From NCBI GenBank assembly GCA_039028615.1, contig JBCCHT010000001.1:288001-352000 (forward strand): DNA of 64,000 nucleotides, in the 5' to 3' direction. The notes under the pieces are model-generated. The model was not told where the DNA came from and searched no databases. It worked only from the letters and a program-made list of their open reading frames with translations. Source of the DNA: Myxococcota bacterium (GTDB lineage Bacteria > Myxococcota_A > Polyangia > Nannocystales > Nannocystaceae). Numbering within the stretch: the first letter of the stretch is position 1; the number at the start of each line of letters is the position of its first letter. Shown here piece after piece: positions 1 through 64,000 of the stretch. The translations under genes and the position numbers were made by a program.

Positions 1-1
1 G

Positions 2-493
2 AGCCAGGGGCAATGTGTGCAGTGCGGCAACACCAACGACCAAACCCGCTACCGGGCGCGCCTCGGCGACCTCGAGCGGGTCGTGTTCGCATGCCGGGTG
101 TGCGGCTTGACGTACTCCGGCGATCCCTCGCTCGTCAGCGAGCTCAGGGGTCCAAAGCTCCTGCGTGAGCGCGACCAGAGCGTCGCCCACGTCACGGTGA
201 CCAACCCGTACGACTTCCCCGTCAAGGTGTGCGCCGTCGTGGTATTCGCGGAGTTTCGTCGCGACAAGAGGCCCCACGCAGACCCCATCGTCGTGGACCT
301 GGACGCCAACGCCGAAGCCCAGCTCGAGATCCCGTTCGAAATCCCGCCAGAGACGATACCCGGCCGCCACAACCTCGGTGCATGCGTGCTGGTCGGAGCT
401 CGTTCTCACTTCATGAGGGCCCCCCTCACCATCGGCGCCCCGCTTCAGCGTATCCGTACGCGACCACCGACCGAGACCGAAGCGAAGGCCTGA
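2..493 (+). CDS. 3' part of a gene starting left of the window; CxxC...CxxC zinc ribbon followed by an Ig-like beta domain
   Basis: Frame is open from the window edge (SQGQCVQCG...FACRVCG); beta-rich C-terminus; convergent with cofC. Confidence 0.6.
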   Translation, partial: SQGQCVQCGNTNDQTRYRARLGDLERVVFACRVCGLTYSGDPSLVSELRGPKLLRERDQSVAHVTVTNPYDFPVKVCAVVVFAEFRRDKRPHADPIVVDLDANAEAQLEIPFEIPPETIPGRHNLGACVLVGARSHFMRAPLTIGAPLQRIRTRPPTETEAKA

Positions 494-505
494 AGCCCGC
501 TGGCT

Positions 506-1189
506 CTACGACGGGTCGGTAGCACCGGGCGACACCGCGGCATGACGCAGCGCGGGTGCCCTGACCACGGGCCGCTGCTCGGCGTCTCTGATGGCGCCGT
601 CGTGACCGTAGAGGCGCATGTAGTCTTCGGGTCGGTCGACGTCGAAGGCGATGCGCGGGTTGTCGTGCACGACAACCCTCGACAGCACTCGCCGTGCCGC
701 CTGCAGGTGCTGGTCGAAGCTGGTGGGATGGCCGAACGCCGTCGCAAAGCGGCGCGGCAACGACATCCCGAGCGCATTCGTGTGCCGATGATCGTGCGCC
801 CGCACGAGTACGGCCTCATGTTCGGCGAGCGCCTCGACGAGTTCCTCGACATCGGGTGCAGTCAGCCGGGGCAGGTCGGGCATCAGCACGAGCGCTGACG
901 TCACCCCCCGCGTCGCGAGATGGGCGAGCCCCGCGTCGACGACCGCGGCCAAGTCGGCGGGTTCCGAGGGGTCGCGCAACGTCGAGGCACGATGGCCTTC
1001 GGCCACGGCCTCGACCTCGACCGAATCGGTGCAGACGACGATCCCATCCACGGCGCCGGCCAGCTGCGTCACCGCATTTTCGAAGAGCGCCTGGGCAAAA
1101 CCCCAGCGAGCCCGGTCAGCCAGCACCGGCTCGAGGCGGGTCTTGCTGTGGCGGAACGACTTCTGCGGGATGAGCCCCCAGACGCTCAC
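506..1189 (-). CDS. cofC: 2-phospho-L-lactate/PEP/3PG guanylyltransferase (F420 biosynthesis)
   Basis: LIPQK..SKTRL, MPDLP, TNALG, FGHPTSF..H and FDVDRPED motifs; GTG start overlaps the cofD stop (GTGA). Confidence 0.9.
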   Translation of the reverse strand: MSVWGLIPQKSFRHSKTRLEPVLADRARWGFAQALFENAVTQLAGAVDGIVVCTDSVEVEAVAEGHRASTLRDPSEPADLAAVVDAGLAHLATRGVTSALVLMPDLPRLTAPDVEELVEALAEHEAVLVRAHDHRHTNALGMSLPRRFATAFGHPTSFDQHLQAARRVLSRVVVHDNPRIAFDVDRPEDYMRLYGHDGAIRDAEQRPVVRAPALRHAAVSPGATDPS

Positions 1190-2091
1190 CGCAATCGCTC
1201 CGCTGCGAACGCGAGGACTCGCTGGGCGAGGGCCACACGCTCGTTCCGAGATTTCATGATCGTCTCCGTCGCGAGAACGGGCAGTCCGGTAACGGAGTCG
1301 CCATGCTCGACCACCATACCCGACAACAGCGAGCCGTAGTGCCTCGCGATTGCGTCCGCGGACGCGGGGACTCCGGCCAGCTGCGGGATCATCGTCGCCA
1401 GCGGTCCCTTGATCGCGCGGCCACCGACGATCGGGCTGACGGCGACCACGACCTTCTCCTGCAGTGCCTGACGGACGCCCTCGAGTCGCAGGATCGGATC
1501 GATCGATACATAGGGATTCGACGGACCGATGATGACCACATCCGCACCTTCGATGGCCCTCAGCAGACCGGGAGCGGGCGGCGGTCGGTGCTCGAAACGA
1601 ATCGCCTGGACCTCTGGCTCCCCGCGGCGACGAACGAGCCAGTGCTGAAACGACAAGGTCCCCTCGCCGACGGTATCGACCAGCGTCGGGCAGGGCTCGT
1701 CGCTCATCGGGACGATGCGGGCCGTGATCCCGAGGGCACCGCACAGCCGGGAGGTGACCGCGCTGAGAGACTCCCCTCGGCGCATGGCGTCCGTGCGCAG
1801 CAGGTGAGTGGCCAGGTCTCGATCACCGAGCGCGAACCAGTCCGGCCCGCCGAAGGCTCGGATCTGCTCGAGCGCGCCGAAGGTCTCGTCCTTCAAGCCC
1901 CAACCGCGCGTCTCGTCGGCGAGCCCGGACAGCGTGTACATCACGGTGTCGAGGTCGGGACAGACGGACAGCCCGCAGTGGACGAAGTCGTCTCCCGTGT
2001 TCACGACCGCCGTCATCGACGGCGACAGCTCGTAGAGACCGTCGAGCAGGCGAGCGCCGCCTACCCCCCCGGACAGAGCGAGCACCTTCAT
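1186..2091 (-). CDS. cofD: 2-phospho-L-lactate transferase (LPPG:Fo)
   Basis: [43 protein letters not shown]. Confidence 0.95.
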
Positions 2092-2870
2092 GCGTAGAGG
2101 TCCTCGTGCGGGCGGCGGTTGATCTGCTGGGCCGTGTCGGCCGACGCGGGAAAGTGAAGGCCACGCACGACGACGAGCGCCCGCCCTTCCGCCGCCTGGC
2201 CCGCCACGAGATCGGCGGTGGCCGCCACTTGGTCCGCGAGCGCGGTGGTCGTGTGCTCCAAGGGCCGTCCCTGCATGTCACGCTGGTTGCGTTGATCCCA
2301 AAGTGGAGGCAACCCGGCGCAACCGATTGCCACCCCCACCGTACCCAGGCGAAACGGTCGCCCGAACGAGTCGCTGACGACGACTCCGATCCGCGGCGAG
2401 AAGACCTCTCGGAGCGCCTGCGCCGAGCGATCGGGATCCACTGGGAGCAACACTGCCCATGGACCCACGCTCGGTGTCGCATTACCGCCCGGCGCGGCAT
2501 TGCTCAGGTCGATTCCCGCATTGGCCATCACGAAGCCCAAGCGGTGTCGCACGATCAACACGCCCTTTTTTGCCCGGGAGACCATCGTTGATTCACCGAG
2601 GATCAACTCGACCAAGCGAGGGTCCTTGTCGACTTCGGCCGCCAGCGAGTTCGCGCGGGGAGAGGGCGATACCGTGCTCAAATCGACGAATCGTCCCTCG
2701 GCGCGCGAGAGCACTTTCGATGAGAACACGAGGACGTCTTCGTCCTGCAGTTCCAGGCCCGCACGTCGGAGCGCGATGATGGCCAATTGCCCGACATCGT
2801 CTCCAGACTGGACCTCTGGAAACCCGGGTACCGCTGTTACTTCCAACCGAGAATCACACCGTATTTGCAT
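2088..2870 (-). CDS. cofE: Coenzyme F420-0:L-glutamate ligase, single domain
   Basis: [31 protein letters not shown]; no C-terminal nitroreductase domain. Confidence 0.93.
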
Positions 2871-2907
2871 GTGACTCCGTAGCGGCGGCGACGGTACACT
2901 ACCGGGC

Positions 2908-3543
2908 TTGAAGATCGCAATCGTTGGTGGCACCGGGAAAGAGGGCAGCGGCCTCGCCGTGCGCTGGCTCAACCATGGACACACGGTCATGATCGGCTCT
3001 CGTGATGCCGACAAAGGACGAGCGCACGGTGAAAAACTCGGCGTGCAAGGCATGGGTAACGAGCAAGCCGCCGGCATGGCGGAGGTCGTCGTACTCACCG
3101 TCCCCTATTCCGCTCATGCGTCCACGCTCGAGGCCATTGCGCCACAACTGCGCGGGAAGATCTTGATCGACGTCACCGTGCCGTTGCGCCCTCCGAAGGT
3201 GAGCCGAGTCCAGCTGCCACCTGGCGGCGCCGCGGCACTCGAAGCACAAGCCATCGTCGGACCGGACACCCCCGTCGTCGCAACCCTTCATCACGTGAGC
3301 CACACGCACCTGGCCGGCACGGGAACGATCGAATGCGACGTGCTCGTGGCCACGGACGACGCTCGTGCCCGGGAGGTCACGCTGGAGCTACTCCGCGACC
3401 TCGGGCTGCGCGGACTCGATGCCGGGCCGCTCGCCAACGCGGTGGCCCTCGAGTCTCTCACGCCCGTGTTGATTCACCTCAACCGGCGATACAAGATCAG
3501 CAACGCGGGCGTCGTGTTCTCTGGCATCGGGTCGACGGACTAG
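2908..3543 (+). CDS. npdG: NADPH-dependent F420 reductase
   Basis: [39 protein letters not shown] start. Confidence 0.92.
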
Positions 3544-3549
3544 CTCGGC

Positions 3550-4746
3550 TCACTCTTGCACGAAGGGAGCGTCGGTCTCGCATCGGGCGACGACCCGTTC
3601 GACGAAACGCGTCGCGGCGTCGAGCTGCGGAAGCGTGACGAACTCGTCGGGGCGGTGGGCTTGCGTGATCGAGCCGGGCCCGCAGATCAACGTCGGGGTG
3701 CGCAACGACTCTTGGAACAGGCCCGCCTCCGTGCAGTAGTCGACCTGCTGCGCCGAGCAACAGTGCCCCTCGTCGTGCTCCAGCAAGGTGCCGAGGACGG
3801 CGAGAAGACCCTCGCTGCCCTGGGAGCTCAGCGCGGGTAGGCTCGCGATCTCCTCCGTCTCGATCCGCGGCAAGGGGTTCCCTTGGCGATCGCTTCCCTG
3901 GGCGGGCCGCGACTCGCACCACGCCGCGAACTTCTGCAGCAACACCTCGCCGTCGACCCCGGGCAGGTGCCGGTACTCCCACAGCAGCTCCGCGAACTCG
4001 GGCACGATGTTGATCGCCGCGCCCCCGCGGATGACCCCGAGGTTGATGGTCGTGTGCGGGTATTCGAACGTCGTCGCAGGTGGGGGCGCCGTGTTGCGCA
4101 GCTCCTCCCCACGCTTCGAGAGGTAGTCCAGCACCTGCGCCATTTCCGCTATGGCACTGACGGCATGCGTCTGGGAGCTCGAGTGACCCGCACGCCCGTG
4201 GACCGAGGTCTTGAGCAGCTTCATGCCCTTGTGTGCGTTCACGGGCTCCATGTCGGTGGGTTCACCGACGATGCAGGCCGCGGGCGTGCCGAGTCGCTTG
4301 GTCAAAATTCCCACCGCTTCTCGGGCCCCGTGGCAACCGACCTCCTCGTCGTACGTCATCAACAGGTGGATGGGAGTCTGCAACCGAGCGGGGTTCATGC
4401 GAGGCACCGTGGCCAGCACCGCGGCGATGAACCCCTTCATGTCGCAGCTCCCCCGCCCGAACAGGCGGTCTTCGGCCAGCCACGGGTCGAAGGGATCACG
4501 CGACCAATTCTGGCCATCGATGGGGACGACGTCGGTGTGCCCCGAGAGGATGACCCCAGGCCGATCGGTCGGTCCGATGGTCGCGATGAGGTTCGCCTTC
4601 AGCCCGGTGGCGTCCTTCTGAATCTCGAACTCGATGCCGAAGCCACGAAGATACGAAGCCACGAAGTCGATCAGCTCGAGGTTGGAATCGCGGCTGACCG
4701 TTGGGAAGGAAATGAGCTCCCGAGCGAGTTCAACAGTGCTTCGCAT
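3550..4746 (-). CDS. argE: Acetylornithine deacetylase-like M20 amidohydrolase
   Basis: SGHTDVVP, GRGSCDMKG, YDEEVGC, GEPT, AHRPDE. Confidence 0.88.
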   Translation of the reverse strand: MRSTVELARELISFPTVSRDSNLELIDFVASYLRGFGIEFEIQKDATGLKANLIATIGPTDRPGVILSGHTDVVPIDGQNWSRDPFDPWLAEDRLFGRGSCDMKGFIAAVLATVPRMNPARLQTPIHLLMTYDEEVGCHGAREAVGILTKRLGTPAACIVGEPTDMEPVNAHKGMKLLKTSVHGRAGHSSSQTHAVSAIAEMAQVLDYLSKRGEELRNTAPPPATTFEYPHTTINLGVIRGGAAINIVPEFAELLWEYRHLPGVDGEVLLQKFAAWCESRPAQGSDRQGNPLPRIETEEIASLPALSSQGSEGLLAVLGTLLEHDEGHCCSAQQVDYCTEAGLFQESLRTPTLICGPGSITQAHRPDEFVTLPQLDAATRFVERVVARCETDAPFVQE

Positions 4747-5053
4747 CACGAGGATCTTAGCGCACACCCAAGTGCCTGGCCCGCGAGGTCTGACGCTTCA
4801 TTTCCGCCCCGCGCGGGTGTGAACTCGAGCCGTGAGAGACCCGACCTCGACGTCGCGAATTCGCGTTGGCTCGAGGTCATGGGACACCCGACTTCGCGGC
4901 TGCTGCGCAACCTCGATTCGGCCGCCGAGACCAGCACAAAGAGCCGAAATTCGATTTTTTCGACGTGAGCGAAGAGTCTTGCCAGCGGCTGAGGCTATGC
5001 CACTATCCCTTGCACGGCGCCGGCCATACTGACGCCGACAACGAGGTTTGAGC

Positions 5054-6007
5054 ATGCCCCAAAAGCGCGTCGGACTCTGGTTTTACACCAACGAACACGG
5101 ACACGTCATTCGCCAGGAAATCGTGGACCGACTCGAGGCAGCGGGACTGGATGTCACCTACGACTTCGACATGAGGGAGTGCTACTGCCTCAACGGCCAG
5201 GTCTTTACTCGCGACGGCATCAACCTGTCCGAGATGGACGTGTTCCACTACATGAATGCAGAGGAACGCAACGACCACCAACACGACATGCTTCGTTTGA
5301 TCGAAGAGTCGGGGGTCGAGATGTTCAACTCCTACGCGTCCTATACCTACGCGAACGACAAGTTCCTCGCGAACTGCAAGCTCCGCCAAGCAGGTGTCAA
5401 TGTCGCGGACTCGATGCTGATCCCCGTCAACTTCGACGAGGACCGGATCCGGCGCATCTTCGACGAGTGGAAGAGCTTCATCATCAAGCCCCGGGACAAG
5501 ATCTGTGCAACCGGGATCATGAAGATCGACAGCTACGAGAAGTTTTACGACTTCTACTTGTTCGCCAAAGAGTTCGTCGGGAACCTGTACATCGAGCGCT
5601 ATATCCCCTTCGAGAAGCGTGACATTCGGGTCGAGATCTTCGACGACGAAGTCGTGGGCGATGGCTTCTCTCGGGTGATGGGCCACTCGTTCAAGACCAA
5701 CGTCAGGTCCGGCGGCCGCGCGACGTTCATTCCCGCCGAAGACGACGCCAAGCAGACTGCATTGGATGCTGCGCGTGCGCTCGGCATCACCACCACCATC
5801 GTCGACATGGTCCGCAACACGGAGACCGGCGAGCCGTACGTGCTCGAGGTCAACCCGCTGCTCGGCGTGTTCTACGGAGCCCACTACGCGTCGCTCGGGC
5901 AGCCGGTCCCCGAGTACTTCGCAGAGATCGACAAGGTGAAGATCGAGTACATCGTCCGTCACATCATCCGGCTCGCCGATCCTTCTGCTGCCCTTCCCAA
6001 GCAATGA
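5054..6007 (+). CDS. RimK/LysX/CofF-family ATP-grasp ligase
   Basis: NDKF, IIKP, YIERYI, DIRV, FKTNVRSGG, VDM...LEVN. Confidence 0.85.
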   Translation: MPQKRVGLWFYTNEHGHVIRQEIVDRLEAAGLDVTYDFDMRECYCLNGQVFTRDGINLSEMDVFHYMNAEERNDHQHDMLRLIEESGVEMFNSYASYTYANDKFLANCKLRQAGVNVADSMLIPVNFDEDRIRRIFDEWKSFIIKPRDKICATGIMKIDSYEKFYDFYLFAKEFVGNLYIERYIPFEKRDIRVEIFDDEVVGDGFSRVMGHSFKTNVRSGGRATFIPAEDDAKQTALDAARALGITTTIVDMVRNTETGEPYVLEVNPLLGVFYGAHYASLGQPVPEYFAEIDKVKIEYIVRHIIRLADPSAALPKQ

Positions 6008-6795
6008 ACAACCGCACCTTGCCCGGTCGCATCACGCTGTGCACCGGTGCGGCCGGTAGCATCGGTCGCGCCATCTGCCGTCGTCTGCTCGACGAGGGAG
6101 ACATCATCGTCGCCGTCGACAAGAACGAGGACGGCCTCGGTCGGCTGCGAGAAACACTGGCCGTCGCGGACGAGCGCCTTCACCTTCTGGGGGTCGACGT
6201 CACCGACGCAGAGGCGCTCGCCCGGGGGCTCGAGCCCATCACCCGCACGACGGGACCGGTGCAGCTGCTGATCAACAACGCCGGGGGCAATCGCACGACC
6301 CTGCTCGAGGAGACCTCGATTCACGACTGGAAGGCCGACATCGAGCTCAACCTCAACGCGGCGTTCTACGTCTTTCAGCAGGTGCTCCCGGGCATGCTCG
6401 CCGCAGGTCGAGGCTGCGTCCTCAACATCGGGTCGGTCAACGGCCTGTCCACCTACGGCGACCCGGCCTATAGCGCGGCCAAGGCCGGTCTCATCAGCTT
6501 CACCCGATCCATCGCCACCGAGTACGGGCGGCGGGGTATTCGGGCCAACATCATCTGTCCCGGCACGGTGAAGACCGAAGCATGGGACGAGATGCTGCGA
6601 CAGAAACCGGAGCTATTCGAACGGCTCTCGGCCATGTGCTCCCTGGGCGACATCGCTACGCCCGAAGACGTCGCCGCCTGTGTCAGGTTCCTGGCCTCCG
6701 ACGAAGCCCGTCTCATTCACGGGAGCACGTTGGTCATCGACGGAGGGCTCACCGCGGGTGTCCCGACGGTCATGAACGAGTTTACCAACGACTAG
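6004..6795 (+). CDS. Short-chain dehydrogenase/reductase
   Basis: TGAAGSIG, NNAG, YSAAK; ATGA overlap with the ATP-grasp gene. Confidence 0.92.
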   Translation: MNNRTLPGRITLCTGAAGSIGRAICRRLLDEGDIIVAVDKNEDGLGRLRETLAVADERLHLLGVDVTDAEALARGLEPITRTTGPVQLLINNAGGNRTTLLEETSIHDWKADIELNLNAAFYVFQQVLPGMLAAGRGCVLNIGSVNGLSTYGDPAYSAAKAGLISFTRSIATEYGRRGIRANIICPGTVKTEAWDEMLRQKPELFERLSAMCSLGDIATPEDVAACVRFLASDEARLIHGSTLVIDGGLTAGVPTVMNEFTND

Positions 6796-6828
6796 GACAC
6801 CTAGCCGCTGGTTGTGTGTGGAGAGAAA

Positions 6829-7971
6829 ATGTCAGCCATCATCGAGAAGTTTCATTTTGACGAGGTCGTAGTCCCGTGCCATCCGGGTTCCATCAACTCG
6901 GAGGGGCTCGACAAAGCCCTGCACCGGCAGCCCGTCGCCGGCAAGAAGGCCTGGGGCATTCAGTTCTTCGAGCTTCGCAAGCTCATCCTGCGGGTGGAGC
7001 TCAGCAACGGTGTCGTGGGTGTGGGCGAGTTCTACCGCGACCACAACTGGGGCAAGGTCAAGGGCATGGCCGAGATCCTCATCGGCCGAGACATCAACGA
7101 GTTGTCCCTGCAGGCTCTACCGATCGGCGAGTGCAGGGAGTACTTCGGCTTCGAATGCGCGCTCTACGATACGGTCGCGAAGCACCGCGGCATGCGGGTC
7201 GTCGACCTGATCGGAGGCCCCGTTCGTGAGCACGTCGCCGTCAGTGCGTGGTCGAGCCACCGAACCGTCGAGGACATCGGACCCCTCGCCGGCCGTTATC
7301 ACGAGATGGGCTACGACGTCATCAAGCTGAAGTCCGACCTCGAAGACGACGTGGTGCGCTGGTGTGAAGAGATCAAGAAGCACGCCCCCGGCATGCGCGT
7401 GATCTTCGACCCCAATGCTCGCTGGAAGAACGCGGGCTATGTTCGCGAGCGACTGCGGGGCCTCGAGCGTGTCGGCAACGTGATGCTGCTCGAAGATCCG
7501 CTGCCGCACTGGATGTATCACGAGTACGCGGAACTGCGTCGATTCAGCTCCATCCCCATCGTGCTCCACGTCTCCCCTCCATATACCGAGGAAGGCCAGT
7601 CGGTGCATGACGCGATCAATGCGATCAAGCATGGCTCGATCGACGGGTTCAACTTCAACGCAGGTGTCGACAGCTTCAAGCAACTCACGGGTGTTGCGTC
7701 CGCGGCCGGGGTCAACTGCTGGCACGGATCCGAGATCGACCTCGGCGTCCTCGAGGCGATGTTCATTCACAACGCGATCGCGGCCAAGTGCTGCGTGTGG
7801 CCCAGCGACATCTTCGGCCGCCTGCTGCGTGAACACGATCTTCTCAAGACCCCGCTTCGCATCGAGGCCCCGTACGCCTATCTTCCCGAGGGCCCGGGAC
7901 TCGGGGTCGAAGTCGATCGAGACGCGATCGAGCGCTACAAGACCGGAGAGTGGTCGCTGTCCATGTCCTGA
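6829..7971 (+). CDS. Mandelate racemase/muconate lactonizing (enolase superfamily) enzyme
   Basis: ALYD..AK, KLK, FDPN, LEDP, GPGLGVEVD. Confidence 0.85.
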   Translation: MSAIIEKFHFDEVVVPCHPGSINSEGLDKALHRQPVAGKKAWGIQFFELRKLILRVELSNGVVGVGEFYRDHNWGKVKGMAEILIGRDINELSLQALPIGECREYFGFECALYDTVAKHRGMRVVDLIGGPVREHVAVSAWSSHRTVEDIGPLAGRYHEMGYDVIKLKSDLEDDVVRWCEEIKKHAPGMRVIFDPNARWKNAGYVRERLRGLERVGNVMLLEDPLPHWMYHEYAELRRFSSIPIVLHVSPPYTEEGQSVHDAINAIKHGSIDGFNFNAGVDSFKQLTGVASAAGVNCWHGSEIDLGVLEAMFIHNAIAAKCCVWPSDIFGRLLREHDLLKTPLRIEAPYAYLPEGPGLGVEVDRDAIERYKTGEWSLSMS

Positions 7972-7980
7972 GACCGAAGA

Positions 7981-8025
7981 CTCCTTCTGCGCGGCGATGC
8001 TCGGTCATCTGCATCGCCGCAGGAG
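7981..8025. terminator. Stem-loop between convergent operons
   Basis: GCGGCGATGC-N10-GCATCGCCGC, extended by CTCCT/AGGAG; no U-tract. Confidence 0.45.
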
Positions 8026-8138
8026 GTGTCTCGACGCCCGGCCTGCCTGCTGTACGAACCCGGCTCGGCGTGGTCGCGAGGGTGAACCGAGGGTCGGGCT
8101 GACGACACTCGGTCCACTCGACGCGTACGGGTAGTCGG

Positions 8139-9047
8139 CTACGCCCGAGCCACGAGCAGCTGGATCGGCGTCTCGAACACGACGCTCCCCTGGCTGTCTG
8201 CGTGGACTGCCGCAAGCTCGGTGATGGCCTCGCGAAGCTCTTGCTTCTGCGACGTATCGAGTAAGTCGACGAGATAGCTGTCGCGCCACTGCTCCCACGC
8301 CTTCTCGACGGCGAAGCGCTTTCGAATGACGAGCCCGTCGTTCACGTCGGCCTCCACGAAGCCGCGCTCGCGGGAGAACACCGAGCGAAGGCCATCGGGG
8401 TTTCGAGTGGCGGGGTCTCCCATTTGCAGGCCCTCGATCTCGAAGCCTTTGTCGAGGAAGAAACGCCGAATGAGCGGCCCGAACTTGGTGATCGCTCCCG
8501 CTGGCGGGCGCGAGCTGGAAATCATAGCGACGAAGACCCCGCCCGTCTTCAGCACCCGACGAATCTCGGACGCGACCGGCTCGAGCGGGCGCATCAACAT
8601 GAGCGCAGCATGACAGACGATGGCATCGACGGAGCCCGTCGTCAGTGACATGGAGTGCGCCTGTTCGCAGATGAAGCGAACATTGGGCTGCGCCTCCCAC
8701 TTGCTCCGTGCGAGTTCGATCTCGTCGGGAGACATGTCGACACCAATGAACTGTGCGTCGCGGCAGCGCGTCTTCATGAGGCGCCCGATGAGATGCCCGT
8801 CGCCGCAGGCGAGGTCGACGATGGTGCCGAGCTCTTCCTTCGAATCGAGGAGTCCTCGAACGACGAGCTGATAGGAGTCGACGCCGTCGAGGACATCGTG
8901 ACCGGCGAACACCTCGGGGCTCGCCCCCGCCAGTCGGCCGTGTGCACTCCGGAGGTAGGCATTCCAGTCCTCGTCGCCGAGGGTCTCGCCTCTGAGCATT
9001 CGCGCCGCGTGATCGGAGCCGCCGTCCTTACCCTCGTCGAATTTCAT
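8139..9047 (-). CDS. Class I SAM-dependent methyltransferase
   Basis: VDLACGDG, GVDMS, RRVLKTGG. Confidence 0.88.
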   Translation of the reverse strand: MKFDEGKDGGSDHAARMLRGETLGDEDWNAYLRSAHGRLAGASPEVFAGHDVLDGVDSYQLVVRGLLDSKEELGTIVDLACGDGHLIGRLMKTRCRDAQFIGVDMSPDEIELARSKWEAQPNVRFICEQAHSMSLTTGSVDAIVCHAALMLMRPLEPVASEIRRVLKTGGVFVAMISSSRPPAGAITKFGPLIRRFFLDKGFEIEGLQMGDPATRNPDGLRSVFSRERGFVEADVNDGLVIRKRFAVEKAWEQWRDSYLVDLLDTSQKQELREAITELAAVHADSQGSVVFETPIQLLVARA

Positions 9048-9082
9048 CTGAACCTCGTCGTCTCGCCGTCACCGACAGCCAG

Positions 9083-10447
9083 CTATGCATCCGGGGCTTT
9101 GCCCCGTGCCTCTCTCATGAACGCCTCGATGTCCGCAGGAAGCCGGGGAATCTTCTCCGACATCACCGTGACGCCGTCCTCGGTCACGAGGATGTTGTCT
9201 TCGATGCGCGCCCCGATGTTCCACCAGTCTGGGTTCACGTCGGGCGTGCCGCTTCGGACGTAGATGCCGGGCTCGAGCGTCATGACCATATTCGGGAGCA
9301 GCTGTCGCCAGCGGTTTTCGTCGATGGCGTAGGTGGCTTCATCGTGGATGTCGAGCCCCAGCCAGTGCCCCATGTTGTGCATGAAGAACCGCCGCCACGT
9401 CTCCTTCTCCAGGTGCTCGTCGTAGCTGCCCGAGATGACCCCGAGGTCGAGGAGACCCGAGATGACGCGGTCGGGCACGATGCCCTGCGGGACGTCCAGA
9501 GTCACTCCGGGGCTGACCAGCGACATCAGCTCGCGCTCGATCGACAGCACGAGCTCGTACAGCGCCCGCTGCCGCCCCGAGAACCGACCGTTGGCGGGAT
9601 AGGTCACGGTGAGGTCCGACGTATAGAACTCGTACTCCGCCCCGGTATCGATCAGCACGAGGTCACCGTCTCGTACCGGCCCCGCGTTGCGCTCGCGATA
9701 GTGCGACAGGCAACCATCCACGCCCGAGATCACGGTGGGCGCGAACGATGGCTCCGCGCCTCGTCGCAGGTACTCCCGGGTGAGCTCGGCCTCCAGCTCG
9801 TACTCGTGCATGCCGGGACGCGTCGCGCTCATCACGTGCAGCAGGCCATCGACGGTGATGTCGACGGCGTGCTGCAGCAGCGCAATCTCGGCCGCCGACT
9901 TGTATAGCCGGAGTTCGGAGACCAGGGTCTCGAGCTGAGACAGGTTGGTCGGGGCCACCACGCCGCGGCGAACTTTGTACTGCACCGAGCGCAGCCACTG
10001 GGGCAGCCTCGCATGTACGACGTCGTCACGACCGAAGAGGTAGTAGACCGTGTTGATGCCGTCGAGCAGCGGGGGACCGATGTCGTCGAGTTGTTCGACG
10101 AGATATCCACGGTCCGCCCCGAAGACCTCCACCGCTTCGGTGGGTCCGCTCCGCTTGCCGAGCCACGCCTCGCGCTCCGGGACGGGGCGGCGAGTGAACA
10201 GGAGGTACTCGCAGTCGGACGCCGAGCGCCGAACGAAGACGGCCCACGCCTCCGGCTCGATGAACCCGGTGACATGGTAGAAGTGGCTTCGCGGCCTGAA
10301 CCGGTAGCAGGTGTCGAAGGTCCGCTCGACTTGGTCGGCGGTCCGCAAGATGGCCACGCTCCCGTCACACATGCGCTCGAACAGCGCTCGTCGTCGCGCG
10401 GCGAACTCGGCCGCGCCCACGGGCTCGGGTGACGGTGCGTCGGTCAC
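9083..10447 (-). CDS. pepP: Xaa-Pro aminopeptidase (M24B)
   Basis: IDTGAEY..YTSDLT, HNMGHWLGLDIHD, EPGIY, RIEDN. Confidence 0.9.
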   Translation of the reverse strand: MTDAPSPEPVGAAEFAARRRALFERMCDGSVAILRTADQVERTFDTCYRFRPRSHFYHVTGFIEPEAWAVFVRRSASDCEYLLFTRRPVPEREAWLGKRSGPTEAVEVFGADRGYLVEQLDDIGPPLLDGINTVYYLFGRDDVVHARLPQWLRSVQYKVRRGVVAPTNLSQLETLVSELRLYKSAAEIALLQHAVDITVDGLLHVMSATRPGMHEYELEAELTREYLRRGAEPSFAPTVISGVDGCLSHYRERNAGPVRDGDLVLIDTGAEYEFYTSDLTVTYPANGRFSGRQRALYELVLSIERELMSLVSPGVTLDVPQGIVPDRVISGLLDLGVISGSYDEHLEKETWRRFFMHNMGHWLGLDIHDEATYAIDENRWRQLLPNMVMTLEPGIYVRSGTPDVNPDWWNIGARIEDNILVTEDGVTVMSEKIPRLPADIEAFMREARGKAPDA

Positions 10448-10451
10448 GGGC

Positions 10452-11831
10452 TCAGAACTCCGCGTAGGCCTCGACGATGGAGCGCATGCTCGACCCCGAG
10501 CGCAATAGGCGGAGCGCGTGGCCTCCCGGGCACTCGAGCTGCTCTGCGCGTCGATACAGCGGCTTGAGGAAGACCTCTTCTCCTCGGCCGCGCTCTTGCA
10601 GACCGCGATGAGAGAGTTCGACGAGGCGCTCGAGGACCTTGCGCATCTCCGCCGCCGGGGCGATTTCTTCCTGGCGGCCGACGTTCACCAGCCGTCGGAG
10701 CTCGGAGTTCGACAGAGACGTGCCGAGCGCGTCGAGCACTTCCTCCACCTCGAGGAGATGCTCGCGACATCCGAGCACGAACGCGGCCGGAGCGAACGCG
10801 TCTCGCAGCGGCTGCTCGCAGAACGAGCGAATCTCCACCGTCTTGTGCTTCGTGAGCGTGATGTTCTTGAAGCCCTTGAACCCCTCGAGGTGCTCGAGGC
10901 TCGGATGGACGACCGTCTCGCGGGGCTTGGTCCAGTCCTCCATGAACCACCCGGGGAGGGTCTCCGTCTCGGGCATCAGCAAGTAGTCGCGGAGCGGGAG
11001 CGGACGGAAGCAGATGAGCCCCGGGTCGGGCGTCTTCCACATCGCGAGGTCGGCCATGGCCTCGCAGACGTCCGTGACGCTGCGAAAGTCCCGGTCGTGT
11101 GGACCGAGGTTGCCCTCGAGCGTCCCGTAGACGCTGTCCGCATAGAACAGGTCTCGGCTTCCCACCCACGGCCCGACCGCCTCCCCCTCGCGCGGAGGCA
11201 CGATGGAGTTGGAGAACAGTAGAGCGAAGATCCAGTCGAGCTTCGAGTAGACGCGGAACACATCGGGCAGCTCGTCGACACTACAGTCGACGTGCACCTG
11301 CGAGGCGTTGACGAACGCGAAGAAGTCTCGATGATAAAACTGTGACTGTTTCGGGTGCACCTGCGCGAAGTGACGAAGCAGTCGATAGTTCGAGACCTCC
11401 AGGGGGTCGGTGTTCATCGTCTGGAAGTTGGGGTGGAGCCCCAACCCAGACAAGACCACGCCCTCGGGGGCCAAGGCCTGCTGCATGCAACGAAGGTAGT
11501 CGTAGCTGCGCTCGGCGACCTCGTTCAGGTCCTGCCCCGGTGCGAGCGCCAGCTCGATCATGTGGAAGCAGTACTCGAACGCGATGAAGTCACCGTTGCG
11601 GGTATTCGTGGCCGCGACGAGTCGGCCCGACGCGTCGCGCTTCCCGGGCTCGAGGGCAAAGGTCTCGACGAGACGCTCCAGCGCCGCGACGGCCACGTCG
11701 GGTTCGACGGAGCCGCCATCGAGCGCGACCAGAGGGATCTCGAGCTCGATACCGAAATCAGAGCCGGACTTTCGAACCATCGGCTCGACGTAACGTTCAA
11801 AGAGAATTTCGGCCGCGTGCATGGGAATCAA
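10452..11831 (-). CDS. Glutamate-cysteine ligase family 2 (GCS2)-like gamma-glutamyl ligase
   Basis: FGIELE, GLGLHP, ASQVHVD, VEIRSFCEQP. Confidence 0.75.
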   Translation of the reverse strand: MIPMHAAEILFERYVEPMVRKSGSDFGIELEIPLVALDGGSVEPDVAVAALERLVETFALEPGKRDASGRLVAATNTRNGDFIAFEYCFHMIELALAPGQDLNEVAERSYDYLRCMQQALAPEGVVLSGLGLHPNFQTMNTDPLEVSNYRLLRHFAQVHPKQSQFYHRDFFAFVNASQVHVDCSVDELPDVFRVYSKLDWIFALLFSNSIVPPREGEAVGPWVGSRDLFYADSVYGTLEGNLGPHDRDFRSVTDVCEAMADLAMWKTPDPGLICFRPLPLRDYLLMPETETLPGWFMEDWTKPRETVVHPSLEHLEGFKGFKNITLTKHKTVEIRSFCEQPLRDAFAPAAFVLGCREHLLEVEEVLDALGTSLSNSELRRLVNVGRQEEIAPAAEMRKVLERLVELSHRGLQERGRGEEVFLKPLYRRAEQLECPGGHALRLLRSGSSMRSIVEAYAEF

Positions 11832-14371
11832 CCGTGACGGGATGCAGAGCGCGGAGTCGAAGTCTCGGCTTCGACATCATCACCGCGGCGGGCGGTCGCA
11901 TCGACCGCGCACACGCGAAGCTCACACGTGTAAGAGCGCCCGGAGGCGTCGGGAAGCCAGGTCTCGTGGGGCCCGGGCAGCATCTCGGAGACGTCGACGT
12001 ACTCGACCTTCGACGTGATGTAGAGCAGCGCCTCCACGAGGAAGGGGTTGTCGAAGTCGATCATGATCGGCTTCCGCTCGCTCGGGCTCTTGACGAAGAC
12101 GCGACGGGGAAGACCGTGGGTCTGCGCCCAGCGACGCACGGAGAGAAAGCTCGCCGCATCTCCCCCCGCGGCCTTCGTGGGACAAGGCAGGCGCCACCGT
12201 TCGCGGGAGATGACGACCCCATCGACGGTGACCCGGGGCAGGCGCTCGCTGTCGAGGAGCTGAAACGACTCCGGCGCAGCGTTGACCAGGTAGTTGTCGA
12301 GCACCACGCGAAAGTCCAGCGTCAGGCGCCCATCTCGTGTCGCCACCACGAGCGTGCCCTCGGCGTCACGAGTGACGACGAGGTCTCCGATCGCGAGGGT
12401 CCGCGCCACCGCCGGATCCGGGGGAGGCCACGAAGTGTCCAGCACCGTGAGGGACGGGCAGTTGGGCGGCACGTGATGCCGCGCGCGTTGAAACTCTTCT
12501 CCCGGCGGAGCGGGGCGAACGACCTGCGGCAGGTCCTGCGCGTAGGCCTGCGTCGCGACGGCGAGCACGTCTGGGGAGAGCTTCAGGATGCATGGGAACA
12601 GCACCGTGTTCGCGCAGGGGTGAATCTCACCGAGCACGGGCAGGAAGTCGCCGCTCGCCATGGCTTCCGCGCTCGATGCCGCGAACATCAGGTCGGGAGA
12701 CTGAAAGCAGGCGTTCGGCCACCCCGGCTCGCTCGCCTCGAGCAGCGGCCCCAGGCGCTTCCTCATCTCGGTCACCGTCAGCTCGACGGGCGCGTAGTCG
12801 GCATCGACATTGAGCGAGTCCAGCCACGCCCGCTGGAAGTCGACGAGCAAGACCTCACCGCGAGCTTGGTTGAGGAATCGTTCGGACGCCGTCGCGAGAA
12901 AGCGCGGGAAGTCGGCCCTTCCCGTGGCGTCCGCGAGCTCGGTCTGCAGCGCATCGAACTCGGGGAGCAGGTCCTCCCACAGCCGGGCCGTGTAAGCACG
13001 GATCGTGTCGTAGACGAGCTCGAGCGGCTCGAGGCGCGGCAAGACGTCTTCGCTGACGTTCATGCCGACATCTCGAGCGCATTCGAGGTACGCGATGCTT
13101 CGCGCTTCGTAGGTCTTGCCTCCGCCGCGGCGTGCCGACCATCCCGTGACCTCCTCGAAGAAACGCTCGAGTTCGGTCAACGCCGCCTTCACCTCCGCGA
13201 CGCCTCGAGACTCTTCGAGGGCGGTCCGCAGCTGCTCGAGCCGCTCGAGTCGCGCCTCCCACGGCGCATGGGCATCCGGGGGGAGAATGTTGGCGAGCTC
13301 CGTCCGTAGGGTCAGGTTCGGACGCGTGTCGAGCACGGGCACGATGGGCACGCGGGTGATGGCTCCACGCTCCTCGATCGAACTCAGGGCGGATTCGAGG
13401 TCGGCCGGGCTGTCGAAGACCGACTCGGCCTTGCACAGCAGTTTCTCGAGTTTGTGGATTGCACGGGTCCCATCACACAACCCCACGAGGCGTACCCAGG
13501 CCGGAGGAAGCTCCTCCGTCCGCCCATCGGCATGACGGAGCGTGTGCCCCTCCACGTAGACCGTGGGCATCTTGCGGGGTCGCAGATGCGGCTTTGCCTG
13601 GGGATCGCGTGCGACGGCCTGCGCGATCTGGACCATCGCCCAGTGCTCCAGGAACACCTCGCGCTTTCGCAGCAACGAGGCACCCGGCTCGAAGCTCGAG
13701 GGCCCATCGACGAACTCGCCGACCGAAGCCGCACCGAAGTAGCCAATCGTGTCGTTCTTGGCCAAGAAGCGCTGCAGGTACATCATGGCGAGCCGCTCGC
13801 CCGTACGCACCGAGTGATTCCGCTCGACGGGAAGACCATCGCCGATGAGGGCCTCGACCCGCGTGGAGGCGGTGGGGCTCTGCCAGTGCACCGCTTCGCG
13901 CACCGCGTCGTCGGAGACGAGCTCCCGCAAGGTCTGCCGCACTCGGGGCAGCTCTTCGCCCCACGCGGACATGAAGCTGTCGAACGCGGCCTCTCTCGAT
14001 TCTTCCGCGACGACCCATTGTCCGAGTTGCGGAATTCGGCCGCCCAACGCCGCGAGATCCTCCTCGCGCAAACGCTTGCTCGCCCGAAGCTTGGTTCGGG
14101 CCCGCCGTGCCCGGATCTTGAGGGCACGACGCTCCGCTTCGTCGACCTCCTCGTAGGCATACTGCTGCAGGGCCTTCAGCGCCTGCTGTCGGGCGAGTGC
14201 GGCTTCGTGGGTCCGAGAGGCAAGCTCGTCTGCCGCAGCGGAAGCGGCATCGACACAAAGGCGCCCGAGCCCCTCGATGGGAAAGCCCGCCGAGCGTACG
14301 AGGAACCACTGCCAATACCGCCATCGCGATGCTGAGGAGCCGCGGTGATGGGACAGTGAAGGAGTCTGCAT
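11828..14371 (-). CDS. Stand-alone lantibiotic dehydratase glutamylation domain (small LanB / PEARL-like peptide aminoacyl-tRNA ligase)
   Basis: LVRSAGFP, YLQRFLAKNDTIGYFG, SPD, GEIHP, ERKP..IDF, SEMLP...ELR; about 847 aa; no elimination domain. Confidence 0.85.
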   Translation of the reverse strand: MQTPSLSHHRGSSASRWRYWQWFLVRSAGFPIEGLGRLCVDAASAAADELASRTHEAALARQQALKALQQYAYEEVDEAERRALKIRARRARTKLRASKRLREEDLAALGGRIPQLGQWVVAEESREAAFDSFMSAWGEELPRVRQTLRELVSDDAVREAVHWQSPTASTRVEALIGDGLPVERNHSVRTGERLAMMYLQRFLAKNDTIGYFGAASVGEFVDGPSSFEPGASLLRKREVFLEHWAMVQIAQAVARDPQAKPHLRPRKMPTVYVEGHTLRHADGRTEELPPAWVRLVGLCDGTRAIHKLEKLLCKAESVFDSPADLESALSSIEERGAITRVPIVPVLDTRPNLTLRTELANILPPDAHAPWEARLERLEQLRTALEESRGVAEVKAALTELERFFEEVTGWSARRGGGKTYEARSIAYLECARDVGMNVSEDVLPRLEPLELVYDTIRAYTARLWEDLLPEFDALQTELADATGRADFPRFLATASERFLNQARGEVLLVDFQRAWLDSLNVDADYAPVELTVTEMRKRLGPLLEASEPGWPNACFQSPDLMFAASSAEAMASGDFLPVLGEIHPCANTVLFPCILKLSPDVLAVATQAYAQDLPQVVRPAPPGEEFQRARHHVPPNCPSLTVLDTSWPPPDPAVARTLAIGDLVVTRDAEGTLVVATRDGRLTLDFRVVLDNYLVNAAPESFQLLDSERLPRVTVDGVVISRERWRLPCPTKAAGGDAASFLSVRRWAQTHGLPRRVFVKSPSERKPIMIDFDNPFLVEALLYITSKVEYVDVSEMLPGPHETWLPDASGRSYTCELRVCAVDATARRGDDVEAETSTPRSASRHG

Positions 14372-14583
14372 GTAGTTACCCAAGATGTACGCACGCTCAG
14401 CGACACACCCAGACGACGGTGGCTTAGCATGGACTCGGCCTACGTTCAAACGGTAGAACGGCCCCCAGAGTTCCCCTGGTGACGTTCTGAGGGCAAACGG
14501 CCCGGTGTCCGCTCGGCCCCGCGCAACGCCCAGCGCCTATGAAAACCGCGCCCTCGGATCACGACCGAATTCGAGGGTGTGGC

Positions 14584-15828
14584 TCAGCCTTTGGTGGCGA
14601 CCGGGAGGTGAAAGCGAAAGCGGTTGTCTTCAATGAGACGGGAGTAGCTGCCGAATGTCGCATCTGGATTACTCACGCGATCCAGACTGGTTTCTTCGTC
14701 CGGCACGTGATCCCCGGAAAAGCGGCGAAGTGTTCGATAACGAGTATCGCGCTCGACCGGCACACGGCCGGCCTCGCGAATGATCCGTCGAAGACTCGCG
14801 GGAGATTGGAATTGCCCATGCCGAGCCCCCGCGGAAGTGGAGATACTCTCATTGATGAGTGTGCCCCCTAGATCATTGGCACCACAGCTCAGCATTGCTT
14901 GCGCCATATTGACCCCTTCTTTGACCCAGGACACCTGAATATTGCGGAAGGTGGCACCGAGCATGAGTCGCGCAATCGCGTACAGCCGCGTCACTTCATT
15001 CGCCGTCGGGCCGGGGCGGAGCGAGGGCAGAAGCCGTCGCATGTGCATCGGTGCTTCTTCGTGGACGAACGACAGCGGCACGAACTCCGTGAACCCTCCC
15101 GTTTCACTCTGTAGCCGCCGCAGATAGTCGAGATGCCGCATCCGCTGCAGGTCGTTCTCGATGTGGCCATGCATCAACGTCGCGGTCGTGGGCACCCCCG
15201 CGGCGTGCGCGGCCCGAATCACCTCGGTCCACTCTGCCGTCGTGATCCGACCCGGAGCGATTTTGTCGCGCACGCCGTCGTCGAACACCTCCGCTGCGGT
15301 CCCAGGCAAGCTGTCGACACCGGCCTCTTTGAGTTCGACGATGAACTCTGCGATTGACACCCCTCGGAGCTCGGCGCCGAACTTCACCTCTTCTGGGGAG
15401 AACGCATGCACATGCAGCGCGGGCACGGCCGCCTTCACCGCCTGCACGAGATCGACGTAGTAGTCGGGGTCCTGGCCCGGAGCGAGCCCGCCTTGAATGC
15501 AGACTTCGGTCGCCCCGTAGTCGTGGGCCTCCTTGGCGCGACGCACAATCTCGTCGGTATCGAGAAAGTAGCCCTCTTCGCTGCGGCGTGTTCGCGAAAA
15601 GGCGCAGAACCGACAGCCCTTGATGCAGACGTTGGTGAAGTTGATGTTCCGATTGATGACGTAGCCGACGTCGTCGCCCACCTGCTGCCGTCGAAGCTCG
15701 TCCGCCGTCTGCATCAGGGCATGAAGCTCGGGGCCGTTGACCGTGCACAGCCGGACGGCGTCGTCGACCGCGAGTTCACGGCCGTTCAGCACGCCGTCGA
15801 GGATGGTCCTGATTTCTCGATCAGACAT
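14584..15828 (-). CDS. cofH: FO synthase subunit CofH (radical SAM)
   Basis: NRNINFTNVCIKGCRFC, SLPGTAAE, EFVPL, NIQVSWVK, GANDLGGTL. Confidence 0.93.
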   Translation of the reverse strand: MSDREIRTILDGVLNGRELAVDDAVRLCTVNGPELHALMQTADELRRQQVGDDVGYVINRNINFTNVCIKGCRFCAFSRTRRSEEGYFLDTDEIVRRAKEAHDYGATEVCIQGGLAPGQDPDYYVDLVQAVKAAVPALHVHAFSPEEVKFGAELRGVSIAEFIVELKEAGVDSLPGTAAEVFDDGVRDKIAPGRITTAEWTEVIRAAHAAGVPTTATLMHGHIENDLQRMRHLDYLRRLQSETGGFTEFVPLSFVHEEAPMHMRRLLPSLRPGPTANEVTRLYAIARLMLGATFRNIQVSWVKEGVNMAQAMLSCGANDLGGTLINESISTSAGARHGQFQSPASLRRIIREAGRVPVERDTRYRTLRRFSGDHVPDEETSLDRVSNPDATFGSYSRLIEDNRFRFHLPVATKG

Positions 15829-16975
15829 GGGAGATTTCCTCGGACGCCAGGCGTGACCGCGCGGCATGGACCTGCTCGTGCAGCTGCGGATCCAGCCACA
15901 CCTCGTCGATGTAGCGATCGTAGATCGGCAGCCGGGGTTGGAGCGTGAAGCCCTGCTCTTCGCATCGTTGCGCCATCCGCTTCAGGTGCGGCCAAGGATG
16001 CCTCGGGTTGATGTAGTCGGGTGTGACCGGCGAAATGCCCCCGAAGTCGTTGATGCCCGCGCCGAGGAGCGCTCGAATCGAAGACGGGTTGAGGTTCGGC
16101 GGCGCTTGGATCGAGATCTCGGGGTCGAGGATCAGGCGCGCCAGCGCGACCGTGTCGAGGATGACGTCCTCGTCGGGTTCGGGAGCGTCCGCCATGCGGG
16201 TCCCGGCCACCGCCCGAAAGTTCTGCACGATGACCTCTTGGATGTGCCCGTGTTCGCGATGGCTGCGACGAATCGCGAGCAGACTCTGCACCCGCTCGCG
16301 CCGCGTCTCGCCGATGCCGACCAGGATTCCCGTGGTCATCGGGATGCGCAACGCTCCCGCCTGGTCGATCATGCGCATGCGCTTGGCGGGGCGCTTGTCC
16401 GGGGCGCGGTGATGCGGCATGCCCCGTTCGCACAGCCGAGGGCTGATGTTCTCGAGCATGATGCCGAGGCTCACGTTGACTTCTCGCAGCCGTCGCATCG
16501 CCTCGACATCGAGGATGCCCGCGTTGGTATGCGGCAACAGGCCGAGGCTCAGCGCACGCTGGCCGGCCCAGACCAGATAGTCGACCGTACTCCCCTGCCC
16601 CAGTTGCTGGAGGGTCTTGCGGTACGAGCCGAACGCGGTCTCCGGTGTGTCGCCGAGGCAGAGCAGAGCCTCTGCGCAGCCCTCGCCACGGGCGCGATTC
16701 AGGGCTTGCTCGACCTGCTCGGGCGTCATCGTCCACTCCCCCGGGTCACCCGGTGAGCGACGGAACGAACAGTAGTCGCAGCGATTGCGGCACAAGTTCG
16801 TCAGCGGCAAAAAGACCTTGGGCGAAAACGTGACCGTGTTGCCGAAGTAGCGGTCTCGCAAGGCCGCCGCCTCGGCGCGCAACTCGGCCGCTGGCACCCC
16901 GGTCTCGACCAGGGCCAGCGCCTCCCCTTCGAGGAGTAACGGTGGTGATTGCACGCGGGGCGCTTGGAGCTGCAT
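15821..16975 (-). CDS. cofG: FO synthase subunit CofG (radical SAM)
   Basis: VTFSPKVFLPLTNLCRNRCDYC, LPHTNAG, QEVIVQNF, QAPPNL, GGISPVTPDYINP. Confidence 0.93.
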   Translation of the reverse strand: MQLQAPRVQSPPLLLEGEALALVETGVPAAELRAEAAALRDRYFGNTVTFSPKVFLPLTNLCRNRCDYCSFRRSPGDPGEWTMTPEQVEQALNRARGEGCAEALLCLGDTPETAFGSYRKTLQQLGQGSTVDYLVWAGQRALSLGLLPHTNAGILDVEAMRRLREVNVSLGIMLENISPRLCERGMPHHRAPDKRPAKRMRMIDQAGALRIPMTTGILVGIGETRRERVQSLLAIRRSHREHGHIQEVIVQNFRAVAGTRMADAPEPDEDVILDTVALARLILDPEISIQAPPNLNPSSIRALLGAGINDFGGISPVTPDYINPRHPWPHLKRMAQRCEEQGFTLQPRLPIYDRYIDEVWLDPQLHEQVHAARSRLASEEISHV

Positions 16976-16996
16976 GGCTTCGTGCGAACTCGCGAC

Positions 16997-17785
16997 TCAG
17001 TCGCGCTTCGCTGCGCAGGCGGACACGAATGCCTCGTACACGCGAGTGAACCCCACGTGGTTTCGCCCGGAGCGTTCGATGTCGCCCTGAATGCCCACGA
17101 TGAAGTGGTCGGGGTCTGCCGACTCGATGCACTCCACCACGCCGTCGGGCGAGCGCCCGGAGACGATCAGCCCTTCACCGATCGTGTCGACCGCCTGGTG
17201 ATGCATCGAGGGCATGATTCCGCTCTTGCTCTGGAACGCCGCGTGCACTCGAGTGCCCTCGACGATCTCGAACGGGTGGTGATGGATGTACCCGTTGTTG
17301 TCGAGCTCGTGCATGAGGGTCGCGACGTCGGAGACTTCCTGATGGAGCGTGCCTCCGTGCGCGACGTTGAGCAGCTGCATGCCGCGGCACAGCCCCATGA
17401 TCGGCAGGCCCCGGCTCTTCGCCTCGCGGAAAATCGCCAGCTCGAAGTGGTCCCGCACCTTGTTGGGGCCCATCATCGGGGGACGCAGGTAGGGCTTGCC
17501 GAAGACGATGGCCTCGCCGCTGTAGTTGACCTTTTGCTCCTGGCCGTAGTTGGACGGGTCGACGTCCTGGCCCCCGGGGAAGAGCACCCCGTCCAAAGCG
17601 GCCACCAGGTCGGGAACGTGCTCGATCGGCGAAACGTCGGTGAGCAGCACCGGATTGCCTCCTGCGGCCGCGATCGGCTCGAGCATCGCCGTGGTGAGTA
17701 TGGTGACTTGGCGACGCAGCGCGCCGTGGACGTTCACCCAGGTGGTGAGCCCTGGAACTCCGATGAGCGGTTTTCTTGAAGGCAT
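16997..17785 (-). CDS. Gamma-glutamyl-gamma-aminobutyrate hydrolase family (peptidase C26)
   Basis: PGGQDVDP..YG, GLCRGMQLLNVAHGGTL, SMHHQA; the usual QWHPE is replaced by QGDIE. Confidence 0.85.
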   Translation of the reverse strand: MPSRKPLIGVPGLTTWVNVHGALRRQVTILTTAMLEPIAAAGGNPVLLTDVSPIEHVPDLVAALDGVLFPGGQDVDPSNYGQEQKVNYSGEAIVFGKPYLRPPMMGPNKVRDHFELAIFREAKSRGLPIMGLCRGMQLLNVAHGGTLHQEVSDVATLMHELDNNGYIHHHPFEIVEGTRVHAAFQSKSGIMPSMHHQAVDTIGEGLIVSGRSPDGVVECIESADPDHFIVGIQGDIERSGRNHVGFTRVYEAFVSACAAKRD

Positions 17786-18149
17786 TCTCTTGCTTTGGCT
17801 TTCAGGCGAGCGACCAGTCCCAGCCGGCCGGCGAACGGCCGCCAGCGGCCTCCCGCTCGGAAACGTCCGCCCTGGCGTTCGGCAATGCACAAAGACCGAG
17901 AGCGGAGCGACGAACGACGACGAGTCTGGTTTCGCTCGCGGGTACTGTGCGCTGTGCAGCCAGGCACCGAGTAACCTAGCAGGGCGACAGAGCCCCCTCA
18001 ACGAAAGTCATGGTGAAGATCTGTGGAGTCTCTTCACCTACCAATCGAGTCGTGCGAGAGGTCACGCTCGGCGCTGCCGCGGCGCATCACGTCTGGAGCG
18101 TGTCCGGGCGGTCTGCCTGCTATGGTCCGCGGGCGTTCAAGCGAGCTCA

Positions 18150-19052
18150 ATGATGTCGAAAAAACGTATCGGACTGTACATCGACCTGTGGGATCAAGGC
18201 GTCGACGGCAAGGAATATGGCTGGAAAGACGTCAAGGGAATGGCGCAGATTGCCGAGCAGAACAATTTCGACACCTTCTCGCTTCCCGATCGCTTGCACA
18301 TCTGGGGACATGGTCAATGGGAGTCGACCACCATGCTCGCCGCCGTTGCGGCAGTGACGTCCACCATCAAGTTGGAAATTGGGGTTATGCGATCGATTTA
18401 TCGCAACCCCACACTCGTCGGAAAGATCGTCGACAGTATTCAGGAGATCAGCGGAGGTCGCCTGATCTTGGGACTGGGCGCGGGCAGCGACGTCGGCGAG
18501 AACAAAGAGTACGGCTACCCCGAGAACTACCGCTATTCGCGATTCGAGGAATCTCTGCAGATTCTCCTCTCGCTCCTGCACACTGGCAAGGCGGACTTTC
18601 AGGGTCGGTTCTACCAAGCCAACAATTGCATGCTCACGCATCGCGAGTCGAAGCACCCGGTGCCGCCCCTGTTCATCGCGGCGAAGGGCCCGAAGATGCT
18701 GCGACTCGCTGCTCGCCACGCCGACATCTGGAACATTCCCATCGTCCCGGACTCCCCGGACGGGTGGAAGACCCACCTGAAGGACCTCGAAGAAGCGTGC
18801 GAGGAAGTCGGGCGAGATCCCGCGACGCTCGAGAAGCACGCCATCGTGGCGATTCCGTCCCCGAACAAGGACATCAAGCACCCCGGCGAGGGCTTCGACG
18901 GAACGCCGCTGAGCCGAGACGCCCGACAGGCCGCCGATCAGGTGGAGGTGTTCTTCGAGGCCGGGTTCAAGGAAATCCTGCTTTGGCCCGCGGTGTGCTC
19001 GGCTCAGGCCGTCGAAGAGATGGTCCCGCTCGTCGAGCTGCTGAAGAGCTAG
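18150..19052 (+). CDS. LLM-class (luciferase-like) oxidoreductase, probably F420-dependent
   Basis: LAAVAAVTSTIKL, RNP, ISGGRLILGLGAG, GPKMLRLAARHAD; flanked by F420 genes. Confidence 0.88.
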   Translation: MMSKKRIGLYIDLWDQGVDGKEYGWKDVKGMAQIAEQNNFDTFSLPDRLHIWGHGQWESTTMLAAVAAVTSTIKLEIGVMRSIYRNPTLVGKIVDSIQEISGGRLILGLGAGSDVGENKEYGYPENYRYSRFEESLQILLSLLHTGKADFQGRFYQANNCMLTHRESKHPVPPLFIAAKGPKMLRLAARHADIWNIPIVPDSPDGWKTHLKDLEEACEEVGRDPATLEKHAIVAIPSPNKDIKHPGEGFDGTPLSRDARQAADQVEVFFEAGFKEILLWPAVCSAQAVEEMVPLVELLKS

Positions 19053-19086
19053 CGACTCGCGACGCCACAGGCTCCGCCATTCGGCT

Positions 19087-19113
19087 CAGAACCCCCGGTC
19101 ACCGGGGGTTCTG
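19087..19113. terminator. Perfect 12-bp hairpin after the LLM gene
   Basis: CAGAACCCCCGG-TCA-CCGGGGGTTCTG. Confidence 0.5.
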
Positions 19114-19436
19114 CGATCTGGCCCTACGCACGTCGTCGGCCCCCCATCGACAGTCAGGGTACGATCTCATTGACCTTGTGGCAGTTGCCGTTGTGTTGCC
19201 GCCATTCGCCGCTCGTCTGGGGGAAGAAAGTAGTTCTCGCAGGGGAGGAAATCTCCCACTTTGTAGTTGTGGGTCTCGGAAGTAGCCCTGTTGTTTCACG
19301 GAGACCGAGCCCGTCCAGGGCGCGCCAGCCTCTGCACATCCCCGTTTCGCGTGCTAGCTTGAAAAGGCGCCCGTATGTCGCGAGCGCTTCTGCCAACGAC
19401 GTCTCGCCGAACTGACGCGACGAAAGGTCTGCAGCG

Positions 19437-19922
19437 ATGAAATATCGTTGTCTTTGTCTCGCGATCCTTCTCCTCCCCCTCGCAGGCTGCGGCCGAACGG
19501 AGCTACGGCCGAGTGACGCACCGACGATGGAAGCGCATGAGGGGCTCGTGGCCTTCGTCGTGGACACCGACCGCCCGGTCGTGGCGGTGCACTACGTGTC
19601 GCCGGACAATGACAACCAGTTCAGCTTGCTGTCGGCGGAACAGGGCACGTCGATTCAGGTCCATCGTGTCCCCGCGGACCGCTACTGCATCCGCGCCGTG
19701 AAGTGGCCCGTTGGCAACTTCAACGCAGACTACCGCGGCAAAGGTCCGATCCTTTGCATGGAGGTGAAACCCGGCGTGCTCAACTACCCGGGGCACCTGC
19801 AGCTCGCCGACGGCAAGAACACCCTCTCACGCTCGGGGTTCAAGGGTCGCTATCTTCCGGCCGTCGAAGACTTCGAGGAGCGACTGCGCGGGGAGTATCC
19901 AGAGCTTGTGCCGCTGCTTTGA
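19437..19922 (+). CDS. Hypothetical lipoprotein
   Basis: Signal peptide with LAGC lipobox. Confidence 0.75.
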   Translation: MKYRCLCLAILLLPLAGCGRTELRPSDAPTMEAHEGLVAFVVDTDRPVVAVHYVSPDNDNQFSLLSAEQGTSIQVHRVPADRYCIRAVKWPVGNFNADYRGKGPILCMEVKPGVLNYPGHLQLADGKNTLSRSGFKGRYLPAVEDFEERLRGEYPELVPLL

Positions 19923-19951
19923 GGTCAGGCCCCCCAGTCCACCCTATCGGT

Positions 19952-21628
19952 TCAGCGCGCTACGGCCCTCGCGGCCTCGGCACGAACCGACGCAGGCTCT
20001 TGCTCGGAAGCAGCAATGACCTCCAGGTGCTCCAGGGCTACCGCGTTCCCCGTATTGGCGAGCGCGCGAACCATGACCGTACGACGCACGGCGTCGTCCT
20101 CGGCGGACATGCGACCGAGGAGTGCTCGAGTGAGCAGCTCGGACTGCAGCGGAGCACGCTCTTCGAGGTTGTTGGCGAGGTTGCCCACCGCGTACGCTGC
20201 GGTCTCCTCGACGGCCCCCTGCGAGTCGTCCAGCACGTGAAGGACGGCCTCTACCAACCGCGTCGACGGTCGAAGGGCCAGGCCGGCCGCCGCGAGGGCA
20301 CCGATCCGCGACTCGTCGTCCAGGCGTGAATCCTCGGCCAATGCAGCGAGCACATCGAGGCTCTGCTCCGTGCTCACCGCTCCGAGCACACTGGTGAGGG
20401 GCGGCAGGCAGCTCGGCCCTCGCCCATTGCGACATGCCTCGGCCAACTCGGGCCCCAGCGAAGGCTCCTCGAGCAGTCGTGACTGCAGCTCCACGAGCCA
20501 TTGCACCCGCGGATGCGCGTTGGAGCGCCCCGGCGGCAGCAAGGCCAGCGATTCCGCGATTTCCAGCGCCGACGCGCTCGTGGGATCGCCCAGGTCGACG
20601 GTCGACATCGGTCGCGGAGGCCAGTCGCTCCGCTCGGCCGCGCCACACTCACTGGTGCCCGCAGAGACTTGGACCGCGCCGCTACCTTCGGCGATCACGG
20701 TGGAGCTCGAGTAGCCCTCCCAGTCCGCCAAGGTCTCGCTCAGTCGTCGATCGGTGATGCGTTCATCGACTTCGATCGAGACGTCGATCATCCCCTCGAG
20801 CCAGTGCGCGTCGAGGTCGGCCGTCGCCGCCCACCCGAACACGATGCCTTCCTCGGCTCCCGGCGACACGGTGAACGCGACGTTGATGGGCACGCCGATC
20901 TGCAGCAGCTCGACGGTGCCGGTCGCCGCCGCACGTAGAATCTTGGGGCCGATGCTGGCCCGCACCGTCCCCACCGTGGCCAAGTAGGGCTCGAGCCGCG
21001 CTCCGATGCCGTTGGTGAGCAGCTGACCGGACACCGTGTACCCCAGCACCGCCCAAATCTCGATATCGAGATTCACGGGGATTCCCCCCATCACGTAGCG
21101 CACGGGGACCTGCAGCACCAGGTGCGTGTACTCCCGCATGTCGGAGAACGAGCCCTCGTAGGAAAACAAGGGATAGGTGAAGCGACCGAGAAAGACCAAG
21201 TCGGCGCCGAGCCGCGCGTCGCCGTTCTGCCGCGAGTAGCCCTCGAGCACCGCGGAGACGACATCGCGTTGCACCTCGAACGCGGTTGCGCTGCCCGTGA
21301 CTTCGCCGTGGATCCTCGTCTCGTTGCCGTAGGGTCCGCCGTCGACGGCCTCCAGGGTGAGACCGATGGAGTATCCGCCGCCCCACCGCTCGTTGCCGAA
21401 GCTGTCCTCGCGGCGCACGACCTCGTTGTAGGGCTGCCCCCACGGCTCTCCCCCATCGGGTGGCAACGCGGGGCCTTCGACTCGCTCGATGCACAGCCCC
21501 ACCTGGTCCCAGGCCGACTCGGCGTCCTTGCCTTCTGACGCCAAGGGATCGGCCGGTATGCGTGACACCTCGACCCCACCGCAACCCGCGAGGCAGACAC
21601 ACGCCACCAATAAACTCGAAGCTCGCAT
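19952..21628 (-). CDS. Lipoprotein with a beta-rich N-domain and C-terminal HEAT repeats
   Basis: LAGC lipobox; helical repeats (RALANTG, VRAEAARA). Confidence 0.65.
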   Translation of the reverse strand: MRASSLLVACVCLAGCGGVEVSRIPADPLASEGKDAESAWDQVGLCIERVEGPALPPDGGEPWGQPYNEVVRREDSFGNERWGGGYSIGLTLEAVDGGPYGNETRIHGEVTGSATAFEVQRDVVSAVLEGYSRQNGDARLGADLVFLGRFTYPLFSYEGSFSDMREYTHLVLQVPVRYVMGGIPVNLDIEIWAVLGYTVSGQLLTNGIGARLEPYLATVGTVRASIGPKILRAAATGTVELLQIGVPINVAFTVSPGAEEGIVFGWAATADLDAHWLEGMIDVSIEVDERITDRRLSETLADWEGYSSSTVIAEGSGAVQVSAGTSECGAAERSDWPPRPMSTVDLGDPTSASALEIAESLALLPPGRSNAHPRVQWLVELQSRLLEEPSLGPELAEACRNGRGPSCLPPLTSVLGAVSTEQSLDVLAALAEDSRLDDESRIGALAAAGLALRPSTRLVEAVLHVLDDSQGAVEETAAYAVGNLANNLEERAPLQSELLTRALLGRMSAEDDAVRRTVMVRALANTGNAVALEHLEVIAASEQEPASVRAEAARAVAR

Positions 21629-21753
21629 CGGTCGCGACCTGTCGACGATAGCACGCTGATGCCGTCCCGATGATGGCCGTCCCGTGGGCCTGTTCACCGA
21701 TGGCGTGCTCAGTTGGTTGTGGGGACCGCAATGCTCCGGTAGCGTTTTGAGCG

Positions 21754-22575
21754 GTGGGTCGCAACACGTTCATGGGTTCGCTCTTCGTGCTGTCGCTCGT
21801 ACCGTTGTCGTGGGCCTGCGAGGGCGCAGGGCCGGGACTCGAGGCCGAGCCCACGTTCGCATGCACCTACGAGGTTCGTTTCTCCAGCTGCTTCGATCCA
21901 CAGGGCAGCCCGTGGCGTTCCGAGTGTGTCACTGTCCGGGACGAAGCCGCGTGCCAGACCCTCACCCAAAACCACGTGGAGAACACTGGCGACTGCGAGT
22001 TCTCCACCACCCATCGCTCCGTTCAGGTGCGTGAGGGCGAGTGTGGCGAGGTCGAAGAACCCGACGAAGGCGGCTTCGCCAACGGTGAGAGTTGCGACGC
22101 CCTCGCGCAGTGTGCATCCGGCCTGTGCGTGCCTCAGTACTACTGCACCAGCGCCTGTGGCAGCGACGCGGAGTGTGAGGGCGACTTCGGCGGAGGGTGC
22201 TGTGTCGGCGAAGGGAGCTTGGGCTACTGCCTCGCCGCGGCCGACTGCGACGCCCTGTGCCCCGACAACGCCTACGCCGCGGGGCTCCCGACCCTGTGCT
22301 ACTGCAACGAGGGCTTCCACTGGAACCAGGCCGGAGACGCTTGTGTACCGCCCGCAGACCTCGGCGAGTGGTGCTACTTCCCCGCCGACTGTGCCAGCGG
22401 GTATTGCCTCTCCGGCTTCGACGACGATGGCGAAGGTCGCCGCTGGTGCTCGACGCAGTGCGACGACGATACCGAGTGCGCCGCGCTGGTCGGCGTCGAG
22501 CAGGTCGACGCCGCGTGCTGTGGACCGACCACCGACGGTGCCCCCGCGTGCGTGATCGACACTTGGTGCAGCTAG
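21754..22575 (+). CDS. Cys-rich secreted/lipoprotein
   Basis: Signal peptide plus repeated C.SG.C motifs. Confidence 0.7.
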   Translation: MGRNTFMGSLFVLSLVPLSWACEGAGPGLEAEPTFACTYEVRFSSCFDPQGSPWRSECVTVRDEAACQTLTQNHVENTGDCEFSTTHRSVQVREGECGEVEEPDEGGFANGESCDALAQCASGLCVPQYYCTSACGSDAECEGDFGGGCCVGEGSLGYCLAAADCDALCPDNAYAAGLPTLCYCNEGFHWNQAGDACVPPADLGEWCYFPADCASGYCLSGFDDDGEGRRWCSTQCDDDTECAALVGVEQVDAACCGPTTDGAPACVIDTWCS

Positions 22576-22617
22576 GGCCCGTGCCTCGATGCGGTGCCGG
22601 GCGTACTCTGTGCGGGC

Positions 22618-23391
22618 ATGACCTCCGACTGGGACCCCGACCGCTACCTTCGCTTTCGCGCGCAGCGGCGCCAGCCCTACGAGGAACTCGTCGCGCTGGT
22701 CGAGGCGCGACCGGGCATGCACATCGTCGATCTCGGCTGCGGGCCCGGGGAGCTCACGGTGGACCTCGCCGAGCGACTCGCGGCTCGGTCCGTGCTCGGA
22801 CTCGACGTCAGCGACGCCATGCTCGCGAAAGCCAAGCCGCGGTCGAACGAGCGCGTGCGCTTCGAGAAGGCCGACATCGCGACGCATCCGCTCGGCGAAG
22901 GACTCGACTTGGTGTTCTCGAACGCAGCGTTGCACTGGCTGCCGGACCACGCATCGCTCTTCGCCCGGCTTCACGCCGCGTTGGGCCCGGCCGGGCAGCT
23001 CGCGGTGCAGATGCCCGCGAACTTCGGGCAGGCCACGCACACCACCGCCTCCGAGCTCGCGGGCGAGGAGCCCTACGCCACCGCGCTCGAGGGCCGTCGT
23101 GCTGGGGCGGCGGTGGACGAGCCCGAGGCGTACGCCACCCTGCTGCACGACCTCGGGTTCACCCGCCAAATCGTGCGTCAGGTCGTCTACGTGCACGAGC
23201 TTCCCGGCCCCGAGGCGGTGATCGAATGGGTGAAGGGCTCGATGCTGCGGTGGTACGCCAAACAGCTCGGCCCAGAGCTCTACGCGCGCTTCGCCGACGC
23301 CTACGAGCAGCGCCTGCTCGCCCGCCTCCCCGGCCGTCGCCCGTTTCCCTTCACGTACCGCCGCATCCTGCTGTGGGGCGCCCTCGACTGA
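22618..23391 (+). CDS. tam: Trans-aconitate 2-methyltransferase
   Basis: WDP..YL.F, DLGCGPG, FSNAALHWLPDH, AVQMP.N. Confidence 0.85.
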   Translation: MTSDWDPDRYLRFRAQRRQPYEELVALVEARPGMHIVDLGCGPGELTVDLAERLAARSVLGLDVSDAMLAKAKPRSNERVRFEKADIATHPLGEGLDLVFSNAALHWLPDHASLFARLHAALGPAGQLAVQMPANFGQATHTTASELAGEEPYATALEGRRAGAAVDEPEAYATLLHDLGFTRQIVRQVVYVHELPGPEAVIEWVKGSMLRWYAKQLGPELYARFADAYEQRLLARLPGRRPFPFTYRRILLWGALD

Positions 23392-23401
23392 CGGGCGGCA
23401 C

Positions 23402-23680
23402 TCACGTGGGGTCTCGTGGTTGGCGCAGGGCCGCCGCCCACAGCTCGAGGAACCGCTCCCGGGTGATCTCTGCGTCGTACTCGGACCGGTCGAACTCGGG
23501 CTGGTCGGTGAAGCCGTAGACCTCGTCGAACTCGGCATCCGGGGTTGCCCAGTACATCGTGCCGCCAAAGACGCTGATGTGCCGAAGGATCTGGCCGTCA
23601 CCGACCTCGCAGTAGAAGGTCCCCTCGTCCTCGTCCCCGTCCATCGAATCGACCTGGGCACTGAAGTATCGTGTGGACAT
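23402..23680 (-). CDS. Small acidic hypothetical protein
   Basis: Coherent ORF with GC-biased codons; ends EITRERFLELW. Confidence 0.6.
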   Translation of the reverse strand: MSTRYFSAQVDSMDGDEDEGTFYCEVGDGQILRHISVFGGTMYWATPDAEFDEVYGFTDQPEFDRSEYDAEITRERFLELWAAALRQPRDPT

Positions 23681-23796
23681 CCGAGGCTCCTGTGCTCGAC
23701 GATACATGAACCTCCCCAGTGAACTATCCTCAGCGACACCGTTCGACGGGCTGACACGCTTGCTCGGTGACCTGGGTTCGCGAACGACGGCACATC

Positions 23797-24180
23797 ATGG
23801 CTCAGGCTGAGTGGATCTTGCTCGCGCGACAACTCGCCGAACTCCCGGAAGACCAGCGGCTGGCGAGAATCAAGCGCTACGCCGAGGAGGACAGCTACGC
23901 CGCAGCGAAGGTCGTCGTGCGGTGCTCGCTGAGCCGCAAAGACCTTCAGGAGCTGACGTCGTTTGCCCTTCGTCAAGACGACCTCCAACGCCTTGGGTAC
24001 TGGCTCGAGAGCATCGCGCACAGAGCGGGCTTCAGGCGGCTGCTCCGTTGGATTGACCAAGACTCTGCGCTCCCGGCCGATGTCGTCGACTTTGCTGCAT
24101 ACCACCTGCGTCGACTCGTCCCCGACACGGATGCCGATCGTCTTGCATTGGCTCAGTTCTGCCGCACTCGCGGGCTTTGA
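23797..24180 (+). CDS. Hypothetical protein
   Basis: Helical ORF adjacent to the next gene. Confidence 0.5.
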   Translation: MAQAEWILLARQLAELPEDQRLARIKRYAEEDSYAAAKVVVRCSLSRKDLQELTSFALRQDDLQRLGYWLESIAHRAGFRRLLRWIDQDSALPADVVDFAAYHLRRLVPDTDADRLALAQFCRTRGL

Positions 24181-24182
24181 CA

Positions 24183-25001
24183 ATGAATCACCCGGCACGG
24201 CGCAGGGCTGAAGCGAGCGGCGTGCTCACGCTCCTGCTCTCGCTCGTGGTCGGTTCCGCATGCCAACGACCACCCACTGTGCCGGCATTGGTGGATGACG
24301 AGCACCAGGACGTGGTCATCGCGGAGGGGCTGATCGCCCAGCGCTCCTTTCGAGCCGTGGATCCACGCGTCCCCGATCGAGATCCGCTGCACACCGTGAC
24401 GTTGACCATCCAGGTCGAACGCGTGGAGCCCTTGGAGGCCGCCCCATGGCTCGGCGAATCGGTGGTGTTCGAGCGGCGCACCACCAGGCAGGATGCGGAC
24501 CTGTTCGCCGGGACTCGCGTCCGCGTCTCGCTCGATCCCCGGCGGCGTCGCGACGGGCCTTGGCGGGGCCTGCACGTCGAGATGGTCGAGCCCTCGGCTC
24601 GCCCTCCGTGCCCCGACGGGGCGCCAAGCGGCACGATTCCCGTCACCGCCCCTCTGGACAACTCACCGCCGCCGAAGCTGCACATGCTCGAAGGGCGGGT
24701 CGTCGCTCGCCACTTCGAGAGCGTCCAGAAGGTGAACTCCGCTCACCCCGGCTATGAACCACTGCAGCGCGTCATCTTCGAGCTCGACGTGCGGAGCTCC
24801 GCTCCCCCGGGACTCGAGCAAACGATCGCTCCGCCGCTCCGGGTCACGCGGACCAGCCGCGCGAGCGAACTCGAGATCCGAGCGGGCGACATCATCCGGG
24901 TCGCCTTCGAACCGCGGCCTGGGGTGCTCGACAATCCCGCCAAGCTCCTGTGGGGTCAGGAGATCACGCTGCTCGAGCGAGCGTGTGGCACCGCCGAGTG
25001 A
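24183..25001 (+). CDS. Hypothetical lipoprotein with two similar beta domains
   Basis: GSAC lipobox; duplicated EG.V.AR.F...RV...P.. pattern. Confidence 0.6.
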   Translation: MNHPARRRAEASGVLTLLLSLVVGSACQRPPTVPALVDDEHQDVVIAEGLIAQRSFRAVDPRVPDRDPLHTVTLTIQVERVEPLEAAPWLGESVVFERRTTRQDADLFAGTRVRVSLDPRRRRDGPWRGLHVEMVEPSARPPCPDGAPSGTIPVTAPLDNSPPPKLHMLEGRVVARHFESVQKVNSAHPGYEPLQRVIFELDVRSSAPPGLEQTIAPPLRVTRTSRASELEIRAGDIIRVAFEPRPGVLDNPAKLLWGQEITLLERACGTAE

Positions 25002-25319
25002 TGGCGAGTGCCAACGACGCCGGGCCAGCATCGGGATAGACCGAGGTCGAGCTCATGGCGAGTCCGCGACCGAATGCCGCCGGTCATTCCGACCGATGCA
25101 CGGGCCGAAAAGCCGCCCTATGGCCGACTGGTCGTCGACTCGCGCCCGTGAAGGCTGACCATGCAGGGTGGCGAGCAGCGGCCCCGCCGTACGGCCAAGA
25201 CCAGCGGACACCGCTCCGCCGCGCGCGTGACCCGGTCGAGGCCCCGAACTGGGCCGCGCTCGAGGGCGATGTACGCCCTGCACCTTGTGCGGTTGACCGC
25301 GCGCGGTCGACAATGAGGA

Positions 25320-25601
25320 GTGTCGGCCGAGGATGCCCCCTACAGCTTCGTCCGTGGCGTGCTCTGGGCGTTGGCGGCAGGGGCCGCAGCGGTCTACATG
25401 TCGTCGTTGCCTGCACTGCTGATCGCGTACGCGCCTGCGTTGGCCATCGGGCTGCTGGGTGTCGCCGCAGTGACTGGTGCCGTGCTCGGATCCAAGCTCG
25501 GCCGACGAGGGGACGCTCCATGTTGGGCGCAACGTCTCGCCGCGTCCGCGATCGCACTGACGCTCGTCGTCGTGGCGGCGATCTGGCTCACGCACGCGTA
25601 G
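25320..25601 (+). CDS. Small membrane protein
   Basis: GAGGAG RBS; three hydrophobic segments. Confidence 0.55.
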   Translation: MSAEDAPYSFVRGVLWALAAGAAAVYMSSLPALLIAYAPALAIGLLGVAAVTGAVLGSKLGRRGDAPCWAQRLAASAIALTLVVVAAIWLTHA

Positions 25602-25639
25602 CACCACTGCCGGCGCTGATGAGCGGGCGACCGAGTGGC

Positions 25640-25690
25640 CCCCTGACTCGCACGCCGTTCCTCCGTGGCCTCCATCATTCGTACGGCCAT
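25640..25690 (+). mobile_element. Short remnant of an integrase-core transposase 3' end
   Basis: Encodes TRTPFLRGLHHSY; homologous to 27638-27680. Confidence 0.45.
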
Positions 25691-25845
25691 CGTGCGCCCG
25701 CTCGAAGCCGTCGCCACGGGGCTGGCCGCCGTTGGGCACCGTCGGTGACATCGTCCCCCCGAATCGGTCGCCAAACAGACCTCTCCGCTCGAGGGGGCCG
25801 CGGCTGCGCACTACGAGGTTCCACAGGTCGTGACGCCGAGCAGCG

Positions 25846-26307
25846 CTAAAGTCCTTCGGCGGCCGCCTCGAGGCGCTGCAGCAGTGCGACGAGCTGGTCG
25901 AAGTCTTCGGCACCGAGCTGCTCCCGCAGATCCGCTTCGACCCCCTCGAAGACTCGAAAGCCGTCGAGGATGTCCTTTCTCCCTCGGCGAGTGAAGCGGA
26001 CCAAACGCGCGCGGCCGTCATCGGGGTCGGGAACGCGTTCCACCAGGCCCATCTCGGCGAGCTCCCGCACCAGTTGGGCAACCGCTTGGGGCGTGATCCC
26101 GAGTTTTTCGGCCAGCACCGTGGGCCGCGTTCCCTTCAGGGAGATGTGGGCATAGAGCGCTGCATGGGCGGCCCGGGGTTGGGGACCGCTATGGGTACGA
26201 GATTTTCGATCGACCGCGATGTCTCGCAGGAGCCGAGACGAACGAAACAGCGCCTGGAGCAGGCTGTTCGCCTTCGCTTGGGCGAGACGCTCCTCGAAGT
26301 CGCTCAC
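25846..26307 (-). CDS. MarR-family transcriptional regulator
   Basis: wHTH, L..MGLVERVPDPDDGRAR. Confidence 0.9.
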   Translation of the reverse strand: MSDFEERLAQAKANSLLQALFRSSRLLRDIAVDRKSRTHSGPQPRAAHAALYAHISLKGTRPTVLAEKLGITPQAVAQLVRELAEMGLVERVPDPDDGRARLVRFTRRGRKDILDGFRVFEGVEADLREQLGAEDFDQLVALLQRLEAAAEGL

Positions 26308-26339
26308 GGGACCAGCATAGGCGAGGGAAGGAAAATACT

Positions 26340-26373
26340 AAAGCATGCTTGAATAAAATATAAAGCATGCTTT
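26340..26373. promoter_or_regulatory. Tandem palindromic operator, likely bound by the adjacent MarR
   Basis: Two AAGCATGCTT palindromes in an AT-rich divergent intergenic region. Confidence 0.7.
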
Positions 26374-26382
26374 GGTAAATCT

Positions 26383-26868
26383 GTGGATGCCCAGCAACGC
26401 CAATCCAAGCGCAACCTTGCCCATCGCCTCGCAGTACTCGGTCTGGGGCTCTACTCCGGGGTGATGCTCACGATTGGACTGGGCCTTGGCCGCTACTGGC
26501 TGAGCCTGCCCCCGGCCGAGTTCGTTGCGTGGTTCACGCCGAACTTCTGGTTCCTGCTTCCGACGATCGCGGCCACGTTGCCGGTCGCTTTGGTTGGAAC
26601 GGTTTGGTCGATCCGGCTGGCCGATCCCGGTGATGGTACGTGGCGGAAGGTACTGCTCTTGCTCGTCGTCACACTCGTGGTGACCGCCGCCTATCACCTG
26701 CCGGCGAACATACGGATCTGGTCGGGCGAGCTCTCCGACGGTCGCGTCGCGAACGAGCTGACGTGGTGGCTCTGCGCTCACGTCGTTCGCGTCGTCGCTG
26801 CCATCGCGGCCGCCTGGATCGGGCTAGGAGCCATGGGCGCCCAAGCTCCGGCAAGACCCGCTTCGTAG
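26383..26868 (+). CDS. DUF1772/anthrone oxygenase-like membrane protein
   Basis: Four TM segments; HLPAN, W...H.VR motifs. Confidence 0.7.
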   Translation: MDAQQRQSKRNLAHRLAVLGLGLYSGVMLTIGLGLGRYWLSLPPAEFVAWFTPNFWFLLPTIAATLPVALVGTVWSIRLADPGDGTWRKVLLLLVVTLVVTAAYHLPANIRIWSGELSDGRVANELTWWLCAHVVRVVAAIAAAWIGLGAMGAQAPARPAS

Positions 26869-27054
26869 GCCGAGCAAAGCCCACCCCCCCCGACACGAAC
26901 CGGAAACACGCGCGTCGATCGAGCATACCTGACGCCAGCCATCGATTTCCGCGGCCAGGCCGAACGTCGCGCCAGATGAACGAGGAGCCAGCACGGCATG
27001 AAGCTGCGAGCCCGGCGGTCGACGTAGTTCGTGATCGCGCGATAGCTTCGGACC

Positions 27055-27444
27055 GTGAGCGACGCCCCGTATCGATACTGCGTGAGCCTCGGACCGGAAC
27101 GGCCGACTCTCGAAGAACTACGAGACCTCGTCGCCGCCGCGGTGGACGACTCGAGTGCCTACTGGCCGTGGACCGTGAGCCTCGACGACGACCTCATCGA
27201 GATCCTGGAGGACGATCCCTTCTCCTTTCTCTTGCAGGAGATGAGAGGCGACATGGCCGAGCAGTTCTCCGAGGAGAGCGAGGGGGCCGCGCGAGTTCTC
27301 TACACATGGGGAAATACCGACACGGGAAACGCGGATGAGCACGAGGCGTTGGTGCGACTCGTGCTCGCGGCCATTTCGACCGCCTTGCCTGCCTCCCGGA
27401 TTTTCGATCTCAACGGTCAGAGTGTCTTTGTCGCGGGCGAATGA
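27055..27444 (+). CDS. Hypothetical acidic protein
   Basis: Coherent ORF. Confidence 0.55.
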   Translation: MSDAPYRYCVSLGPERPTLEELRDLVAAAVDDSSAYWPWTVSLDDDLIEILEDDPFSFLLQEMRGDMAEQFSEESEGAARVLYTWGNTDTGNADEHEALVRLVLAAISTALPASRIFDLNGQSVFVAGE

Positions 27445-27469
27445 ACGCGGACCGTTCAGAAGTGCATGC

Positions 27470-27725
27470 AGATGGCGGGCTCCGCCCGATGTGCGCGCTC
27501 TTCATGGTCGAGGAGGTCGCCAACGGCTGCGGGTGCTCCGCGAGTTGGTCGCGACCTTCAACGAACTGCGCCCGCACCACGGGCCCGGCCAGGGCGTGCC
27601 TGCATCTGGCGCGACTGGCCCACCCCGGGAGGCGCAGTGACACGTACCCCAGTCCTCGGAGGCCTCCATCATTCGTACCGGGGGCTGCCTGACGGCATGG
27701 ATGAGCCGAGTCGCCAGCACGGTAC
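27470..27725 (+). pseudogene. Frameshifted C-terminal remnant of an integrase-core (rve) transposase
   Basis: Across frames: LRVLRELVATFNELRPHHGPGQ ... RTPVLGGLHHSYR. Confidence 0.6.
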
Positions 27726-27765
27726 GGAACGCTCTAAAGCTCCCTCCGACCCGATCGCCAAAACG

Positions 27766-27795
27766 AAAAAAGGCCCCGCAGGAACCTGCGAGGCC
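27766..27795 (-). terminator. Rho-independent terminator of tRNA-Ile
   Basis: GGCCTCGCAGG-TT-CCTGCGGGGCC followed by TTTTTT on the minus strand. Confidence 0.85.
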
Positions 27796-27803
27796 GTTTC
27801 GGG

Positions 27804-27877
27804 TGGGCGTGGGAGGACTTGAACCTCCGACCTCTGCCTTATCAGGGCAGCGCTCTAACCAGCTGAGCTACACGCCC
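27804..27877 (-). tRNA. tRNA-Ile(GAT), CCA not encoded
   Basis: GGGCGTGTAGCTCAGCTGGTTAGAGCG, CTGCC-CTGATAA-GGCAG anticodon arm, GGTTCAAGTCC T-arm. Confidence 0.96.
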
Positions 27878-27889
27878 GAACGGACGCGC

Positions 27890-27918
27890 TTTCTATCCAC
27901 CCCGAGCCCCGTCGTCAA
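27890..27918 (-). promoter_or_regulatory. Sigma70-type promoter of tRNA-Ile
   Basis: TTGACG-N17-TAGAAA. Confidence 0.7.
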
Positions 27919-28296
27919 GCCGATTTCCTCCCGACGGAGCACGGCCCCGCTCGGCCGGCACGGACGGCCAAAACTCCCCCAAACGGCCGTGAGCCCCGGC
28001 TCCCAAGTCACCTCCAAAACCCGTGAGCATTCCTACACATCTGCACCCGCAACCTGCCGACGACCGAACGACCTAGTCCCCAGCCGCCTCCCCTCATCCG
28101 CGATCTCTCGGGCCCCAGCGCACTGCCCCAACGACCACCACCGGGCGCAGCACCACCAAACCCCAGCCACGCGCCGGCCAATCACGACCCCCGCAGGCCC
28201 GACCGGAACCGAATCCCAGGCCACGGCCGCGCACCGCTCCGAGCGTCCACCCACGGACACCAAGCCGGCTCCAACTCCGGCCCTGGCCGTTTCGCC

Positions 28297-28968
28297 CTAC
28301 TGGTCGACCCGAGCCTGCGCCTCGCCGCCCTTGTCCTTCTTCCGCTTCTTCTTCCTCTTCTTCCGCTTCTGCGTCTCCGTCGGCACCCCTTCCCCATCCA
28401 GCACCCCGGCCTCCTTCGCGTGCTCGATGCGAGCGGCCATGAACCCAATGGACTCCGAGTCCATCGGCATGAGGTGGTGGTGGTAGGGCGGCTGATCGCC
28501 GGGTGCCCAGCGCAGGAAGAACACCAAGGACTGCCCTTGCAACGAACCGGGCAACTCGTCCTCGGATGCAACGTGAATGAGCTGGCGCTCGGAGGTCCCC
28601 TTGAGGGGCTGACCGATCAAGTACTGGACGACCTCGACCTCGAGGTATTGCTCCTGGCTGCCCTGGTAGCGCCCACGCCCCCAGACCTGCAGCACCCGAA
28701 CCTCGGCGACGAGGTCGGAGTAGCCCATGCGCTGGGCGAGCAAGCGTTGGTCACGGACGTCGTGCGGGGCACGGCCCTGGAGGTTGACGGGCTCGGCGGT
28801 GTAGTCGTCGTCGAAGGCGGGACGCCACTTGCTGGACCAGGCGGTGGCCTTGGCGGGCGGGGTGAGCTCGCCTTGGGACTTCTTGCTGGCGCATGCACCT
28901 GGGCCCAAGCACAGGCCGAGGGCGAAGACGGTGGCGATACCCCACGGAAGATGCCGAACCTGGGCCAT
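28297..28968 (-). CDS. Hypothetical lipoprotein
   Basis: Signal peptide ending PGAC; Lys/Arg-rich tail. Confidence 0.7.
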   Translation of the reverse strand: MAQVRHLPWGIATVFALGLCLGPGACASKKSQGELTPPAKATAWSSKWRPAFDDDYTAEPVNLQGRAPHDVRDQRLLAQRMGYSDLVAEVRVLQVWGRGRYQGSQEQYLEVEVVQYLIGQPLKGTSERQLIHVASEDELPGSLQGQSLVFFLRWAPGDQPPYHHHLMPMDSESIGFMAARIEHAKEAGVLDGEGVPTETQKRKKRKKKRKKDKGGEAQARVDQ

Positions 28969-29017
28969 TGGCGCGCAGACTAGCACGGGGATCGCGACGG
29001 GCCCGTCGTGGATCGCT

Positions 29018-29710
29018 ATGCTCCACGAGGTGTCGATCCCTTCGTGGCAAGCGTCGCTGGTGATGAGCTCGTGCCTGGTGGGATGTGCAGCCGCGGGGGC
29101 TCCGCCGAGCTTGCCTCCGCAGGTGCCGGACCTGGTCGCAGCGAACGAAGCGTTGGGTGATCCGTACGGGGGACGGTTTCCGATCGAGGAGGCACTGGCC
29201 GGGTTGCCCACCGAGGGTCAGCTCCGCGCGCAGCTGGTGACGGACGAGGGACCCATCGACTGCACGCTGGACCTGAAGCACGCCCCGCTGACGGTGGCGA
29301 ACTTCGTGGGGCTGGCCCGAGGACTGCGGCCGTTCCTGTCGGACGACGGGAGCTGGAAGACGGAGCCCTACTTCGTGGACCTGGTGTGGCACCGAGCGGA
29401 AGAGGGACAGTTCGTGCAGACGGGCCGCCGCGGGCTCCAGGCGACGGGCGGCTTCCTGCTCCAGGACGAGGTGGGGTACGGCGACTCGTTCGATCGGGCG
29501 GGCGTGTTGGCGATGGCGAACACGGGCATCGAGCACAGCGGGTCGACGCAGTTTTTCGTGACGACGGGACCGACGTCACACCTGGAGGGCGGCCACACGA
29601 TCTTCGGACAGTGTGATGGCGAGGCGGTGGTGCGCAGCCTGGAGCGTCGGGTGGCGCGCGGCGACGGGCCCAAGCCTCGGCTGCTCGAGGTGGTCATCTC
29701 GCGGGGGTGA
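29018..29710 (+). CDS. Cyclophilin-type peptidyl-prolyl isomerase (lipoprotein; start uncertain)
   Basis: APLTVANFVGLA, LAMAN, STQFFVT, HTIFG. Confidence 0.85.
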   Translation: MLHEVSIPSWQASLVMSSCLVGCAAAGAPPSLPPQVPDLVAANEALGDPYGGRFPIEEALAGLPTEGQLRAQLVTDEGPIDCTLDLKHAPLTVANFVGLARGLRPFLSDDGSWKTEPYFVDLVWHRAEEGQFVQTGRRGLQATGGFLLQDEVGYGDSFDRAGVLAMANTGIEHSGSTQFFVTTGPTSHLEGGHTIFGQCDGEAVVRSLERRVARGDGPKPRLLEVVISRG

Positions 29711-29823
29711 GCGACGGAGGACGGAATTGGGCCCTACGGGGCCACGGGTGGCCAAATGTGCCCATTTCGGGTAAACCGGCGCCACGCTTTTCGGGCCCCG
29801 CGGGGCCGCGTCAGGAGGCCGAA

Positions 29824-30681
29824 GTGAACGTTCCCCATCTCTGTGCTCGGACCCCCCTACTCGCTCTCTGCCTGCTGACGCTGGCCTGTGACAGCGGCGG
29901 CAAGAAGGAAGACGCGGCCAAGAAAGACGAGAAGAAGGCCGAGGCCAAGGACGAAAAGGCCGAGAAGAAAGAAGCGAAGAAGGCCAAGCCGAGCAACCTC
30001 CGCGCGGACGGGACGCCCAAGAAGTACCGCCGCGGGCAACGTGCGCCCGAGGGCATGGACGCGCAGGAGATGAAGAACTTCGCCGAGGACGTGGGCGACC
30101 CGACGCTGGGCGACTTCACGCTCGAAAAAGCGTTCGAGGGCGACGCGACGCTGGCCGACAAATCCAAGGGCACGCTCACCGCGACGCTGGATACGGACAA
30201 GGGCAGCTTCGAGTGCACGCTGCTCGAGGACGAGGCCCCGATCTCGGTGGCGAACTTCGTGGGGCTGGCCCGAGGCACGCGTCCGACGTGGAGCAAGGAC
30301 AAGAACGAGTGGGTCAAGGTCAAGCTCTACGACGGGGTCATCTTCCATCGCGTGATGGCGGGCTTCATGGTGCAGACCGGTGACGGCAGCACCGCGGGAC
30401 ACGGCAACAACCCCGGCTACGTGATCCCCGACGAGTTCGGACAGAAGCACGGCAAGGCGGGGGCGCTGTCGATGGCCAACCGCGAGAAGCCGGGCACGGG
30501 CGCGACGCAGTTCTTCGTGACGGTGAAGCCGACGCCCCACCTCGACGGCAAGCACTCGGTGTTCGGCCGCTGCGATCCGAAGGTGGCGATCGAGATCAGC
30601 AAGGTGAAGGTCAACAAGAGCCGCAACAACCGGCCCTACGAGCAGGTCAAGCTCAACTCGGTGACCATCTCCCGCAAGTAG
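29824..30681 (+). CDS. Cyclophilin-type peptidyl-prolyl isomerase (lipoprotein)
   Basis: AGGAGG RBS; FHRV..FMVQTGD, SMAN, QFFVT, LDGKHSVFG. Confidence 0.92.
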   Translation: MNVPHLCARTPLLALCLLTLACDSGGKKEDAAKKDEKKAEAKDEKAEKKEAKKAKPSNLRADGTPKKYRRGQRAPEGMDAQEMKNFAEDVGDPTLGDFTLEKAFEGDATLADKSKGTLTATLDTDKGSFECTLLEDEAPISVANFVGLARGTRPTWSKDKNEWVKVKLYDGVIFHRVMAGFMVQTGDGSTAGHGNNPGYVIPDEFGQKHGKAGALSMANREKPGTGATQFFVTVKPTPHLDGKHSVFGRCDPKVAIEISKVKVNKSRNNRPYEQVKLNSVTISRK

Positions 30682-30741
30682 CCGTCGCGGCCATCCGCAC
30701 CCGCTCGGGCACGGGCGGGCGCACCATCGACTCGCGCCGAC

Positions 30742-32919
30742 TCAGCGGGCGATGCCGACGACGCGCCAGCGTCCGAACTTCTTCTCGAGGATGAGCACCA
30801 TGTACTCTCCTCCGATCTTGCTGAGCCCGTAGACCCGCGCGTCGCCTTCCTGCACGCCCGCGGGTACGCTGCCGAAGACCTTCCGCAGGCCCGACGCAGT
30901 GTGAATCTTGGCGGGCGTGGGCTTGCCCGTGCCCTTGGCCTCGTCGGCCATGACCTGGAGGATCTCGGCGAGCTCGGCCCGGGTGCGGGCGACGATGCGC
31001 TCGCCGGAGAAGAAGGGCAGCGAGGAGCGAGCGGCGAGCTTGTCGGCCTTGCCCTCGTGCAGCAGCTTCATCCACTCGCGGGCGGCTCGGCGGGCCAAGG
31101 GATCCTTGGCGAGGTCTTCGGCGGCCGGCTGCAGCTCGACGGGCGGTGGCTCGGGCTGCACGACCTTGTGCTCCGGCTCTTTGCCCGTGTGCGGCCGTGG
31201 CGTGCCCCCTCGCGGGTTTGTGGGCACGGCGGAGGGCGGCACCTTCTTGCCGCTGGTGGGCGGCGGAGAGGGGCCGTCAGGCACGTCGGGCGCAGGGTTG
31301 CGCTTGGCCGCGGGTGGCGAGCCGGAGGGCGGTCGGCGGGCGAGCCGCTGGCCATCGCCGCGGCCTCCCCCCCCGCGCGGTCGAACCGCAATGCCCGGAT
31401 CGGGTCGCTCGCCGTGCCCGGCGTTGTCGAGAATGAAGGGCCGCGCGCCGTAGGTGCCACACGCTCGCTCGTCGCGGTGGAAGGCCCAGTGCATGTAGAT
31501 CTTGCCGTTGCCGCTACGAATCTCTCGTGGCGGGTTCGGGAAGGGCCCGGTGGAGTGCACGATTTCGCGAGCGGCCCCGTCGAAGGCGGTATTGCCCGAG
31601 TAGCGAACGGTGGTGACCTTGTCGATGCGCCCGTCGGAGTCGAGCACGATCTCGACCCGGGTCCATAGCTCGTAGTTGTTGAGCGCGTGGTTGCGGCCCC
31701 GCGTGTCGAGCTGCTCCAAAAAGCCCCACGCCCACGCCTCGTGGATCTTGCGGTGCATCTTGGCGATGTAGCGAGCAAAGGGGTGCTTGCGAGAGCGCAG
31801 GGCGGTCTGGTTGCCGACCTTGACCTCGGGGACCATGTTCTCGAGCGGCGATTGCCAGGCCGCCCGGGCGTCCTCCCAGACGCCCTTCTTCTTGCTCTGC
31901 TTTTGCGCCTCGAGACGCTTTTGCGCGTCGACGGTCTTGCCGAAGACGGCGTCGAGGTCTTTGTGGCTCAGCTTGAAGCGATAGACCTTGTCGCGACTCT
32001 CGACCCGAGCCTGCTGCTCTTGCGGAGCGAGGCTCGACTGATGCTCTTGATCGGCTTGGAGGTGGCCGTCGGCGGCGTCGCTGGCCAGAGCCTCGTGGGC
32101 CTCCTGCGCCATCTTGTGCTCGCGATACTCGAGCTCGCGCATGGCCAGCAGGCTCTTGGTGCGCTCGTCGTCCTGCTGCGGCCGCTGGTTGACCTCGCTG
32201 GGCTTGGTGTCGGGCGCCTCGCGGGCGAGCTTGCTCTCCCGGTCCTGGTCCTGGGCAATGACCGTCTCGCTGGCAGTCCCGACCTCCGGGTCTTGGCTGG
32301 CCTCTTGCTGTGAGGCCTTGGTCTCGATGGAGTCTTGGTCGAGGTTGGTGACCTCGGCCCGCGTCTGCTCCTGGACGTCGCGGTTGATGTTCGACAGGTA
32401 GTCGACGTCTTCGGGCGCGTCGTCCTCGTCGAGCACGTCGGGTTGCTCGACCATCTTGAGCGCCTCGAGCACGAAGTCGGGCGGGTTCTGCTGCTCGGGT
32501 TCCGGCTCGGGCTCGGGTTCCGGCTCGGGCTCGGGGTCCGGCTCGGGCTCGGGTTCCGGCTCGGGCTCGGGTTCCGGCTCCTTTTCTTTCTTCTTTTTCT
32601 TTTTCTTCTTCTCGGGCTCGGGCTTGACCGACTCGGGCTCCGGCTTCGGCTCGTCCTCGGGGGGCGGCGGCGGCTTGGGCCGCTCGGGATCGTCCCGCAG
32701 GTCGAGGTAGGTGACCTCTTCGACTTCTGGAGCCGGCTCGGCCTCCATCAGCACGCCGATGCCGTAGAAGCCAGCCACATTGATCGCCGCCGAGACGAGC
32801 ACGCACGAAGCGAGCACGACGATCGAGCGGCGACGGCGCACGGTCACCCGATAAGGGTAGCCGACCCCCTGGGCCGTCACCAACGCCCGGGGATGACCGC
32901 CGTGTAAAGGCTCCGTCAT
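30742..32919 (-). CDS. TonB C-terminal-domain protein (start may be 32847)
   Basis: N-terminal TM, (EP)n linker, SGNTAFD.AA...GPFPNPP. Confidence 0.8.
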   Translation of the reverse strand: MTEPLHGGHPRALVTAQGVGYPYRVTVRRRRSIVVLASCVLVSAAINVAGFYGIGVLMEAEPAPEVEEVTYLDLRDDPERPKPPPPPEDEPKPEPESVKPEPEKKKKKKKKEKEPEPEPEPEPEPEPDPEPEPEPEPEPEPEQQNPPDFVLEALKMVEQPDVLDEDDAPEDVDYLSNINRDVQEQTRAEVTNLDQDSIETKASQQEASQDPEVGTASETVIAQDQDRESKLAREAPDTKPSEVNQRPQQDDERTKSLLAMRELEYREHKMAQEAHEALASDAADGHLQADQEHQSSLAPQEQQARVESRDKVYRFKLSHKDLDAVFGKTVDAQKRLEAQKQSKKKGVWEDARAAWQSPLENMVPEVKVGNQTALRSRKHPFARYIAKMHRKIHEAWAWGFLEQLDTRGRNHALNNYELWTRVEIVLDSDGRIDKVTTVRYSGNTAFDGAAREIVHSTGPFPNPPREIRSGNGKIYMHWAFHRDERACGTYGARPFILDNAGHGERPDPGIAVRPRGGGGRGDGQRLARRPPSGSPPAAKRNPAPDVPDGPSPPPTSGKKVPPSAVPTNPRGGTPRPHTGKEPEHKVVQPEPPPVELQPAAEDLAKDPLARRAAREWMKLLHEGKADKLAARSSLPFFSGERIVARTRAELAEILQVMADEAKGTGKPTPAKIHTASGLRKVFGSVPAGVQEGDARVYGLSKIGGEYMVLILEKKFGRWRVVGIAR
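32495..32580 (-). repeat. Coding hexamer repeat (Glu-Pro)n
   Basis: GGCTCG/GGTTCC iterations. Confidence 0.85.
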
Positions 32920-33043
32920 GGAGCCGTCCCCAACGTACGAAGGACGGCGCAGGGTTCGTCGTGCGCAAACGGCCGCCCTCCCCGACGGAGGTGCGGCCGT
33001 TGGTCATCGTCCCGGCGGGACGAATCGGGAGTCGTCGAGACGA

Positions 33044-33706
33044 TCAGTGCAAGCGGCGATAGACGCCGACGACCTTGCCGAGCACATCGACGGCGCGGAA
33101 CTCGTCGCGGTGCACGTAGATCGGGTTGAGGGTCGCGTTGGCTGGCTCCAGCCGGATGCGATCACCCTCGTGATAGAAGCGCTTGCAGGTCGCTTCGCCG
33201 TCGATCATGACGACGACGATCTCGCCTTCGTTCGCGGTGCTCTGCTTGCGGACGAAGATGTAGTCGCCGTCGAAGATGCCGGCCTCGATCATGCTCTCGC
33301 CGCGGACGACGAGACCGAAGACCTCCTTGGCCTTCACCGCGCCCAGGAAGTAGCGGTCGACCACGACGCGGTCGACCACGTTCTCCTCGGCGAGGATGGG
33401 CTCACCAGCAGCCACGCGACCCAAGATGGCGATTTCCATCTCTTCGCCCCGCTTGTTGTCGGTGGACTCCGACGAGGTCTTGGGCTGGTCGAAGTCGACC
33501 GGTCGCAGGGCGCGGCTCTTGAGCTCCTCGCGGATGAGGTAGCCCTTGCGCTCGAGCGCCTTGAGGTGGTCGTTGACGCCATTGGTGGACCGAATGCCCA
33601 TGTGCTCGCCGATCTCGCGTAGAGTCGGCGGATAGCCACGGTCAGAGAGACAGTCGGAAATGAATTGCAGCGCTTGCCGTTGCCGTTGGGTGAGGGCCGG
33701 TCGCAC
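33044..33706 (-). CDS. lexA: SOS repressor LexA
   Basis: [14 protein letters not shown] cleavage site, GESM, TCKR; AAGGAG RBS. Confidence 0.96.
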
Positions 33707-33847
33707 GAGCGATCTCCTTGGTCGACGGGGGTGAACCGAGATCTCCGGGGTGAGGGAGATCGGACGCCGAGGCGCCACGGGAGCCAAAGGGGGGTGAGCG
33801 GGCGTACCGCCCACACGAACGTTCAGTTAGCGCACAGGGCGCCCTGC

Positions 33848-33864
33848 ACTGAACACGTGTACTG
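33848..33864 (-). promoter_or_regulatory. Myxococcus-type LexA box upstream of lexA
   Basis: CAGTACACGTGTTCAGT matches the M. xanthus consensus CTRHAMRYBYGTTCAGS at 15 of 17 positions; overlaps the -10 region of a TTGACC promoter. Confidence 0.7.
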
Positions 33865-34030
33865 CAATACTGCACCATTGGTCAAGGTTCGCCAAAAAAG
33901 TCGCAACATTGAGGCCCGCGAACGGCTCGACGCACCCGCGGTCGGCCCCTCGCGGAATGAACGGCGGCCGCTCGCGTGTCATGATCCCAGTGGCTGCGGC
34001 TCATTGCAGCCCCACGGAGACAGGAAGTTC

Positions 34031-34243
34031 ATGCCGCTCATCCTCCGCGCCATCATCACTGGCTTTGGCTACAAGCTCGGCGCCGAACTGGGTCGCTACG
34101 CGGCCACTCGCATCGGGCTCATCGAAAAGCCTCAGGCTCAGAAAGAAGAAGCGGCCGAAGATCTGCCCGACGGGATGCCGATGAATCCCGACGACGTCGG
34201 AGCCAACAAGAAGCGCCGCCGCGACGAAGAAGAGCCCAACTAG
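34031..34243 (+). CDS. Small hypothetical protein
   Basis: AGGA RBS; MPLILRAIITGFGYKLG. Confidence 0.6.
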   Translation: MPLILRAIITGFGYKLGAELGRYAATRIGLIEKPQAQKEEAAEDLPDGMPMNPDDVGANKKRRRDEEEPN

Positions 34244-34300
34244 GGCCTTCACCTCGCGACGTGAAAAGAGCCCCCCTGTCCTGCCGCGAGGACGCGGGCG

Positions 34301-34699
34301 TCAGGGCTGCGGCTCTTCGTTGCTCTCGGGCTGGTCCGGCTCGTCGTCACCATCGCGCCGAATCTTGGCGATCTGCTTGGTGATCTCGGGCTGCGCCGGG
34401 CCGTCGCCGTTGCGCGAGAACTTCACCTGCATGCTGACGTCGATGGTCAGGCCCGCGATGACCTGCTGAAGCAGGTCGGCCACGTCCATTCCATCGAGGA
34501 AGCTCCGCGTCTCGGCCGATACGAGGCGAACGAGCTCGTCCTTGGTCGCCTGGGTGACTCCGGTGACCAGCCCCTGCCCCTTACGTAGAGCGGACTCGGG
34601 GTCGAGCAAGCCCGTGAGCTGCTCACCCAATCGGGAGAAGCGGCGCCGCTGCTCACGGCTGTCTTCGCTCCCCCGCGGATCGCCTTCGTCGTCCTGCAT
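34301..34699 (-). CDS. Hypothetical protein
   Basis: Coherent ORF (TQATKDELVRLVS). Confidence 0.65.
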   Translation of the reverse strand: MQDDEGDPRGSEDSREQRRRFSRLGEQLTGLLDPESALRKGQGLVTGVTQATKDELVRLVSAETRSFLDGMDVADLLQQVIAGLTIDVSMQVKFSRNGDGPAQPEITKQIAKIRRDGDDEPDQPESNEEPQP

Positions 34700-35254
34700 C
34701 GGCCGCGAACCTAGCAGCCTCGAGGGGGGCGCGCTGCACGGCGGCAACATCGCACAACGCGCCGCCCGGCCGCGGATGGGCCCATGATGCCGTCGCGAAG
34801 AAAAGAGGTGCGAAATCTCGTACACACCTGGACTTTTGCGCCCCAGGAGCCCTTTCCAACCGCTTTCGGAATGTGCTAGGCAGCGCCCCGCGTTCTTGAA
34901 CTGTTCCGACCTGGCCTTTTGAGACGTTTTTGGCCAACGGTCCATCCTCCCTTACCATCTCCGCACACTTACCTACATCGAACTACCTTTCGTCCTACCG
35001 ACGCACACGATGTAGACCCGCCGGAGTCCCAGACGGACCCCAAAAACGCCCACTCCCGATCCCAAGGTTCACATTCATGACCGCCTACTACATTGGTAAT
35101 CTCTGCGCCGCTCTCGTGACGGTGGGTCTTCTGGTCGGGACCCTCCGCTTCACTCGGCGCCTGAGCTGAGCCCGCGGCATCAAGAGCGGCCTTCGCGCTC
35201 GCTCTCGTGTCGTCCCGGGGCAAGCCCGCCCCCTCCTGCAGTCGACGGCAGCAC

Positions 35255-36349
35255 GTGTCCGGTCATCGCAAACGCATCACCGGCGCCTTCATCATCCAAG
35301 GCGACAACATCGTGCCGGTCGCGCAGGAGCGACGACCTCGCAGCCGCTTCACGCTTCAGGATCTCCATGAGATCCGCCTGTTGCTTCGCGGCGACTCCCT
35401 CATCGACTGGCACCGCCTCGCCCTGAGTAGCGAGGAGGACGTCAAGCGACTCCTCCGAGTCAACGGCTTCGATCCCAACGACGCCGAGGACATGGTGCGG
35501 CTTGAGAAGCTCCGCGCCGAGGCCGTCCGCTACATCCGCGAGTCCCTCGGGCTTCGCGTCGACCCCGTGGTCGCCAGCGAGCTCCCGGCCATCGCCGTCC
35601 CCGCCCTCGCCTCGGGCCGCAGCAAGCATCAGCGCCATGCCTGCGTGCTGCTCAAGGTGATGCACATCATCTACCACCTCGATGCGCGGGAGCTCCGAAC
35701 CATCCTGCCCATCGCCGACGACGTGTTGTTCTCCGCCGTCGAGCAGAGCGTGGTGGAGCTGTTCGATCAGCTGCGCGAGAGCGGCGTGCCCGTGGTCGAG
35801 TTCGCCTGGTCGCGCAAGGTCAAGAACTCGCTCATCACCAAGCTGCTGGTCAAGCGCGAGTCGAACGCGGCGCGGGTCTTCGATCGCCTGCGCTTCCGCT
35901 TGGTCGTGGAGCGCGAGGCCGACCTGCTGCCCACGCTCAACCTGATGCTGCGGCGGTTCATCCCGTTCAACTACGTGGTGCCGGGTCAGACCGACAACAC
36001 CCTCATCGACTTGGCGCAGATCGAGCGCCGGGTCGCCCGCTCGCGCGACGTCACCATGGACCGGGTCGACGAGCGCGGCCCCGTCAACGAGTTCTCCGGC
36101 CAGAGCTACCGGGTCCTCAACTTCATCGCCGACCTCCCCGTCCGTGTCGACCGCCTGTTGGCCGACACCAAGGACGCCCACCTCGCCCCGCCGGGCAGCG
36201 TGGTGTTCGTGCTCGCCGAGTTCCAGGTCGTCGACCGCAAGCGCGCCGAGACCAACGAAGAGGGCGAGAGCTCGCACTCGCAGTACAAAAAGCGGCAGTA
36301 CCAGCGCGTCCGCGAGCGACTGCTCCGCGCGCCCAAAGACACCGGCTGA
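35255..36349 (+). CDS. TIGR04552-like protein with RelA/SpoT-type nucleotidyltransferase motifs
   Basis: LRGDSLIDW, SRKVKNSLITKL, FDRLRFR, SYRVLN, EFQ. Confidence 0.75.
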   Translation: MSGHRKRITGAFIIQGDNIVPVAQERRPRSRFTLQDLHEIRLLLRGDSLIDWHRLALSSEEDVKRLLRVNGFDPNDAEDMVRLEKLRAEAVRYIRESLGLRVDPVVASELPAIAVPALASGRSKHQRHACVLLKVMHIIYHLDARELRTILPIADDVLFSAVEQSVVELFDQLRESGVPVVEFAWSRKVKNSLITKLLVKRESNAARVFDRLRFRLVVEREADLLPTLNLMLRRFIPFNYVVPGQTDNTLIDLAQIERRVARSRDVTMDRVDERGPVNEFSGQSYRVLNFIADLPVRVDRLLADTKDAHLAPPGSVVFVLAEFQVVDRKRAETNEEGESSHSQYKKRQYQRVRERLLRAPKDTG

Positions 36350-36353
36350 TCGC

Positions 36354-36770
36354 CTACTCGGCGGCCTCCGACGCGACGACCTCGATGGTCCAGACCACGC
36401 GGGCGCGGTGCGGTCGGCAGCGCTGCTCGTCGCAGCTGACGTACTCGACCATGCCTTCGACCTCGTAGAGGCCGGGATGCTCGGGGGCGACGAATCGCGC
36501 CCGCACGCGTAGCTGCTGGGCCTGGGCGTCGACCACGTCGCGAAACCCGAGGCGGTTGTCGAGCACGGTCACCGCCGACGATTCCAGGCGCACGAGCAGC
36601 GATTGCCCCGGCGGGACCTCGTCGAGGATGGTGACCGACAGCTCGCCGCGAGCCCCGGGCTCGACGGGCGGGACGGGGCTTTGCTGCACGCGGCCGTCGT
36701 AGCCGAAGCCCATGCGCTGCGCCGCCAACAGGGCCCCGAACGCGCGGGCGATGGCGGCGGGGCCGAGCAT
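36354..36770 (-). CDS. DsbD N-domain-like exported protein
   Basis: EYVSCDEQRC. Confidence 0.55.
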   Translation of the reverse strand: MLGPAAIARAFGALLAAQRMGFGYDGRVQQSPVPPVEPGARGELSVTILDEVPPGQSLLVRLESSAVTVLDNRLGFRDVVDAQAQQLRVRARFVAPEHPGLYEVEGMVEYVSCDEQRCRPHRARVVWTIEVVASEAAE

Positions 36771-36803
36771 CCCGGGATGATAGCCGAAGCTTCGCCGATG
36801 GCG

Positions 36804-39008
36804 TCAGCTGGCGTCGGACCAGCGACGGACGCAGTTGCGGCCGTGCTCCTTGCACCAGTACAGCGACTGGTCGGAGCGCTCGAGCAGCTCGTTGCGATCG
36901 TTGCCGTCGGCGGGGAACTCGGCCACGCCCATGGAGATGGTGACCTTGAAGCTGCCGTGCTCGGAGTTCATCGTCATCTCGCTGATCTCCTTGCGCAGCT
37001 CGTTGGCGAAGTGCTCCGCGCCGCGGCCGTCGGTGTCGGGGAGCACGAGCACGAACTCCTCGCCGCCGTAGCGAGCCACGATGTCGACGCGGCGGGAGCG
37101 ACCGCCGAACACGGCGGCCACACGGCGCAGGACCTCGTCGCCCACGGGGTGGCCGTAGGTGTCGTTGACGCTCTTGAAGTGATCGATGTCGGTGAGAATG
37201 ACGGCGTACTTCTGACCGGTGCGCTCGGCGAGCGCGTGCAGCTGGTCGAAGCGCTCGGAGAAGGCGCGGCGGTTGGTGAGCCCGGTGAGACCGTCGGTGG
37301 TCGCCCGCTCTTCCATGGACTGGTACATGCGAGCGTTCTGCACGCTGACGCCGACCTGATGGCTGATGACGCGCAGCATCTCGCGGATCTGGGCGGGGTA
37401 ATGCTGGGGCCGGGAGGCGGCCAGGGTGATGGCGCCGAGGACCTGCTCACCGCGCTGCAAGGGCAGGACGAGCAGGCTCTGCGCGCCGCGGAGCCGGGTT
37501 CGCGGGGTAAAGACCACGGTGTCGCCGTCGAGCAGGTCGCCGTTGGCAGGCATGTGGTGGCGATTTTTGATGGCGATGCCGAGCAGCGAACCGTCGCCGG
37601 AAAAGCGCGAGCCCTGGAGGCGCTCGGCCAGCTCCGTCCACGGAGTCGCGCCGTCTTCGGCTCCCTCGGCTACGTCGACGGCGACCACGTTGTGCTCGTG
37701 CCCCTCGTCGTCGGTCCGGGTGATGACCGCCATGTCGTAGCCCGCGATCTTGCGCAGCGCCTCGAAGGTCTTGCGGTGCACGTCCTCGACGGTCAGCGCC
37801 TCGTTGAACAGCTCCGACGCGCGATAGAACTGCTCCTGCTCGTACTTGCTGCGCTCGACCGCGGTGAAGACCCGCTCGTGCTCGACGACCCGCAGGATGT
37901 GGGCCGCCGCCTTGGCGAGCACGGCCTCTTCGTCCTCGGTGAAGGGCTGGTCGCCGATGCGGTCGGCACACAGGACACCGCGCAGGTTGCCGCCATCGAG
38001 CAGGGGCAGCACGCACAGGTCGGTGACCGGCGCGGGACCCTGGTAGTAGGGCGGCACGCGCTTGCCCCCCAGCGCCCGCAGTCGCAGGGGCTTGGGATCG
38101 GCGAGCACGGACGTCAGCAGGCCGGGGCCATCGATGACGCGCGACTGCACGACCAGGTCGCTGTCGGTCGACATCTCCTTGATCGACAGGCGAGGATGGC
38201 GACGCCCCTTGGCGTTGGGATCGGGATCCTCGCACCACAGCAGGGCACAGCTATGCAGGCCCAGGGCCGAGCGCTGCAGGTCCATGTTGTGGAACAGCTG
38301 CTCGTGGATGCCCTCGACCGCGGCGTGAGCCATGCGGAGTTCTTCTTGCTCGCGGCTGCGGGCGCGGCTTTCGGGGGGCAGCGCGGCCGAGATCAGCCGA
38401 AAGTCGCGGGCCTCCTGGCGGATGCGCTCGAGCGTGCTCTCGACCTCACGGTCGTGGCCCTGGCGCAGGCGCCGGACCAGGCTCGACAGCACCAGCAGGT
38501 TGCCCGCCGCGAAGAAGCCGATGAAGGTCAGGTGATAGGCGGGCAAGGCCCAGCCCTCGCGCGCGATGGTCCGCCAGCCCACCAGGCCCTCGAGCGCGAC
38601 CGTGGCCAGCAGCCACACCGCGGCGATGGCCCGATAGCGGTGCACGACCATGAGGAAGGACACCAGCGCGTAGACTAGCGGGTAGAGGAACGAGCGCAGC
38701 TCGCCCGTGGCCGCGATGAGGAAGTAGGTGGCGGTCAGCAGCAGAAGGCCGAGCTCCAGCTCGCCCCAGGCCGTGCCCGAGCCCGCCGCGACGCCGCGCT
38801 GCGGCCACAGCTCACGGGACACGGCCAGCATCAGGGTCAGCCCGAACATGGTGACCACCGCCAGCGGCAGCATCTGTCCCGACCACAGCGCGGGGCCGGA
38901 GACCAGGCCCATGCCCAGCAGCGGCCACAGGCCCAGCAAGACCAGCAGGGCCCATCGCTCGCCCAGCTGGCGGCGCACCAGGAACAGGCGCCGGGCGACT
39001 GCGCTCAC
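36804..39008 (-). CDS. Membrane GAF-GAF diguanylate cyclase
   Basis: TM segments, two GAF-like domains, DIDHFK, RYGGEEF. Confidence 0.92.
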   Translation of the reverse strand: MSAVARRLFLVRRQLGERWALLVLLGLWPLLGMGLVSGPALWSGQMLPLAVVTMFGLTLMLAVSRELWPQRGVAAGSGTAWGELELGLLLLTATYFLIAATGELRSFLYPLVYALVSFLMVVHRYRAIAAVWLLATVALEGLVGWRTIAREGWALPAYHLTFIGFFAAGNLLVLSSLVRRLRQGHDREVESTLERIRQEARDFRLISAALPPESRARSREQEELRMAHAAVEGIHEQLFHNMDLQRSALGLHSCALLWCEDPDPNAKGRRHPRLSIKEMSTDSDLVVQSRVIDGPGLLTSVLADPKPLRLRALGGKRVPPYYQGPAPVTDLCVLPLLDGGNLRGVLCADRIGDQPFTEDEEAVLAKAAAHILRVVEHERVFTAVERSKYEQEQFYRASELFNEALTVEDVHRKTFEALRKIAGYDMAVITRTDDEGHEHNVVAVDVAEGAEDGATPWTELAERLQGSRFSGDGSLLGIAIKNRHHMPANGDLLDGDTVVFTPRTRLRGAQSLLVLPLQRGEQVLGAITLAASRPQHYPAQIREMLRVISHQVGVSVQNARMYQSMEERATTDGLTGLTNRRAFSERFDQLHALAERTGQKYAVILTDIDHFKSVNDTYGHPVGDEVLRRVAAVFGGRSRRVDIVARYGGEEFVLVLPDTDGRGAEHFANELRKEISEMTMNSEHGSFKVTISMGVAEFPADGNDRNELLERSDQSLYWCKEHGRNCVRRWSDAS

Positions 39009-39304
39009 GGCTGTCCTCCGCCGCTGCGCTCCACCTCGAACACCACCTCACCGGGCCGAACCAGGTTGAGGTCTTCGCGGGCGATGCGGGCGACCTCGCG
39101 AGGATCCTGCTTGAGCGCCACGATCTCGGCCCGCATGAGCCGAATCTCCTCTTTGAGCGCCTCGTTGGTGGTGAGGAGCTCCTCGCGCTCACGGGCCACG
39201 CGCTCAAGGTCCTCGGACTGGGCGGTGAGCTCGAGTCGCTCGGGCCAGTAGGCGATGACCCCCGCGACGAGTGCGGCTAGCAGAATGCGGTTGACCCAAT
39301 GCAT
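39005..39304 (-). CDS. ftsB: Septum formation initiator (FtsB/DivIC family)
   Basis: TM segment, coiled coil, IAREDLNLVRPGE. Confidence 0.8.
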   Translation of the reverse strand: MHWVNRILLAALVAGVIAYWPERLELTAQSEDLERVAREREELLTTNEALKEEIRLMRAEIVALKQDPREVARIAREDLNLVRPGEVVFEVERSGGGQP

Positions 39305-39449
39305 CGGCGCGGCGCCAAGCTACCCATCGGCCCCGACCAGACCAAAAAACCCGCCACCCCGAAGCTTGTTTTGTCCTACATTTACACACCCTTATCCCCA
39401 GGCCCCGCGGCCGTAACCTGCCCGCAATGGGCGACGACTTCGCCACGCC

Positions 39450-40133
39450 ATGACCACGCCCGGAAGCGACTCTCCCACCCTCGATTTTTACTGGGGCAGC
39501 GGCAGCCCCTACGCCTGGCGCGCCATGCTCGCACTCGAGCTCAAGGGCCTGACCTACGGGTCCCACCTGCTCGAATTCTCCAAGAAGGAGCACCGCAGCG
39601 AGAAAATGCTGGCCCTCAACCCGCGGGGCAAGGTGCCCGTGCTCGTGCACGGGGAGACGGTCATGTACGAGTCGGTGGCCATCATGGCGTACCTGGACCG
39701 GGCCTTCTCCGAGCCACCGCTGTTCGGCACGACGGCGGCCGAGACGGGCCTGGTGTGGCGGCTGGTGTCGGAGCACGACGGCTACCTGGCGCCGCTGGGG
39801 CTGCGGCTGGCGCGGCCGATCTTCATGGGCAAGGTGGAGGAGAACCGCGAGGACATCGATGCGGCGATCGAGGAACTCAACAAGGAGCTGGGACAACTGA
39901 ACACCCGGCTGGTCTCATCGCCGTGGCTGGCGGGGGAGCGGGTTTCGGCGGCCGATGTGTTCTTTTGGGTGTCGCTGCAGCAGGTGATCCGGGCGGCGGG
40001 GAAGCCGAGCGCGAAGGACCTGAACCTCGGGGTCGATCCTCTGTCCGAGCGGTATCCCGAGCTGGCCGAGTGGAGCGAGCGTTTCGGTGCGCTGCCGGGT
40101 GTCGATCGCACTTGGCCTCCGCACTGGACTTGA
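39450..40133 (+). CDS. Glutathione S-transferase
   Basis: SPYAWR, NPRGKVPVL, ESVAI, SAADV. Confidence 0.92.
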   Translation: MTTPGSDSPTLDFYWGSGSPYAWRAMLALELKGLTYGSHLLEFSKKEHRSEKMLALNPRGKVPVLVHGETVMYESVAIMAYLDRAFSEPPLFGTTAAETGLVWRLVSEHDGYLAPLGLRLARPIFMGKVEENREDIDAAIEELNKELGQLNTRLVSSPWLAGERVSAADVFFWVSLQQVIRAAGKPSAKDLNLGVDPLSERYPELAEWSERFGALPGVDRTWPPHWT

Positions 40134-40157
40134 GCCGTGCTCGTCCTTCGGGTGGGA

Positions 40158-40447
40158 TGGGCCGACCTCGCGCCGCGAACTAGCGGCTGATTTGATGCGG
40201 TCTGCGGGGGCGTCGGGAGGGGGTCACTGCTTGGGCGATGCGTTGGTTTGCTTCGCGTGGGCTTGGTGAGTGTTCGAATGAACGGCTTGCCTGTTTTACG
40301 GCTGGAACCCTCCCCGGACGTGCTCGGCGGCCGAATTAGCCCAGTGGTTCTCGGCGGCTGTCGGCGGCCGCCTCCGCGCGACCGGGCCCCCTCCATCCTA
40401 CGCGGCTTCGCTTCAGCCCTCCCCCGGCGCTGACTCCCGAGCGGGCG
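40158..40447. repeat. Left arm of a long inverted repeat (about 290 bp)
   Basis: Reverse complement of 41323-41600 with few mismatches and one indel. Confidence 0.9.
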
Positions 40448-40636
40448 GTGGCGTGGGTCCTGCTTGGGTGTTGGGAGGCTTCTCGGTCGTTTTTCGAGCT
40501 CTGCCTTTGCCAACACGGCGCTCATTCGAGGGGTTCGCTGCAAAGCTGCCGCCACGGTTTTTGACGAACTGATTCGAGGTCGTGAAGAGGATACGCGTCT
40601 CGGGCAGCGGTGCCGGCACTTCGACATTCAACGCAG

Positions 40637-41280
40637 ATTGCCGCCACGGGCTTGGCACTTCGCTCCAACACCGTTGGAGCGCCCCCTCTCAACCCACGCA
40701 CTTCTTTGTCGCAGCACCTCGACTCGAACACTCCACATCGGCACAAAAGTGCTCCAACCGTTGCAAGTTGCTGCCACGGGCTTGCCATTTCGCTTCAACA
40801 CCGCAGGCGCGCCCCCGCCTCAACCCGCGGTTCTTCGTCGCAGTACCTCGACCCGAGCATTGCCCATCGGCGTAGAAGTGCTCCAACCGTTACAGGTTGC
40901 TGCCACGGGCTTGCCATTCGCTTCAACACCACAGGCGCGCCCCCGCCTCAACCCGCGCACTTCTTCGTCGCAGTACCTCGACCCGAGCATTGCCCATCGG
41001 CATAGAAGTGCTCCAACCGTTCCAGGTTGCTGCCACGAGCTTCGCTCTTCGCTTCAACACCGCAGGCGCGCCCCCGCCTCAACCCGCGCCTCTTCGTCGC
41101 AGTACCTCGACCCAAGCATTGCCCATCTGCGTAGAAGTGTTCCAACCGTTGCAGGTTGCTGCCACGGGCTTGCCGTTTCGCTTCAACACCGCTGGCGCGA
41201 GCGCCTCAACCCCCGCACTTCTTCGGCCGAGCGCCTCGACCCGAGCATTGCCCATCGGCACAGAAATACTCCCACCACTG
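40637..41280. repeat. Tandem array of five 129/130-bp units
   Basis: Units start near 40637, 40767, 40896, 41026 and 41155 (GTTGCTGCCACGGGCTTGCC...). Confidence 0.9.
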
Positions 41281-41322
41281 ATGAGCACCCGCTCCCCCCG
41301 TTCAAGCAACCAAGCCCTCAAA

Positions 41323-41600
41323 CGCCCGCTCGGGAGTCGGCGTCGGGGGAGGGCTGAAGCGAAGCCGCGTAGGATGGAGGGGGCCCGGTCGCGCGGAGGC
41401 GGCCGCCGACAGCCGTCGCGAACCACTCGGCTAGTTCGGCCGCCGAGCACGTCCGGGGAGGGTTCCAGCCGTTAAACAGGCAAGCCGTTCATTCGAACAC
41501 TCACCAAGCCCACGCGAAGCAAACCAACGCATCGCCCAAGCCGTGACCCCCTCCCGACGCCCCCGCGGACCTCATCAATTCGTGGCGCCAGGTCGACCCA
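41323..41600. repeat. Right arm of the long inverted repeat
   Basis: Reverse complement of 40158-40447. Confidence 0.9.
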
Positions 41601-41610
41601 CGGAGCCCAC

Positions 41611-42036
41611 CTACCGCCCGTGCAAAATCCCCAACCGCTCGAGCCCACACCCCTTCGCCAAGTCCATCACCTTGACCACAAACTGATGCTCCGTAGCCGC
41701 ATCCGCCCGAATGTTGACCCCACTCGTATCCGAACTATTCGCCGCATTACAAAGCCGCGACTCCAGCTCCGCCTCATCGATGACCCGCCCATCGATCTCC
41801 ATCTTGCCATCCGCCCCCAGCGTGACCACGACCGACTTCGGGTCCTGCTTCACATTGGAGTTGTTCGCCTTCGGCAGCTTGACCTGAAACGACGGGTTGT
41901 TCTGAAACGTCGTCGTCAGCAGGAAGAAGATCAGCAGCTGGAACACGATATCGATGAGCGGCGTCAGCTCGACCACCGCCTGGCCTCGCTGCCGTCGGCG
42001 GGCTCGCAGCCCGGAGGCGCGCGCAGACAGGCTCAC
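41611..42036 (-). CDS. exbD: Biopolymer transport protein ExbD/TolR
   Basis: LTPLIDIVFQLLIFF, IRAD. Confidence 0.92.
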   Translation of the reverse strand: MSLSARASGLRARRRQRGQAVVELTPLIDIVFQLLIFFLLTTTFQNNPSFQVKLPKANNSNVKQDPKSVVVTLGADGKMEIDGRVIDEAELESRLCNAANSSDTSGVNIRADAATEHQFVVKVMDLAKGCGLERLGILHGR

Positions 42037-42707
42037 GCGTCGTCCTCCGACGCATCGGGGGCGGGCTTGCTCGGGGCCCGGGCTGCTCGCTGGGCGTCCT
42101 CGAGCAGGTCCACGATGCCCATCGCGTCCTCTTCCATGGCTACGATGAGCCGGTCGTTACGACCCTGCAGGAACTTGTAGGCGACCAACATGGGGATCGC
42201 CACGGTCAGGCCGGCCGCGGTGGTGATGAGGGCCTGCCAGATGCCCTGCGCGAACGCATCGGGCCGGACCGCGGGATACGACGCCACGAAGCCCTGGAAC
42301 ACCTGGATCATGCCGATGACCGTGCCGAGCAGCCCGATGAGCGGGCTGGCCGAGGCCACGGTGCCGACGATCTCCACGTTGCGATCGAGCTGAGCGACCT
42401 CGCGGTTGCCCACCTCCTCGACCGACTCCTTGATCTCTGCGCGGGTCTTGTCCTGGGCGTAGGCCCGCAGGGCAGCCGCCATGAGCAGGGCCACGCTGCT
42501 GCCGTTTTCCTCGCACAGAAGCTGCGACTCGGAGGTCTTGCCCTTCGAGACCATGGCGCGGATGCGATCGACGAACGCCCGCGGCAGCACCCGGGGCCGC
42601 TGCAGCGACCACAGCCGCTCCAGGAACACCGCCACGCCCACCACCGACACGCCGAGAATGACCCACATGAGCGGGCCGCCTTGCTCGAAGAGTTCCGATA
42701 GTTCCAT
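42033..42707 (-). CDS. exbB: MotA/TolQ/ExbB proton channel
   Basis: PLIGLLGTVIGM, ALITTAAGL.VAIP. Confidence 0.92.
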   Translation of the reverse strand: MELSELFEQGGPLMWVILGVSVVGVAVFLERLWSLQRPRVLPRAFVDRIRAMVSKGKTSESQLLCEENGSSVALLMAAALRAYAQDKTRAEIKESVEEVGNREVAQLDRNVEIVGTVASASPLIGLLGTVIGMIQVFQGFVASYPAVRPDAFAQGIWQALITTAAGLTVAIPMLVAYKFLQGRNDRLIVAMEEDAMGIVDLLEDAQRAARAPSKPAPDASEDDA

Positions 42708-42875
42708 GGTGTGCTCGGGCCGTACGTCGCAGACGATGGCCGCCGAGGGCCCAGCTACGACGACGGGAATGATGACTGGGGCGCTCCCGCGCGGCAAGGT
42801 CGCAGGGCCAGACCCCCGCCCCCGGCCTCGAATCCCGCCCGTGAAAACAACCTCGAAATTCCCGACGACATGGGG

Positions 42876-42904
42876 TTGACGAGGTGCCGGGGCCCTGATA
42901 ATCC
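42876..42904 (+). promoter_or_regulatory. Putative sigma70 promoter of tRNA-Ala
   Basis: TTGACG-N17-TAATCC with a TG extension. Confidence 0.5.
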
Positions 42905-42948
42905 TCCGCGCCCATCGAGCAGCACAACAGCTGTTACGGGGACTCCCT

Positions 42949-43024
42949 GGGGGAATAGCTCAGCTGGGAGAGCGTCGCGCTGGCAGCGCGAAGGTCAGGG
43001 GTTCGATCCCCCTTTCCTCCACCA
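42949..43024 (+). tRNA. tRNA-Ala(GGC)
   Basis: G3:U70 pair, TCGCG-CTGGCAG-CGCGA anticodon arm, GTTCGATCC, encoded CCA. Confidence 0.97.
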
Positions 43025-43029
43025 AGAAG

Positions 43030-43061
43030 ACGGCTTCGCGGGTCACTGCGGAGCCGTTTTT
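43030..43061 (+). terminator. Rho-independent terminator
   Basis: ACGGCTTCGCGG...CTGCGGAGCCGT plus T-run. Confidence 0.8.
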
Positions 43062-43237
43062 CGTTGGTTCGCCCGGGTTTGCGCGGCCGCTCGAGGCGAC
43101 CGCCACGCCAGGCGCCGGAAGAGATCTGAGGGCTGCCCCCGCCGGCCCGAGGTCCCGCCGTGCCTGGGGGCTCACACGACAAACGCGAACGCGGACCGTG
43201 GTGACGGTCCGCGTTCGTGGGTGGTGGCGGCTTGCCG

Positions 43238-44182
43238 CTACGCGCCGACGCAGATGCCGACGTCCTCCAATCCCGGAGGAGCCGCTTCGGGCTCGAACCA
43301 GGCCTGGCACCCGGTACCGGCCGGACACTGCGACGCGGGGCCGCCGAGCTCGCAGAACGGGGTGCAGCACCCCGCACCGCCGCAACCGGGAATGGCGGCG
43401 CCGTTGATGCACGCCAACCCGGGAGCGCACGCATTGATGAACTCGCACGGGTCGAAGACGCCGCCGCCCTCGCCCGAAGCATCGAGCGCACAGATGAACG
43501 AGTCGTCGACGGGGTAGCAGGCCTCGTTCTCCGGGCAGTCTTGGAGCAGCGGATCGCAGACCGGGATGCAGACGGACAAGACGCCCTCGTTCTGGAAGCT
43601 GCAGGTGTCGTCGGGGCTCTCGCACAGCGGGTCACAGCCGCACAGCGGGATGCAGCGGCCATTGAGCGTCTGCGGGTCGACGTTCCAGCACATCGCCCCC
43701 TCGACGCAGTTGTCGATGCCGGATGCGACGGAGCCTTCGACGATGCACGGCTCACCGATGTCGGAGGGTGAGTCGGCGATGGGCGTGCAGTGGGTGCTGT
43801 TCCAGGCGCCTCCGCCGTCGTCCGCATAGGGCGTGCACTTTTCTCCCGCGGGGCAGTCCTGCGCGAAGGTATTGCACTCGCCACCGCTCATCATCTCGCA
43901 GGTGGGCACCTCGCCGGTCGAGGGGTCGTCGCCCATGGTCGACTCGCCATCGAGCGACGTGGTCGCGGTGGTCGTTGCCGTGGTGGTGGCCGGAGGCGTC
44001 GCGGTGGTGGTCGCCGTCGTGGTGTTGCCCGGGCCGTTGGAGGTCATGACGGGGTCGTCCGTCGCGGCCGCCGTGTCGCCCGACTCGTCCTCGGCGGGAA
44101 GCGGATCGGGGTCGAAACAACCGGAGGCGGGGAGCAGCACCATGGCCGCAACGGCCGAAAACAGAAGGGGGCGTAGATTCAT
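43238..44182 (-). CDS. Myxobacterial Cys-rich lipoprotein
   Basis: ASGC lipobox, Thr-rich linker, C...QDCP.GEKC and CDPLLQDC repeats. Confidence 0.8.
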   Translation of the reverse strand: MNLRPLLFSAVAAMVLLPASGCFDPDPLPAEDESGDTAAATDDPVMTSNGPGNTTTATTTATPPATTTATTTATTSLDGESTMGDDPSTGEVPTCEMMSGGECNTFAQDCPAGEKCTPYADDGGGAWNSTHCTPIADSPSDIGEPCIVEGSVASGIDNCVEGAMCWNVDPQTLNGRCIPLCGCDPLCESPDDTCSFQNEGVLSVCIPVCDPLLQDCPENEACYPVDDSFICALDASGEGGGVFDPCEFINACAPGLACINGAAIPGCGGAGCCTPFCELGGPASQCPAGTGCQAWFEPEAAPPGLEDVGICVGA

Positions 44183-44288
44183 TGGCAGCGTCCAGACGTT
44201 AAGTCGTTTCAGAGTGTGCCACGGTTCTCGATTATTGAGGGAATGTCGGGGATTGCCTCGCATCCCCCATGCCCGCAAGATCTTCGAC

Positions 44289-45035
44289 GTGCGCGTTTTT
44301 GCCGTTGCGACTTTGTTCCTGCTCAGTGCCGCATGTTTTACCGATGCCCCGACAGAACCGACGACGGCGGGTGGAGGCAGCACGAGCGAAGAAGACCCCG
44401 CGACGACGACGGGCGACGGCGCCACGAGCATGCTGCCTGGGGGCGATTCCACGGGCGAAGCGTGCCCCGGCCAAGTCGACGAATGCGGGGTCTGTGACGG
44501 CCCGGGAGGCCCCTGCCTGGGCTGCACGGTGCCGCAGGCGAGCAACTACGACCCTCTCGCCGAGGTCAACAACGGCACCTGCACCTGCGAACCCAACGGC
44601 AACCCCATCGCGGACCAAGCCCAGCTCGAGCGCAACGCGAGCGCGGGGGGCATGGACGAGTGGCAGTCGTTCACCACGGGGCTCGGGGGCGGCCTGGTCA
44701 CCATCGAGATCGAGATGTCCTCTCCGCTGGGCACCCGCCCCTCCCCGGCCACGCTGTCGCTGCACGAGGGCGAAAGCCCGGCCGGCACCACGCTGGGGAG
44801 CATGGACATCACCATCGAGCCGACCCAGCTCGCCACGATGCAGAGCTTCGAGTTCCCCGAGCCCCTCCCGGTCGCGGCGGGCGAGGTCTACACCTTCCAC
44901 CTCGTGATCCCGGACCAGACCATCGGCTACCTGAGCACCAACAACGCCGACCCCTATCCGGGCGGGCGACAGGGCGTCGACCCGGGCAACGACATGGTCT
45001 TTCGTACCCAAGTGGTCGGCTGCGTGCCAGACTAG
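44289..45035 (+). CDS. Hypothetical lipoprotein
   Basis: SAAC lipobox; DECGVCDG, GCT...ASNY motif. Confidence 0.7.
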   Translation: MRVFAVATLFLLSAACFTDAPTEPTTAGGGSTSEEDPATTTGDGATSMLPGGDSTGEACPGQVDECGVCDGPGGPCLGCTVPQASNYDPLAEVNNGTCTCEPNGNPIADQAQLERNASAGGMDEWQSFTTGLGGGLVTIEIEMSSPLGTRPSPATLSLHEGESPAGTTLGSMDITIEPTQLATMQSFEFPEPLPVAAGEVYTFHLVIPDQTIGYLSTNNADPYPGGRQGVDPGNDMVFRTQVVGCVPD

Positions 45036-45047
45036 GCGGGCACGCCC

Positions 45048-45428
45048 ATGGCCGCCCTCAGCAAAGCTCGGGTGATCGAGTACCTGACGGAGTGCAGTCC
45101 CGACGAGCTCGACGAGATCATGGAGCAGCTCGAGGAACGCCTGGGTCTGGAGCGACTGGCTCCGCCCGGCCTGGACTGGCCGGACAACATGGGCGAGCCG
45201 CTCGACATGGGCATGCCGGAGGGCTTCGAGGTCGTCATGCTCGCGCCCGGTGGGGCTCGCGTTCAGGTCATGAAGGCCCTACGCGCGTCGAACTCTCTGT
45301 CGCTCAAGGAGGCGAAGGCCCTGGTCGAGGCGTGCCCCACGGTGGTGCGCGATGGCCTGCGCCGCGAAGAGGCGGTGGAGCTGCAGGCCGCCCTGCAGGC
45401 CGTGGGGGCGGAGGTCCAGATCCGATGA
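45048..45428 (+). CDS. Divergent ribosomal protein L7/L12 paralog
   Basis: FEVV...VMKALR...LSLKEAKALVE..P...AEV. Confidence 0.8.
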   Translation: MAALSKARVIEYLTECSPDELDEIMEQLEERLGLERLAPPGLDWPDNMGEPLDMGMPEGFEVVMLAPGGARVQVMKALRASNSLSLKEAKALVEACPTVVRDGLRREEAVELQAALQAVGAEVQIR

Positions 45429-45706
45429 AGCGCTCAGCCGCGCTGCAGCTGCGCTTTTCGTGCACCGAAGACTGGGCGACCTTCCAGGGCGGCCCAGACA
45501 AACGCCACTGCGAGCGCTGCTCCAAGCACGTCCACGACCTGACGATGCTGCGCAAGAGCGAGGCCGAGGCGCTGTTCCGAGATCCGCCTCCCGAAGGGCT
45601 GTGCGTGCGCTACCGTCACGACGGCGCGGGGCGGATCCTGTTTCGCTCCGATCGCTACCCGGGTCGCTTCGCTTGGAAACGATTCCGGCGCCCGTCGCCG
45701 ACCTAG
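45425..45706 (+). CDS. Small Cys/His-motif protein
   Basis: C.EDW...RHC.RC.KHVHD...LCVRY; ATGA overlap with the previous gene. Confidence 0.65.
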   Translation: MKRSAALQLRFSCTEDWATFQGGPDKRHCERCSKHVHDLTMLRKSEAEALFRDPPPEGLCVRYRHDGAGRILFRSDRYPGRFAWKRFRRPSPT

Positions 45707-46344
45707 CGTCGGGTCACCGCGGCCACCATGCCGGGTCGGCGCCACAGCGCCGCGACGCCGCCCGAGAGCGCGACGATGAGCACCGAGACGTGGCCCGACC
45801 ACAAGTGCACGGGATGGGTGAGCGGACAGTGCAGGTGCAGGCCGACCATGGCCACCAGGGTCCCCGCAGCCAACAGCGCGAGGAACGACAGCGGCGAGCG
45901 ACCGCTGACGGTCAGCCAGCGCAGCAGGCCCACCACCACCAGGGTCATCGCGCCGCCCACGGTGAAGCACGCCAGCGCACGGGGCACGAAGTCGACGCCC
46001 ATGCCCAGCGTGGACTCGGGGTGTAGCGTGTGAGCGGAGGGCAAGAGCGCCACTCCCACCGCTCCGATCACGGTGAACACGAGCGCGGCGGGCAGGCTGC
46101 GTCGCCACCGAGACCCGCGGGCTCCCGGGCGCAGCGCGAGGTCGAGGGTGAGCACGGCCGGCAGGGCCAGCAACGCGAGGTCGAGCACGAGCCGCCAGGT
46201 GGGAAAGACGCTCAGATCGGCGCGCGGCCGCACGACGACGATGGCGACCTCGAGCGCAGTCGCGATCAGTAAGCCCAGGACCAATCGCACCGCGGCCGGA
46301 GCGCCCGCCACGACGACTCGAACATCATTGAGACGACGCATCAT
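45703..46344 (-). CDS. NrsF/DUF1109-like membrane anti-sigma protein
   Basis: Multiple TM segments; LHLHCP...HL..GH. Confidence 0.65.
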   Translation of the reverse strand: MMRRLNDVRVVVAGAPAAVRLVLGLLIATALEVAIVVVRPRADLSVFPTWRLVLDLALLALPAVLTLDLALRPGARGSRWRRSLPAALVFTVIGAVGVALLPSAHTLHPESTLGMGVDFVPRALACFTVGGAMTLVVVGLLRWLTVSGRSPLSFLALLAAGTLVAMVGLHLHCPLTHPVHLWSGHVSVLIVALSGGVAALWRRPGMVAAVTRR

Positions 46345-49168
46345 CCGACCGTGAGCCGTATTCCGCGGGTGGCCCTTCGGTTACCGGATGCCGTCGATCG
46401 TCGAGCCACTGCCTCAGCTCGCGGCGCACCTGCTCGGCGTCGGAGTAATGAGCGATGCGCTCGAGGGTTCGCTCGGCGACGTCGCGGGCTTCGTCGGGAT
46501 GCCCGGCGCCCCATAGCGCTCGGGCGAGCAGGCCGCCGGTCTCGCCCACGGCCGGGCTGCCTTGGTAGCGCTGCCGTCGAATCTCCAGCGCCCGGGACAG
46601 CGACTCGATGGCCTCCTCGGGCTGCCCGAGCTCGAGCAAGGTTCGACCGCGGCCTTCGAGTCCTCGCGCCATGCGGGGATGCTCGGGACCCCCTGCCGCT
46701 TCGATGACCTCGAGACCGTGGTCGTAGGCCGCCAATGCGGCGGCGGGTCGACCCTGCGCCAGCTGCAGGTCACCCCGGAACACGGACACCGTGCCCAAGT
46801 CGACGCTGTGCTCGTCGTAGAGCCCTCGCAAGATGGCCTCGGCCGCGTCGAGCTTCTGCTCCGCCGCGCGGTACCGCCCTTGCCGGGTGTCGATGGCCGA
46901 CAAGTACACCTGCGGCATCGCGACCGCGGGGTGATGCTCGCCCCGCGCGGCGCGAGCCACCTCGAGGGCGCGGGAGAACAGCCGCGTCGCCTCGTCCGGC
47001 TGGTCCCGTTGCCACGCGATGATGCCGAGGTTGTGGAGCGGCGTGCCGAGCTGCGGGTGCTCCGGCCCCAACGACGCGCTGATCCGATCCACCGACTCGC
47101 TCCACAGGGCCACCGCTCGATCGCGCTGCCCGAGATAGAAGTGCGCCGCCGCCAAGTGGGTGAGGTCCTCGGCGATCTTCGGATGCGCGTCGCCGTAGAC
47201 GGCACGATCGTGGTCCAGGATTCGTTCGTCGAGCACCAGCGCGTCGGCGAATCGGCCCTGGCGGAAGGCGATCGCGGCCTCGAGCCCCTGCGGCGCCATG
47301 CGGAGCGGATCGTGCTCGGGGAGCGCGTCGGCAAAGGGCCGGGCCACGCGAGCCCAGATGAGCCCCTCGGCGTAGCGCTGGCGGTGATACCCGACCAGGT
47401 TGCCGAGCCCGGTCGCGGCAGCGACCGCAACGGAGGCGCGCTCGGTGGCCACCGCCAGATCGAAGGCTTCCTCGAAGGTCCGCATGGCGTCGTCGAGCTG
47501 CCCCTGCCCCTCCTGGGCCTTGGCCACGGTGACGCGCACCTCGGCGTGCACGGGCCCGACCGGCAGTTCCTCGAGCTCGGCCTGCAGCGCGACCAAGGGC
47601 TCGTAGGCGTCGCGATAGCGTCCCGCCGCGACCCGGGTTCGCAGCCTCGCCAAGCGCAGGCCGTGCGCGAGGGCAGCCTCCCCCATCGCGGCTTCGCCAT
47701 GGCCGTGCTCGCACTCGACCAGCCGGGGCAGCGCCTGCACGATTTGGGGCGCGGACTCCACCACCGAGGCCAGGGGCTCGTCCCCCGGGTCGGCCAACAG
47801 CGTCACCACCTCCTCGAACGACGCGAGCGTGCGCTCGAAGCACGCCGCTCGCTCCGCCCGCTCGCGCTCGCCGACCGCGGCCTCGACCCGCGCCGCCACG
47901 CACAGCTCGAGACGCGCCGACCTCCACGCCTCGGCATATTCATCGAGCGACGTCAGCGTGCGCTCGACCTGCTGCCGCGCGTAGGGCAGCGCCGCCTGCT
48001 CGTGCGCCTGCCGAACCTCGTCGCGGCGCGCGGCCGTCCAGGCCTCGCCGACCACGTCCCCCACCCCATCGCAGACCTCGGCGTCCTCGGTCAGCAGCAA
48101 CGGGACCAACAGCGCCGCGAAAACGATGGGCGTGGCCAGCAACATCACCACCCGGTCCGGCCATCGCTGCTCGCGCTCGAGCGCCTCGAGCAGGCTGTGC
48201 ATGTCGGGCCAGCGCTGCTCGGGCTCCGTCTCGAGTCCCCGGTCGAGCACGCGTCGCAGGCCCACTGGGACCCGAACCCCGCGGGGCGGCGGGCGTCGCT
48301 GGCCCTTCGAGATGCTCCACACCAGCTCGAACGCGCTCACGCCAGCAAAGGGCCGCTGCCCGAACAGGGCCTCCCACAGGGCCACGCAGTAGCTGAACAC
48401 GTCGCTGCGCGCGTCGATCTTGGCGCCCAGGATCTGCTCGGGAGCCATGTACGCGGGGGTCCCCACCAGCTGGCCGATGGCCCGCGCCGTCGTATGCGGT
48501 CGCACCACTCGCCCCGACTTCGTCGCCTCCGTCTCTTCGGTCTTGGCGAGGCCGAAGTCGAGCACCCGCGCATGGCCACCGTCATCGACCATCACGTTGT
48601 CCGGCTTGAAGTCGCGGTGGATGACCCCCGCCTCGTGGGCGGCCTGCAGCCCCCGCCCGGCCTCGATGAAGATACGCAGGATCTCGCGGTTCGATCGGGT
48701 GGTGGAGCGCAGCCAGGTGGTCAGGGTCTGGCCCGCGACCAGCTCCATCGCCACGAAGACCTGTCCCTCGTGGACCCCGACGTCGAACACGTGCACGACA
48801 TGGGGATGAGACACCCGGGCCAGGGCTCGGGCCTCGCGTTGCAGTCGACGTCGTCGCGCGTCGTCTCGCTCGCCGCGGCGCACGAGCTTGACCGCGACGT
48901 CGCGCTCGAGTTCCGCGTCGTAGGCTCGAAAGACGTCCCCCATCGCCCCCGAGCCCAAGCGCTCGTGGACCTCGAGGCGCCCGATGGTCGCCGGGGCCTG
49001 ACAGGGCTCGGTGACCGGCTCGCCCATCGCGATCTGGGGCAGCGTGGTCTCAGGCCCCGCCCGATCCACGGACGTGAAGGTCTGCATCTCGCTGGGCACC
49101 GCGGGCAGTCGCGACGGCACCGGTGCCTCCCCGTCGAACAACGTGTCGAGTTCGTGATCGACGCTCAA
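46325..49168 (-). CDS. Ser/Thr protein kinase with TM segment and TPR repeats
   Basis: [34 protein letters not shown] repeats. Confidence 0.92.
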
Positions 49169-49290
49169 GCCTCGACGCTCCTGAAACGGTATCCGTCTCG
49201 AACGAGCGGAGTTACGGGTGCAACGTTGTAAGGGAAAGATTCGTGGTCGCTCCCAGTACATGCACGTACATCTGATAGCCTGAAGCCACG

Positions 49291-49956
49291 GTGAGTTCGG
49301 ACGCACGACCCGACGACGACACCGAACCGGACGTCTCGGGCGCCTCGCCGTCCCTCGACCGAGGCGCGATTCCGCAACAGCCCCTCGGGCGATCGAGCAA
49401 GGCGATGATCCGCACCGCGCTCTTCGCCAATGCGAGCCGGGCTCGCGTTGGGCGCTTCGAGCTCCGCGGCAAGCTCGGCCAGGGCGGCATGGCCTCCGTG
49501 CTGCGAGCCTTCGACGAGACCCTCAATCGGGACGTCGCGGTGAAGCTGCTGCACCGCGACCTGAGCCGCGAACACAACAAACGCTTGCTTCGAGAGGCCC
49601 AGGCGCTCGCTCGCTTGTCGCATCCAAACGTAGTGCAGGTCGGCGAGAGCGACGGCGAGACCTTCATCGCCATGGAGTTGGTCCGCGGCAACCGTAGCGC
49701 CGCGACGGGCCACGCCGAGCGAGCCGTCGCGAGCGACGAAGGACACCAAGGACCGCCACATGCCGTGGCGGATGCCCGTTTCGTGCTCGCCCGCGCGCTG
49801 GGATCGGAACCGAAGCATGCGGAGCGAGCTCGAACGCTGGCCGCCCGAGTGCTCGAAGACCTGTCCAACGCCGGTCCCTCGGGAACCGGTCGCATCGGGC
49901 GGATCGAAGCGTGGCTCGCCTCGCAGGGGGTCCACACCACCACGGGTCCAGGGTAG
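49291..49956 (+). pseudogene. Internally deleted Ser/Thr kinase (N-lobe joined to the C-terminal TPR tail)
   Basis: LGQGGM, VAVK and HPNVV present; HRD, DFG and APE absent. Confidence 0.75.
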
Positions 49957-49967
49957 GCTGCGGGGCA

Positions 49968-50585
49968 GTGAAAACGGACGCAGAGCTGCTGTACGCCTGG
50001 CGCGACGGAGACGAGGTCGCGGGGGAACAGCTCTTCGAACGCTACTTCGACGCCGTCGGTCGGTTCTTCTTCAACAAGGCCAGCGGGGATCCCGAAGACC
50101 TGGTGCAGGAGACCTTCGCCTCGTGCGTACGGGGTCGCGACAACGTCCGCGACTTTCGCTCGTACCTGTTCGGCGTCGCCTACAACGTGCTGCGCGCGTA
50201 TATCCGTCGCAAGCAACGGCCCGATTCCTCGCCCAACGCGGACGAGGTCTCGGCGTGTGACCTGGGGCCCGGCCCTTCGACGGTCATGCATCGCCGCGAG
50301 GAGCAGCGGCTGCTGCTCGAAGGGCTCCGGCGCATTCCCTTCAACTATCAGATCGTGCTCGAGCTCCACTACTGGGAAGAGATGACCACCGCTCAGATCG
50401 GCGAGGCGTTGGGCGTGCCCACCGGGACGATCCGCAGCCGGCTGAAGATCGGTCGTCAGAAGCTCGAGCAAGCGCTAACGCGCGTATCCGCGCCCGCGGA
50501 CGTGCTCGACAGCACCATGAGCGACCTCGACGGCTGGGCCCGGAAGCTGCGGCGCTCGGTCGAGGACTCTTCGCCCTCGACCTGA
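49968..50585 (+). CDS. ECF RNA polymerase sigma factor
   Basis: DLVQETF, FRSYLFG, GTIRSRL. Confidence 0.9.
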   Translation: MKTDAELLYAWRDGDEVAGEQLFERYFDAVGRFFFNKASGDPEDLVQETFASCVRGRDNVRDFRSYLFGVAYNVLRAYIRRKQRPDSSPNADEVSACDLGPGPSTVMHRREEQRLLLEGLRRIPFNYQIVLELHYWEEMTTAQIGEALGVPTGTIRSRLKIGRQKLEQALTRVSAPADVLDSTMSDLDGWARKLRRSVEDSSPST

Positions 50586-50594
50586 GCGAGCCCC

Positions 50595-52613
50595 TCACTC
50601 CGCCAGCAGGTCCTCGATCAACGCGTCCATCTCGGTGACGTTGAACGAGTTCTTCACCGCCCGCACCACGAGGTTCTTGTCGATCACGATGTCGCGGGGA
50701 TACGGGTAGCCCACGCCCTCGGGGAAGGCGAAGTCGTACAGCGTGCCTTCGTCGGCGACCACGGGGAAAGTGATGCCCGTCTGCTCGAGGAACGCGGCCA
50801 CCTGCTCCGGCGGATCGCCGGGGTGGATGCCGAACACGATCACGTCCTCGTCCTGATACTTCTGCCAGATGGAGGTCTCGATGTCTGGTAACTCCAGACC
50901 GCAGATGGGTCAGAAGAGGGCGAAGTAGGCAAGGACGACCACCTTGCCCCGCAGCCCTTGCAGCTGGGGAGAACCAGTGGGGTCGAGGAACGCGAATTCT
51001 TCGGTCAGCGTGTCGCCGACGTCGATGCCGCTGGTGTCACGGGCGACCAGCGGAAGGTTGGTCGGGTTCTGGCTCGCATCGGGATCGTTGTTGTGCAGCC
51101 GCAGCGTACTCGTGCCGCCATCGGGTGGAGGCGGCTCGTAGACGATCTCGAGGGCCCGAGCCGACCGCGGCGGCACCCTCAGCCAGGACTTGTCGGTGGA
51201 AAAGGGCGGCTCCAGCTCGATGTCGAGCACGTCGAGATCGAGATAACCCCGGTTGCGCACCGCGAGCACGCGATCGGAGGGCTCGTCTTCGGAGAAGCCG
51301 AGCAGCTCCTCGTCGACCCACAGGTCGGGCGCGACGTAGCCCGGCCGGTACTCGACGACGTGCATCTTGGTCCACTCCCCCACGTAGAGGAAGCCGTCTT
51401 GGATCTCGACCGCCACGTCCTGCTCGAAGGAGGGAGAGGAGCGCACGCGCTCGGTGGCCAGTAGCTGCAGGGTCTCGCGATCGTGCACCGCCACGTGGCT
51501 CCACGCCGCGATCGCGATGATCTCGTCGTCCATCGACACGGCCTGCGCCGTCCCGCGGGTCTCGATGTGGCCCACGCCCAGCGGCGCGCTCGGGATGGAC
51601 ACGTCGACCACCTCGACGCCGTCGCCCCCGAGGGCCAGCAGCGCGCGGTCACCATCGACGAAGACGTCGCGGACCATGCCCGGGATCTCGAAGTGCCCCA
51701 CGTGCTCGGGCTGCAGCGGATCGGCCAGCGACAGCACTCGGATGCCGCCCACGCCATCGGCCACGTACAGGTGGTCGCCGTGCACCGCCGGCTTGGTGGC
51801 GTTGTCGAAACCGTCGATGACCTTCTCGAGCGCAGGGATGCCCTGGGCATCGGTCGTGTACACGCGCAGGCCACCGCCGTGCGCAGCCACGTACAGGTTG
51901 CCTTCGTGGTAGACCACGCCCTCGAACAGCACCGTCGGGTCCTGCTCCATCTCCATGAGCGAGGAGCCCTCTTCGTTGACCCGGAAGGCGGCGAGGAACG
52001 GGGTATCGACCCAGGTGTCGCCGTGGTGGGTGAAGTAGATGACCTGCGCGTCCCCCTGATCGGGCCCGAACGCGGCGTGCTGGCACCGCGCCGTGGCCGC
52101 TGCGATCACGAAGGGATCGTCATGGTTGGTGATGTTCTCGATGGTGGCGCCGAAGCCTCCGCAGGTGACCGCCAGGTCGCCCTGCACCTCGATGTCGACG
52201 ATCTCGGCGCCGGAGCCTCGCGCCCGGTGCACCAACGAGTCCCCCTCGGCGCAGCAGGTGCCCTCGAGGATCGGCGTCGCGTCGGCGCAGCCCCGGCCCT
52301 GCCCGCAGGGCAGGCACTCGAGCCCGGGACAGGCGTCTCCGCCCGGTGGCCCGGGGGGCGGAGGGCCCTGGCCATCGCCATTGCCCCCCGCGTCCTCGGC
52401 CCCTCCGGTGTCGCCCGCCGAGCCCCCCTCGGTCGCGGCACCGGTGCCCGAGCCCCCGTCCCCCGTTTGCGCCCCTGGGCCCCCACCCAGATCGCTCACG
52501 GAGCGGCAACCGGACGCCCCAAGGACCACGCTCGCCAACACCAGGGGCCACGCGGCAGCCCCGACGAAGCTCGGGGACGACCCCGAGCCCAGCCCATGTT
52601 CGTCGCCAGTCAT
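50595..52613 (-). CDS. Probable selenoprotein: lipoprotein with LVIVD-like repeats, an Ig-like domain and a C-terminal TlpA/redoxin domain (UxxC)
   Basis: In-frame TGA at 50910-50912 in LAYFALF-U-PICGLELP; the frame continues to 50595; SECIS-like hairpin follows. Confidence 0.8.
50883..50899 (-). promoter_or_regulatory. Putative bacterial SECIS element
   Basis: GTCTGG-AGTTA-CCAGAC, 10 nt after the UGA; G in loop position 2. Confidence 0.65.
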
Positions 52614-52837
52614 GCGGACACTCCGACGCTCCGTGCAGGGCGTCGTGTCGCAAACGATCGACGAGCCGCAATGTTACCGAGGTCGGAAAATGCGAAATTC
52701 GCGCCAGACCTGATTTCGGGCGCACGGCGGGCAGCAAAGCCCGCCCGTCCCCGGCCCATCGGTCGTAACATCGGTTTGTGCGGTCCGTTTGGCGAACACC
52801 TCGCCCGGCTTCTTCGGCCGCGCCAAGGCTCACGACC

Positions 52838-53608
52838 ATGCGGCAGCAAATCCTCGGACTGGTGATGGCGAGCGCAGCATTCGGCTGTGCCCCGCCGCCC
52901 GTGATTCCCGGCAGCGACGACAGCGGGGCGCAGGCCTCTGACGACGGTGAGGGCGACTCCACCGAAGCCTCCGCCATGGACGGCGCACAGCTCGATCCCG
53001 CCTCCCTCGATCGCAGCACCGCGGCTGGGCCCTGCGGCTACCCCGGGCCGGGCGACGCGGGCTACGGCACCGACGTGGGCCAGCGCCTCGCCGACAGCGG
53101 CTCCTTCGAGCTCATCGACTGCGAGGGCAACTCCTTTTCCATCGCCGACTTCATGTGCGAGCGCGAGGGCGGGGGCTACAACGCGGGCGTCCTGCTCAAC
53201 CTGGGCGCCGGGTGGTGCGGCCCCTGCCAGGAAGAGACCCTCGAGTTTCCCGAGATCTACGAGGAGTACCACTCGCGCGGCATCGAGATCGTGCAGGTGA
53301 TGTTCCAGGACTGGGACGCGCAGGCCCCCACCCGCAGCTTCTGCACCGACTGGAGCGAGGGCCAGTGGCGCACGGGGGCCGACGGCTCGACCCAAGACGT
53401 CGGCGTGCGACTGCACTTCCCCGTGCTGCTCGATCAGATCAACGACTGGACCTCGATCTACTTGCAAGACCCGCAGTCGGCGACGCCGGTCAACATCCTG
53501 CTCGACGCCAACGGCAACATCCGCTGGAAGCTCGAGGGGCAGCAGCCCGAGCTCGACCTGCTGCGCGCCCAGTTCGACCTCGTGCTCGCCAACCCCTACG
53601 GAACCTGA
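52838..53608 (+). CDS. TlpA-like thioredoxin-fold lipoprotein
   Basis: AFGC lipobox; WCGPC. Confidence 0.85.
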   Translation: MRQQILGLVMASAAFGCAPPPVIPGSDDSGAQASDDGEGDSTEASAMDGAQLDPASLDRSTAAGPCGYPGPGDAGYGTDVGQRLADSGSFELIDCEGNSFSIADFMCEREGGGYNAGVLLNLGAGWCGPCQEETLEFPEIYEEYHSRGIEIVQVMFQDWDAQAPTRSFCTDWSEGQWRTGADGSTQDVGVRLHFPVLLDQINDWTSIYLQDPQSATPVNILLDANGNIRWKLEGQQPELDLLRAQFDLVLANPYGT

Positions 53609-53611
53609 GGC

Positions 53612-54112
53612 ATGCGGCTCACCACCATCGCTCTGCTCGGCGCCCTGACGACCCTGGGCTGCGCCTCCTCGGGGGCGGGCCCCCGCGGTCTCGACATCGC
53701 CCTGCCCGGCCTCGACGGTACGCTGGTCACCCCCACCCCGGCGGCGGGCGACGAAATCTACGTGCTCGCGTTCTGGGCGACCTGGTGTCAGCCCTGTCAG
53801 CAGGAGCTCACCAAGCTCGACGCCTTGTACGCCGAGAAGAAGGGACGCGGCCTCGAGGTCTATGCCATCAACATCGACAGCCCCGACACCACCGCGCAGG
53901 TCGGGCCCTGGGTCGAGCGCGAGGGCTACTCGTTCCCGGTCTTGATCGATCGAGAGACCCAGGTGCTCACCCGCTACAACCCCCGCGGCGACATTCCCTA
54001 CTACGTGGTGCTCGACGCCACGGGGAAGATCCTGCACGACCACCAGGGGTACATGAGCGGGGACATCGACGAGCTGAGCGCGTTCCTCGACGGCGTGCTT
54101 CGGCCCGGCTAG
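53612..54112 (+). CDS. TlpA disulfide reductase-family lipoprotein
   Basis: TLGC lipobox; FWATWCQPC. Confidence 0.9.
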   Translation: MRLTTIALLGALTTLGCASSGAGPRGLDIALPGLDGTLVTPTPAAGDEIYVLAFWATWCQPCQQELTKLDALYAEKKGRGLEVYAINIDSPDTTAQVGPWVEREGYSFPVLIDRETQVLTRYNPRGDIPYYVVLDATGKILHDHQGYMSGDIDELSAFLDGVLRPG

Positions 54113-54134
54113 CCCCCCACGGATCGTAGGTCTG

Positions 54135-56147
54135 GTGCTGCTCGAGGTCGCGACTGCTCTGATCCTCGCCTCGGGCTCGGCCGCGTCCACGGACGGGCCC
54201 ACCGAGATCGCGCCCGATGCGGACGCGGCGGAGACGAGCCCGTCGGAGCCGCCCACGGTCGCAGCCGCCGAGCGCACGGCCGAAGCCACCGAGGAGCCCG
54301 AGGACGCCACCGAGGCGCCTGCGGAGGCCACTGAGGACGAGGTCCCCGCCGAGCCCCCGAAGAGCGCTGCGCCGCCGTCCGAGCCGCCCAAGCGATCATG
54401 GCGCGACCGCACGCGCATTCCCTCGTCGCGGGTCGGCAACGCGATCATCCAGCCGTGGGTCCGCAGCACCACCTTCGTGCAGTGGTACCGGGAAAACTAC
54501 AACACGCAGCAATCGGACGATGGCTTCGTCGCGCTCGTGCAGCGCCTCGGGACCGGCACCGACGTTCGCCTGAAACAGGTCACGCTGGGCACCCAGCTCC
54601 GCCTCGATGGCCAGAAGATCTGGTTCCCCGACTCGCAAGATTGCTCGGGCGACTGCGTGCCCGTCGAGGACGACGTCCGGCTCGAGCGCTTCACCGTGTC
54701 GGCGGACACCCGCTACTTCTCCGTGCAAGGTGGTGACTTCCAGGCCTCGTTCGGCCGCGGCATGGGCCTGAGCGTGCGCAAGGTCGACCTCATCGGCGTC
54801 GACGCGACGATCAAGGGCGGCCGGGTCGATCTTCGTACCAAGCCGGTGCGGGTCACGGGCATCGCGGGCTTCGCCAACCGCCAGAACAGCGACTTCGCCA
54901 CCCGGCAGCTCATCGAAGACCCGGGCTATCCGGGGCAGTCCTATACCTTCTCGCCCGACACCGAGGACCGCGGCTGCAACGTCGACGGTGCCCTCGATCC
55001 CGACTTCGGCAACCCCCTGTGGACCATCTGCTCCGATCTCGTGGCCGGCGGGCGCGTCGAGGGCAGCCTGCCGGGCAAGGTCGAGGTCGGGGCGCATCAC
55101 GTCTATCTCGACTACGGCGACGAGGTCAGGGCGGGGGTGGTCGACGAGCACTCGCACCTCATCGGTGGCGACATCGCCCGGGCTCGCATCGCGGGCGTCT
55201 GGGACATGTTCGTGGGCGCGTCGGGGATCATCCGCAACCCGAACCTGCGCGGCACGCCGCTCGAGCCCCAGAGCTTTCGCGGCTACGGCATCTATGCCTC
55301 CAACGTGTTCGTGGCCGGCACCACCACCATCTTGGTCGAGGCCAAGCACTACCAGGACTACCTGCTCGCGCTGTCGCAGAACTCCCTGCTGCAATACGCG
55401 GAAAACCCCACCCTCGAGCGCGAAGACCAGCAGGTACCCGGCAACCAAAACGCCACTGGGGCTCGGCTCCGCGTGGACCATACCTGGCGCGACCTCGGCC
55501 TGACCGTGTTCGGCAGCTCGCTCGAGTACGCCTACTCCGAAGATGTCGGCACCTCGGCCTTTCGCTCCGACGGACGCCTCGCCACCCACAACTACGCGGG
55601 CGTCATCTGGCGGAAGAAGGGCACCGACTTCGTGCTCCAGGTCTCGGGTGGCTACCGCTACGAGCGGTTCCTCGATCCGCCCGTCGGCAGCCCGCTGCGC
55701 CGCCGCTTCCCGCACGCCGAATTCTACGTGACCATCCCGGTCGCCAAGGCCAACGGGCTCACCCACACGATGTCGGTCCGCGGCGAGGGGCGCTGGGAGA
55801 ACTTCCGTACGGTGGGCAGCGGCGAGGACTTCTTCCGCGGCCTGCTCACGGTGGGCTACAGCATGAGCCCCTGGTTTTCCGTATCGCTTCTGCAGGGCAT
55901 CGACACCGAGCTGCCGACCCCGCCGGGCGAGCCTTCGCTCACCGACGAAGAGTGTGAAGGCGGCGCGGGCTCGACCTGCCGCCCCCACCTGTGGCCCGGG
56001 GTTCAGGCGCAGATCAACCTGTTCGGCGCGAGCTTCCTGCGGCTATTCGCGGGACGACAGGTCGGCGGCCGCGTGTGCGTCAACGGCTCGTGCCGCACCC
56101 TCCCCGACTTCGAGGGCGTGCGCAGCGAGCTGGTGTTCTCGTTCTGA
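54135..56147 (+). CDS. Outer-membrane beta-barrel protein (DUF6029-like)
   Basis: Amphipathic strands, C-terminal Phe, GGRVCVNGSCR tail. Confidence 0.7.
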   Translation: MLLEVATALILASGSAASTDGPTEIAPDADAAETSPSEPPTVAAAERTAEATEEPEDATEAPAEATEDEVPAEPPKSAAPPSEPPKRSWRDRTRIPSSRVGNAIIQPWVRSTTFVQWYRENYNTQQSDDGFVALVQRLGTGTDVRLKQVTLGTQLRLDGQKIWFPDSQDCSGDCVPVEDDVRLERFTVSADTRYFSVQGGDFQASFGRGMGLSVRKVDLIGVDATIKGGRVDLRTKPVRVTGIAGFANRQNSDFATRQLIEDPGYPGQSYTFSPDTEDRGCNVDGALDPDFGNPLWTICSDLVAGGRVEGSLPGKVEVGAHHVYLDYGDEVRAGVVDEHSHLIGGDIARARIAGVWDMFVGASGIIRNPNLRGTPLEPQSFRGYGIYASNVFVAGTTTILVEAKHYQDYLLALSQNSLLQYAENPTLEREDQQVPGNQNATGARLRVDHTWRDLGLTVFGSSLEYAYSEDVGTSAFRSDGRLATHNYAGVIWRKKGTDFVLQVSGGYRYERFLDPPVGSPLRRRFPHAEFYVTIPVAKANGLTHTMSVRGEGRWENFRTVGSGEDFFRGLLTVGYSMSPWFSVSLLQGIDTELPTPPGEPSLTDEECEGGAGSTCRPHLWPGVQAQINLFGASFLRLFAGRQVGGRVCVNGSCRTLPDFEGVRSELVFSF

Positions 56148-56235
56148 GCATCACGCCGCCGTCACTGCGCGTCCTCGCTCCCCCACGGGGCCTTTGCTTG
56201 CGACGGGTGCTCCGGGCTGTCATCGTCATCGACGC

Positions 56236-56844
56236 GTGAGCGGGATTCTCGAGACCTGGCGTGCCTCGCTCGCGTGGCTGCTGCGCGAATACGAGACCCG
56301 GCGCGGTCGCTTCGCGACCTTCATCCCTCGCCTGTTCCTGTTCTTCGTGCTCCTCAACGCCTCGTGCTACTGGCTGGGCATCCTGGGGGCCTACCCGGAG
56401 AAGCTCGCGGGCGACGACGCCATGCACTACGTGTGGCTGCAGATCCCGGTGGGCGTGCTCGGGGCGGTCTTCGACACCGCGTCGTTCTTCGTCACCGTGG
56501 TGATCGTACGCCGGGCCCTGCGCAGTCGCGGCATCGTCGAGTACGTGGGACATCTATCGCTCGATGCGGTCATCGCCGTGCTCGCCACGCTGTGGGTCCT
56601 GCTCGTGTTCTCGGTGTCGGGGTGGATCCTCAGCGTCCTCGAGGCGCAGCCGGAGCTGCTCAGCGCGCGCAATGCCGAGTACGAGTCGCGGCTGGCCGAG
56701 GCGATCCGAAACCCGCGCGGAGAGTGGCGCAACATCTACTTCGGCGTCGTGATGGGCGTCTCGGCGTCGCTGCCCACCCTGGTCCACCTGGGGCTGTTCG
56801 CCCGGGCCGTGGTCCGTCGCCTGCTGGCGCCCGCTCGGGCCTGA
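56236..56844 (+). CDS. Integral membrane protein
   Basis: Four hydrophobic segments. Confidence 0.7.
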   Translation: MSGILETWRASLAWLLREYETRRGRFATFIPRLFLFFVLLNASCYWLGILGAYPEKLAGDDAMHYVWLQIPVGVLGAVFDTASFFVTVVIVRRALRSRGIVEYVGHLSLDAVIAVLATLWVLLVFSVSGWILSVLEAQPELLSARNAEYESRLAEAIRNPRGEWRNIYFGVVMGVSASLPTLVHLGLFARAVVRRLLAPARA

Positions 56845-56943
56845 GCCCGTTCCCGGCCCGAAACGACGCCTCGGCGGAAAATCGAAGTTCTTTTCGATTT
56901 CCTAGATCGAAGGGCGACGCAGGCCGTTGAGTACCCGGCCGCC

Positions 56944-57510
56944 ATGTCACTGCACCGCACCGCCCCCACCCATCGCCGCATCCACCACGTCCTGGGCCTC
57001 GGGGTCAGCGGGGCCGCCCTCGCCGGGCTCATCTACGTCGAGAGCGTCTCCGCTTCGACCGATGCTCCCCTGCCCGAGCCCGAAATCGAGGTCACCGAGT
57101 CCACCACCACCACGCAGCCCGCGTCGAGGGCCGTCCCGACCGTGGCGGCCCTCGACGTCGGGACGGCTGCCGCCCCCGTCGCAGTCGCGGTCGCCCCCGT
57201 GCCTGCCACGGCCACGGCCACGGCTCCGATGGCCGTGGCGACCACCGCCGCTGCCAACACCCAAGTCGCGGCCATGGTGACCATGCCGGACGTCGTGGGC
57301 ATGAAGGTCAACGAGGCCCGTCGCGAGCTCAAGAAGCTCGGCCTGGTGATGACCGTCCGCGACTCCTACAACGACAAGATTCCCATCGAGTATCAGCGCG
57401 ACTACAAGGTCCGCCGTCAGGCCGTCGACGCGGGCACGGCCCTGTCCGAGGGAACCTGGGTGCGCGTGGGCGCTCGACAGCGACGCATGCGGCTCCCCAT
57501 GGGGTACTGA
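56944..57510 (+). CDS. PASTA-domain protein
   Basis: TM segment, Ala/Thr linker, MPDVVGM...A...L..LGL. Confidence 0.75.
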   Translation: MSLHRTAPTHRRIHHVLGLGVSGAALAGLIYVESVSASTDAPLPEPEIEVTESTTTTQPASRAVPTVAALDVGTAAAPVAVAVAPVPATATATAPMAVATTAAANTQVAAMVTMPDVVGMKVNEARRELKKLGLVMTVRDSYNDKIPIEYQRDYKVRRQAVDAGTALSEGTWVRVGARQRRMRLPMGY

Positions 57511-57511
57511 G

Positions 57512-58297
57512 ATGGTCGACTCGCTGGTCCGACTCGGGCTCTTCCTCGCCCTCACCGGGCTGGCCTTCGCCCCCCTCGAGCGCCTCTACGGCCGCCACCG
57601 TTCACCTCGGGCCGACCGCGCGACCGACCTGTGGTTCGCCACCGCCGGTCGCATGCTCGTGCAGCTCGGTCTCATCGTCATCGTGGGCACGGCATTGTTC
57701 GCGCTCGACGAGGTCGCGCTCGACACTCCGCTTTGGGCGTTTATCGACCACCGCGGCCTTCGCATGGCCATCGAGATCGGCACAGGCCTGGTGCTCTTCG
57801 AGCTGGCCGGCTACGCCTATCACCGCGCCGCCCATGCCGTGCCTGCGCTGTGGCGCCTGCACGAGGTCCACCACAGCTCCGAGCGCATGGACTGGCTGGC
57901 CTCGTTTCGTCAGCACCCGCTCGAGATCGTGCTGGTGACCCTCGTCCAGAACGCGCCGCTGGTATTGCTGGGCCTGCCGCTCGGCTCCCACGCCATCGTG
58001 TTGCTGCTGCTCGAGCTCAACACCGTGTTCGTGCACGCCGACCTGCGGCTGTCCCGAGGCTCGTGGATGCGATGGATCGCCTCGCCGCACTTTCACCATC
58101 GCCACCACCAACGCGACGGTGCTCCCGTCAACTTCGCCGCGATGTTCCCCTGGATCGATCGGCTCTTCGGGACCTACGTGCCCGACGAGACGGGCCCGAT
58201 CGGCCTGCCCACGCCCTGCCCCCACGGCTTCGTGGCGCTGTTGGTACGCCCCTTCAGCCTCCGGACTTCGCGTTCTTCTTGGCCTTCATCCGGCTGA
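57512..58297 (+). CDS. Sterol desaturase/fatty acid hydroxylase family
   Basis: YHRAAH, HEVHH, HHRHH histidine boxes. Confidence 0.88.
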   Translation: MVDSLVRLGLFLALTGLAFAPLERLYGRHRSPRADRATDLWFATAGRMLVQLGLIVIVGTALFALDEVALDTPLWAFIDHRGLRMAIEIGTGLVLFELAGYAYHRAAHAVPALWRLHEVHHSSERMDWLASFRQHPLEIVLVTLVQNAPLVLLGLPLGSHAIVLLLLELNTVFVHADLRLSRGSWMRWIASPHFHHRHHQRDGAPVNFAAMFPWIDRLFGTYVPDETGPIGLPTPCPHGFVALLVRPFSLRTSRSSWPSSG

Positions 58298-59183
58298 GCC
58301 GCAGCGCCATCTCGTAGTGTCGACGAGCGTCTTCGTCGCTCACCTCGCCGCCGCGGACCTCCACCGGCTCGTAGCCCAGACGCTCCAGGGTGGGATTGCA
58401 GTGCGCGGCCAGCATGCCGATGGCGGGCTCGGGCAAGCTCTTCCAGCGACCCACGCTCGAGTCGTCGATCGCCGCGCGCCCGTAGGTCTTCCAGTCGCCA
58501 AACCCGACCCGACCCGCGCCGTCCAGCGCTCGCTCGACCAGGCCGTCCTCCCAGGGCTCGCCCACGTGCTCGAGCACGCGACGCACCACCGCCTCGGGGT
58601 CGGCCACCAGGTCTTCGTAGCGCAGGTCGATCGCCATGGGATCCTCGGCCACCAGCGTGGCCACGCGCTCCGCCGTGTCGACCCAGGCCCGCCCCATCGC
58701 CTCGAGCGGCTGCGGGAAGCGCCTCAGGTAGTCGTGCAGCTCTTCGACATAGCCGCCGGTCTTGTCGACCAGGTCGCGCAGGCTGCAGGCCACGTCGAGG
58801 CCGTGCCGCTGGATGCACACGAAGTACACGTGCCCGCGGCAGAGCCGAGCGATGGCGTCGAGGTGAAAGGCATCGAAGGCCGTCTTCTCGGCCCATCGCG
58901 GCTTGCCTTGCGCCTGGGCGTGCTCATCGAGGAACCCGAACACCATCGCCCGCAGGCGGCCGAGCACGTCGTCTTCGGAGAAGCCCGCGAAGCTCAGTCC
59001 GCTCAGCACCCCGATGCGCAGGCCCTGGGCGAAGCGCTCCTCGTGGAGGAAGCGAGCCGCCGCGCTGAGCAGGTAGGTCTCGGGCGGGCAGCTCACCGCC
59101 GGGTGGGCGTCGAGGATCCGGCGCAGCAACGTCGTGCCGGACCGAGGTGTACCGACGATGACGATGCCCTTGCGCTCGGTCAT
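58254..59183 (-). CDS. Sulfotransferase
   Basis: PRSGTTLL, EKT, R...DVACS, RYEDLV. Confidence 0.9.
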   Translation of the reverse strand: MTERKGIVIVGTPRSGTTLLRRILDAHPAVSCPPETYLLSAAARFLHEERFAQGLRIGVLSGLSFAGFSEDDVLGRLRAMVFGFLDEHAQAQGKPRWAEKTAFDAFHLDAIARLCRGHVYFVCIQRHGLDVACSLRDLVDKTGGYVEELHDYLRRFPQPLEAMGRAWVDTAERVATLVAEDPMAIDLRYEDLVADPEAVVRRVLEHVGEPWEDGLVERALDGAGRVGFGDWKTYGRAAIDDSSVGRWKSLPEPAIGMLAAHCNPTLERLGYEPVEVRGGEVSDEDARRHYEMALRLSRMKAKKNAKSGG

Positions 59184-59425
59184 CCCTGCGCCTGAGCGGC
59201 TCCGAAGGCCAGGATCCGATTGACCGAGTCGAGGTTGTCGATGTCGATGTCCTCGGGCCCCAGGCGGCTGCCGGTGTGCTGCTCGAGGAAGCCGAGCAGC
59301 TCGACCATCGCAAACGAGTCGATGAGACCGGTGGAGAACAGCTCGTCGTCGTCTCCGACGTTGTCGAAGTTGGCCCGCGTCTTGGTCGCGAGGAACTCGC
59401 GGAGTACTTCTCGGGTCAGCGTCAT
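59180..59425 (-). CDS. Acyl carrier protein
   Basis: GLIDSF phosphopantetheine site; ATGA coupling to the sulfotransferase. Confidence 0.85.
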   Translation of the reverse strand: MTLTREVLREFLATKTRANFDNVGDDDELFSTGLIDSFAMVELLGFLEQHTGSRLGPEDIDIDNLDSVNRILAFGAAQAQG

Positions 59426-59516
59426 GGCGGCCGGAGCCTACCAGCACGCTCGCGAAGTCGAGCAACCGCCTGATTTCACTGCACTAAAAGCGGCAGCGGG
59501 CCGAGCCCTGCCGCGC

Positions 59517-60539
59517 TCACTCGGACTCGACCGCCGCGATCACGTCGGCCACATAGCGAGGGTCGGTGCCCGCCGCAAAGTAGAGCACGCCGTCGAAACC
59601 CGACCGCCGCGAAGGACACGGGCGCTGAGGTCGACACCCCGGGTGCGGGTCACCACCGCTCGGAGGGTCGGGACGCTCGGGGCCCTCCGCACACGGCGGC
59701 GGCTCGGGAGGTGGGCACGGCTCGTCTGGATGCTCGGGTCGCTCCGGTCGGCACGGAGGGGGGCTCGGGCAGCACTCTGACTCGTCGTCCGACGATGAGC
59801 CCTCGGGGATCGGGTACCGGCCCGCGATGATTTCGCCGTCCGCCGCGTGAATGTCCAAGCCGCCGATGATGGGGCGACCGTCGCGGGTGATGCGACCGGG
59901 CACCTGATGACTCATGAGCGAGAGGTGACTCCGCCCCGAGCTGCCCAGCAGCGACCCCCGCTCCAGCGGCGTCAGCACCTGCTCGATCACCGTCTCCTGC
60001 GACCAACCATAGAGCCGACCGAAGTACTCGATCGCGCGCTGCCGATCGATGCACGCCACCTGAGCCTGGGGCAGGCGCTCGTGCTCCAAGCCCAGGCAGT
60101 GGCCGGTCATGTGGCGAACCACGCGAATGAGCTCGTAGTCGCTGGTGTGCTCGGTGAAGCCGCTCAGGTTCATCGTGGCTTCGCTCGTCGATGTGAACAG
60201 AATTTCGGTACCGATATAGGACCAGTGGCCCTCTCGACCCGATCGCGTAATGCGAATGTCACCGATGCCGCGGGTCTCGCAAAACCGCACATGGCCCCAG
60301 TCCGACCACGCGTTCATGTGCTCGAGGATTCGGTGCCGCAGCAGGCGACTCGGGTTGTCGAGAAACTCGACGCAAAAGCACATGCCCTCGAGCGGCCAAC
60401 AATGGGGCAGGCTCGGGTGCGCCCCAGGACATTGACCGTCTTTCGGCCTTTCATGCCCTTTCGAACGACCGCCCGGTCGCGCGTCGGCGGGCAAGCGCTT
60501 GGGCACGCAGGGTATGAACTCTCGCGATCGGCTACTCAT
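59517..60539 (-). CDS. M12/metzincin-like protein lacking the catalytic Glu
   Basis: WSYIGT, TMNL, HMTGHCLGLEHE, SLMSH Met-turn. Confidence 0.7.
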   Translation of the reverse strand: MSSRSREFIPCVPKRLPADARPGGRSKGHERPKDGQCPGAHPSLPHCWPLEGMCFCVEFLDNPSRLLRHRILEHMNAWSDWGHVRFCETRGIGDIRITRSGREGHWSYIGTEILFTSTSEATMNLSGFTEHTSDYELIRVVRHMTGHCLGLEHERLPQAQVACIDRQRAIEYFGRLYGWSQETVIEQVLTPLERGSLLGSSGRSHLSLMSHQVPGRITRDGRPIIGGLDIHAADGEIIAGRYPIPEGSSSDDESECCPSPPPCRPERPEHPDEPCPPPEPPPCAEGPERPDPPSGGDPHPGCRPQRPCPSRRSGFDGVLYFAAGTDPRYVADVIAAVESE

Positions 60540-60642
60540 CGCCCAGCGTCCACCAGGCTAGAACCGAGACCGCCGACGCACCACTCCCCTTGCGGGGGGG
60601 CCACCACTCCGGGCCTCGACCGTCACTGGTACCGTAGCCAAC

Positions 60643-61680
60643 ATGAGCACCACCATGATCCAAGGCATAGACGTCAGCGATGCCCAAGGCACCATCGACT
60701 ACTCCGCGCTCAGCGGAGCAGGGTTTCGCTTCTGCATCGTCAAGGCGACCGAGGGTGCGGACTACCAGAGCAGCCGTTGGGTCTCCAATATGGAGGCGAT
60801 AGCTCAGCTCGACGCGGGTACCAATTTCTTCGCCGGGGCCTATCACTTTGGCCGCCCCGACAACCGCAGCGGGCAATCGGGCGGTGAGACCGAGGGCAAG
60901 TGGTTCAGCCAGGTCCTCAAACAAACCGCCGCGAGCGTGGGCTTTTCGCTCACCGAGAATTTCATCGAGCCCGTGCTCGACATGGAGAAGTACAACGAAG
61001 ACGGCGCGGAGCTGAACAACGCCTGGATTCAGGGGTTTCTCAACGTGCTCCAACAGGAGACGGGCCGCAAGGGCATGATTTATACGGGCCCCAGCTACTG
61101 GCGCTATCAACAGGGCAACACCGAGCAGTTCGCCCAAGCCGGTATCCCGCTATGGGAGGTCTCCTACAGCAGCCATGGCGCCGATCCCTCCGCCACCCCA
61201 CCTCGTTTGCCCACCGATACATCCAAATCAGTGTGGGACGCTACTTTATGGCAATGGAGCGGAGGCGGGGATTTCAATCACTATGGGACCGTCCCCGGGG
61301 TCCCCAGTGGGGTGGCGGATGTGGACCGGGTCATGGGTGACGAGTCCACGCTCATGACGCTCGCTGCGGCCGGCGGCTCCAGCTCGACCGGAAGTCAAAC
61401 TGGGGGTTCCACGCCACAGTGGAACACTCTGCCCGAAAACGACCTGCGCGATTTGAGAGGCCAGCACAGCAGCTTCACCGCCCGCGTACAGGGCCTGCTC
61501 CTTTCACAAGATTACGGACCCCATGGGCTCGTTGCCTCGAGTACCGGTCGACCCGATGGCATCAGTGGAGACAGTACCGAATCGGCACTGAGCTCGTTCA
61601 AGGGCAAGGTCGGTCTACCCGCCAACACCATGGTGGACCAAGAGACATGGTGGCAGCTCGTTCAGCATGGTCTCGATTGA
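60643..61680 (+). CDS. GH25 muramidase with a C-terminal peptidoglycan-binding-like domain
   Basis: GIDVS, KATEG, GAYHF, LDME, IYT, WQWS. Confidence 0.9.
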   Translation: MSTTMIQGIDVSDAQGTIDYSALSGAGFRFCIVKATEGADYQSSRWVSNMEAIAQLDAGTNFFAGAYHFGRPDNRSGQSGGETEGKWFSQVLKQTAASVGFSLTENFIEPVLDMEKYNEDGAELNNAWIQGFLNVLQQETGRKGMIYTGPSYWRYQQGNTEQFAQAGIPLWEVSYSSHGADPSATPPRLPTDTSKSVWDATLWQWSGGGDFNHYGTVPGVPSGVADVDRVMGDESTLMTLAAAGGSSSTGSQTGGSTPQWNTLPENDLRDLRGQHSSFTARVQGLLLSQDYGPHGLVASSTGRPDGISGDSTESALSSFKGKVGLPANTMVDQETWWQLVQHGLD

Positions 61681-62159
61681 AAGGCGATGTAATCGGGCCC
61701 GAAAGACGTAGAAGGGCCGAGCAAAGACGCGCACAACCATCGTCGTGAAAGAACGCGAAGCAAGGGTCCTGGCGCGAGGCTGAAACGCAGGGCCCTTGCA
61801 GCGCGAAGGAGGATGCACGCCCGCGGCGAAGCGGTACGTCGAGGGCTACGAGGTTTTGTGATCCGTGCGGGCACGAGGGTCACTCCCTCGAAGGTGAACC
61901 ACCCGTTTGCACGAGCTCGACTCGCCGAAGTCATCGCGACGATGGCGAGTCGCGGAATCGGTCATCGACACTCGATGACGTCGCTCGCTGCACGCCAATC
62001 ACCCGTCGGATCGTGGTTCACATTCCTATCCGTCGGGCGTCAGCACATGTACTCTCAACGCCCGAGACGAGGAAGCCGACGTGTTGGTCGGGTCCCGTCT
62101 CGCGCTGGGTTCGCTCGCCCTCGGGCGTATTGAGTGGTCGCCGACCGGGTGCATGTTCA

Positions 62160-62792
62160 ATGATCACTGATGTCGCAACTCCTGCCTGGGCCGAGGCACC
62201 GACCCAACGCGAACAAGCGCGTCGCAAACGGGCCCTACGTAGGGAAAGGCGACGGAATTCGCGGAAAGAGACGGTCGAGCCCTCCGACCGTTGGCGTGCC
62301 TGGATCGACAATCGAGACATGCTCTACCGCCGCTGTCTCGGCTGGACCAACGGCAATATCACCGAGACCGAAGACCTGCTCGGACAACTGCTCATGCGAC
62401 TCCTTCGCGTCGAGCCTTCCGAGTTTGAACAGGTCAAGTCACCGCGCGCCTGGATGACTCGCATCCTCCGGCACCTGTATGTCGACTTGGTCCGCGGCAA
62501 CTCACGTGCCCACGCCCATGACCTCGAAGTCGAACGCATGCTCCACGGTGGTGGCGGCGGCGACCCGGCCAACGAGGTCTGGCGCGGAGAGCTTTCCGAA
62601 GCGCTCCAATGTGCCATCGACGAACTTCCCTCCTCGCTGCGCGAGCCTCTCATTCAGCGTCATATCGACGGGCTCGGCTACCAACAAATCGCGAGCTGTC
62701 ACAAAATTACCGTTCCCACGGCTCGCAAGCGCTGCCAGCTGGCTCGTGACCGCATTCGGCAGTCGCTCAAGAACACTCTGTCACCGACCTGA
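62160..62792 (+). CDS. ECF RNA polymerase sigma factor
   Basis: EDLL, PRAWMTRILR..YVD, GYQQIA, LARDRIR. Confidence 0.8.
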   Translation: MITDVATPAWAEAPTQREQARRKRALRRERRRNSRKETVEPSDRWRAWIDNRDMLYRRCLGWTNGNITETEDLLGQLLMRLLRVEPSEFEQVKSPRAWMTRILRHLYVDLVRGNSRAHAHDLEVERMLHGGGGGDPANEVWRGELSEALQCAIDELPSSLREPLIQRHIDGLGYQQIASCHKITVPTARKRCQLARDRIRQSLKNTLSPT

Positions 62793-62798
62793 GGGCAC

Positions 62799-63989
62799 AT
62801 GAGCAACATCCGCGTAACGCTGGCCATTCACTGGGAAGGTCGTCACCTCGACGGCGTCAAGCACTTCGCACAAGACCGCAAGCGCCTGATCCCGGGAATC
62901 CCCGTCACTCACTTCGTCTCGGCCGCCTACTTTGCCCGCGGCGGTGACATCGAGGAAATCGTCAAAGCCATGCTCCCGGCGTTCGAGAGCAATGACGAAA
63001 TCGCGCTGCACGTGCCCGCCTGGCAGAGCATTCGCGGGGCGAGGCACGAGCCGAGCCGCTCGGTCATCGTCGGTGACGACCCCGAGCTGGTCGTCGAGTA
63101 CCCCGGCATCACGGCGCAGCCCGACCGCGGCTACACCTACCCGATTTCGGCGTACGAGAAGCCGTCGATCGAGTCCTTCATCGTCACCTCCAAGCTGCTG
63201 CTGCGGCCCCTGCTGCAGGCGGTGGTGCTGCGGCGCGGGCTGAACATCGAACGAGTACTGCGAGGCATCCGAGCCGGCCACGGCATGGCCTCCGACGTGT
63301 TCTTGGTCGCCGCCTGCAACTCCGGCTTCAAGTACGACGCGTCGGGGATGGACGCGGTGTGGGCCCGCGACTCGGCCGACCGCGCCGAAGCGGAGGCCAA
63401 GCGAGGCGAGCAACTCTTCGCTCCGCTATGGCGCCATTGGGCCGACCTTTGGGGCTCGACCGAACAGAACGAGCCGCACCTCAGCAACCACGGCATGCGA
63501 GCAGGCACGGGGGGCGCGGGCATCAACGCCAGCACGCAGCCCTTCTTCATCGCTCGCGCCGGCGGCTCGCAGCTGCTCGAGCTGCCGGTCAATGGCGGGG
63601 TCGTGCCCCCGGCGAGCCCGCAGCACGTCGCCGAGCTGCTCACCAATGCGCTCGAGTCTCCCCCGGGAGTCCCGCGGATCGTGAGCATCGCCCTGCGCCA
63701 GGAGACGGCCGAGCACAGCCTCGACGCACTGATGGCGGTCGAGGCCCTGCACTCCCAGCGCATCCGGTGGACCACCAACGTCGACCTGCTCGAGGCGTTG
63801 CTCGGCAAGCCGGCCATCGCCGAGCCCGAGCCCCAGCGCCCCTTCCAAGTCATCCGCGAGCAGATGGCCAAGCACCTCCCCATCAACGTTCCGCTCGCGC
63901 AGCACGGCGCACCTCCGCAGGCGCCGGCCGGGCCCGTCGCCCCGCCCGTCGTGATTCCGAGCATTCAGGTTCCGCAGATCAAGACCTGA
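62799..63989 (+). CDS. Polysaccharide deacetylase-fold hypothetical protein
   Basis: PVTHF, EIALHV, IRAG, GFKYDAS; degenerate metal motifs. Confidence 0.55.
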   Translation: MSNIRVTLAIHWEGRHLDGVKHFAQDRKRLIPGIPVTHFVSAAYFARGGDIEEIVKAMLPAFESNDEIALHVPAWQSIRGARHEPSRSVIVGDDPELVVEYPGITAQPDRGYTYPISAYEKPSIESFIVTSKLLLRPLLQAVVLRRGLNIERVLRGIRAGHGMASDVFLVAACNSGFKYDASGMDAVWARDSADRAEAEAKRGEQLFAPLWRHWADLWGSTEQNEPHLSNHGMRAGTGGAGINASTQPFFIARAGGSQLLELPVNGGVVPPASPQHVAELLTNALESPPGVPRIVSIALRQETAEHSLDALMAVEALHSQRIRWTTNVDLLEALLGKPAIAEPEPQRPFQVIREQMAKHLPINVPLAQHGAPPQAPAGPVAPPVVIPSIQVPQIKT

Positions 63990-64000
63990 ACGCCCACCCC

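Follow-up and report, generated by a model that had tools for sequence, protein, structure and literature searches.

A natural-product gene cluster of roughly 40 kb with a stand-alone small LanB among the genes of an F420 pathway

The 19 kb stretch described here is the right half of a natural-product cluster of roughly 40 kb (G000:C1 ~266.8-307.1 kb) in a large bacterial genome, G000, which originated from a marine metagenome. The window, that is the whole stretch of DNA analysed, comprised 64,000 nucleotides of contig C1. We read the cluster as a member of an NRPS/PEARL family into which F420 genes were woven in G000 only, where F420 is most likely used, and the probability of this reading was put at about 0.5. 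It is built on gene content, homology, synteny, copy numbers and the absence of cof genes from the relatives, from which the chemistry, tRNA specificity and use of F420 are predicted.

All genes named by the first-pass annotation were found with Pfam and NCBIfam at or very near where it had placed them. The features were as follows:

2..493, plus strand: 3' end of a protein of about 755 aa of unknown family (start G000:C1:286223; no Pfam or NCBIfam family)
506..1189, minus strand: cofC, 2-phospho-L-lactate guanylyltransferase family (TIGR03552, 115.3 bits; cut-off 105)
1186..2091, minus strand: cofD (TIGR01819, 295.9 bits; cut-off 257.45)
2088..2870, minus strand: cofE, stand-alone F420:gamma-glutamyl ligase without the FbiB C-terminal domain (TIGR01916, 231.2 bits; cut-off 180.65)
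2908..3543, plus strand: npdG/Fno, NADPH-dependent F420 reductase (TIGR01915, 179.8 bits; cut-off 149.8)
3550..4767, minus strand: M20 deacylase, ArgE family, conserved core (NF005710, 435 bits; cut-off 412)
5048..6007, plus strand: RimK/MptN-like ATP-grasp ligase, conserved core (Pfam, NCBIfam)
6004..6795, plus strand: SDR oxidoreductase, conserved core (Pfam, NCBIfam)
6814..7971, plus strand: enolase-superfamily (MR/MLE) enzyme, conserved core (Pfam)
8139..9047, minus strand: class I SAM methyltransferase (Pfam)
9083..10447, minus strand: M24B peptidase, PepP-like paralogue, conserved core (NF008131, 349 bits, under the cut-off of 465)
10452..11822, minus strand: GCS2-family carboxylate-amine ligase of a rare subfamily (PF04107, 21.2 bits; cut-off 21)
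11828..14371, minus strand: stand-alone small LanB (PEARL type), 847 aa, very divergent (PF04738, 70.2 bits; cut-off 28)
14584..15867, minus strand: cofH (TIGR03551, 469.1 bits; cut-off 374.1)
15821..16975, minus strand: cofG (TIGR03550, 426 bits; cut-off 213.35)
16997..17785, minus strand: C26 gamma-glutamyl-type hydrolase, conserved core (Pfam; start corrected to about 17785)
18150..19052, plus strand: luciferase-like oxidoreductase (LLM), F420-dependent type (Pfam; start corrected to 18150)
19088..19112, plus strand: G+C-rich inverted repeat 3' of the LLM stop (read off the sequence)

Each of the six F420 genes (cofC, cofD, cofE, npdG, cofH and cofG) exceeded its curated NCBIfam equivalog cut-off. 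A 412-aa fusion form of cofC was rejected, the gene having a GTG start at 1189 that overlaps the cofD stop, and the cofE start was corrected to an ATG at about 2870. The minus-strand array was arranged, C26 first, as C26-cofG-cofH-LanB-GCS2-PepP-MT, with gaps of 5, 4 and 35 nt inside the LanB-GCS2-PepP-MT run and a 212 nt gap between cofH and LanB that contained a weak hairpin and, after it, a T-run. The GCS2 fold was confirmed with an Atlas model (TM 0.92 to a GCS2 cluster); its subfamily had 395 representatives at E≤1e-3 among 1.84 billion proteins, including fusions with a GshA-type ligase and a class-II GATase. A second PepP on C54 was 34% identical to the window M24B, and among 401 genomes from the phylum only G000 had the ATP-grasp ligase. 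The inverted repeat at 19088..19112 is likely a terminator and the right-hand end of the cluster; the gene after it encodes a lipoprotein (19437-19922, plus strand).

The assignment of the LanB as a stand-alone, PEARL-type enzyme was supported by PF04738 without PF14028, profile scores, conserved residues and the context of its relatives. The PF14028 elimination domain was absent from the protein and its neighbourhood, and the Pfam search agreed that the window has neither LanC nor an elimination domain. Genome-wide, PF14028 was present only in two full-length LanBs, one on C8 and one at C1:252980-254338, the latter separated from the small LanB by about 45 kb and accompanied by its own LanC and LanA. 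The A1 profile scored small LanBs at 794-961 bits versus 82 bits for the true full-length LanB of G000. Of 49 columns with at least 93% conservation across 96 small LanBs, the window LanB kept 44, including R26, Y198/Q200/R201, R424, D560, E582, H584 and E817/R819; the full-length LanB differed at several of these, with T at 560, G at 582 and E at 584. According to the available parts of PMC11962472 and PMC12945691, Arg34, Tyr426/Arg429, Asp558, Glu575 and Arg815 of BhaB7 contact ATP, CCA and the carboxylate; we infer from the closeness of the numbers, rather than from an alignment, that the conserved window residues correspond to these. Identity to any relative was at most 33%. The nearest relative locus, L006 of Sorangium, had two small LanBs and a TglH-family gene, another locus (L009) had four small LanBs, and 44 of the 77 relative loci had an adenylation domain no more than 10 kb away. 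The window LanB lay on a long branch (1.5-1.65), apart from the Pseudoduganella LanBs in both trees; grouping with them was not rejected by the AU test (p 0.354), the group having been named after the first tree was seen.

A homologous cluster was identified in two genomes of the genus Pseudoduganella, G1223 and G1236, which are soil-type bacteria. They have a further 13 and 11 gene families, respectively, in common with G000, 30-72% identical and lying in a stretch of about 35 kb. The core consisted of one or more NRPSs, the small LanB, a second CysRS, an AurF-like di-iron oxygenase, a 283-aa unknown protein, a DegT-type PLP enzyme, the ArgE-like M20 deacylase, C26, the RimK-like ATP-grasp ligase, the SDR, the enolase-superfamily enzyme and the PepP-like M24B, while the GCS2-type ligase was present in some members only. 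The boundaries first proposed were too narrow, since at least CysRS2, the AurF-like oxygenase, the 283-aa protein, NRPS, a lactonase and DegT upstream of the window also belong. Identities to the G1223 and G1236 counterparts (tblastn) were 44% and 46% for ArgE, 62% and 61% for ATP-grasp, 49% and 52% for SDR, 71% and 72% for the enolase-superfamily enzyme, 45% in both for M24B, and 45% and 52% for C26; GCS2 was 37% identical in G1223 and had no match within the G1236 stretch. The enolase-superfamily enzyme, with 953 relatives at up to 80% identity, is the best marker for the cluster family. Neither the methyltransferase nor the 2..493 protein had a tblastn match in G1223 or G1236, and both were specific to G000. 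ArgE, C26, ATP-grasp, SDR, enolase, PepP and GCS2 form a conserved module that also occurs where F420 does not, and are not F420-linked accessories.

The F420 genes were found in three separate places between conserved cluster genes, namely cofCDE-npdG, cofGH and LLM. The pair cofG-cofH sat within the conserved C26-to-GCS2-to-PepP operon, the order being C26-cofG-cofH-LanB-GCS2-PepP in G000 versus C26-unknown-GCS2-PepP in G1223. Two Logan contigs from the likely source run, covering 1-15094 and 15067-19900 of the window, spanned the junctions at an even depth of 16-23, so that the interleaving is not an assembly chimera; this check is another assembler on identical reads and hence not independent data. 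The genes cofC, cofD, cofE and cofG were single-copy in G000. The best PDB matches of the LLM were the F420-dependent Mer and hydroxymycolic acid dehydrogenase, its ten best NCBIfam families were all F420-LLM with every score under its cut-off, and among the three LLMs of G000 the F420 families ranked first only for this one. As first described, the LanB was interleaved with F420 genes and an LLM; these are the only F420 pathway and the only F420-type LLM of the genome. A PF04075 search of the genome gave no match and its control was silent too, and no shared promoter motif was found. F420-dependent tailoring is plausible from gene order in this one genome; the missing shared motif, the gap between cofH and LanB and the LLM scores under every cut-off count against it.

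The first-pass annotation had staked its proposal on cof genes and the LanB co-occurring in other genomes, and for the F420 link the result went against it: the two did not occur together in any of 77 loci of LanB relatives, in either homologous cluster (cofD and cofG were absent from both G1223 and G1236) or in any of four related cof clusters. That homologous clusters do without cof genes fits a mobile module of cof, npdG and LLM that landed in a variable part of the cluster and was rearranged there, in which case the pathway would not use F420 and the module would serve an unrelated F420-dependent function or none. The closest cof clusters, those of the metagenome locus L102 (63-73% identity) and of G042, G002 and G055, were compact and free of these natural-product genes; they shared with G000 the split cofG/cofH and stand-alone cofE (50-73% identity). 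Their genes (cofG-cofH, cofC-cofD-cofE, npdG, with or without F420-LLM) were contiguous, whereas those of G000 formed three blocks split by 11 kb of natural-product genes, with cofGH inside the cluster operon. As the G042 cluster carried its own F420-LLM, the LLM may have come with a cof cassette, unrelated to the cluster. In addition, cofD was patchy in the lineage (4 of 61 genomes, one of them G000, had a match above the cut-off), the G+C content of the region was 64.7% versus 68.3% for the genome, as acquired DNA would show, and F420 genes are known to spread horizontally according to the accessible part of a review (PMC8498797). However, the F420 genes are not one insert, cofGH lie within a co-directional array with 21 nt gaps and overlaps, and no further F420-type LLM was found in the genome. 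Such hitch-hiking is somewhat unlikely, and use of F420 by the NRPS/PEARL pathway is preferred.

The second CysRS bears on the amino acid that the PEARL would add. Exactly two cysS-class genes were present in each of the three genomes, and in all of them the cluster copy scored lower (409-419 versus 480-567 bits). A duplicated aminoacyl-tRNA synthetase in a cluster is classically a sign of resistance, e.g. for mupirocin and borrelidin, and the divergent, full-length second copy in all three clusters might accordingly protect the host from a product that inhibits cysteine-tRNA ligase or cysteine metabolism, the PEARL amino acid being unrelated. The copy nevertheless accompanies a tRNA-dependent enzyme in all three, and clusters are also known whose extra synthetase supplies charged tRNA, the seryl-tRNA synthetase for valanimycin being one example. 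Self-resistance is considered doubtful; the two roles are not exclusive. Cysteine as the PEARL donor is itself a guess from this copy, and the copy might just as well confer self-resistance.

The seven-gene module (ArgE, C26, GCS2, PepP, ATP-grasp, SDR and enolase) could also be a mere neighbour of the NRPS and PEARL genes, for uptake or catabolism of a peptide-like or gamma-glutamyl compound. Its three hydrolases with an SDR and an enolase-superfamily enzyme, the flanking TonB-dependent receptors in G1223 and G1236, and the wide spread of the enolase family, with many relatives at 55-62% identity in diverse phyla, are in keeping with this. The module, however, includes two ATP-dependent ligases and accompanies NRPS, LanB, CysRS2, AurF and DegT in all three genomes, from two phyla, despite rearrangement, which makes catabolism improbable.

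The first-pass annotation had proposed a pearlin made on a carrier peptide, and this was not borne out. The intergenic gaps of window 1-25000 and C1:248-288.6 kb held no plausible small ORF, the only exception being the LanA of the separate class I lanthipeptide cluster, and none of the 11 PLALA-type C-termini found genome-wide was within C1:230-330 kb. Extension of a ribosomal carrier peptide that was missed or is encoded elsewhere is very improbable: the family profile weakly matches PqqD-type RRE folds (E 0.004), M24B, M20 and C26 peptidases could free a C-terminal product after tailoring, and a C39-ABC transporter is encoded 15 kb upstream of the window, but no carrier gene was found, LanB directly follows the NRPS in both homologous clusters, and PEARL RREs are reportedly dispensable (available part of PMC11962472). 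Since no carrier-peptide gene was found, the LanB looks like an NRPS-associated or small-molecule PEARL rather than a classical pearlin enzyme.

Known systems were compared on the accessible parts of the sources. In the threopeptin (sna) cluster of Stackebrandtia nassauensis, SnaE is a PEARL acting on an NRPS product, adding an amino acid from aminoacyl-tRNA to the free carboxylate of a small non-ribosomal intermediate, and about two thousand NRPS/PKS clusters carry NRPS-associated PEARL genes (PMC11212132). The G000 cluster resembles it in a stand-alone LanB-like enzyme among NRPS genes without a nearby elimination domain or precursor-peptide gene. It differs in lacking PKS and a ureido-type C-domain signature (neither a recognisable HHxxxDG nor the ureido-type EHHXXHDG motif was found in its NRPS), in the second CysRS, AurF-like oxygenase and seven-gene ligase/hydrolase module of its family, in the 16 kb between NRPS and LanB, and in the embedded F420 genes. 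The distance of the G000 NRPS from the LanB and its missing motifs, like the long branch of the LanB, weigh against the NRPS/PEARL reading. TglB (3-thiaglutamate), AmmB1-4 (ammosamide) and BhaB of the carrier-peptide pearlins (PMC9303977, PMC12945691, PMC11962472, 10.1101/2025.09.03.674030) belong to the same enzyme family with the same conserved residues, the nearest relative locus, L006, has a TglH-family gene, and TglB uses Cys-tRNA, to which the extra CysRS points as donor in G000 too; unlike those clusters, the G000 cluster had no carrier-peptide gene that could be found, and its LanB is at most 33% identical to any relative. Amm4 of the ammosamide cluster is a predicted F420-dependent oxidoreductase that could not be assayed in E. 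coli, a host unable to make F420 (10.1101/2025.09.03.674030), whereas in G000 the F420 pathway is encoded in the cluster itself. In the sinefungin cluster SinB1/SinB2 take a small molecule as their direct substrate with no cluster-encoded peptide, as seems to apply in G000, but with nucleoside chemistry, alanine donors and another gene set (10.64898/2026.05.21.726688). The literature search found no description of this cluster family or of its combination with F420 genes, and the first-pass annotation had not recognised the gene combination from described pearlin clusters; it is unusual because the related Pseudoduganella clusters lack the cofactor genes.

Overall, in the NRPS/PEARL reading the NRPS and stand-alone ATP-dependent ligases would build a small non-ribosomal peptide or amino-acid intermediate. 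The PEARL would use ATP to phosphorylate its free carboxylate and then add an amino acid from aminoacyl-tRNA, the likeliest donor being Cys-tRNA from the CysRS copy encoded in the cluster, and protecting or helper residues would be taken off by the three hydrolases. In G000 alone, cofC/D/E/G/H, Fno, the F420-type LLM and the methyltransferase are woven into the cluster; since cofG-cofH lie inside the conserved operon, this version would most likely include an additional methylation and a redox step that depends on F420H2; apart from this pathway the host makes no F420.

The G000 genome, from a Myxococcota bacterium, comprised 12.27 Mb in 94 contigs with a G+C content of 68.3%; the window corresponds to C1:288001-352000. 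The sole public run containing the window stretch was labelled marine metagenome, and no RNA run containing it was listed. Scanning the long ORFs with Pfam and NCBIfam recovered every gene that the first-pass annotation had listed for the cluster, arranged as follows.

506-1189, minus strand: cofC
between cofC and cofE: cofD
2088-2870, minus strand: cofE
after cofE, plus strand: npdG
after npdG, minus strand: ArgE-family M20 deacylase
after ArgE, plus strand: operon of ATP-grasp, SDR and enolase-superfamily genes
minus-strand array: C26 hydrolase, cofG, cofH, small LanB (11828-14371), GCS2-type ligase, PepP-like M24B peptidase and SAM methyltransferase (MT)
18150-19052, plus strand, divergent to the minus-strand array: luciferase-like oxidoreductase (LLM), followed by a G+C-rich hairpin
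next after LLM and hairpin: lipoprotein gene

The C26 and LLM genes start later than their maximal ORFs imply, and several long ORFs were overlap artefacts, including an apparent cofC fusion protein. In the run that is probably the source, two Logan contigs spanned 1-15094 and 15067-19900 at even depth, so the gene order is not an assembly chimera. The remainder of the window contained ordinary housekeeping and signalling genes, and synteny comparison showed that the flanking proteins of the window were not conserved in five same-genus genomes. Two large genes at 19952-24198 (minus strand; 581 and 829 aa) had only a faint HEAT-repeat match, and their sole match in the same five genomes was a broken frame of 36% identity in G001. 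No Rfam match was found in window 1-25000, no tRNA gene was found in the cluster and no promoter motif was shared among seven intergenic regions searched with 11-mers. The 212-nt gap between cofH and LanB (14372-14583, minus strand) contained a long-looped G+C stem of 6-7 bp with TTTT a few bases on. This element may be a weak terminator or attenuator inside the array; a consensus terminator scan did not flag it.

The small LanB (847 aa) matched the glutamylation-like domain PF04738 in two stretches (70.2 bits, cut-off 28), and its family profile matched TbtB (6ec7) at 3.7e-19. The elimination domain PF14028 was absent from the window and had two matches genome-wide, both inside full-length LanBs (one on contig C8, one about 45 kb off on C1); PMC11212132 gives, as a criterion for a PEARL (a small LanB adding an amino acid from aminoacyl-tRNA), the lack of an elimination domain in protein or neighbourhood. 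No separate elimination protein and no azole- or pyridine-forming genes were found nearby. Profile A1, built from 12 small LanBs of which the window LanB is itself one, gave 961 bits for the protein and about 800-960 bits for small LanBs, against 82 bits for the true dehydratase encoded in the same genome. It kept 44 of the 49 columns conserved at ≥93% among 96 small LanBs, and D560, E582, H584 and R424 are different residues in the true dehydratase. Judged from position numbers rather than alignment, the kept residues probably fall close to the BhaB7 and TglB sites described as contacting ATP, CCA and carboxylate (PMC11962472, PMC12945691). Trees placed the protein within the small-LanB family, at the end of a long branch (1.5-1.65), nearest to a Sorangium locus with two small LanBs and a TglH-family gene. 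The first-pass annotation had left room for a split dehydratase; A1 scores, kept residues and tree position instead place the protein within the small-LanB family. The full-length LanB about 45 kb away was rejected as a split partner, having its own elimination domain, LanC and LanA. Searching 5.8 billion proteins produced 19 matches, the best non-self ones at 29-32% identity, and no orthologue was found in 60 relatives. By its sequence, the window LanB is a predicted new and very divergent PEARL.

Among its relatives in species-representative genomes (608, of which 77 loci were kept), those of eight loci of Micromonospora, Salinispora, Saccharothrix and Actinosynnema (L013, L026, L045, L046, L051, L066, L072 and L074) formed the C-terminal end of an open frame 1900-2180 codons long. 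Either these relatives are fused to a large N-terminal portion, or the frames simply lack stops because the DNA is rich in G+C. Locus L067, from a Myxococcales MAG, had five small-LanB-like ORFs, each 600 codons or longer, within 22 kb, making it a multi-PEARL cluster that exceeds the ammosamide type with its four PEARLs.

The enolase-superfamily gene had many relatives, the closest of them (P0206-P0213, on contigs of up to 28 kb) at 74-80% identity and thus nearer than those of the two genomes described below. One was labelled Pseudoduganella armeniaca by NCBI, with an accession four away from that of the best GCS2-ligase relative, and one cluster member appears to lie in this species. An exhaustive search of the genus found the enolase in 2 of 119 genomes, G1223 (100% identical to the P. 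armeniaca protein) and G1236. Roughly 75 kb and 55 kb of sequence surrounding the two enolase genes were compared with G000, and the common genes lay within about 35 kb.

Genes common to G000 and the Pseudoduganella stretches, with protein identity to G000
enolase: 71-72%, G1223 and G1236
ATP-grasp: 61-62%, G1223 and G1236
SDR: 49-52%, G1223 and G1236
PepP: 45%, G1223 and G1236
C26: 45-52%, G1223 and G1236
ArgE: 44-46%, G1223 and G1236
AurF-like oxygenase: 48%, G1223 and G1236
283-aa protein of unknown function: 33-35%, G1223 and G1236
DegT: 30-31%, G1223 and G1236
second CysRS: 30%, G1223 and G1236
GCS2: 37%, G1223 only
lactonase: 32%, G1223 only
small LanB: 32-33%, directly after an NRPS in G1223 and G1236
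NRPSs: several in the G1223 and G1236 stretches

TonB-dependent receptors flanked the cluster in both stretches; a counterpart was found there neither for MT nor for LLM. The G000 genes for CysRS, AurF, the 283-aa protein, NRPS, lactonase and DegT were located at C1:266.8-286.3 kb, just upstream of the window, and the 19 kb first annotated (506..19052) are therefore the right half of a cluster of about 40 kb. By gene content and synteny, this is a conserved cluster family across two phyla that combines NRPSs and a seven-gene ligase/hydrolase module with a predicted PEARL and a CysRS copy of its own.

Among 401 genomes of the phylum, ATP-grasp was found in G000 only. A search for relatives of the GCS2 ligase gave one weak match, far from LanB, in five LanB-relative genomes and none in 81 genomes of the genus of G061 or 401 of its family, samples that did not include the genome later reached through the enolase. 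The enolase at E≤1e-90 was absent from 301 genomes of the class of G065, a weak result as at most six candidates per genome were scored. A plasmid collection held one Embleya record with an enolase of 49.5% identity adjoined only by SDR, and one Photobacterium ATP-grasp at 27%, neither of them informative. Among relatives of the GCS2 ligase (10452-11822), P0032, P0043, P0046 and P0042 show this rare subfamily in fused form, with a GshA-type glutamate-cysteine ligase (either order, about 885 aa) and, in one case, with a class-II glutamine amidotransferase domain; these fusions hint at a role beside gamma-glutamyl-cysteine chemistry.

The cluster had been proposed as pearlin-type, a framing that the search for a carrier or scaffold peptide gene did not support. 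A small-ORF scan of every intergenic gap in window 1-25000 and the 40 kb upstream, based on coding-type codon bias, gave no carrier-peptide candidate in the scanned gaps except the LanA of a separate lanthipeptide cluster, although very short or atypical peptides may escape it. PLALA-type C-termini had 11 matches genome-wide and none in C1:230-330 kb, and a LysW-type carrier search gave none. The separate cluster, of class I, was located at C1:250274-256979, 31-38 kb upstream of the window (L098, L100), with genes for a P450, a full-length LanB with elimination domain, LanC and LanA (C1:256.7 kb), the last a 97-codon ORF with a double-glycine leader (GSVIGG) and a Cys/Thr/Ser-rich core. A C39-peptidase ABC transporter at C1:270610-273453 may belong to it.

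An NRPS of A-T-C-T-TE organisation was identified in G000 at C1:278529-283763, flanked on both sides by genes common to G1223 and G1236. An adenylation domain lay within 10 kb of the LanB relative at 44 of the 77 loci. The G000 NRPS had neither the HH..HDG nor the HHxxxDG motif. The sna example has a ureido-forming C domain with EHHXXHDG (PMC11212132), a feature that defines this example and not necessarily the whole NRPS-associated PEARL class. PEARLs acting on NRPS products (PMC11212132) and on small molecules (10.64898/2026.05.21.726688) are documented; the nearest counterparts of the G000 cluster are PEARL clusters of the NRPS-associated kind (SnaE) and PEARLs that act on small molecules (SinB1/2), not the carrier-peptide type of Tgl, Amm and Bha.

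From the observed gene content, homology, synteny and copy number we infer a natural-product pathway that would be built on the NRPS and stand-alone ligases, in which the PEARL would add an amino acid from aminoacyl-tRNA to the free carboxylate of a small intermediate. Exactly two cysS-class genes were present in each of the three genomes, and the lower-scoring copy sits in the cluster. Since the extra CysRS occurs in three of three clusters, the most economical guess is that Cys-tRNA would be the amino-acid donor for the PEARL. Self-resistance is an equally classical role for an extra aminoacyl-tRNA synthetase copy.

The F420 biosynthesis set of cofG, cofH, cofC, cofD and cofE was complete, with every gene scoring over its equivalog cut-off in NCBIfam; no domain of a dehydro-F420 reductase turned up. 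cofC, cofD, cofE and cofG were single-copy in G000. Across 61 genomes cofD exceeded its cut-off in four, G000 and 3 of its 60 relatives, one of these among the five same-genus genomes. In the related genomes G002, G042 and G055 and in L102, the closest metagenome relative (cofH 73%), the cof blocks were compact and without natural-product genes, which points to an ancestral block split three ways in G000:

block 1: cofCDE-npdG, between an unknown 755-aa gene and ArgE
block 2: cofG-cofH, between C26 and LanB-GCS2, where G1223 has one unknown 270-aa gene
block 3: LLM, after C26

The ten best NCBIfam families for the LLM were all F420-LLM types, none at cut-off (best 139.6 bits against 231.4), and its best solved relatives were F420-dependent enzymes. 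Of the three G000 LLMs only this one ranked F420 families first. The expectation that cof genes and LanB co-occur in other genomes failed: no relatives of cof, GCS2, PepP, MT, ATP-grasp, enolase, ArgE or C26 lay within 10 kb of LanB at the 77 loci, a reach that would miss the module in G1223-type layouts, and cofD and cofG were absent from both Pseudoduganella genomes.

On this evidence the odds that F420 is functionally integrated into the pathway are put at about even, favoured by the operon-embedded cofGH and by the lack of another evident F420 user. A hitch-hiking cof cassette is a less probable explanation, at perhaps half the weight: the link is confined to one genome, the other members of the cluster family do without F420 and cof cassettes bring LLMs of their own, as in G042, whose block carries an F420-LLM of another subfamily; however, cofGH inside the cluster operon and the same lack of another user speak against it. 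Very improbably, the PEARL, the RimK/CofF-like ATP-grasp and the GCS2 ligase would have been redirected to deazaflavin, with FO/F420 as scaffold, which would account for cofG-cofH inside the operon; amino acids delivered by tRNA and ligated with ATP would cap its lactyl or glutamyl carboxylate tail, C26, M20 and M24B would trim it, and a new deazaflavin cofactor or metabolite with a peptide tail would result. Ergothioneine-like sulfur transfer was rejected. The gene directly upstream of that for the cluster CysRS (C1:264859-266700, L116:360-2201) encodes a protein of 613 aa whose C-terminal domain is FGE-sulfatase/EgtB-like (SenA 94.7 bits and EgtB 92.2 bits, both far below cut-offs). Together with the GCS2 ligase, C26, MT and PLP enzyme this protein recalls the logic of such transfer, but it had no counterpart in the G1223 and G1236 stretches.

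Paper searches, with subscription journals and preprint supplements outside their scope, produced no description of this cluster family or of a cluster with embedded F420 biosynthesis. According to a 2025 paper, F420 had not been reported to serve in the secondary metabolism of myxobacteria (PMC11876861). If the F420 genes serve the pathway, the cluster would bring a whole redox-cofactor pathway and a recharging enzyme into a host without one, for which the paper searches found nothing comparable for F420, and would serve as a self-contained cassette for running F420-dependent chemistry in heterologous hosts. The cluster family would also enlarge the still small set of PEARLs acting outside ribosomal peptides.

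Follow-up and report, generated by a model that had tools for sequence, protein, structure and literature searches.

Redoxin selenoproteins with a UxxC motif are already known. Table 1 of PMC13188914 (2026) lists 119 selenoprotein families, among them a Prx-like thiol:disulfide oxidoreductase (PF00578, UxxC) and a Redoxin family (PF08534, UxxC). For the bacterial SECIS, the same source gives a consensus with the loop 16–37 nt from the UGA and a G within the first two loop positions. TlpA, ResA and CcmG, together with the surface lipoproteins Etrx1 and Etrx2 of Streptococcus pneumoniae (accessible text of PMC3914529), were grouped here as extracytoplasmic-reductase kin. The accessible text of PMC6107167 describes a conserved cleft formed by the thioredoxin-like domain and the NHL propeller of NHLRC2. 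For DUF6029 barrels, polysaccharide export was suggested from likeness to the Wzi barrel (PMC9603273, accessible text).

The window analysed here, a 64,000-nucleotide stretch of a Myxococcota genome, encodes a predicted protein that shares its Pfam domains, the UxxC motif and a SECIS directly 3' of the UGA with the Prx-like and Redoxin families of PMC13188914. Unlike the entries of that source, it would have a lipobox, a seven-bladed propeller and an Ig domain ahead of its Sec at position 568. Among the 119 entries as tabulated there, none is listed as a propeller or Ig fusion, and from its sequence the propeller-Ig fusion appears to be a new architecture. No description of an LVIVD/propeller-fused selenoprotein or of such a Myxococcota family was found in the literature searched; the BSepDB family table and Haft and Tolstoy 2025 (mSystems) may bear on novelty. 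BSepDB relied on tblastn according to its accessible description, and members of the family may have entered it labelled generically as redoxins.

Likeness to TlpA/ResA/CcmG comprises a ResA-type fold (NF002854, E 2e-11), a predicted lipid anchor and a DsbD/CcdA membrane domain encoded in the source genome. The protein differs from these and from Etrx1/Etrx2 by predicted Sec in place of the first Cys, by large N-terminal domains and by several paralogues per genome. With NHLRC2 and SOQ1, as far as covered by the accessible texts (PMC6107167, 10.1101/2024.11.01.621559), it has in common a thioredoxin-like domain, a beta-propeller and a third domain. Its order is the reverse (propeller-Ig-redoxin), the repeats are of LVIVD and not NHL type, and Sec and a lipoprotein signal are predicted. 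Both proteins were missing from the sequence matches and the top fold matches of the selenoprotein, and the resemblance is to be taken as an analogy that does not imply homology. Compared with DUF6029 as presented in the accessible part of PMC9603273, the neighbouring barrel is distinguished by an invariant Cys pair and by TlpAs that flank it or are fused to it. Coordinates of all features are given in Table 1.

Table 1. Features of the predicted selenoprotein gene and the adjacent cassette (positions in the window).
Feature	Position	Strand	Basis or remark
Predicted selenoprotein gene	50595..52613	-	672 aa, Sec predicted at 568; the terminal TGA codon is the actual stop
In-frame UGA, putative selenocysteine codon 568	50910..50912	-	Homologue codon counts
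Bacterial SECIS hairpin GUCUGG-AGUUA-CCAGAC (predicted)	50883..50899	-	Covariation, codon forcing, consensus
Predicted lipoprotein signal peptide, lipobox ASG-C36	52506..52613	-	Sequence, C36 conservation
Gly/Pro/acidic low-complexity tether, residues 37-91	52341..52505	-	Sequence
Small Cys-rich segment, residues 92-123, six Cys	52245..52340	-	Kept mainly in close subfamily
Seven-bladed LVIVD-type beta-propeller, C151/C177 pair	51348..52244	-	Pfam, model, conservation
Ig-like (HYDIN/ASH/choice-of-anchor D-like) domain	51045..51332	-	Model, domain searches
TlpA/ResA-type redoxin, U568-P-I-C571, YPYP loop (P639)	50598..51032	-	Pfam, model, conservation
Divergent TlpA-like lipoprotein, GAGWCGPC type	52838..53608	+	Pfam; single copy in genome
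TlpA/ResA-like lipoprotein, FWATWCQPC	53612..54112	+	Pfam, NCBIfam
DUF6029-like outer-membrane barrel	54135..56147	+	Single copy; about 24 long strands in model
Barrel Cys pair C648/C653 (CVNGSC), short hairpin before last strand	56076..56093	+	Conservation, model

The gene is read from the minus strand (52613 to 50595), a detail absent from the preliminary description. A 567-aa ORF ends with GKVVVLAYFALF and is followed by TGA at 50912-50910. Past this codon, the same frame stays open for another 104 residues, beginning PICGLELPD, until a TGA stop at 50597-50595, so that the full product would have 672 aa. The internal TGA occupies the first Cys position of the redoxin motif (context LAYFALF-U-PIC). 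An LVIVD repeat was matched upstream, and in the read-through product an AhpC-TSA match (Pfam, E 5e-14, residues 550-652) spans the TGA, as does a Redoxin match (Pfam). With UxxC, PF08534 and PF00578 scored above the Pfam cut-offs (52.6 bits versus 26 and 41.1 versus 26.6). GC3 did not drop behind the TGA (0.90 upstream versus 0.92 downstream). Translation and homologues thus confirmed that the ORF halts at a TGA on the first redoxin Cys, and the Pfam match agrees with the further 100 or so residues that had been proposed to complete the redoxin fold.

Two other origins of the TGA were rejected. An assembly error was dismissed in view of the TGA kept across loci and of a Logan contig, from the probable source run and hence no independent sample, that is identical over the TGA region. 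Genome-wide reassignment of TGA was rejected because this codon ends the selenoprotein gene and many others; the TCA-anticodon tRNA reported by ARAGORN is tRNA-Sec.

A scan of positions 50500-53000 found no promoter, and one terminator-like site at chance level. An ECF sigma factor gene converges on the 3' end of the selenoprotein gene with a gap of 9 bp. It shares window positions 46325-50585 with a Ser/Thr kinase-TPR-like gene and a kinase fragment, both named as kinases from their motifs.

Homologous loci were drawn from 40 related genomes, GTDB genomes and metagenomes. From 92 alignments, 78 loci were retained after dropping 2 without coverage of the site, 9 duplicates and 3 stand-alone TlpAs. 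Search patterns used for part of the loci favour the close subfamily and leave the codon at the site unconstrained. The codon was TGA at 77 of the 78 distinct loci and TGC at one. Coding continued for 98–116 residues past the TGA in 74 of the 77 TGA loci (two reach contig edges, one looks misassembled), and conserved coding sequence flanks the UGA on both sides. Cys was found at the aligned site in the natural homologues L054, P0083 and P0321, and the Cys versions are full length. These Cys forms were placed apart in a quick tree, which leaves separate origins unproven. Tandem (L044, L046, L120, G157:C35) and divergent (L068, L097) pairs of family paralogues were also seen.

A sample of 121 genomes of the phylum was searched with an Ig-plus-redoxin profile, scoring at most 22 candidates per genome. 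It yielded 38 matches in 16 genomes, all 38 with one TGA (counted anywhere within the match), and up to 9 family copies per genome. SelA was present in 16/16 carrier genomes versus 70/121 overall.

In the source genome (96.7% complete), SelA, tRNA-Sec, SelB and SelD all scored above curated cut-offs. The search for selA, selB, selC and selD advised in the preliminary description thus returned the complete set, and the homologue alignment it also advised revealed a retained TGA with a covarying hairpin instead of Cys. Other likely selenoproteins of the genome are a formate dehydrogenase-like gene, a GPx-like gene and several Prx-like UxxC genes. Further in-frame TGA candidates were located at G000:C36:110514, C18:212460, C6:131401, C18:139362, C42:70068, C60:23343, C11:238829, C5:96454 and C2:229521; they comprise formate dehydrogenase-like, GPx-like, Prx-like UxxC and AhpD-like genes, the GPx and AhpD labels being our assignments from motifs. 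Remote from the cassette, the genome has two paralogues of the selenoprotein gene that share its UGA and SECIS type (G000:C50:47745-49598 and G000:C14:15090-16931). Tight tRNA gene arrays, possibly on mobile DNA, were noted at G000:C27:171191-172216 and C23:6428-7170. At G013:C1073:2500-4478, a SelB match is split across two frames, possibly by an assembly error.

The putative SECIS begins 10 nt past the TGA, where positions 50899-50894 pair with 50888-50883 (6 bp) around the loop AGUUA, as had been noted before. The loop begins 16 nt past the UGA and has G in position 2; spacing and loop G both agree with the consensus given in PMC13188914. Stability of the single sequence was not better than that of shuffles (z between -1.9 and +0.2 in the four windows scored), so support for the hairpin comes from comparison across homologues. 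For covariation, 75 of the 77 TGA loci were used, leaving out the two other paralogues of the source genome. The six stem pairs hold in 98.4% of 450 cells, and four of them account for 35 two-sided changes. Slid controls reached 15–47%, and 0/500 shuffles were as high, a test that overstates because the sequences are kin. The locus with TGC lacks such a hairpin.

Judged by synonymous choice, with backgrounds from the same genes, the hairpin forces rare codons. Leu at +7 was TTG or TTA in 53/53 cases (background about 0.09), Phe was TTT in 22/22 (0.17) and Gly at +4 was GGT in 52/54 (0.10). Within the gene itself, the two stem codons earlier called rare fared differently: TTA is unique (1 of 56 Leu codons), and CCA is only uncommon (4 of 49 Pro codons).

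Taken together, the conserved UGA, the covarying SECIS-type hairpin and the full Sec machinery most likely indicate one 672-aa selenoprotein, which supports the reading originally proposed. From these comparisons of sequence, we put the probability of Sec read-through at codon 568 at about 0.97.

In public databases, 230 distinct proteins terminate at the Sec codon. In a first search, 79 of 81 family matches (the window's own protein and five weak repeat-only matches left out) stopped exactly at the codon; the others were one full-length Cys form and one apparent frameshift. In a search with the Cys form, 85 proteins were picked from 119 matches; 82 of them stop at the codon and one is another Cys form. 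An all-protein profile search was dominated by repeat proteins, and 36 new single-stretch matches, among the matches listed, all end at the motif. GenBank entries MEM6990810.1 and MBW2456571.1 are truncated 'hypothetical proteins', and the GenBank names seen were mostly 'hypothetical'. The splitting of the gene by annotation pipelines had been anticipated, and database entries indeed end at the Sec codon. Named records were mostly Myxococcota or Deltaproteobacteria MAGs; several further ones are labelled Rickettsiales, Enterobacteriaceae or Proteobacteria (labels as deposited). At protein level only, the motif (FASW, FATF) was also seen to be where the distant LVIVD-Ig proteins P0348, P0352, P0360 and P0340 terminate. 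Since Atlas clusters of such size were mostly Fidelibacterota and one match bears the name Terriglobales, members of the family may occur outside Myxococcota as well.

Export of the product is predicted from residues 1-36, which resemble a lipoprotein signal; the hydrophobic stretch and lipobox Cys were recognized by eye and by a crude pattern, and at least 90% of the 68 homologues in the alignment retain C36. In P0022, P0045, P0075 and L086, the place of the Gly/Pro tether is taken by long stalks of Cys-rich Dicty_CTDC repeats, which can reach about 1200 aa, an arrangement resembling surface proteins. A model of residues 92-672, computed with Cys in place of Sec (pLDDT 95.3, pTM 0.93), contained seven blades, an Ig domain and a redoxin, in agreement with the architecture proposed in the preliminary description. 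C151 was kept in 64/66 rows and C177 in 63/64, divergent paralogues included. Near-invariant residues of the redoxin part are C571, E574, P576, P617 and P639. On the propeller, 19 of 20 conserved residues lie on d-a or b-c loops or adjoining strand ends, and blade topology suggests that the conserved polar ones share one face. Among paralogues, the propellers diverge far more than the redoxin part.

In fold searches, which barely tested the Ig and redoxin parts, the best propeller matches were generic WD40 folds (Z about 33–34), which gave no substrate clue. A sequence search of solved structures returned only Ig (Hydin-like) and weak propeller matches, and no match when run with the N-terminal part. 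No NCBIfam model reached its cut-off for the selenoprotein (ResA 44 bits versus 170, TlpA 17 versus 230).

Next to the gene, window positions 52838-56147 hold a widely conserved three-gene cassette of two TlpAs and the barrel, from which the selenoprotein gene is transcribed away in the source genome. The preliminary description had used the TlpA at 53612-54112 for motif comparison only and overlooked the recurrent partnership; the tie to the cassette, judged from gene adjacency and co-occurrence, is new here. Both the barrel and the GAGWC-TlpA are single-copy in the 12-Mb source genome. The barrel matches PF19494 just above cut-off and also DUF6029 clusters of Myxococcota. Its Cys pair is invariant in 29 barrel sequences (CxxGxC) and, in the model (pLDDT 80.9, about 24 strands), sits in a short hairpin that joins the final two strands; we read this hairpin as a probable outer loop. 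A fold search with the barrel returned generic outer-membrane barrels with TM at most 0.48 and named no function.

The barrel was found within 5 kb of 8/78 family genes, and of 6 of the 32 genes flanked by 4 kb or more in each direction. The GAGWC-TlpA stood beside 19 of the 78, 9 of these 19 being outside the profile seeds. Either cassette gene was near 9 of the 32 well-flanked family genes and neither was near 23; both other paralogues of the source genome belong to the genes without a cassette gene nearby. Cassette-adjacent loci were scattered on separate branches of the quick tree, and two more adjacencies (G004, G041) fall outside these counts. L071 and L089 encode fusions of a TlpA with the barrel. 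At L098, two TlpAs, the barrel, the family gene and a SelD-like gene follow each other in one direction. This SelD-like gene (L098:6708-7793, AIRS and AIRS_C domains) lies directly downstream of the family member. A rhodanese-domain gene is located directly upstream of the family gene at L065:5265-5792 and L089:5209-5691. At L171 (G012:C160:90000-106000), from a genome that lacks Sec machinery, the cassette is directly adjoined by three additional CxxC proteins, possibly Cys-only counterparts of the selenoprotein.

The barrel was present in 12/12 carriers among 40 relatives (23/40 overall) and in 15/16 carriers of the phylum sample (53/121 overall), carrier G147 giving no barrel match. Fisher's test for co-occurrence gave p 1e-4, which overstates because related genomes were counted as independent. 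The family is missing from 21 of 36 barrel-positive genomes that also have SelA. Some barrel-positive genomes of the phylum sample are without SelA. From adjacency and co-occurrence, a functional link between the family and the TlpA-TlpA-barrel cassette is probable.

We slightly favour a role of the predicted propeller-Ig-UxxC lipoprotein as an envelope thiol/selenol reductase fed by the cassette. SelB would read the hairpin so that Sec is inserted, and the protein would be exported and lipidated at C36. Electrons may pass from DsbD/CcdA via the cassette TlpAs to re-reduce the U568-C571 selenenylsulfide. The conserved propeller face would bind the substrate, and paralogues with diverged propellers may serve different substrates. 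For this reductase scheme as a whole, the odds appear about even. A more specific version, which we regard as doubtful, places the selenoenzyme at the surface-exposed end of a so far undescribed relay that carries electrons through the outer membrane. There, periplasmic TlpA would pass electrons to the invariant Cys hairpin of a plugless DUF6029 barrel and on to the selenoenzymes (up to nine paralogues per genome), each diverged propeller picking its own extracellular substrate.

Alternatives concern both the stop codon and the function. It is highly improbable that the UGA simply ends translation, as a genuine stop or through a nonsense mutation, so that the gene would yield a propeller-Ig lipoprotein and the redoxin part would be a separate fragment or a dead one. 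Every gene caller annotates a stop here and an 82-aa ORF can start downstream; moreover, Sec decoding at low selenium probably yields the truncated product as well. This reading is opposed by the position of the stop, which falls on the catalytic site inside a redoxin fold in 77/78 loci and only in Sec-positive genomes, by the covarying hairpin with its forced rare codons, and by the full length of the Cys versions. If the selenoprotein is real, its role could still be that of a general antioxidant of the periplasm or the surface, Prx-like or TlpA-like and recycled via ordinary DsbD/CcdA; propeller and Ig would then be adhesin or spacer, and clustering with the barrel would reflect shared redox regulation only. 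We consider this somewhat unlikely. It fits the location of most family members away from the cassette, the 35 AhpC-TSA matches over cut-off in the source genome and the common occurrence of LVIVD, Ig and Dicty repeats in surface proteins. It does not readily fit the recurrence of the single-copy barrel and GAGWC-TlpA beside separate family branches, and the predicted clustering of conserved residues on one propeller face would suit a binding site better than a spacer.

The redoxin might instead act in cis or as an oxidase/isomerase, maintaining C151-C177 or folding Cys-rich surface proteins, with the propeller as the catalytic part. An analogous case is SOQ1, in which, according to the accessible text of 10.1101/2024.11.01.621559, the Trx-like domain hands electrons on to the C-terminal domain of the same protein. 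Retention of C151 and C177 even in divergent paralogues, the conserved His/Asp/Glu adjoining them in the close subfamily and the fixed domain packing suggested by the pTM would be consistent with such a role. The His/Asp set is lost in divergent paralogues, however, C151 and C177 link neighbouring blades and may be structural, and no propeller enzyme was prominent in the fold search. We consider action in cis or as an oxidase/isomerase improbable.

For the selenoprotein reading, the consequence is that a large family is systematically truncated in public databases, so that selenoproteome counts for Myxococcota and annotations of the family genes are wrong. An almost purely Sec active site, a cleanly covarying SECIS and several paralogues per genome make it a good model family for the attachment of substrate-binding domains to a Sec redoxin. 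The probable link to the cassette would name a concrete candidate client for the DUF6029 barrel and would make outer-membrane thiol transfer directly testable.
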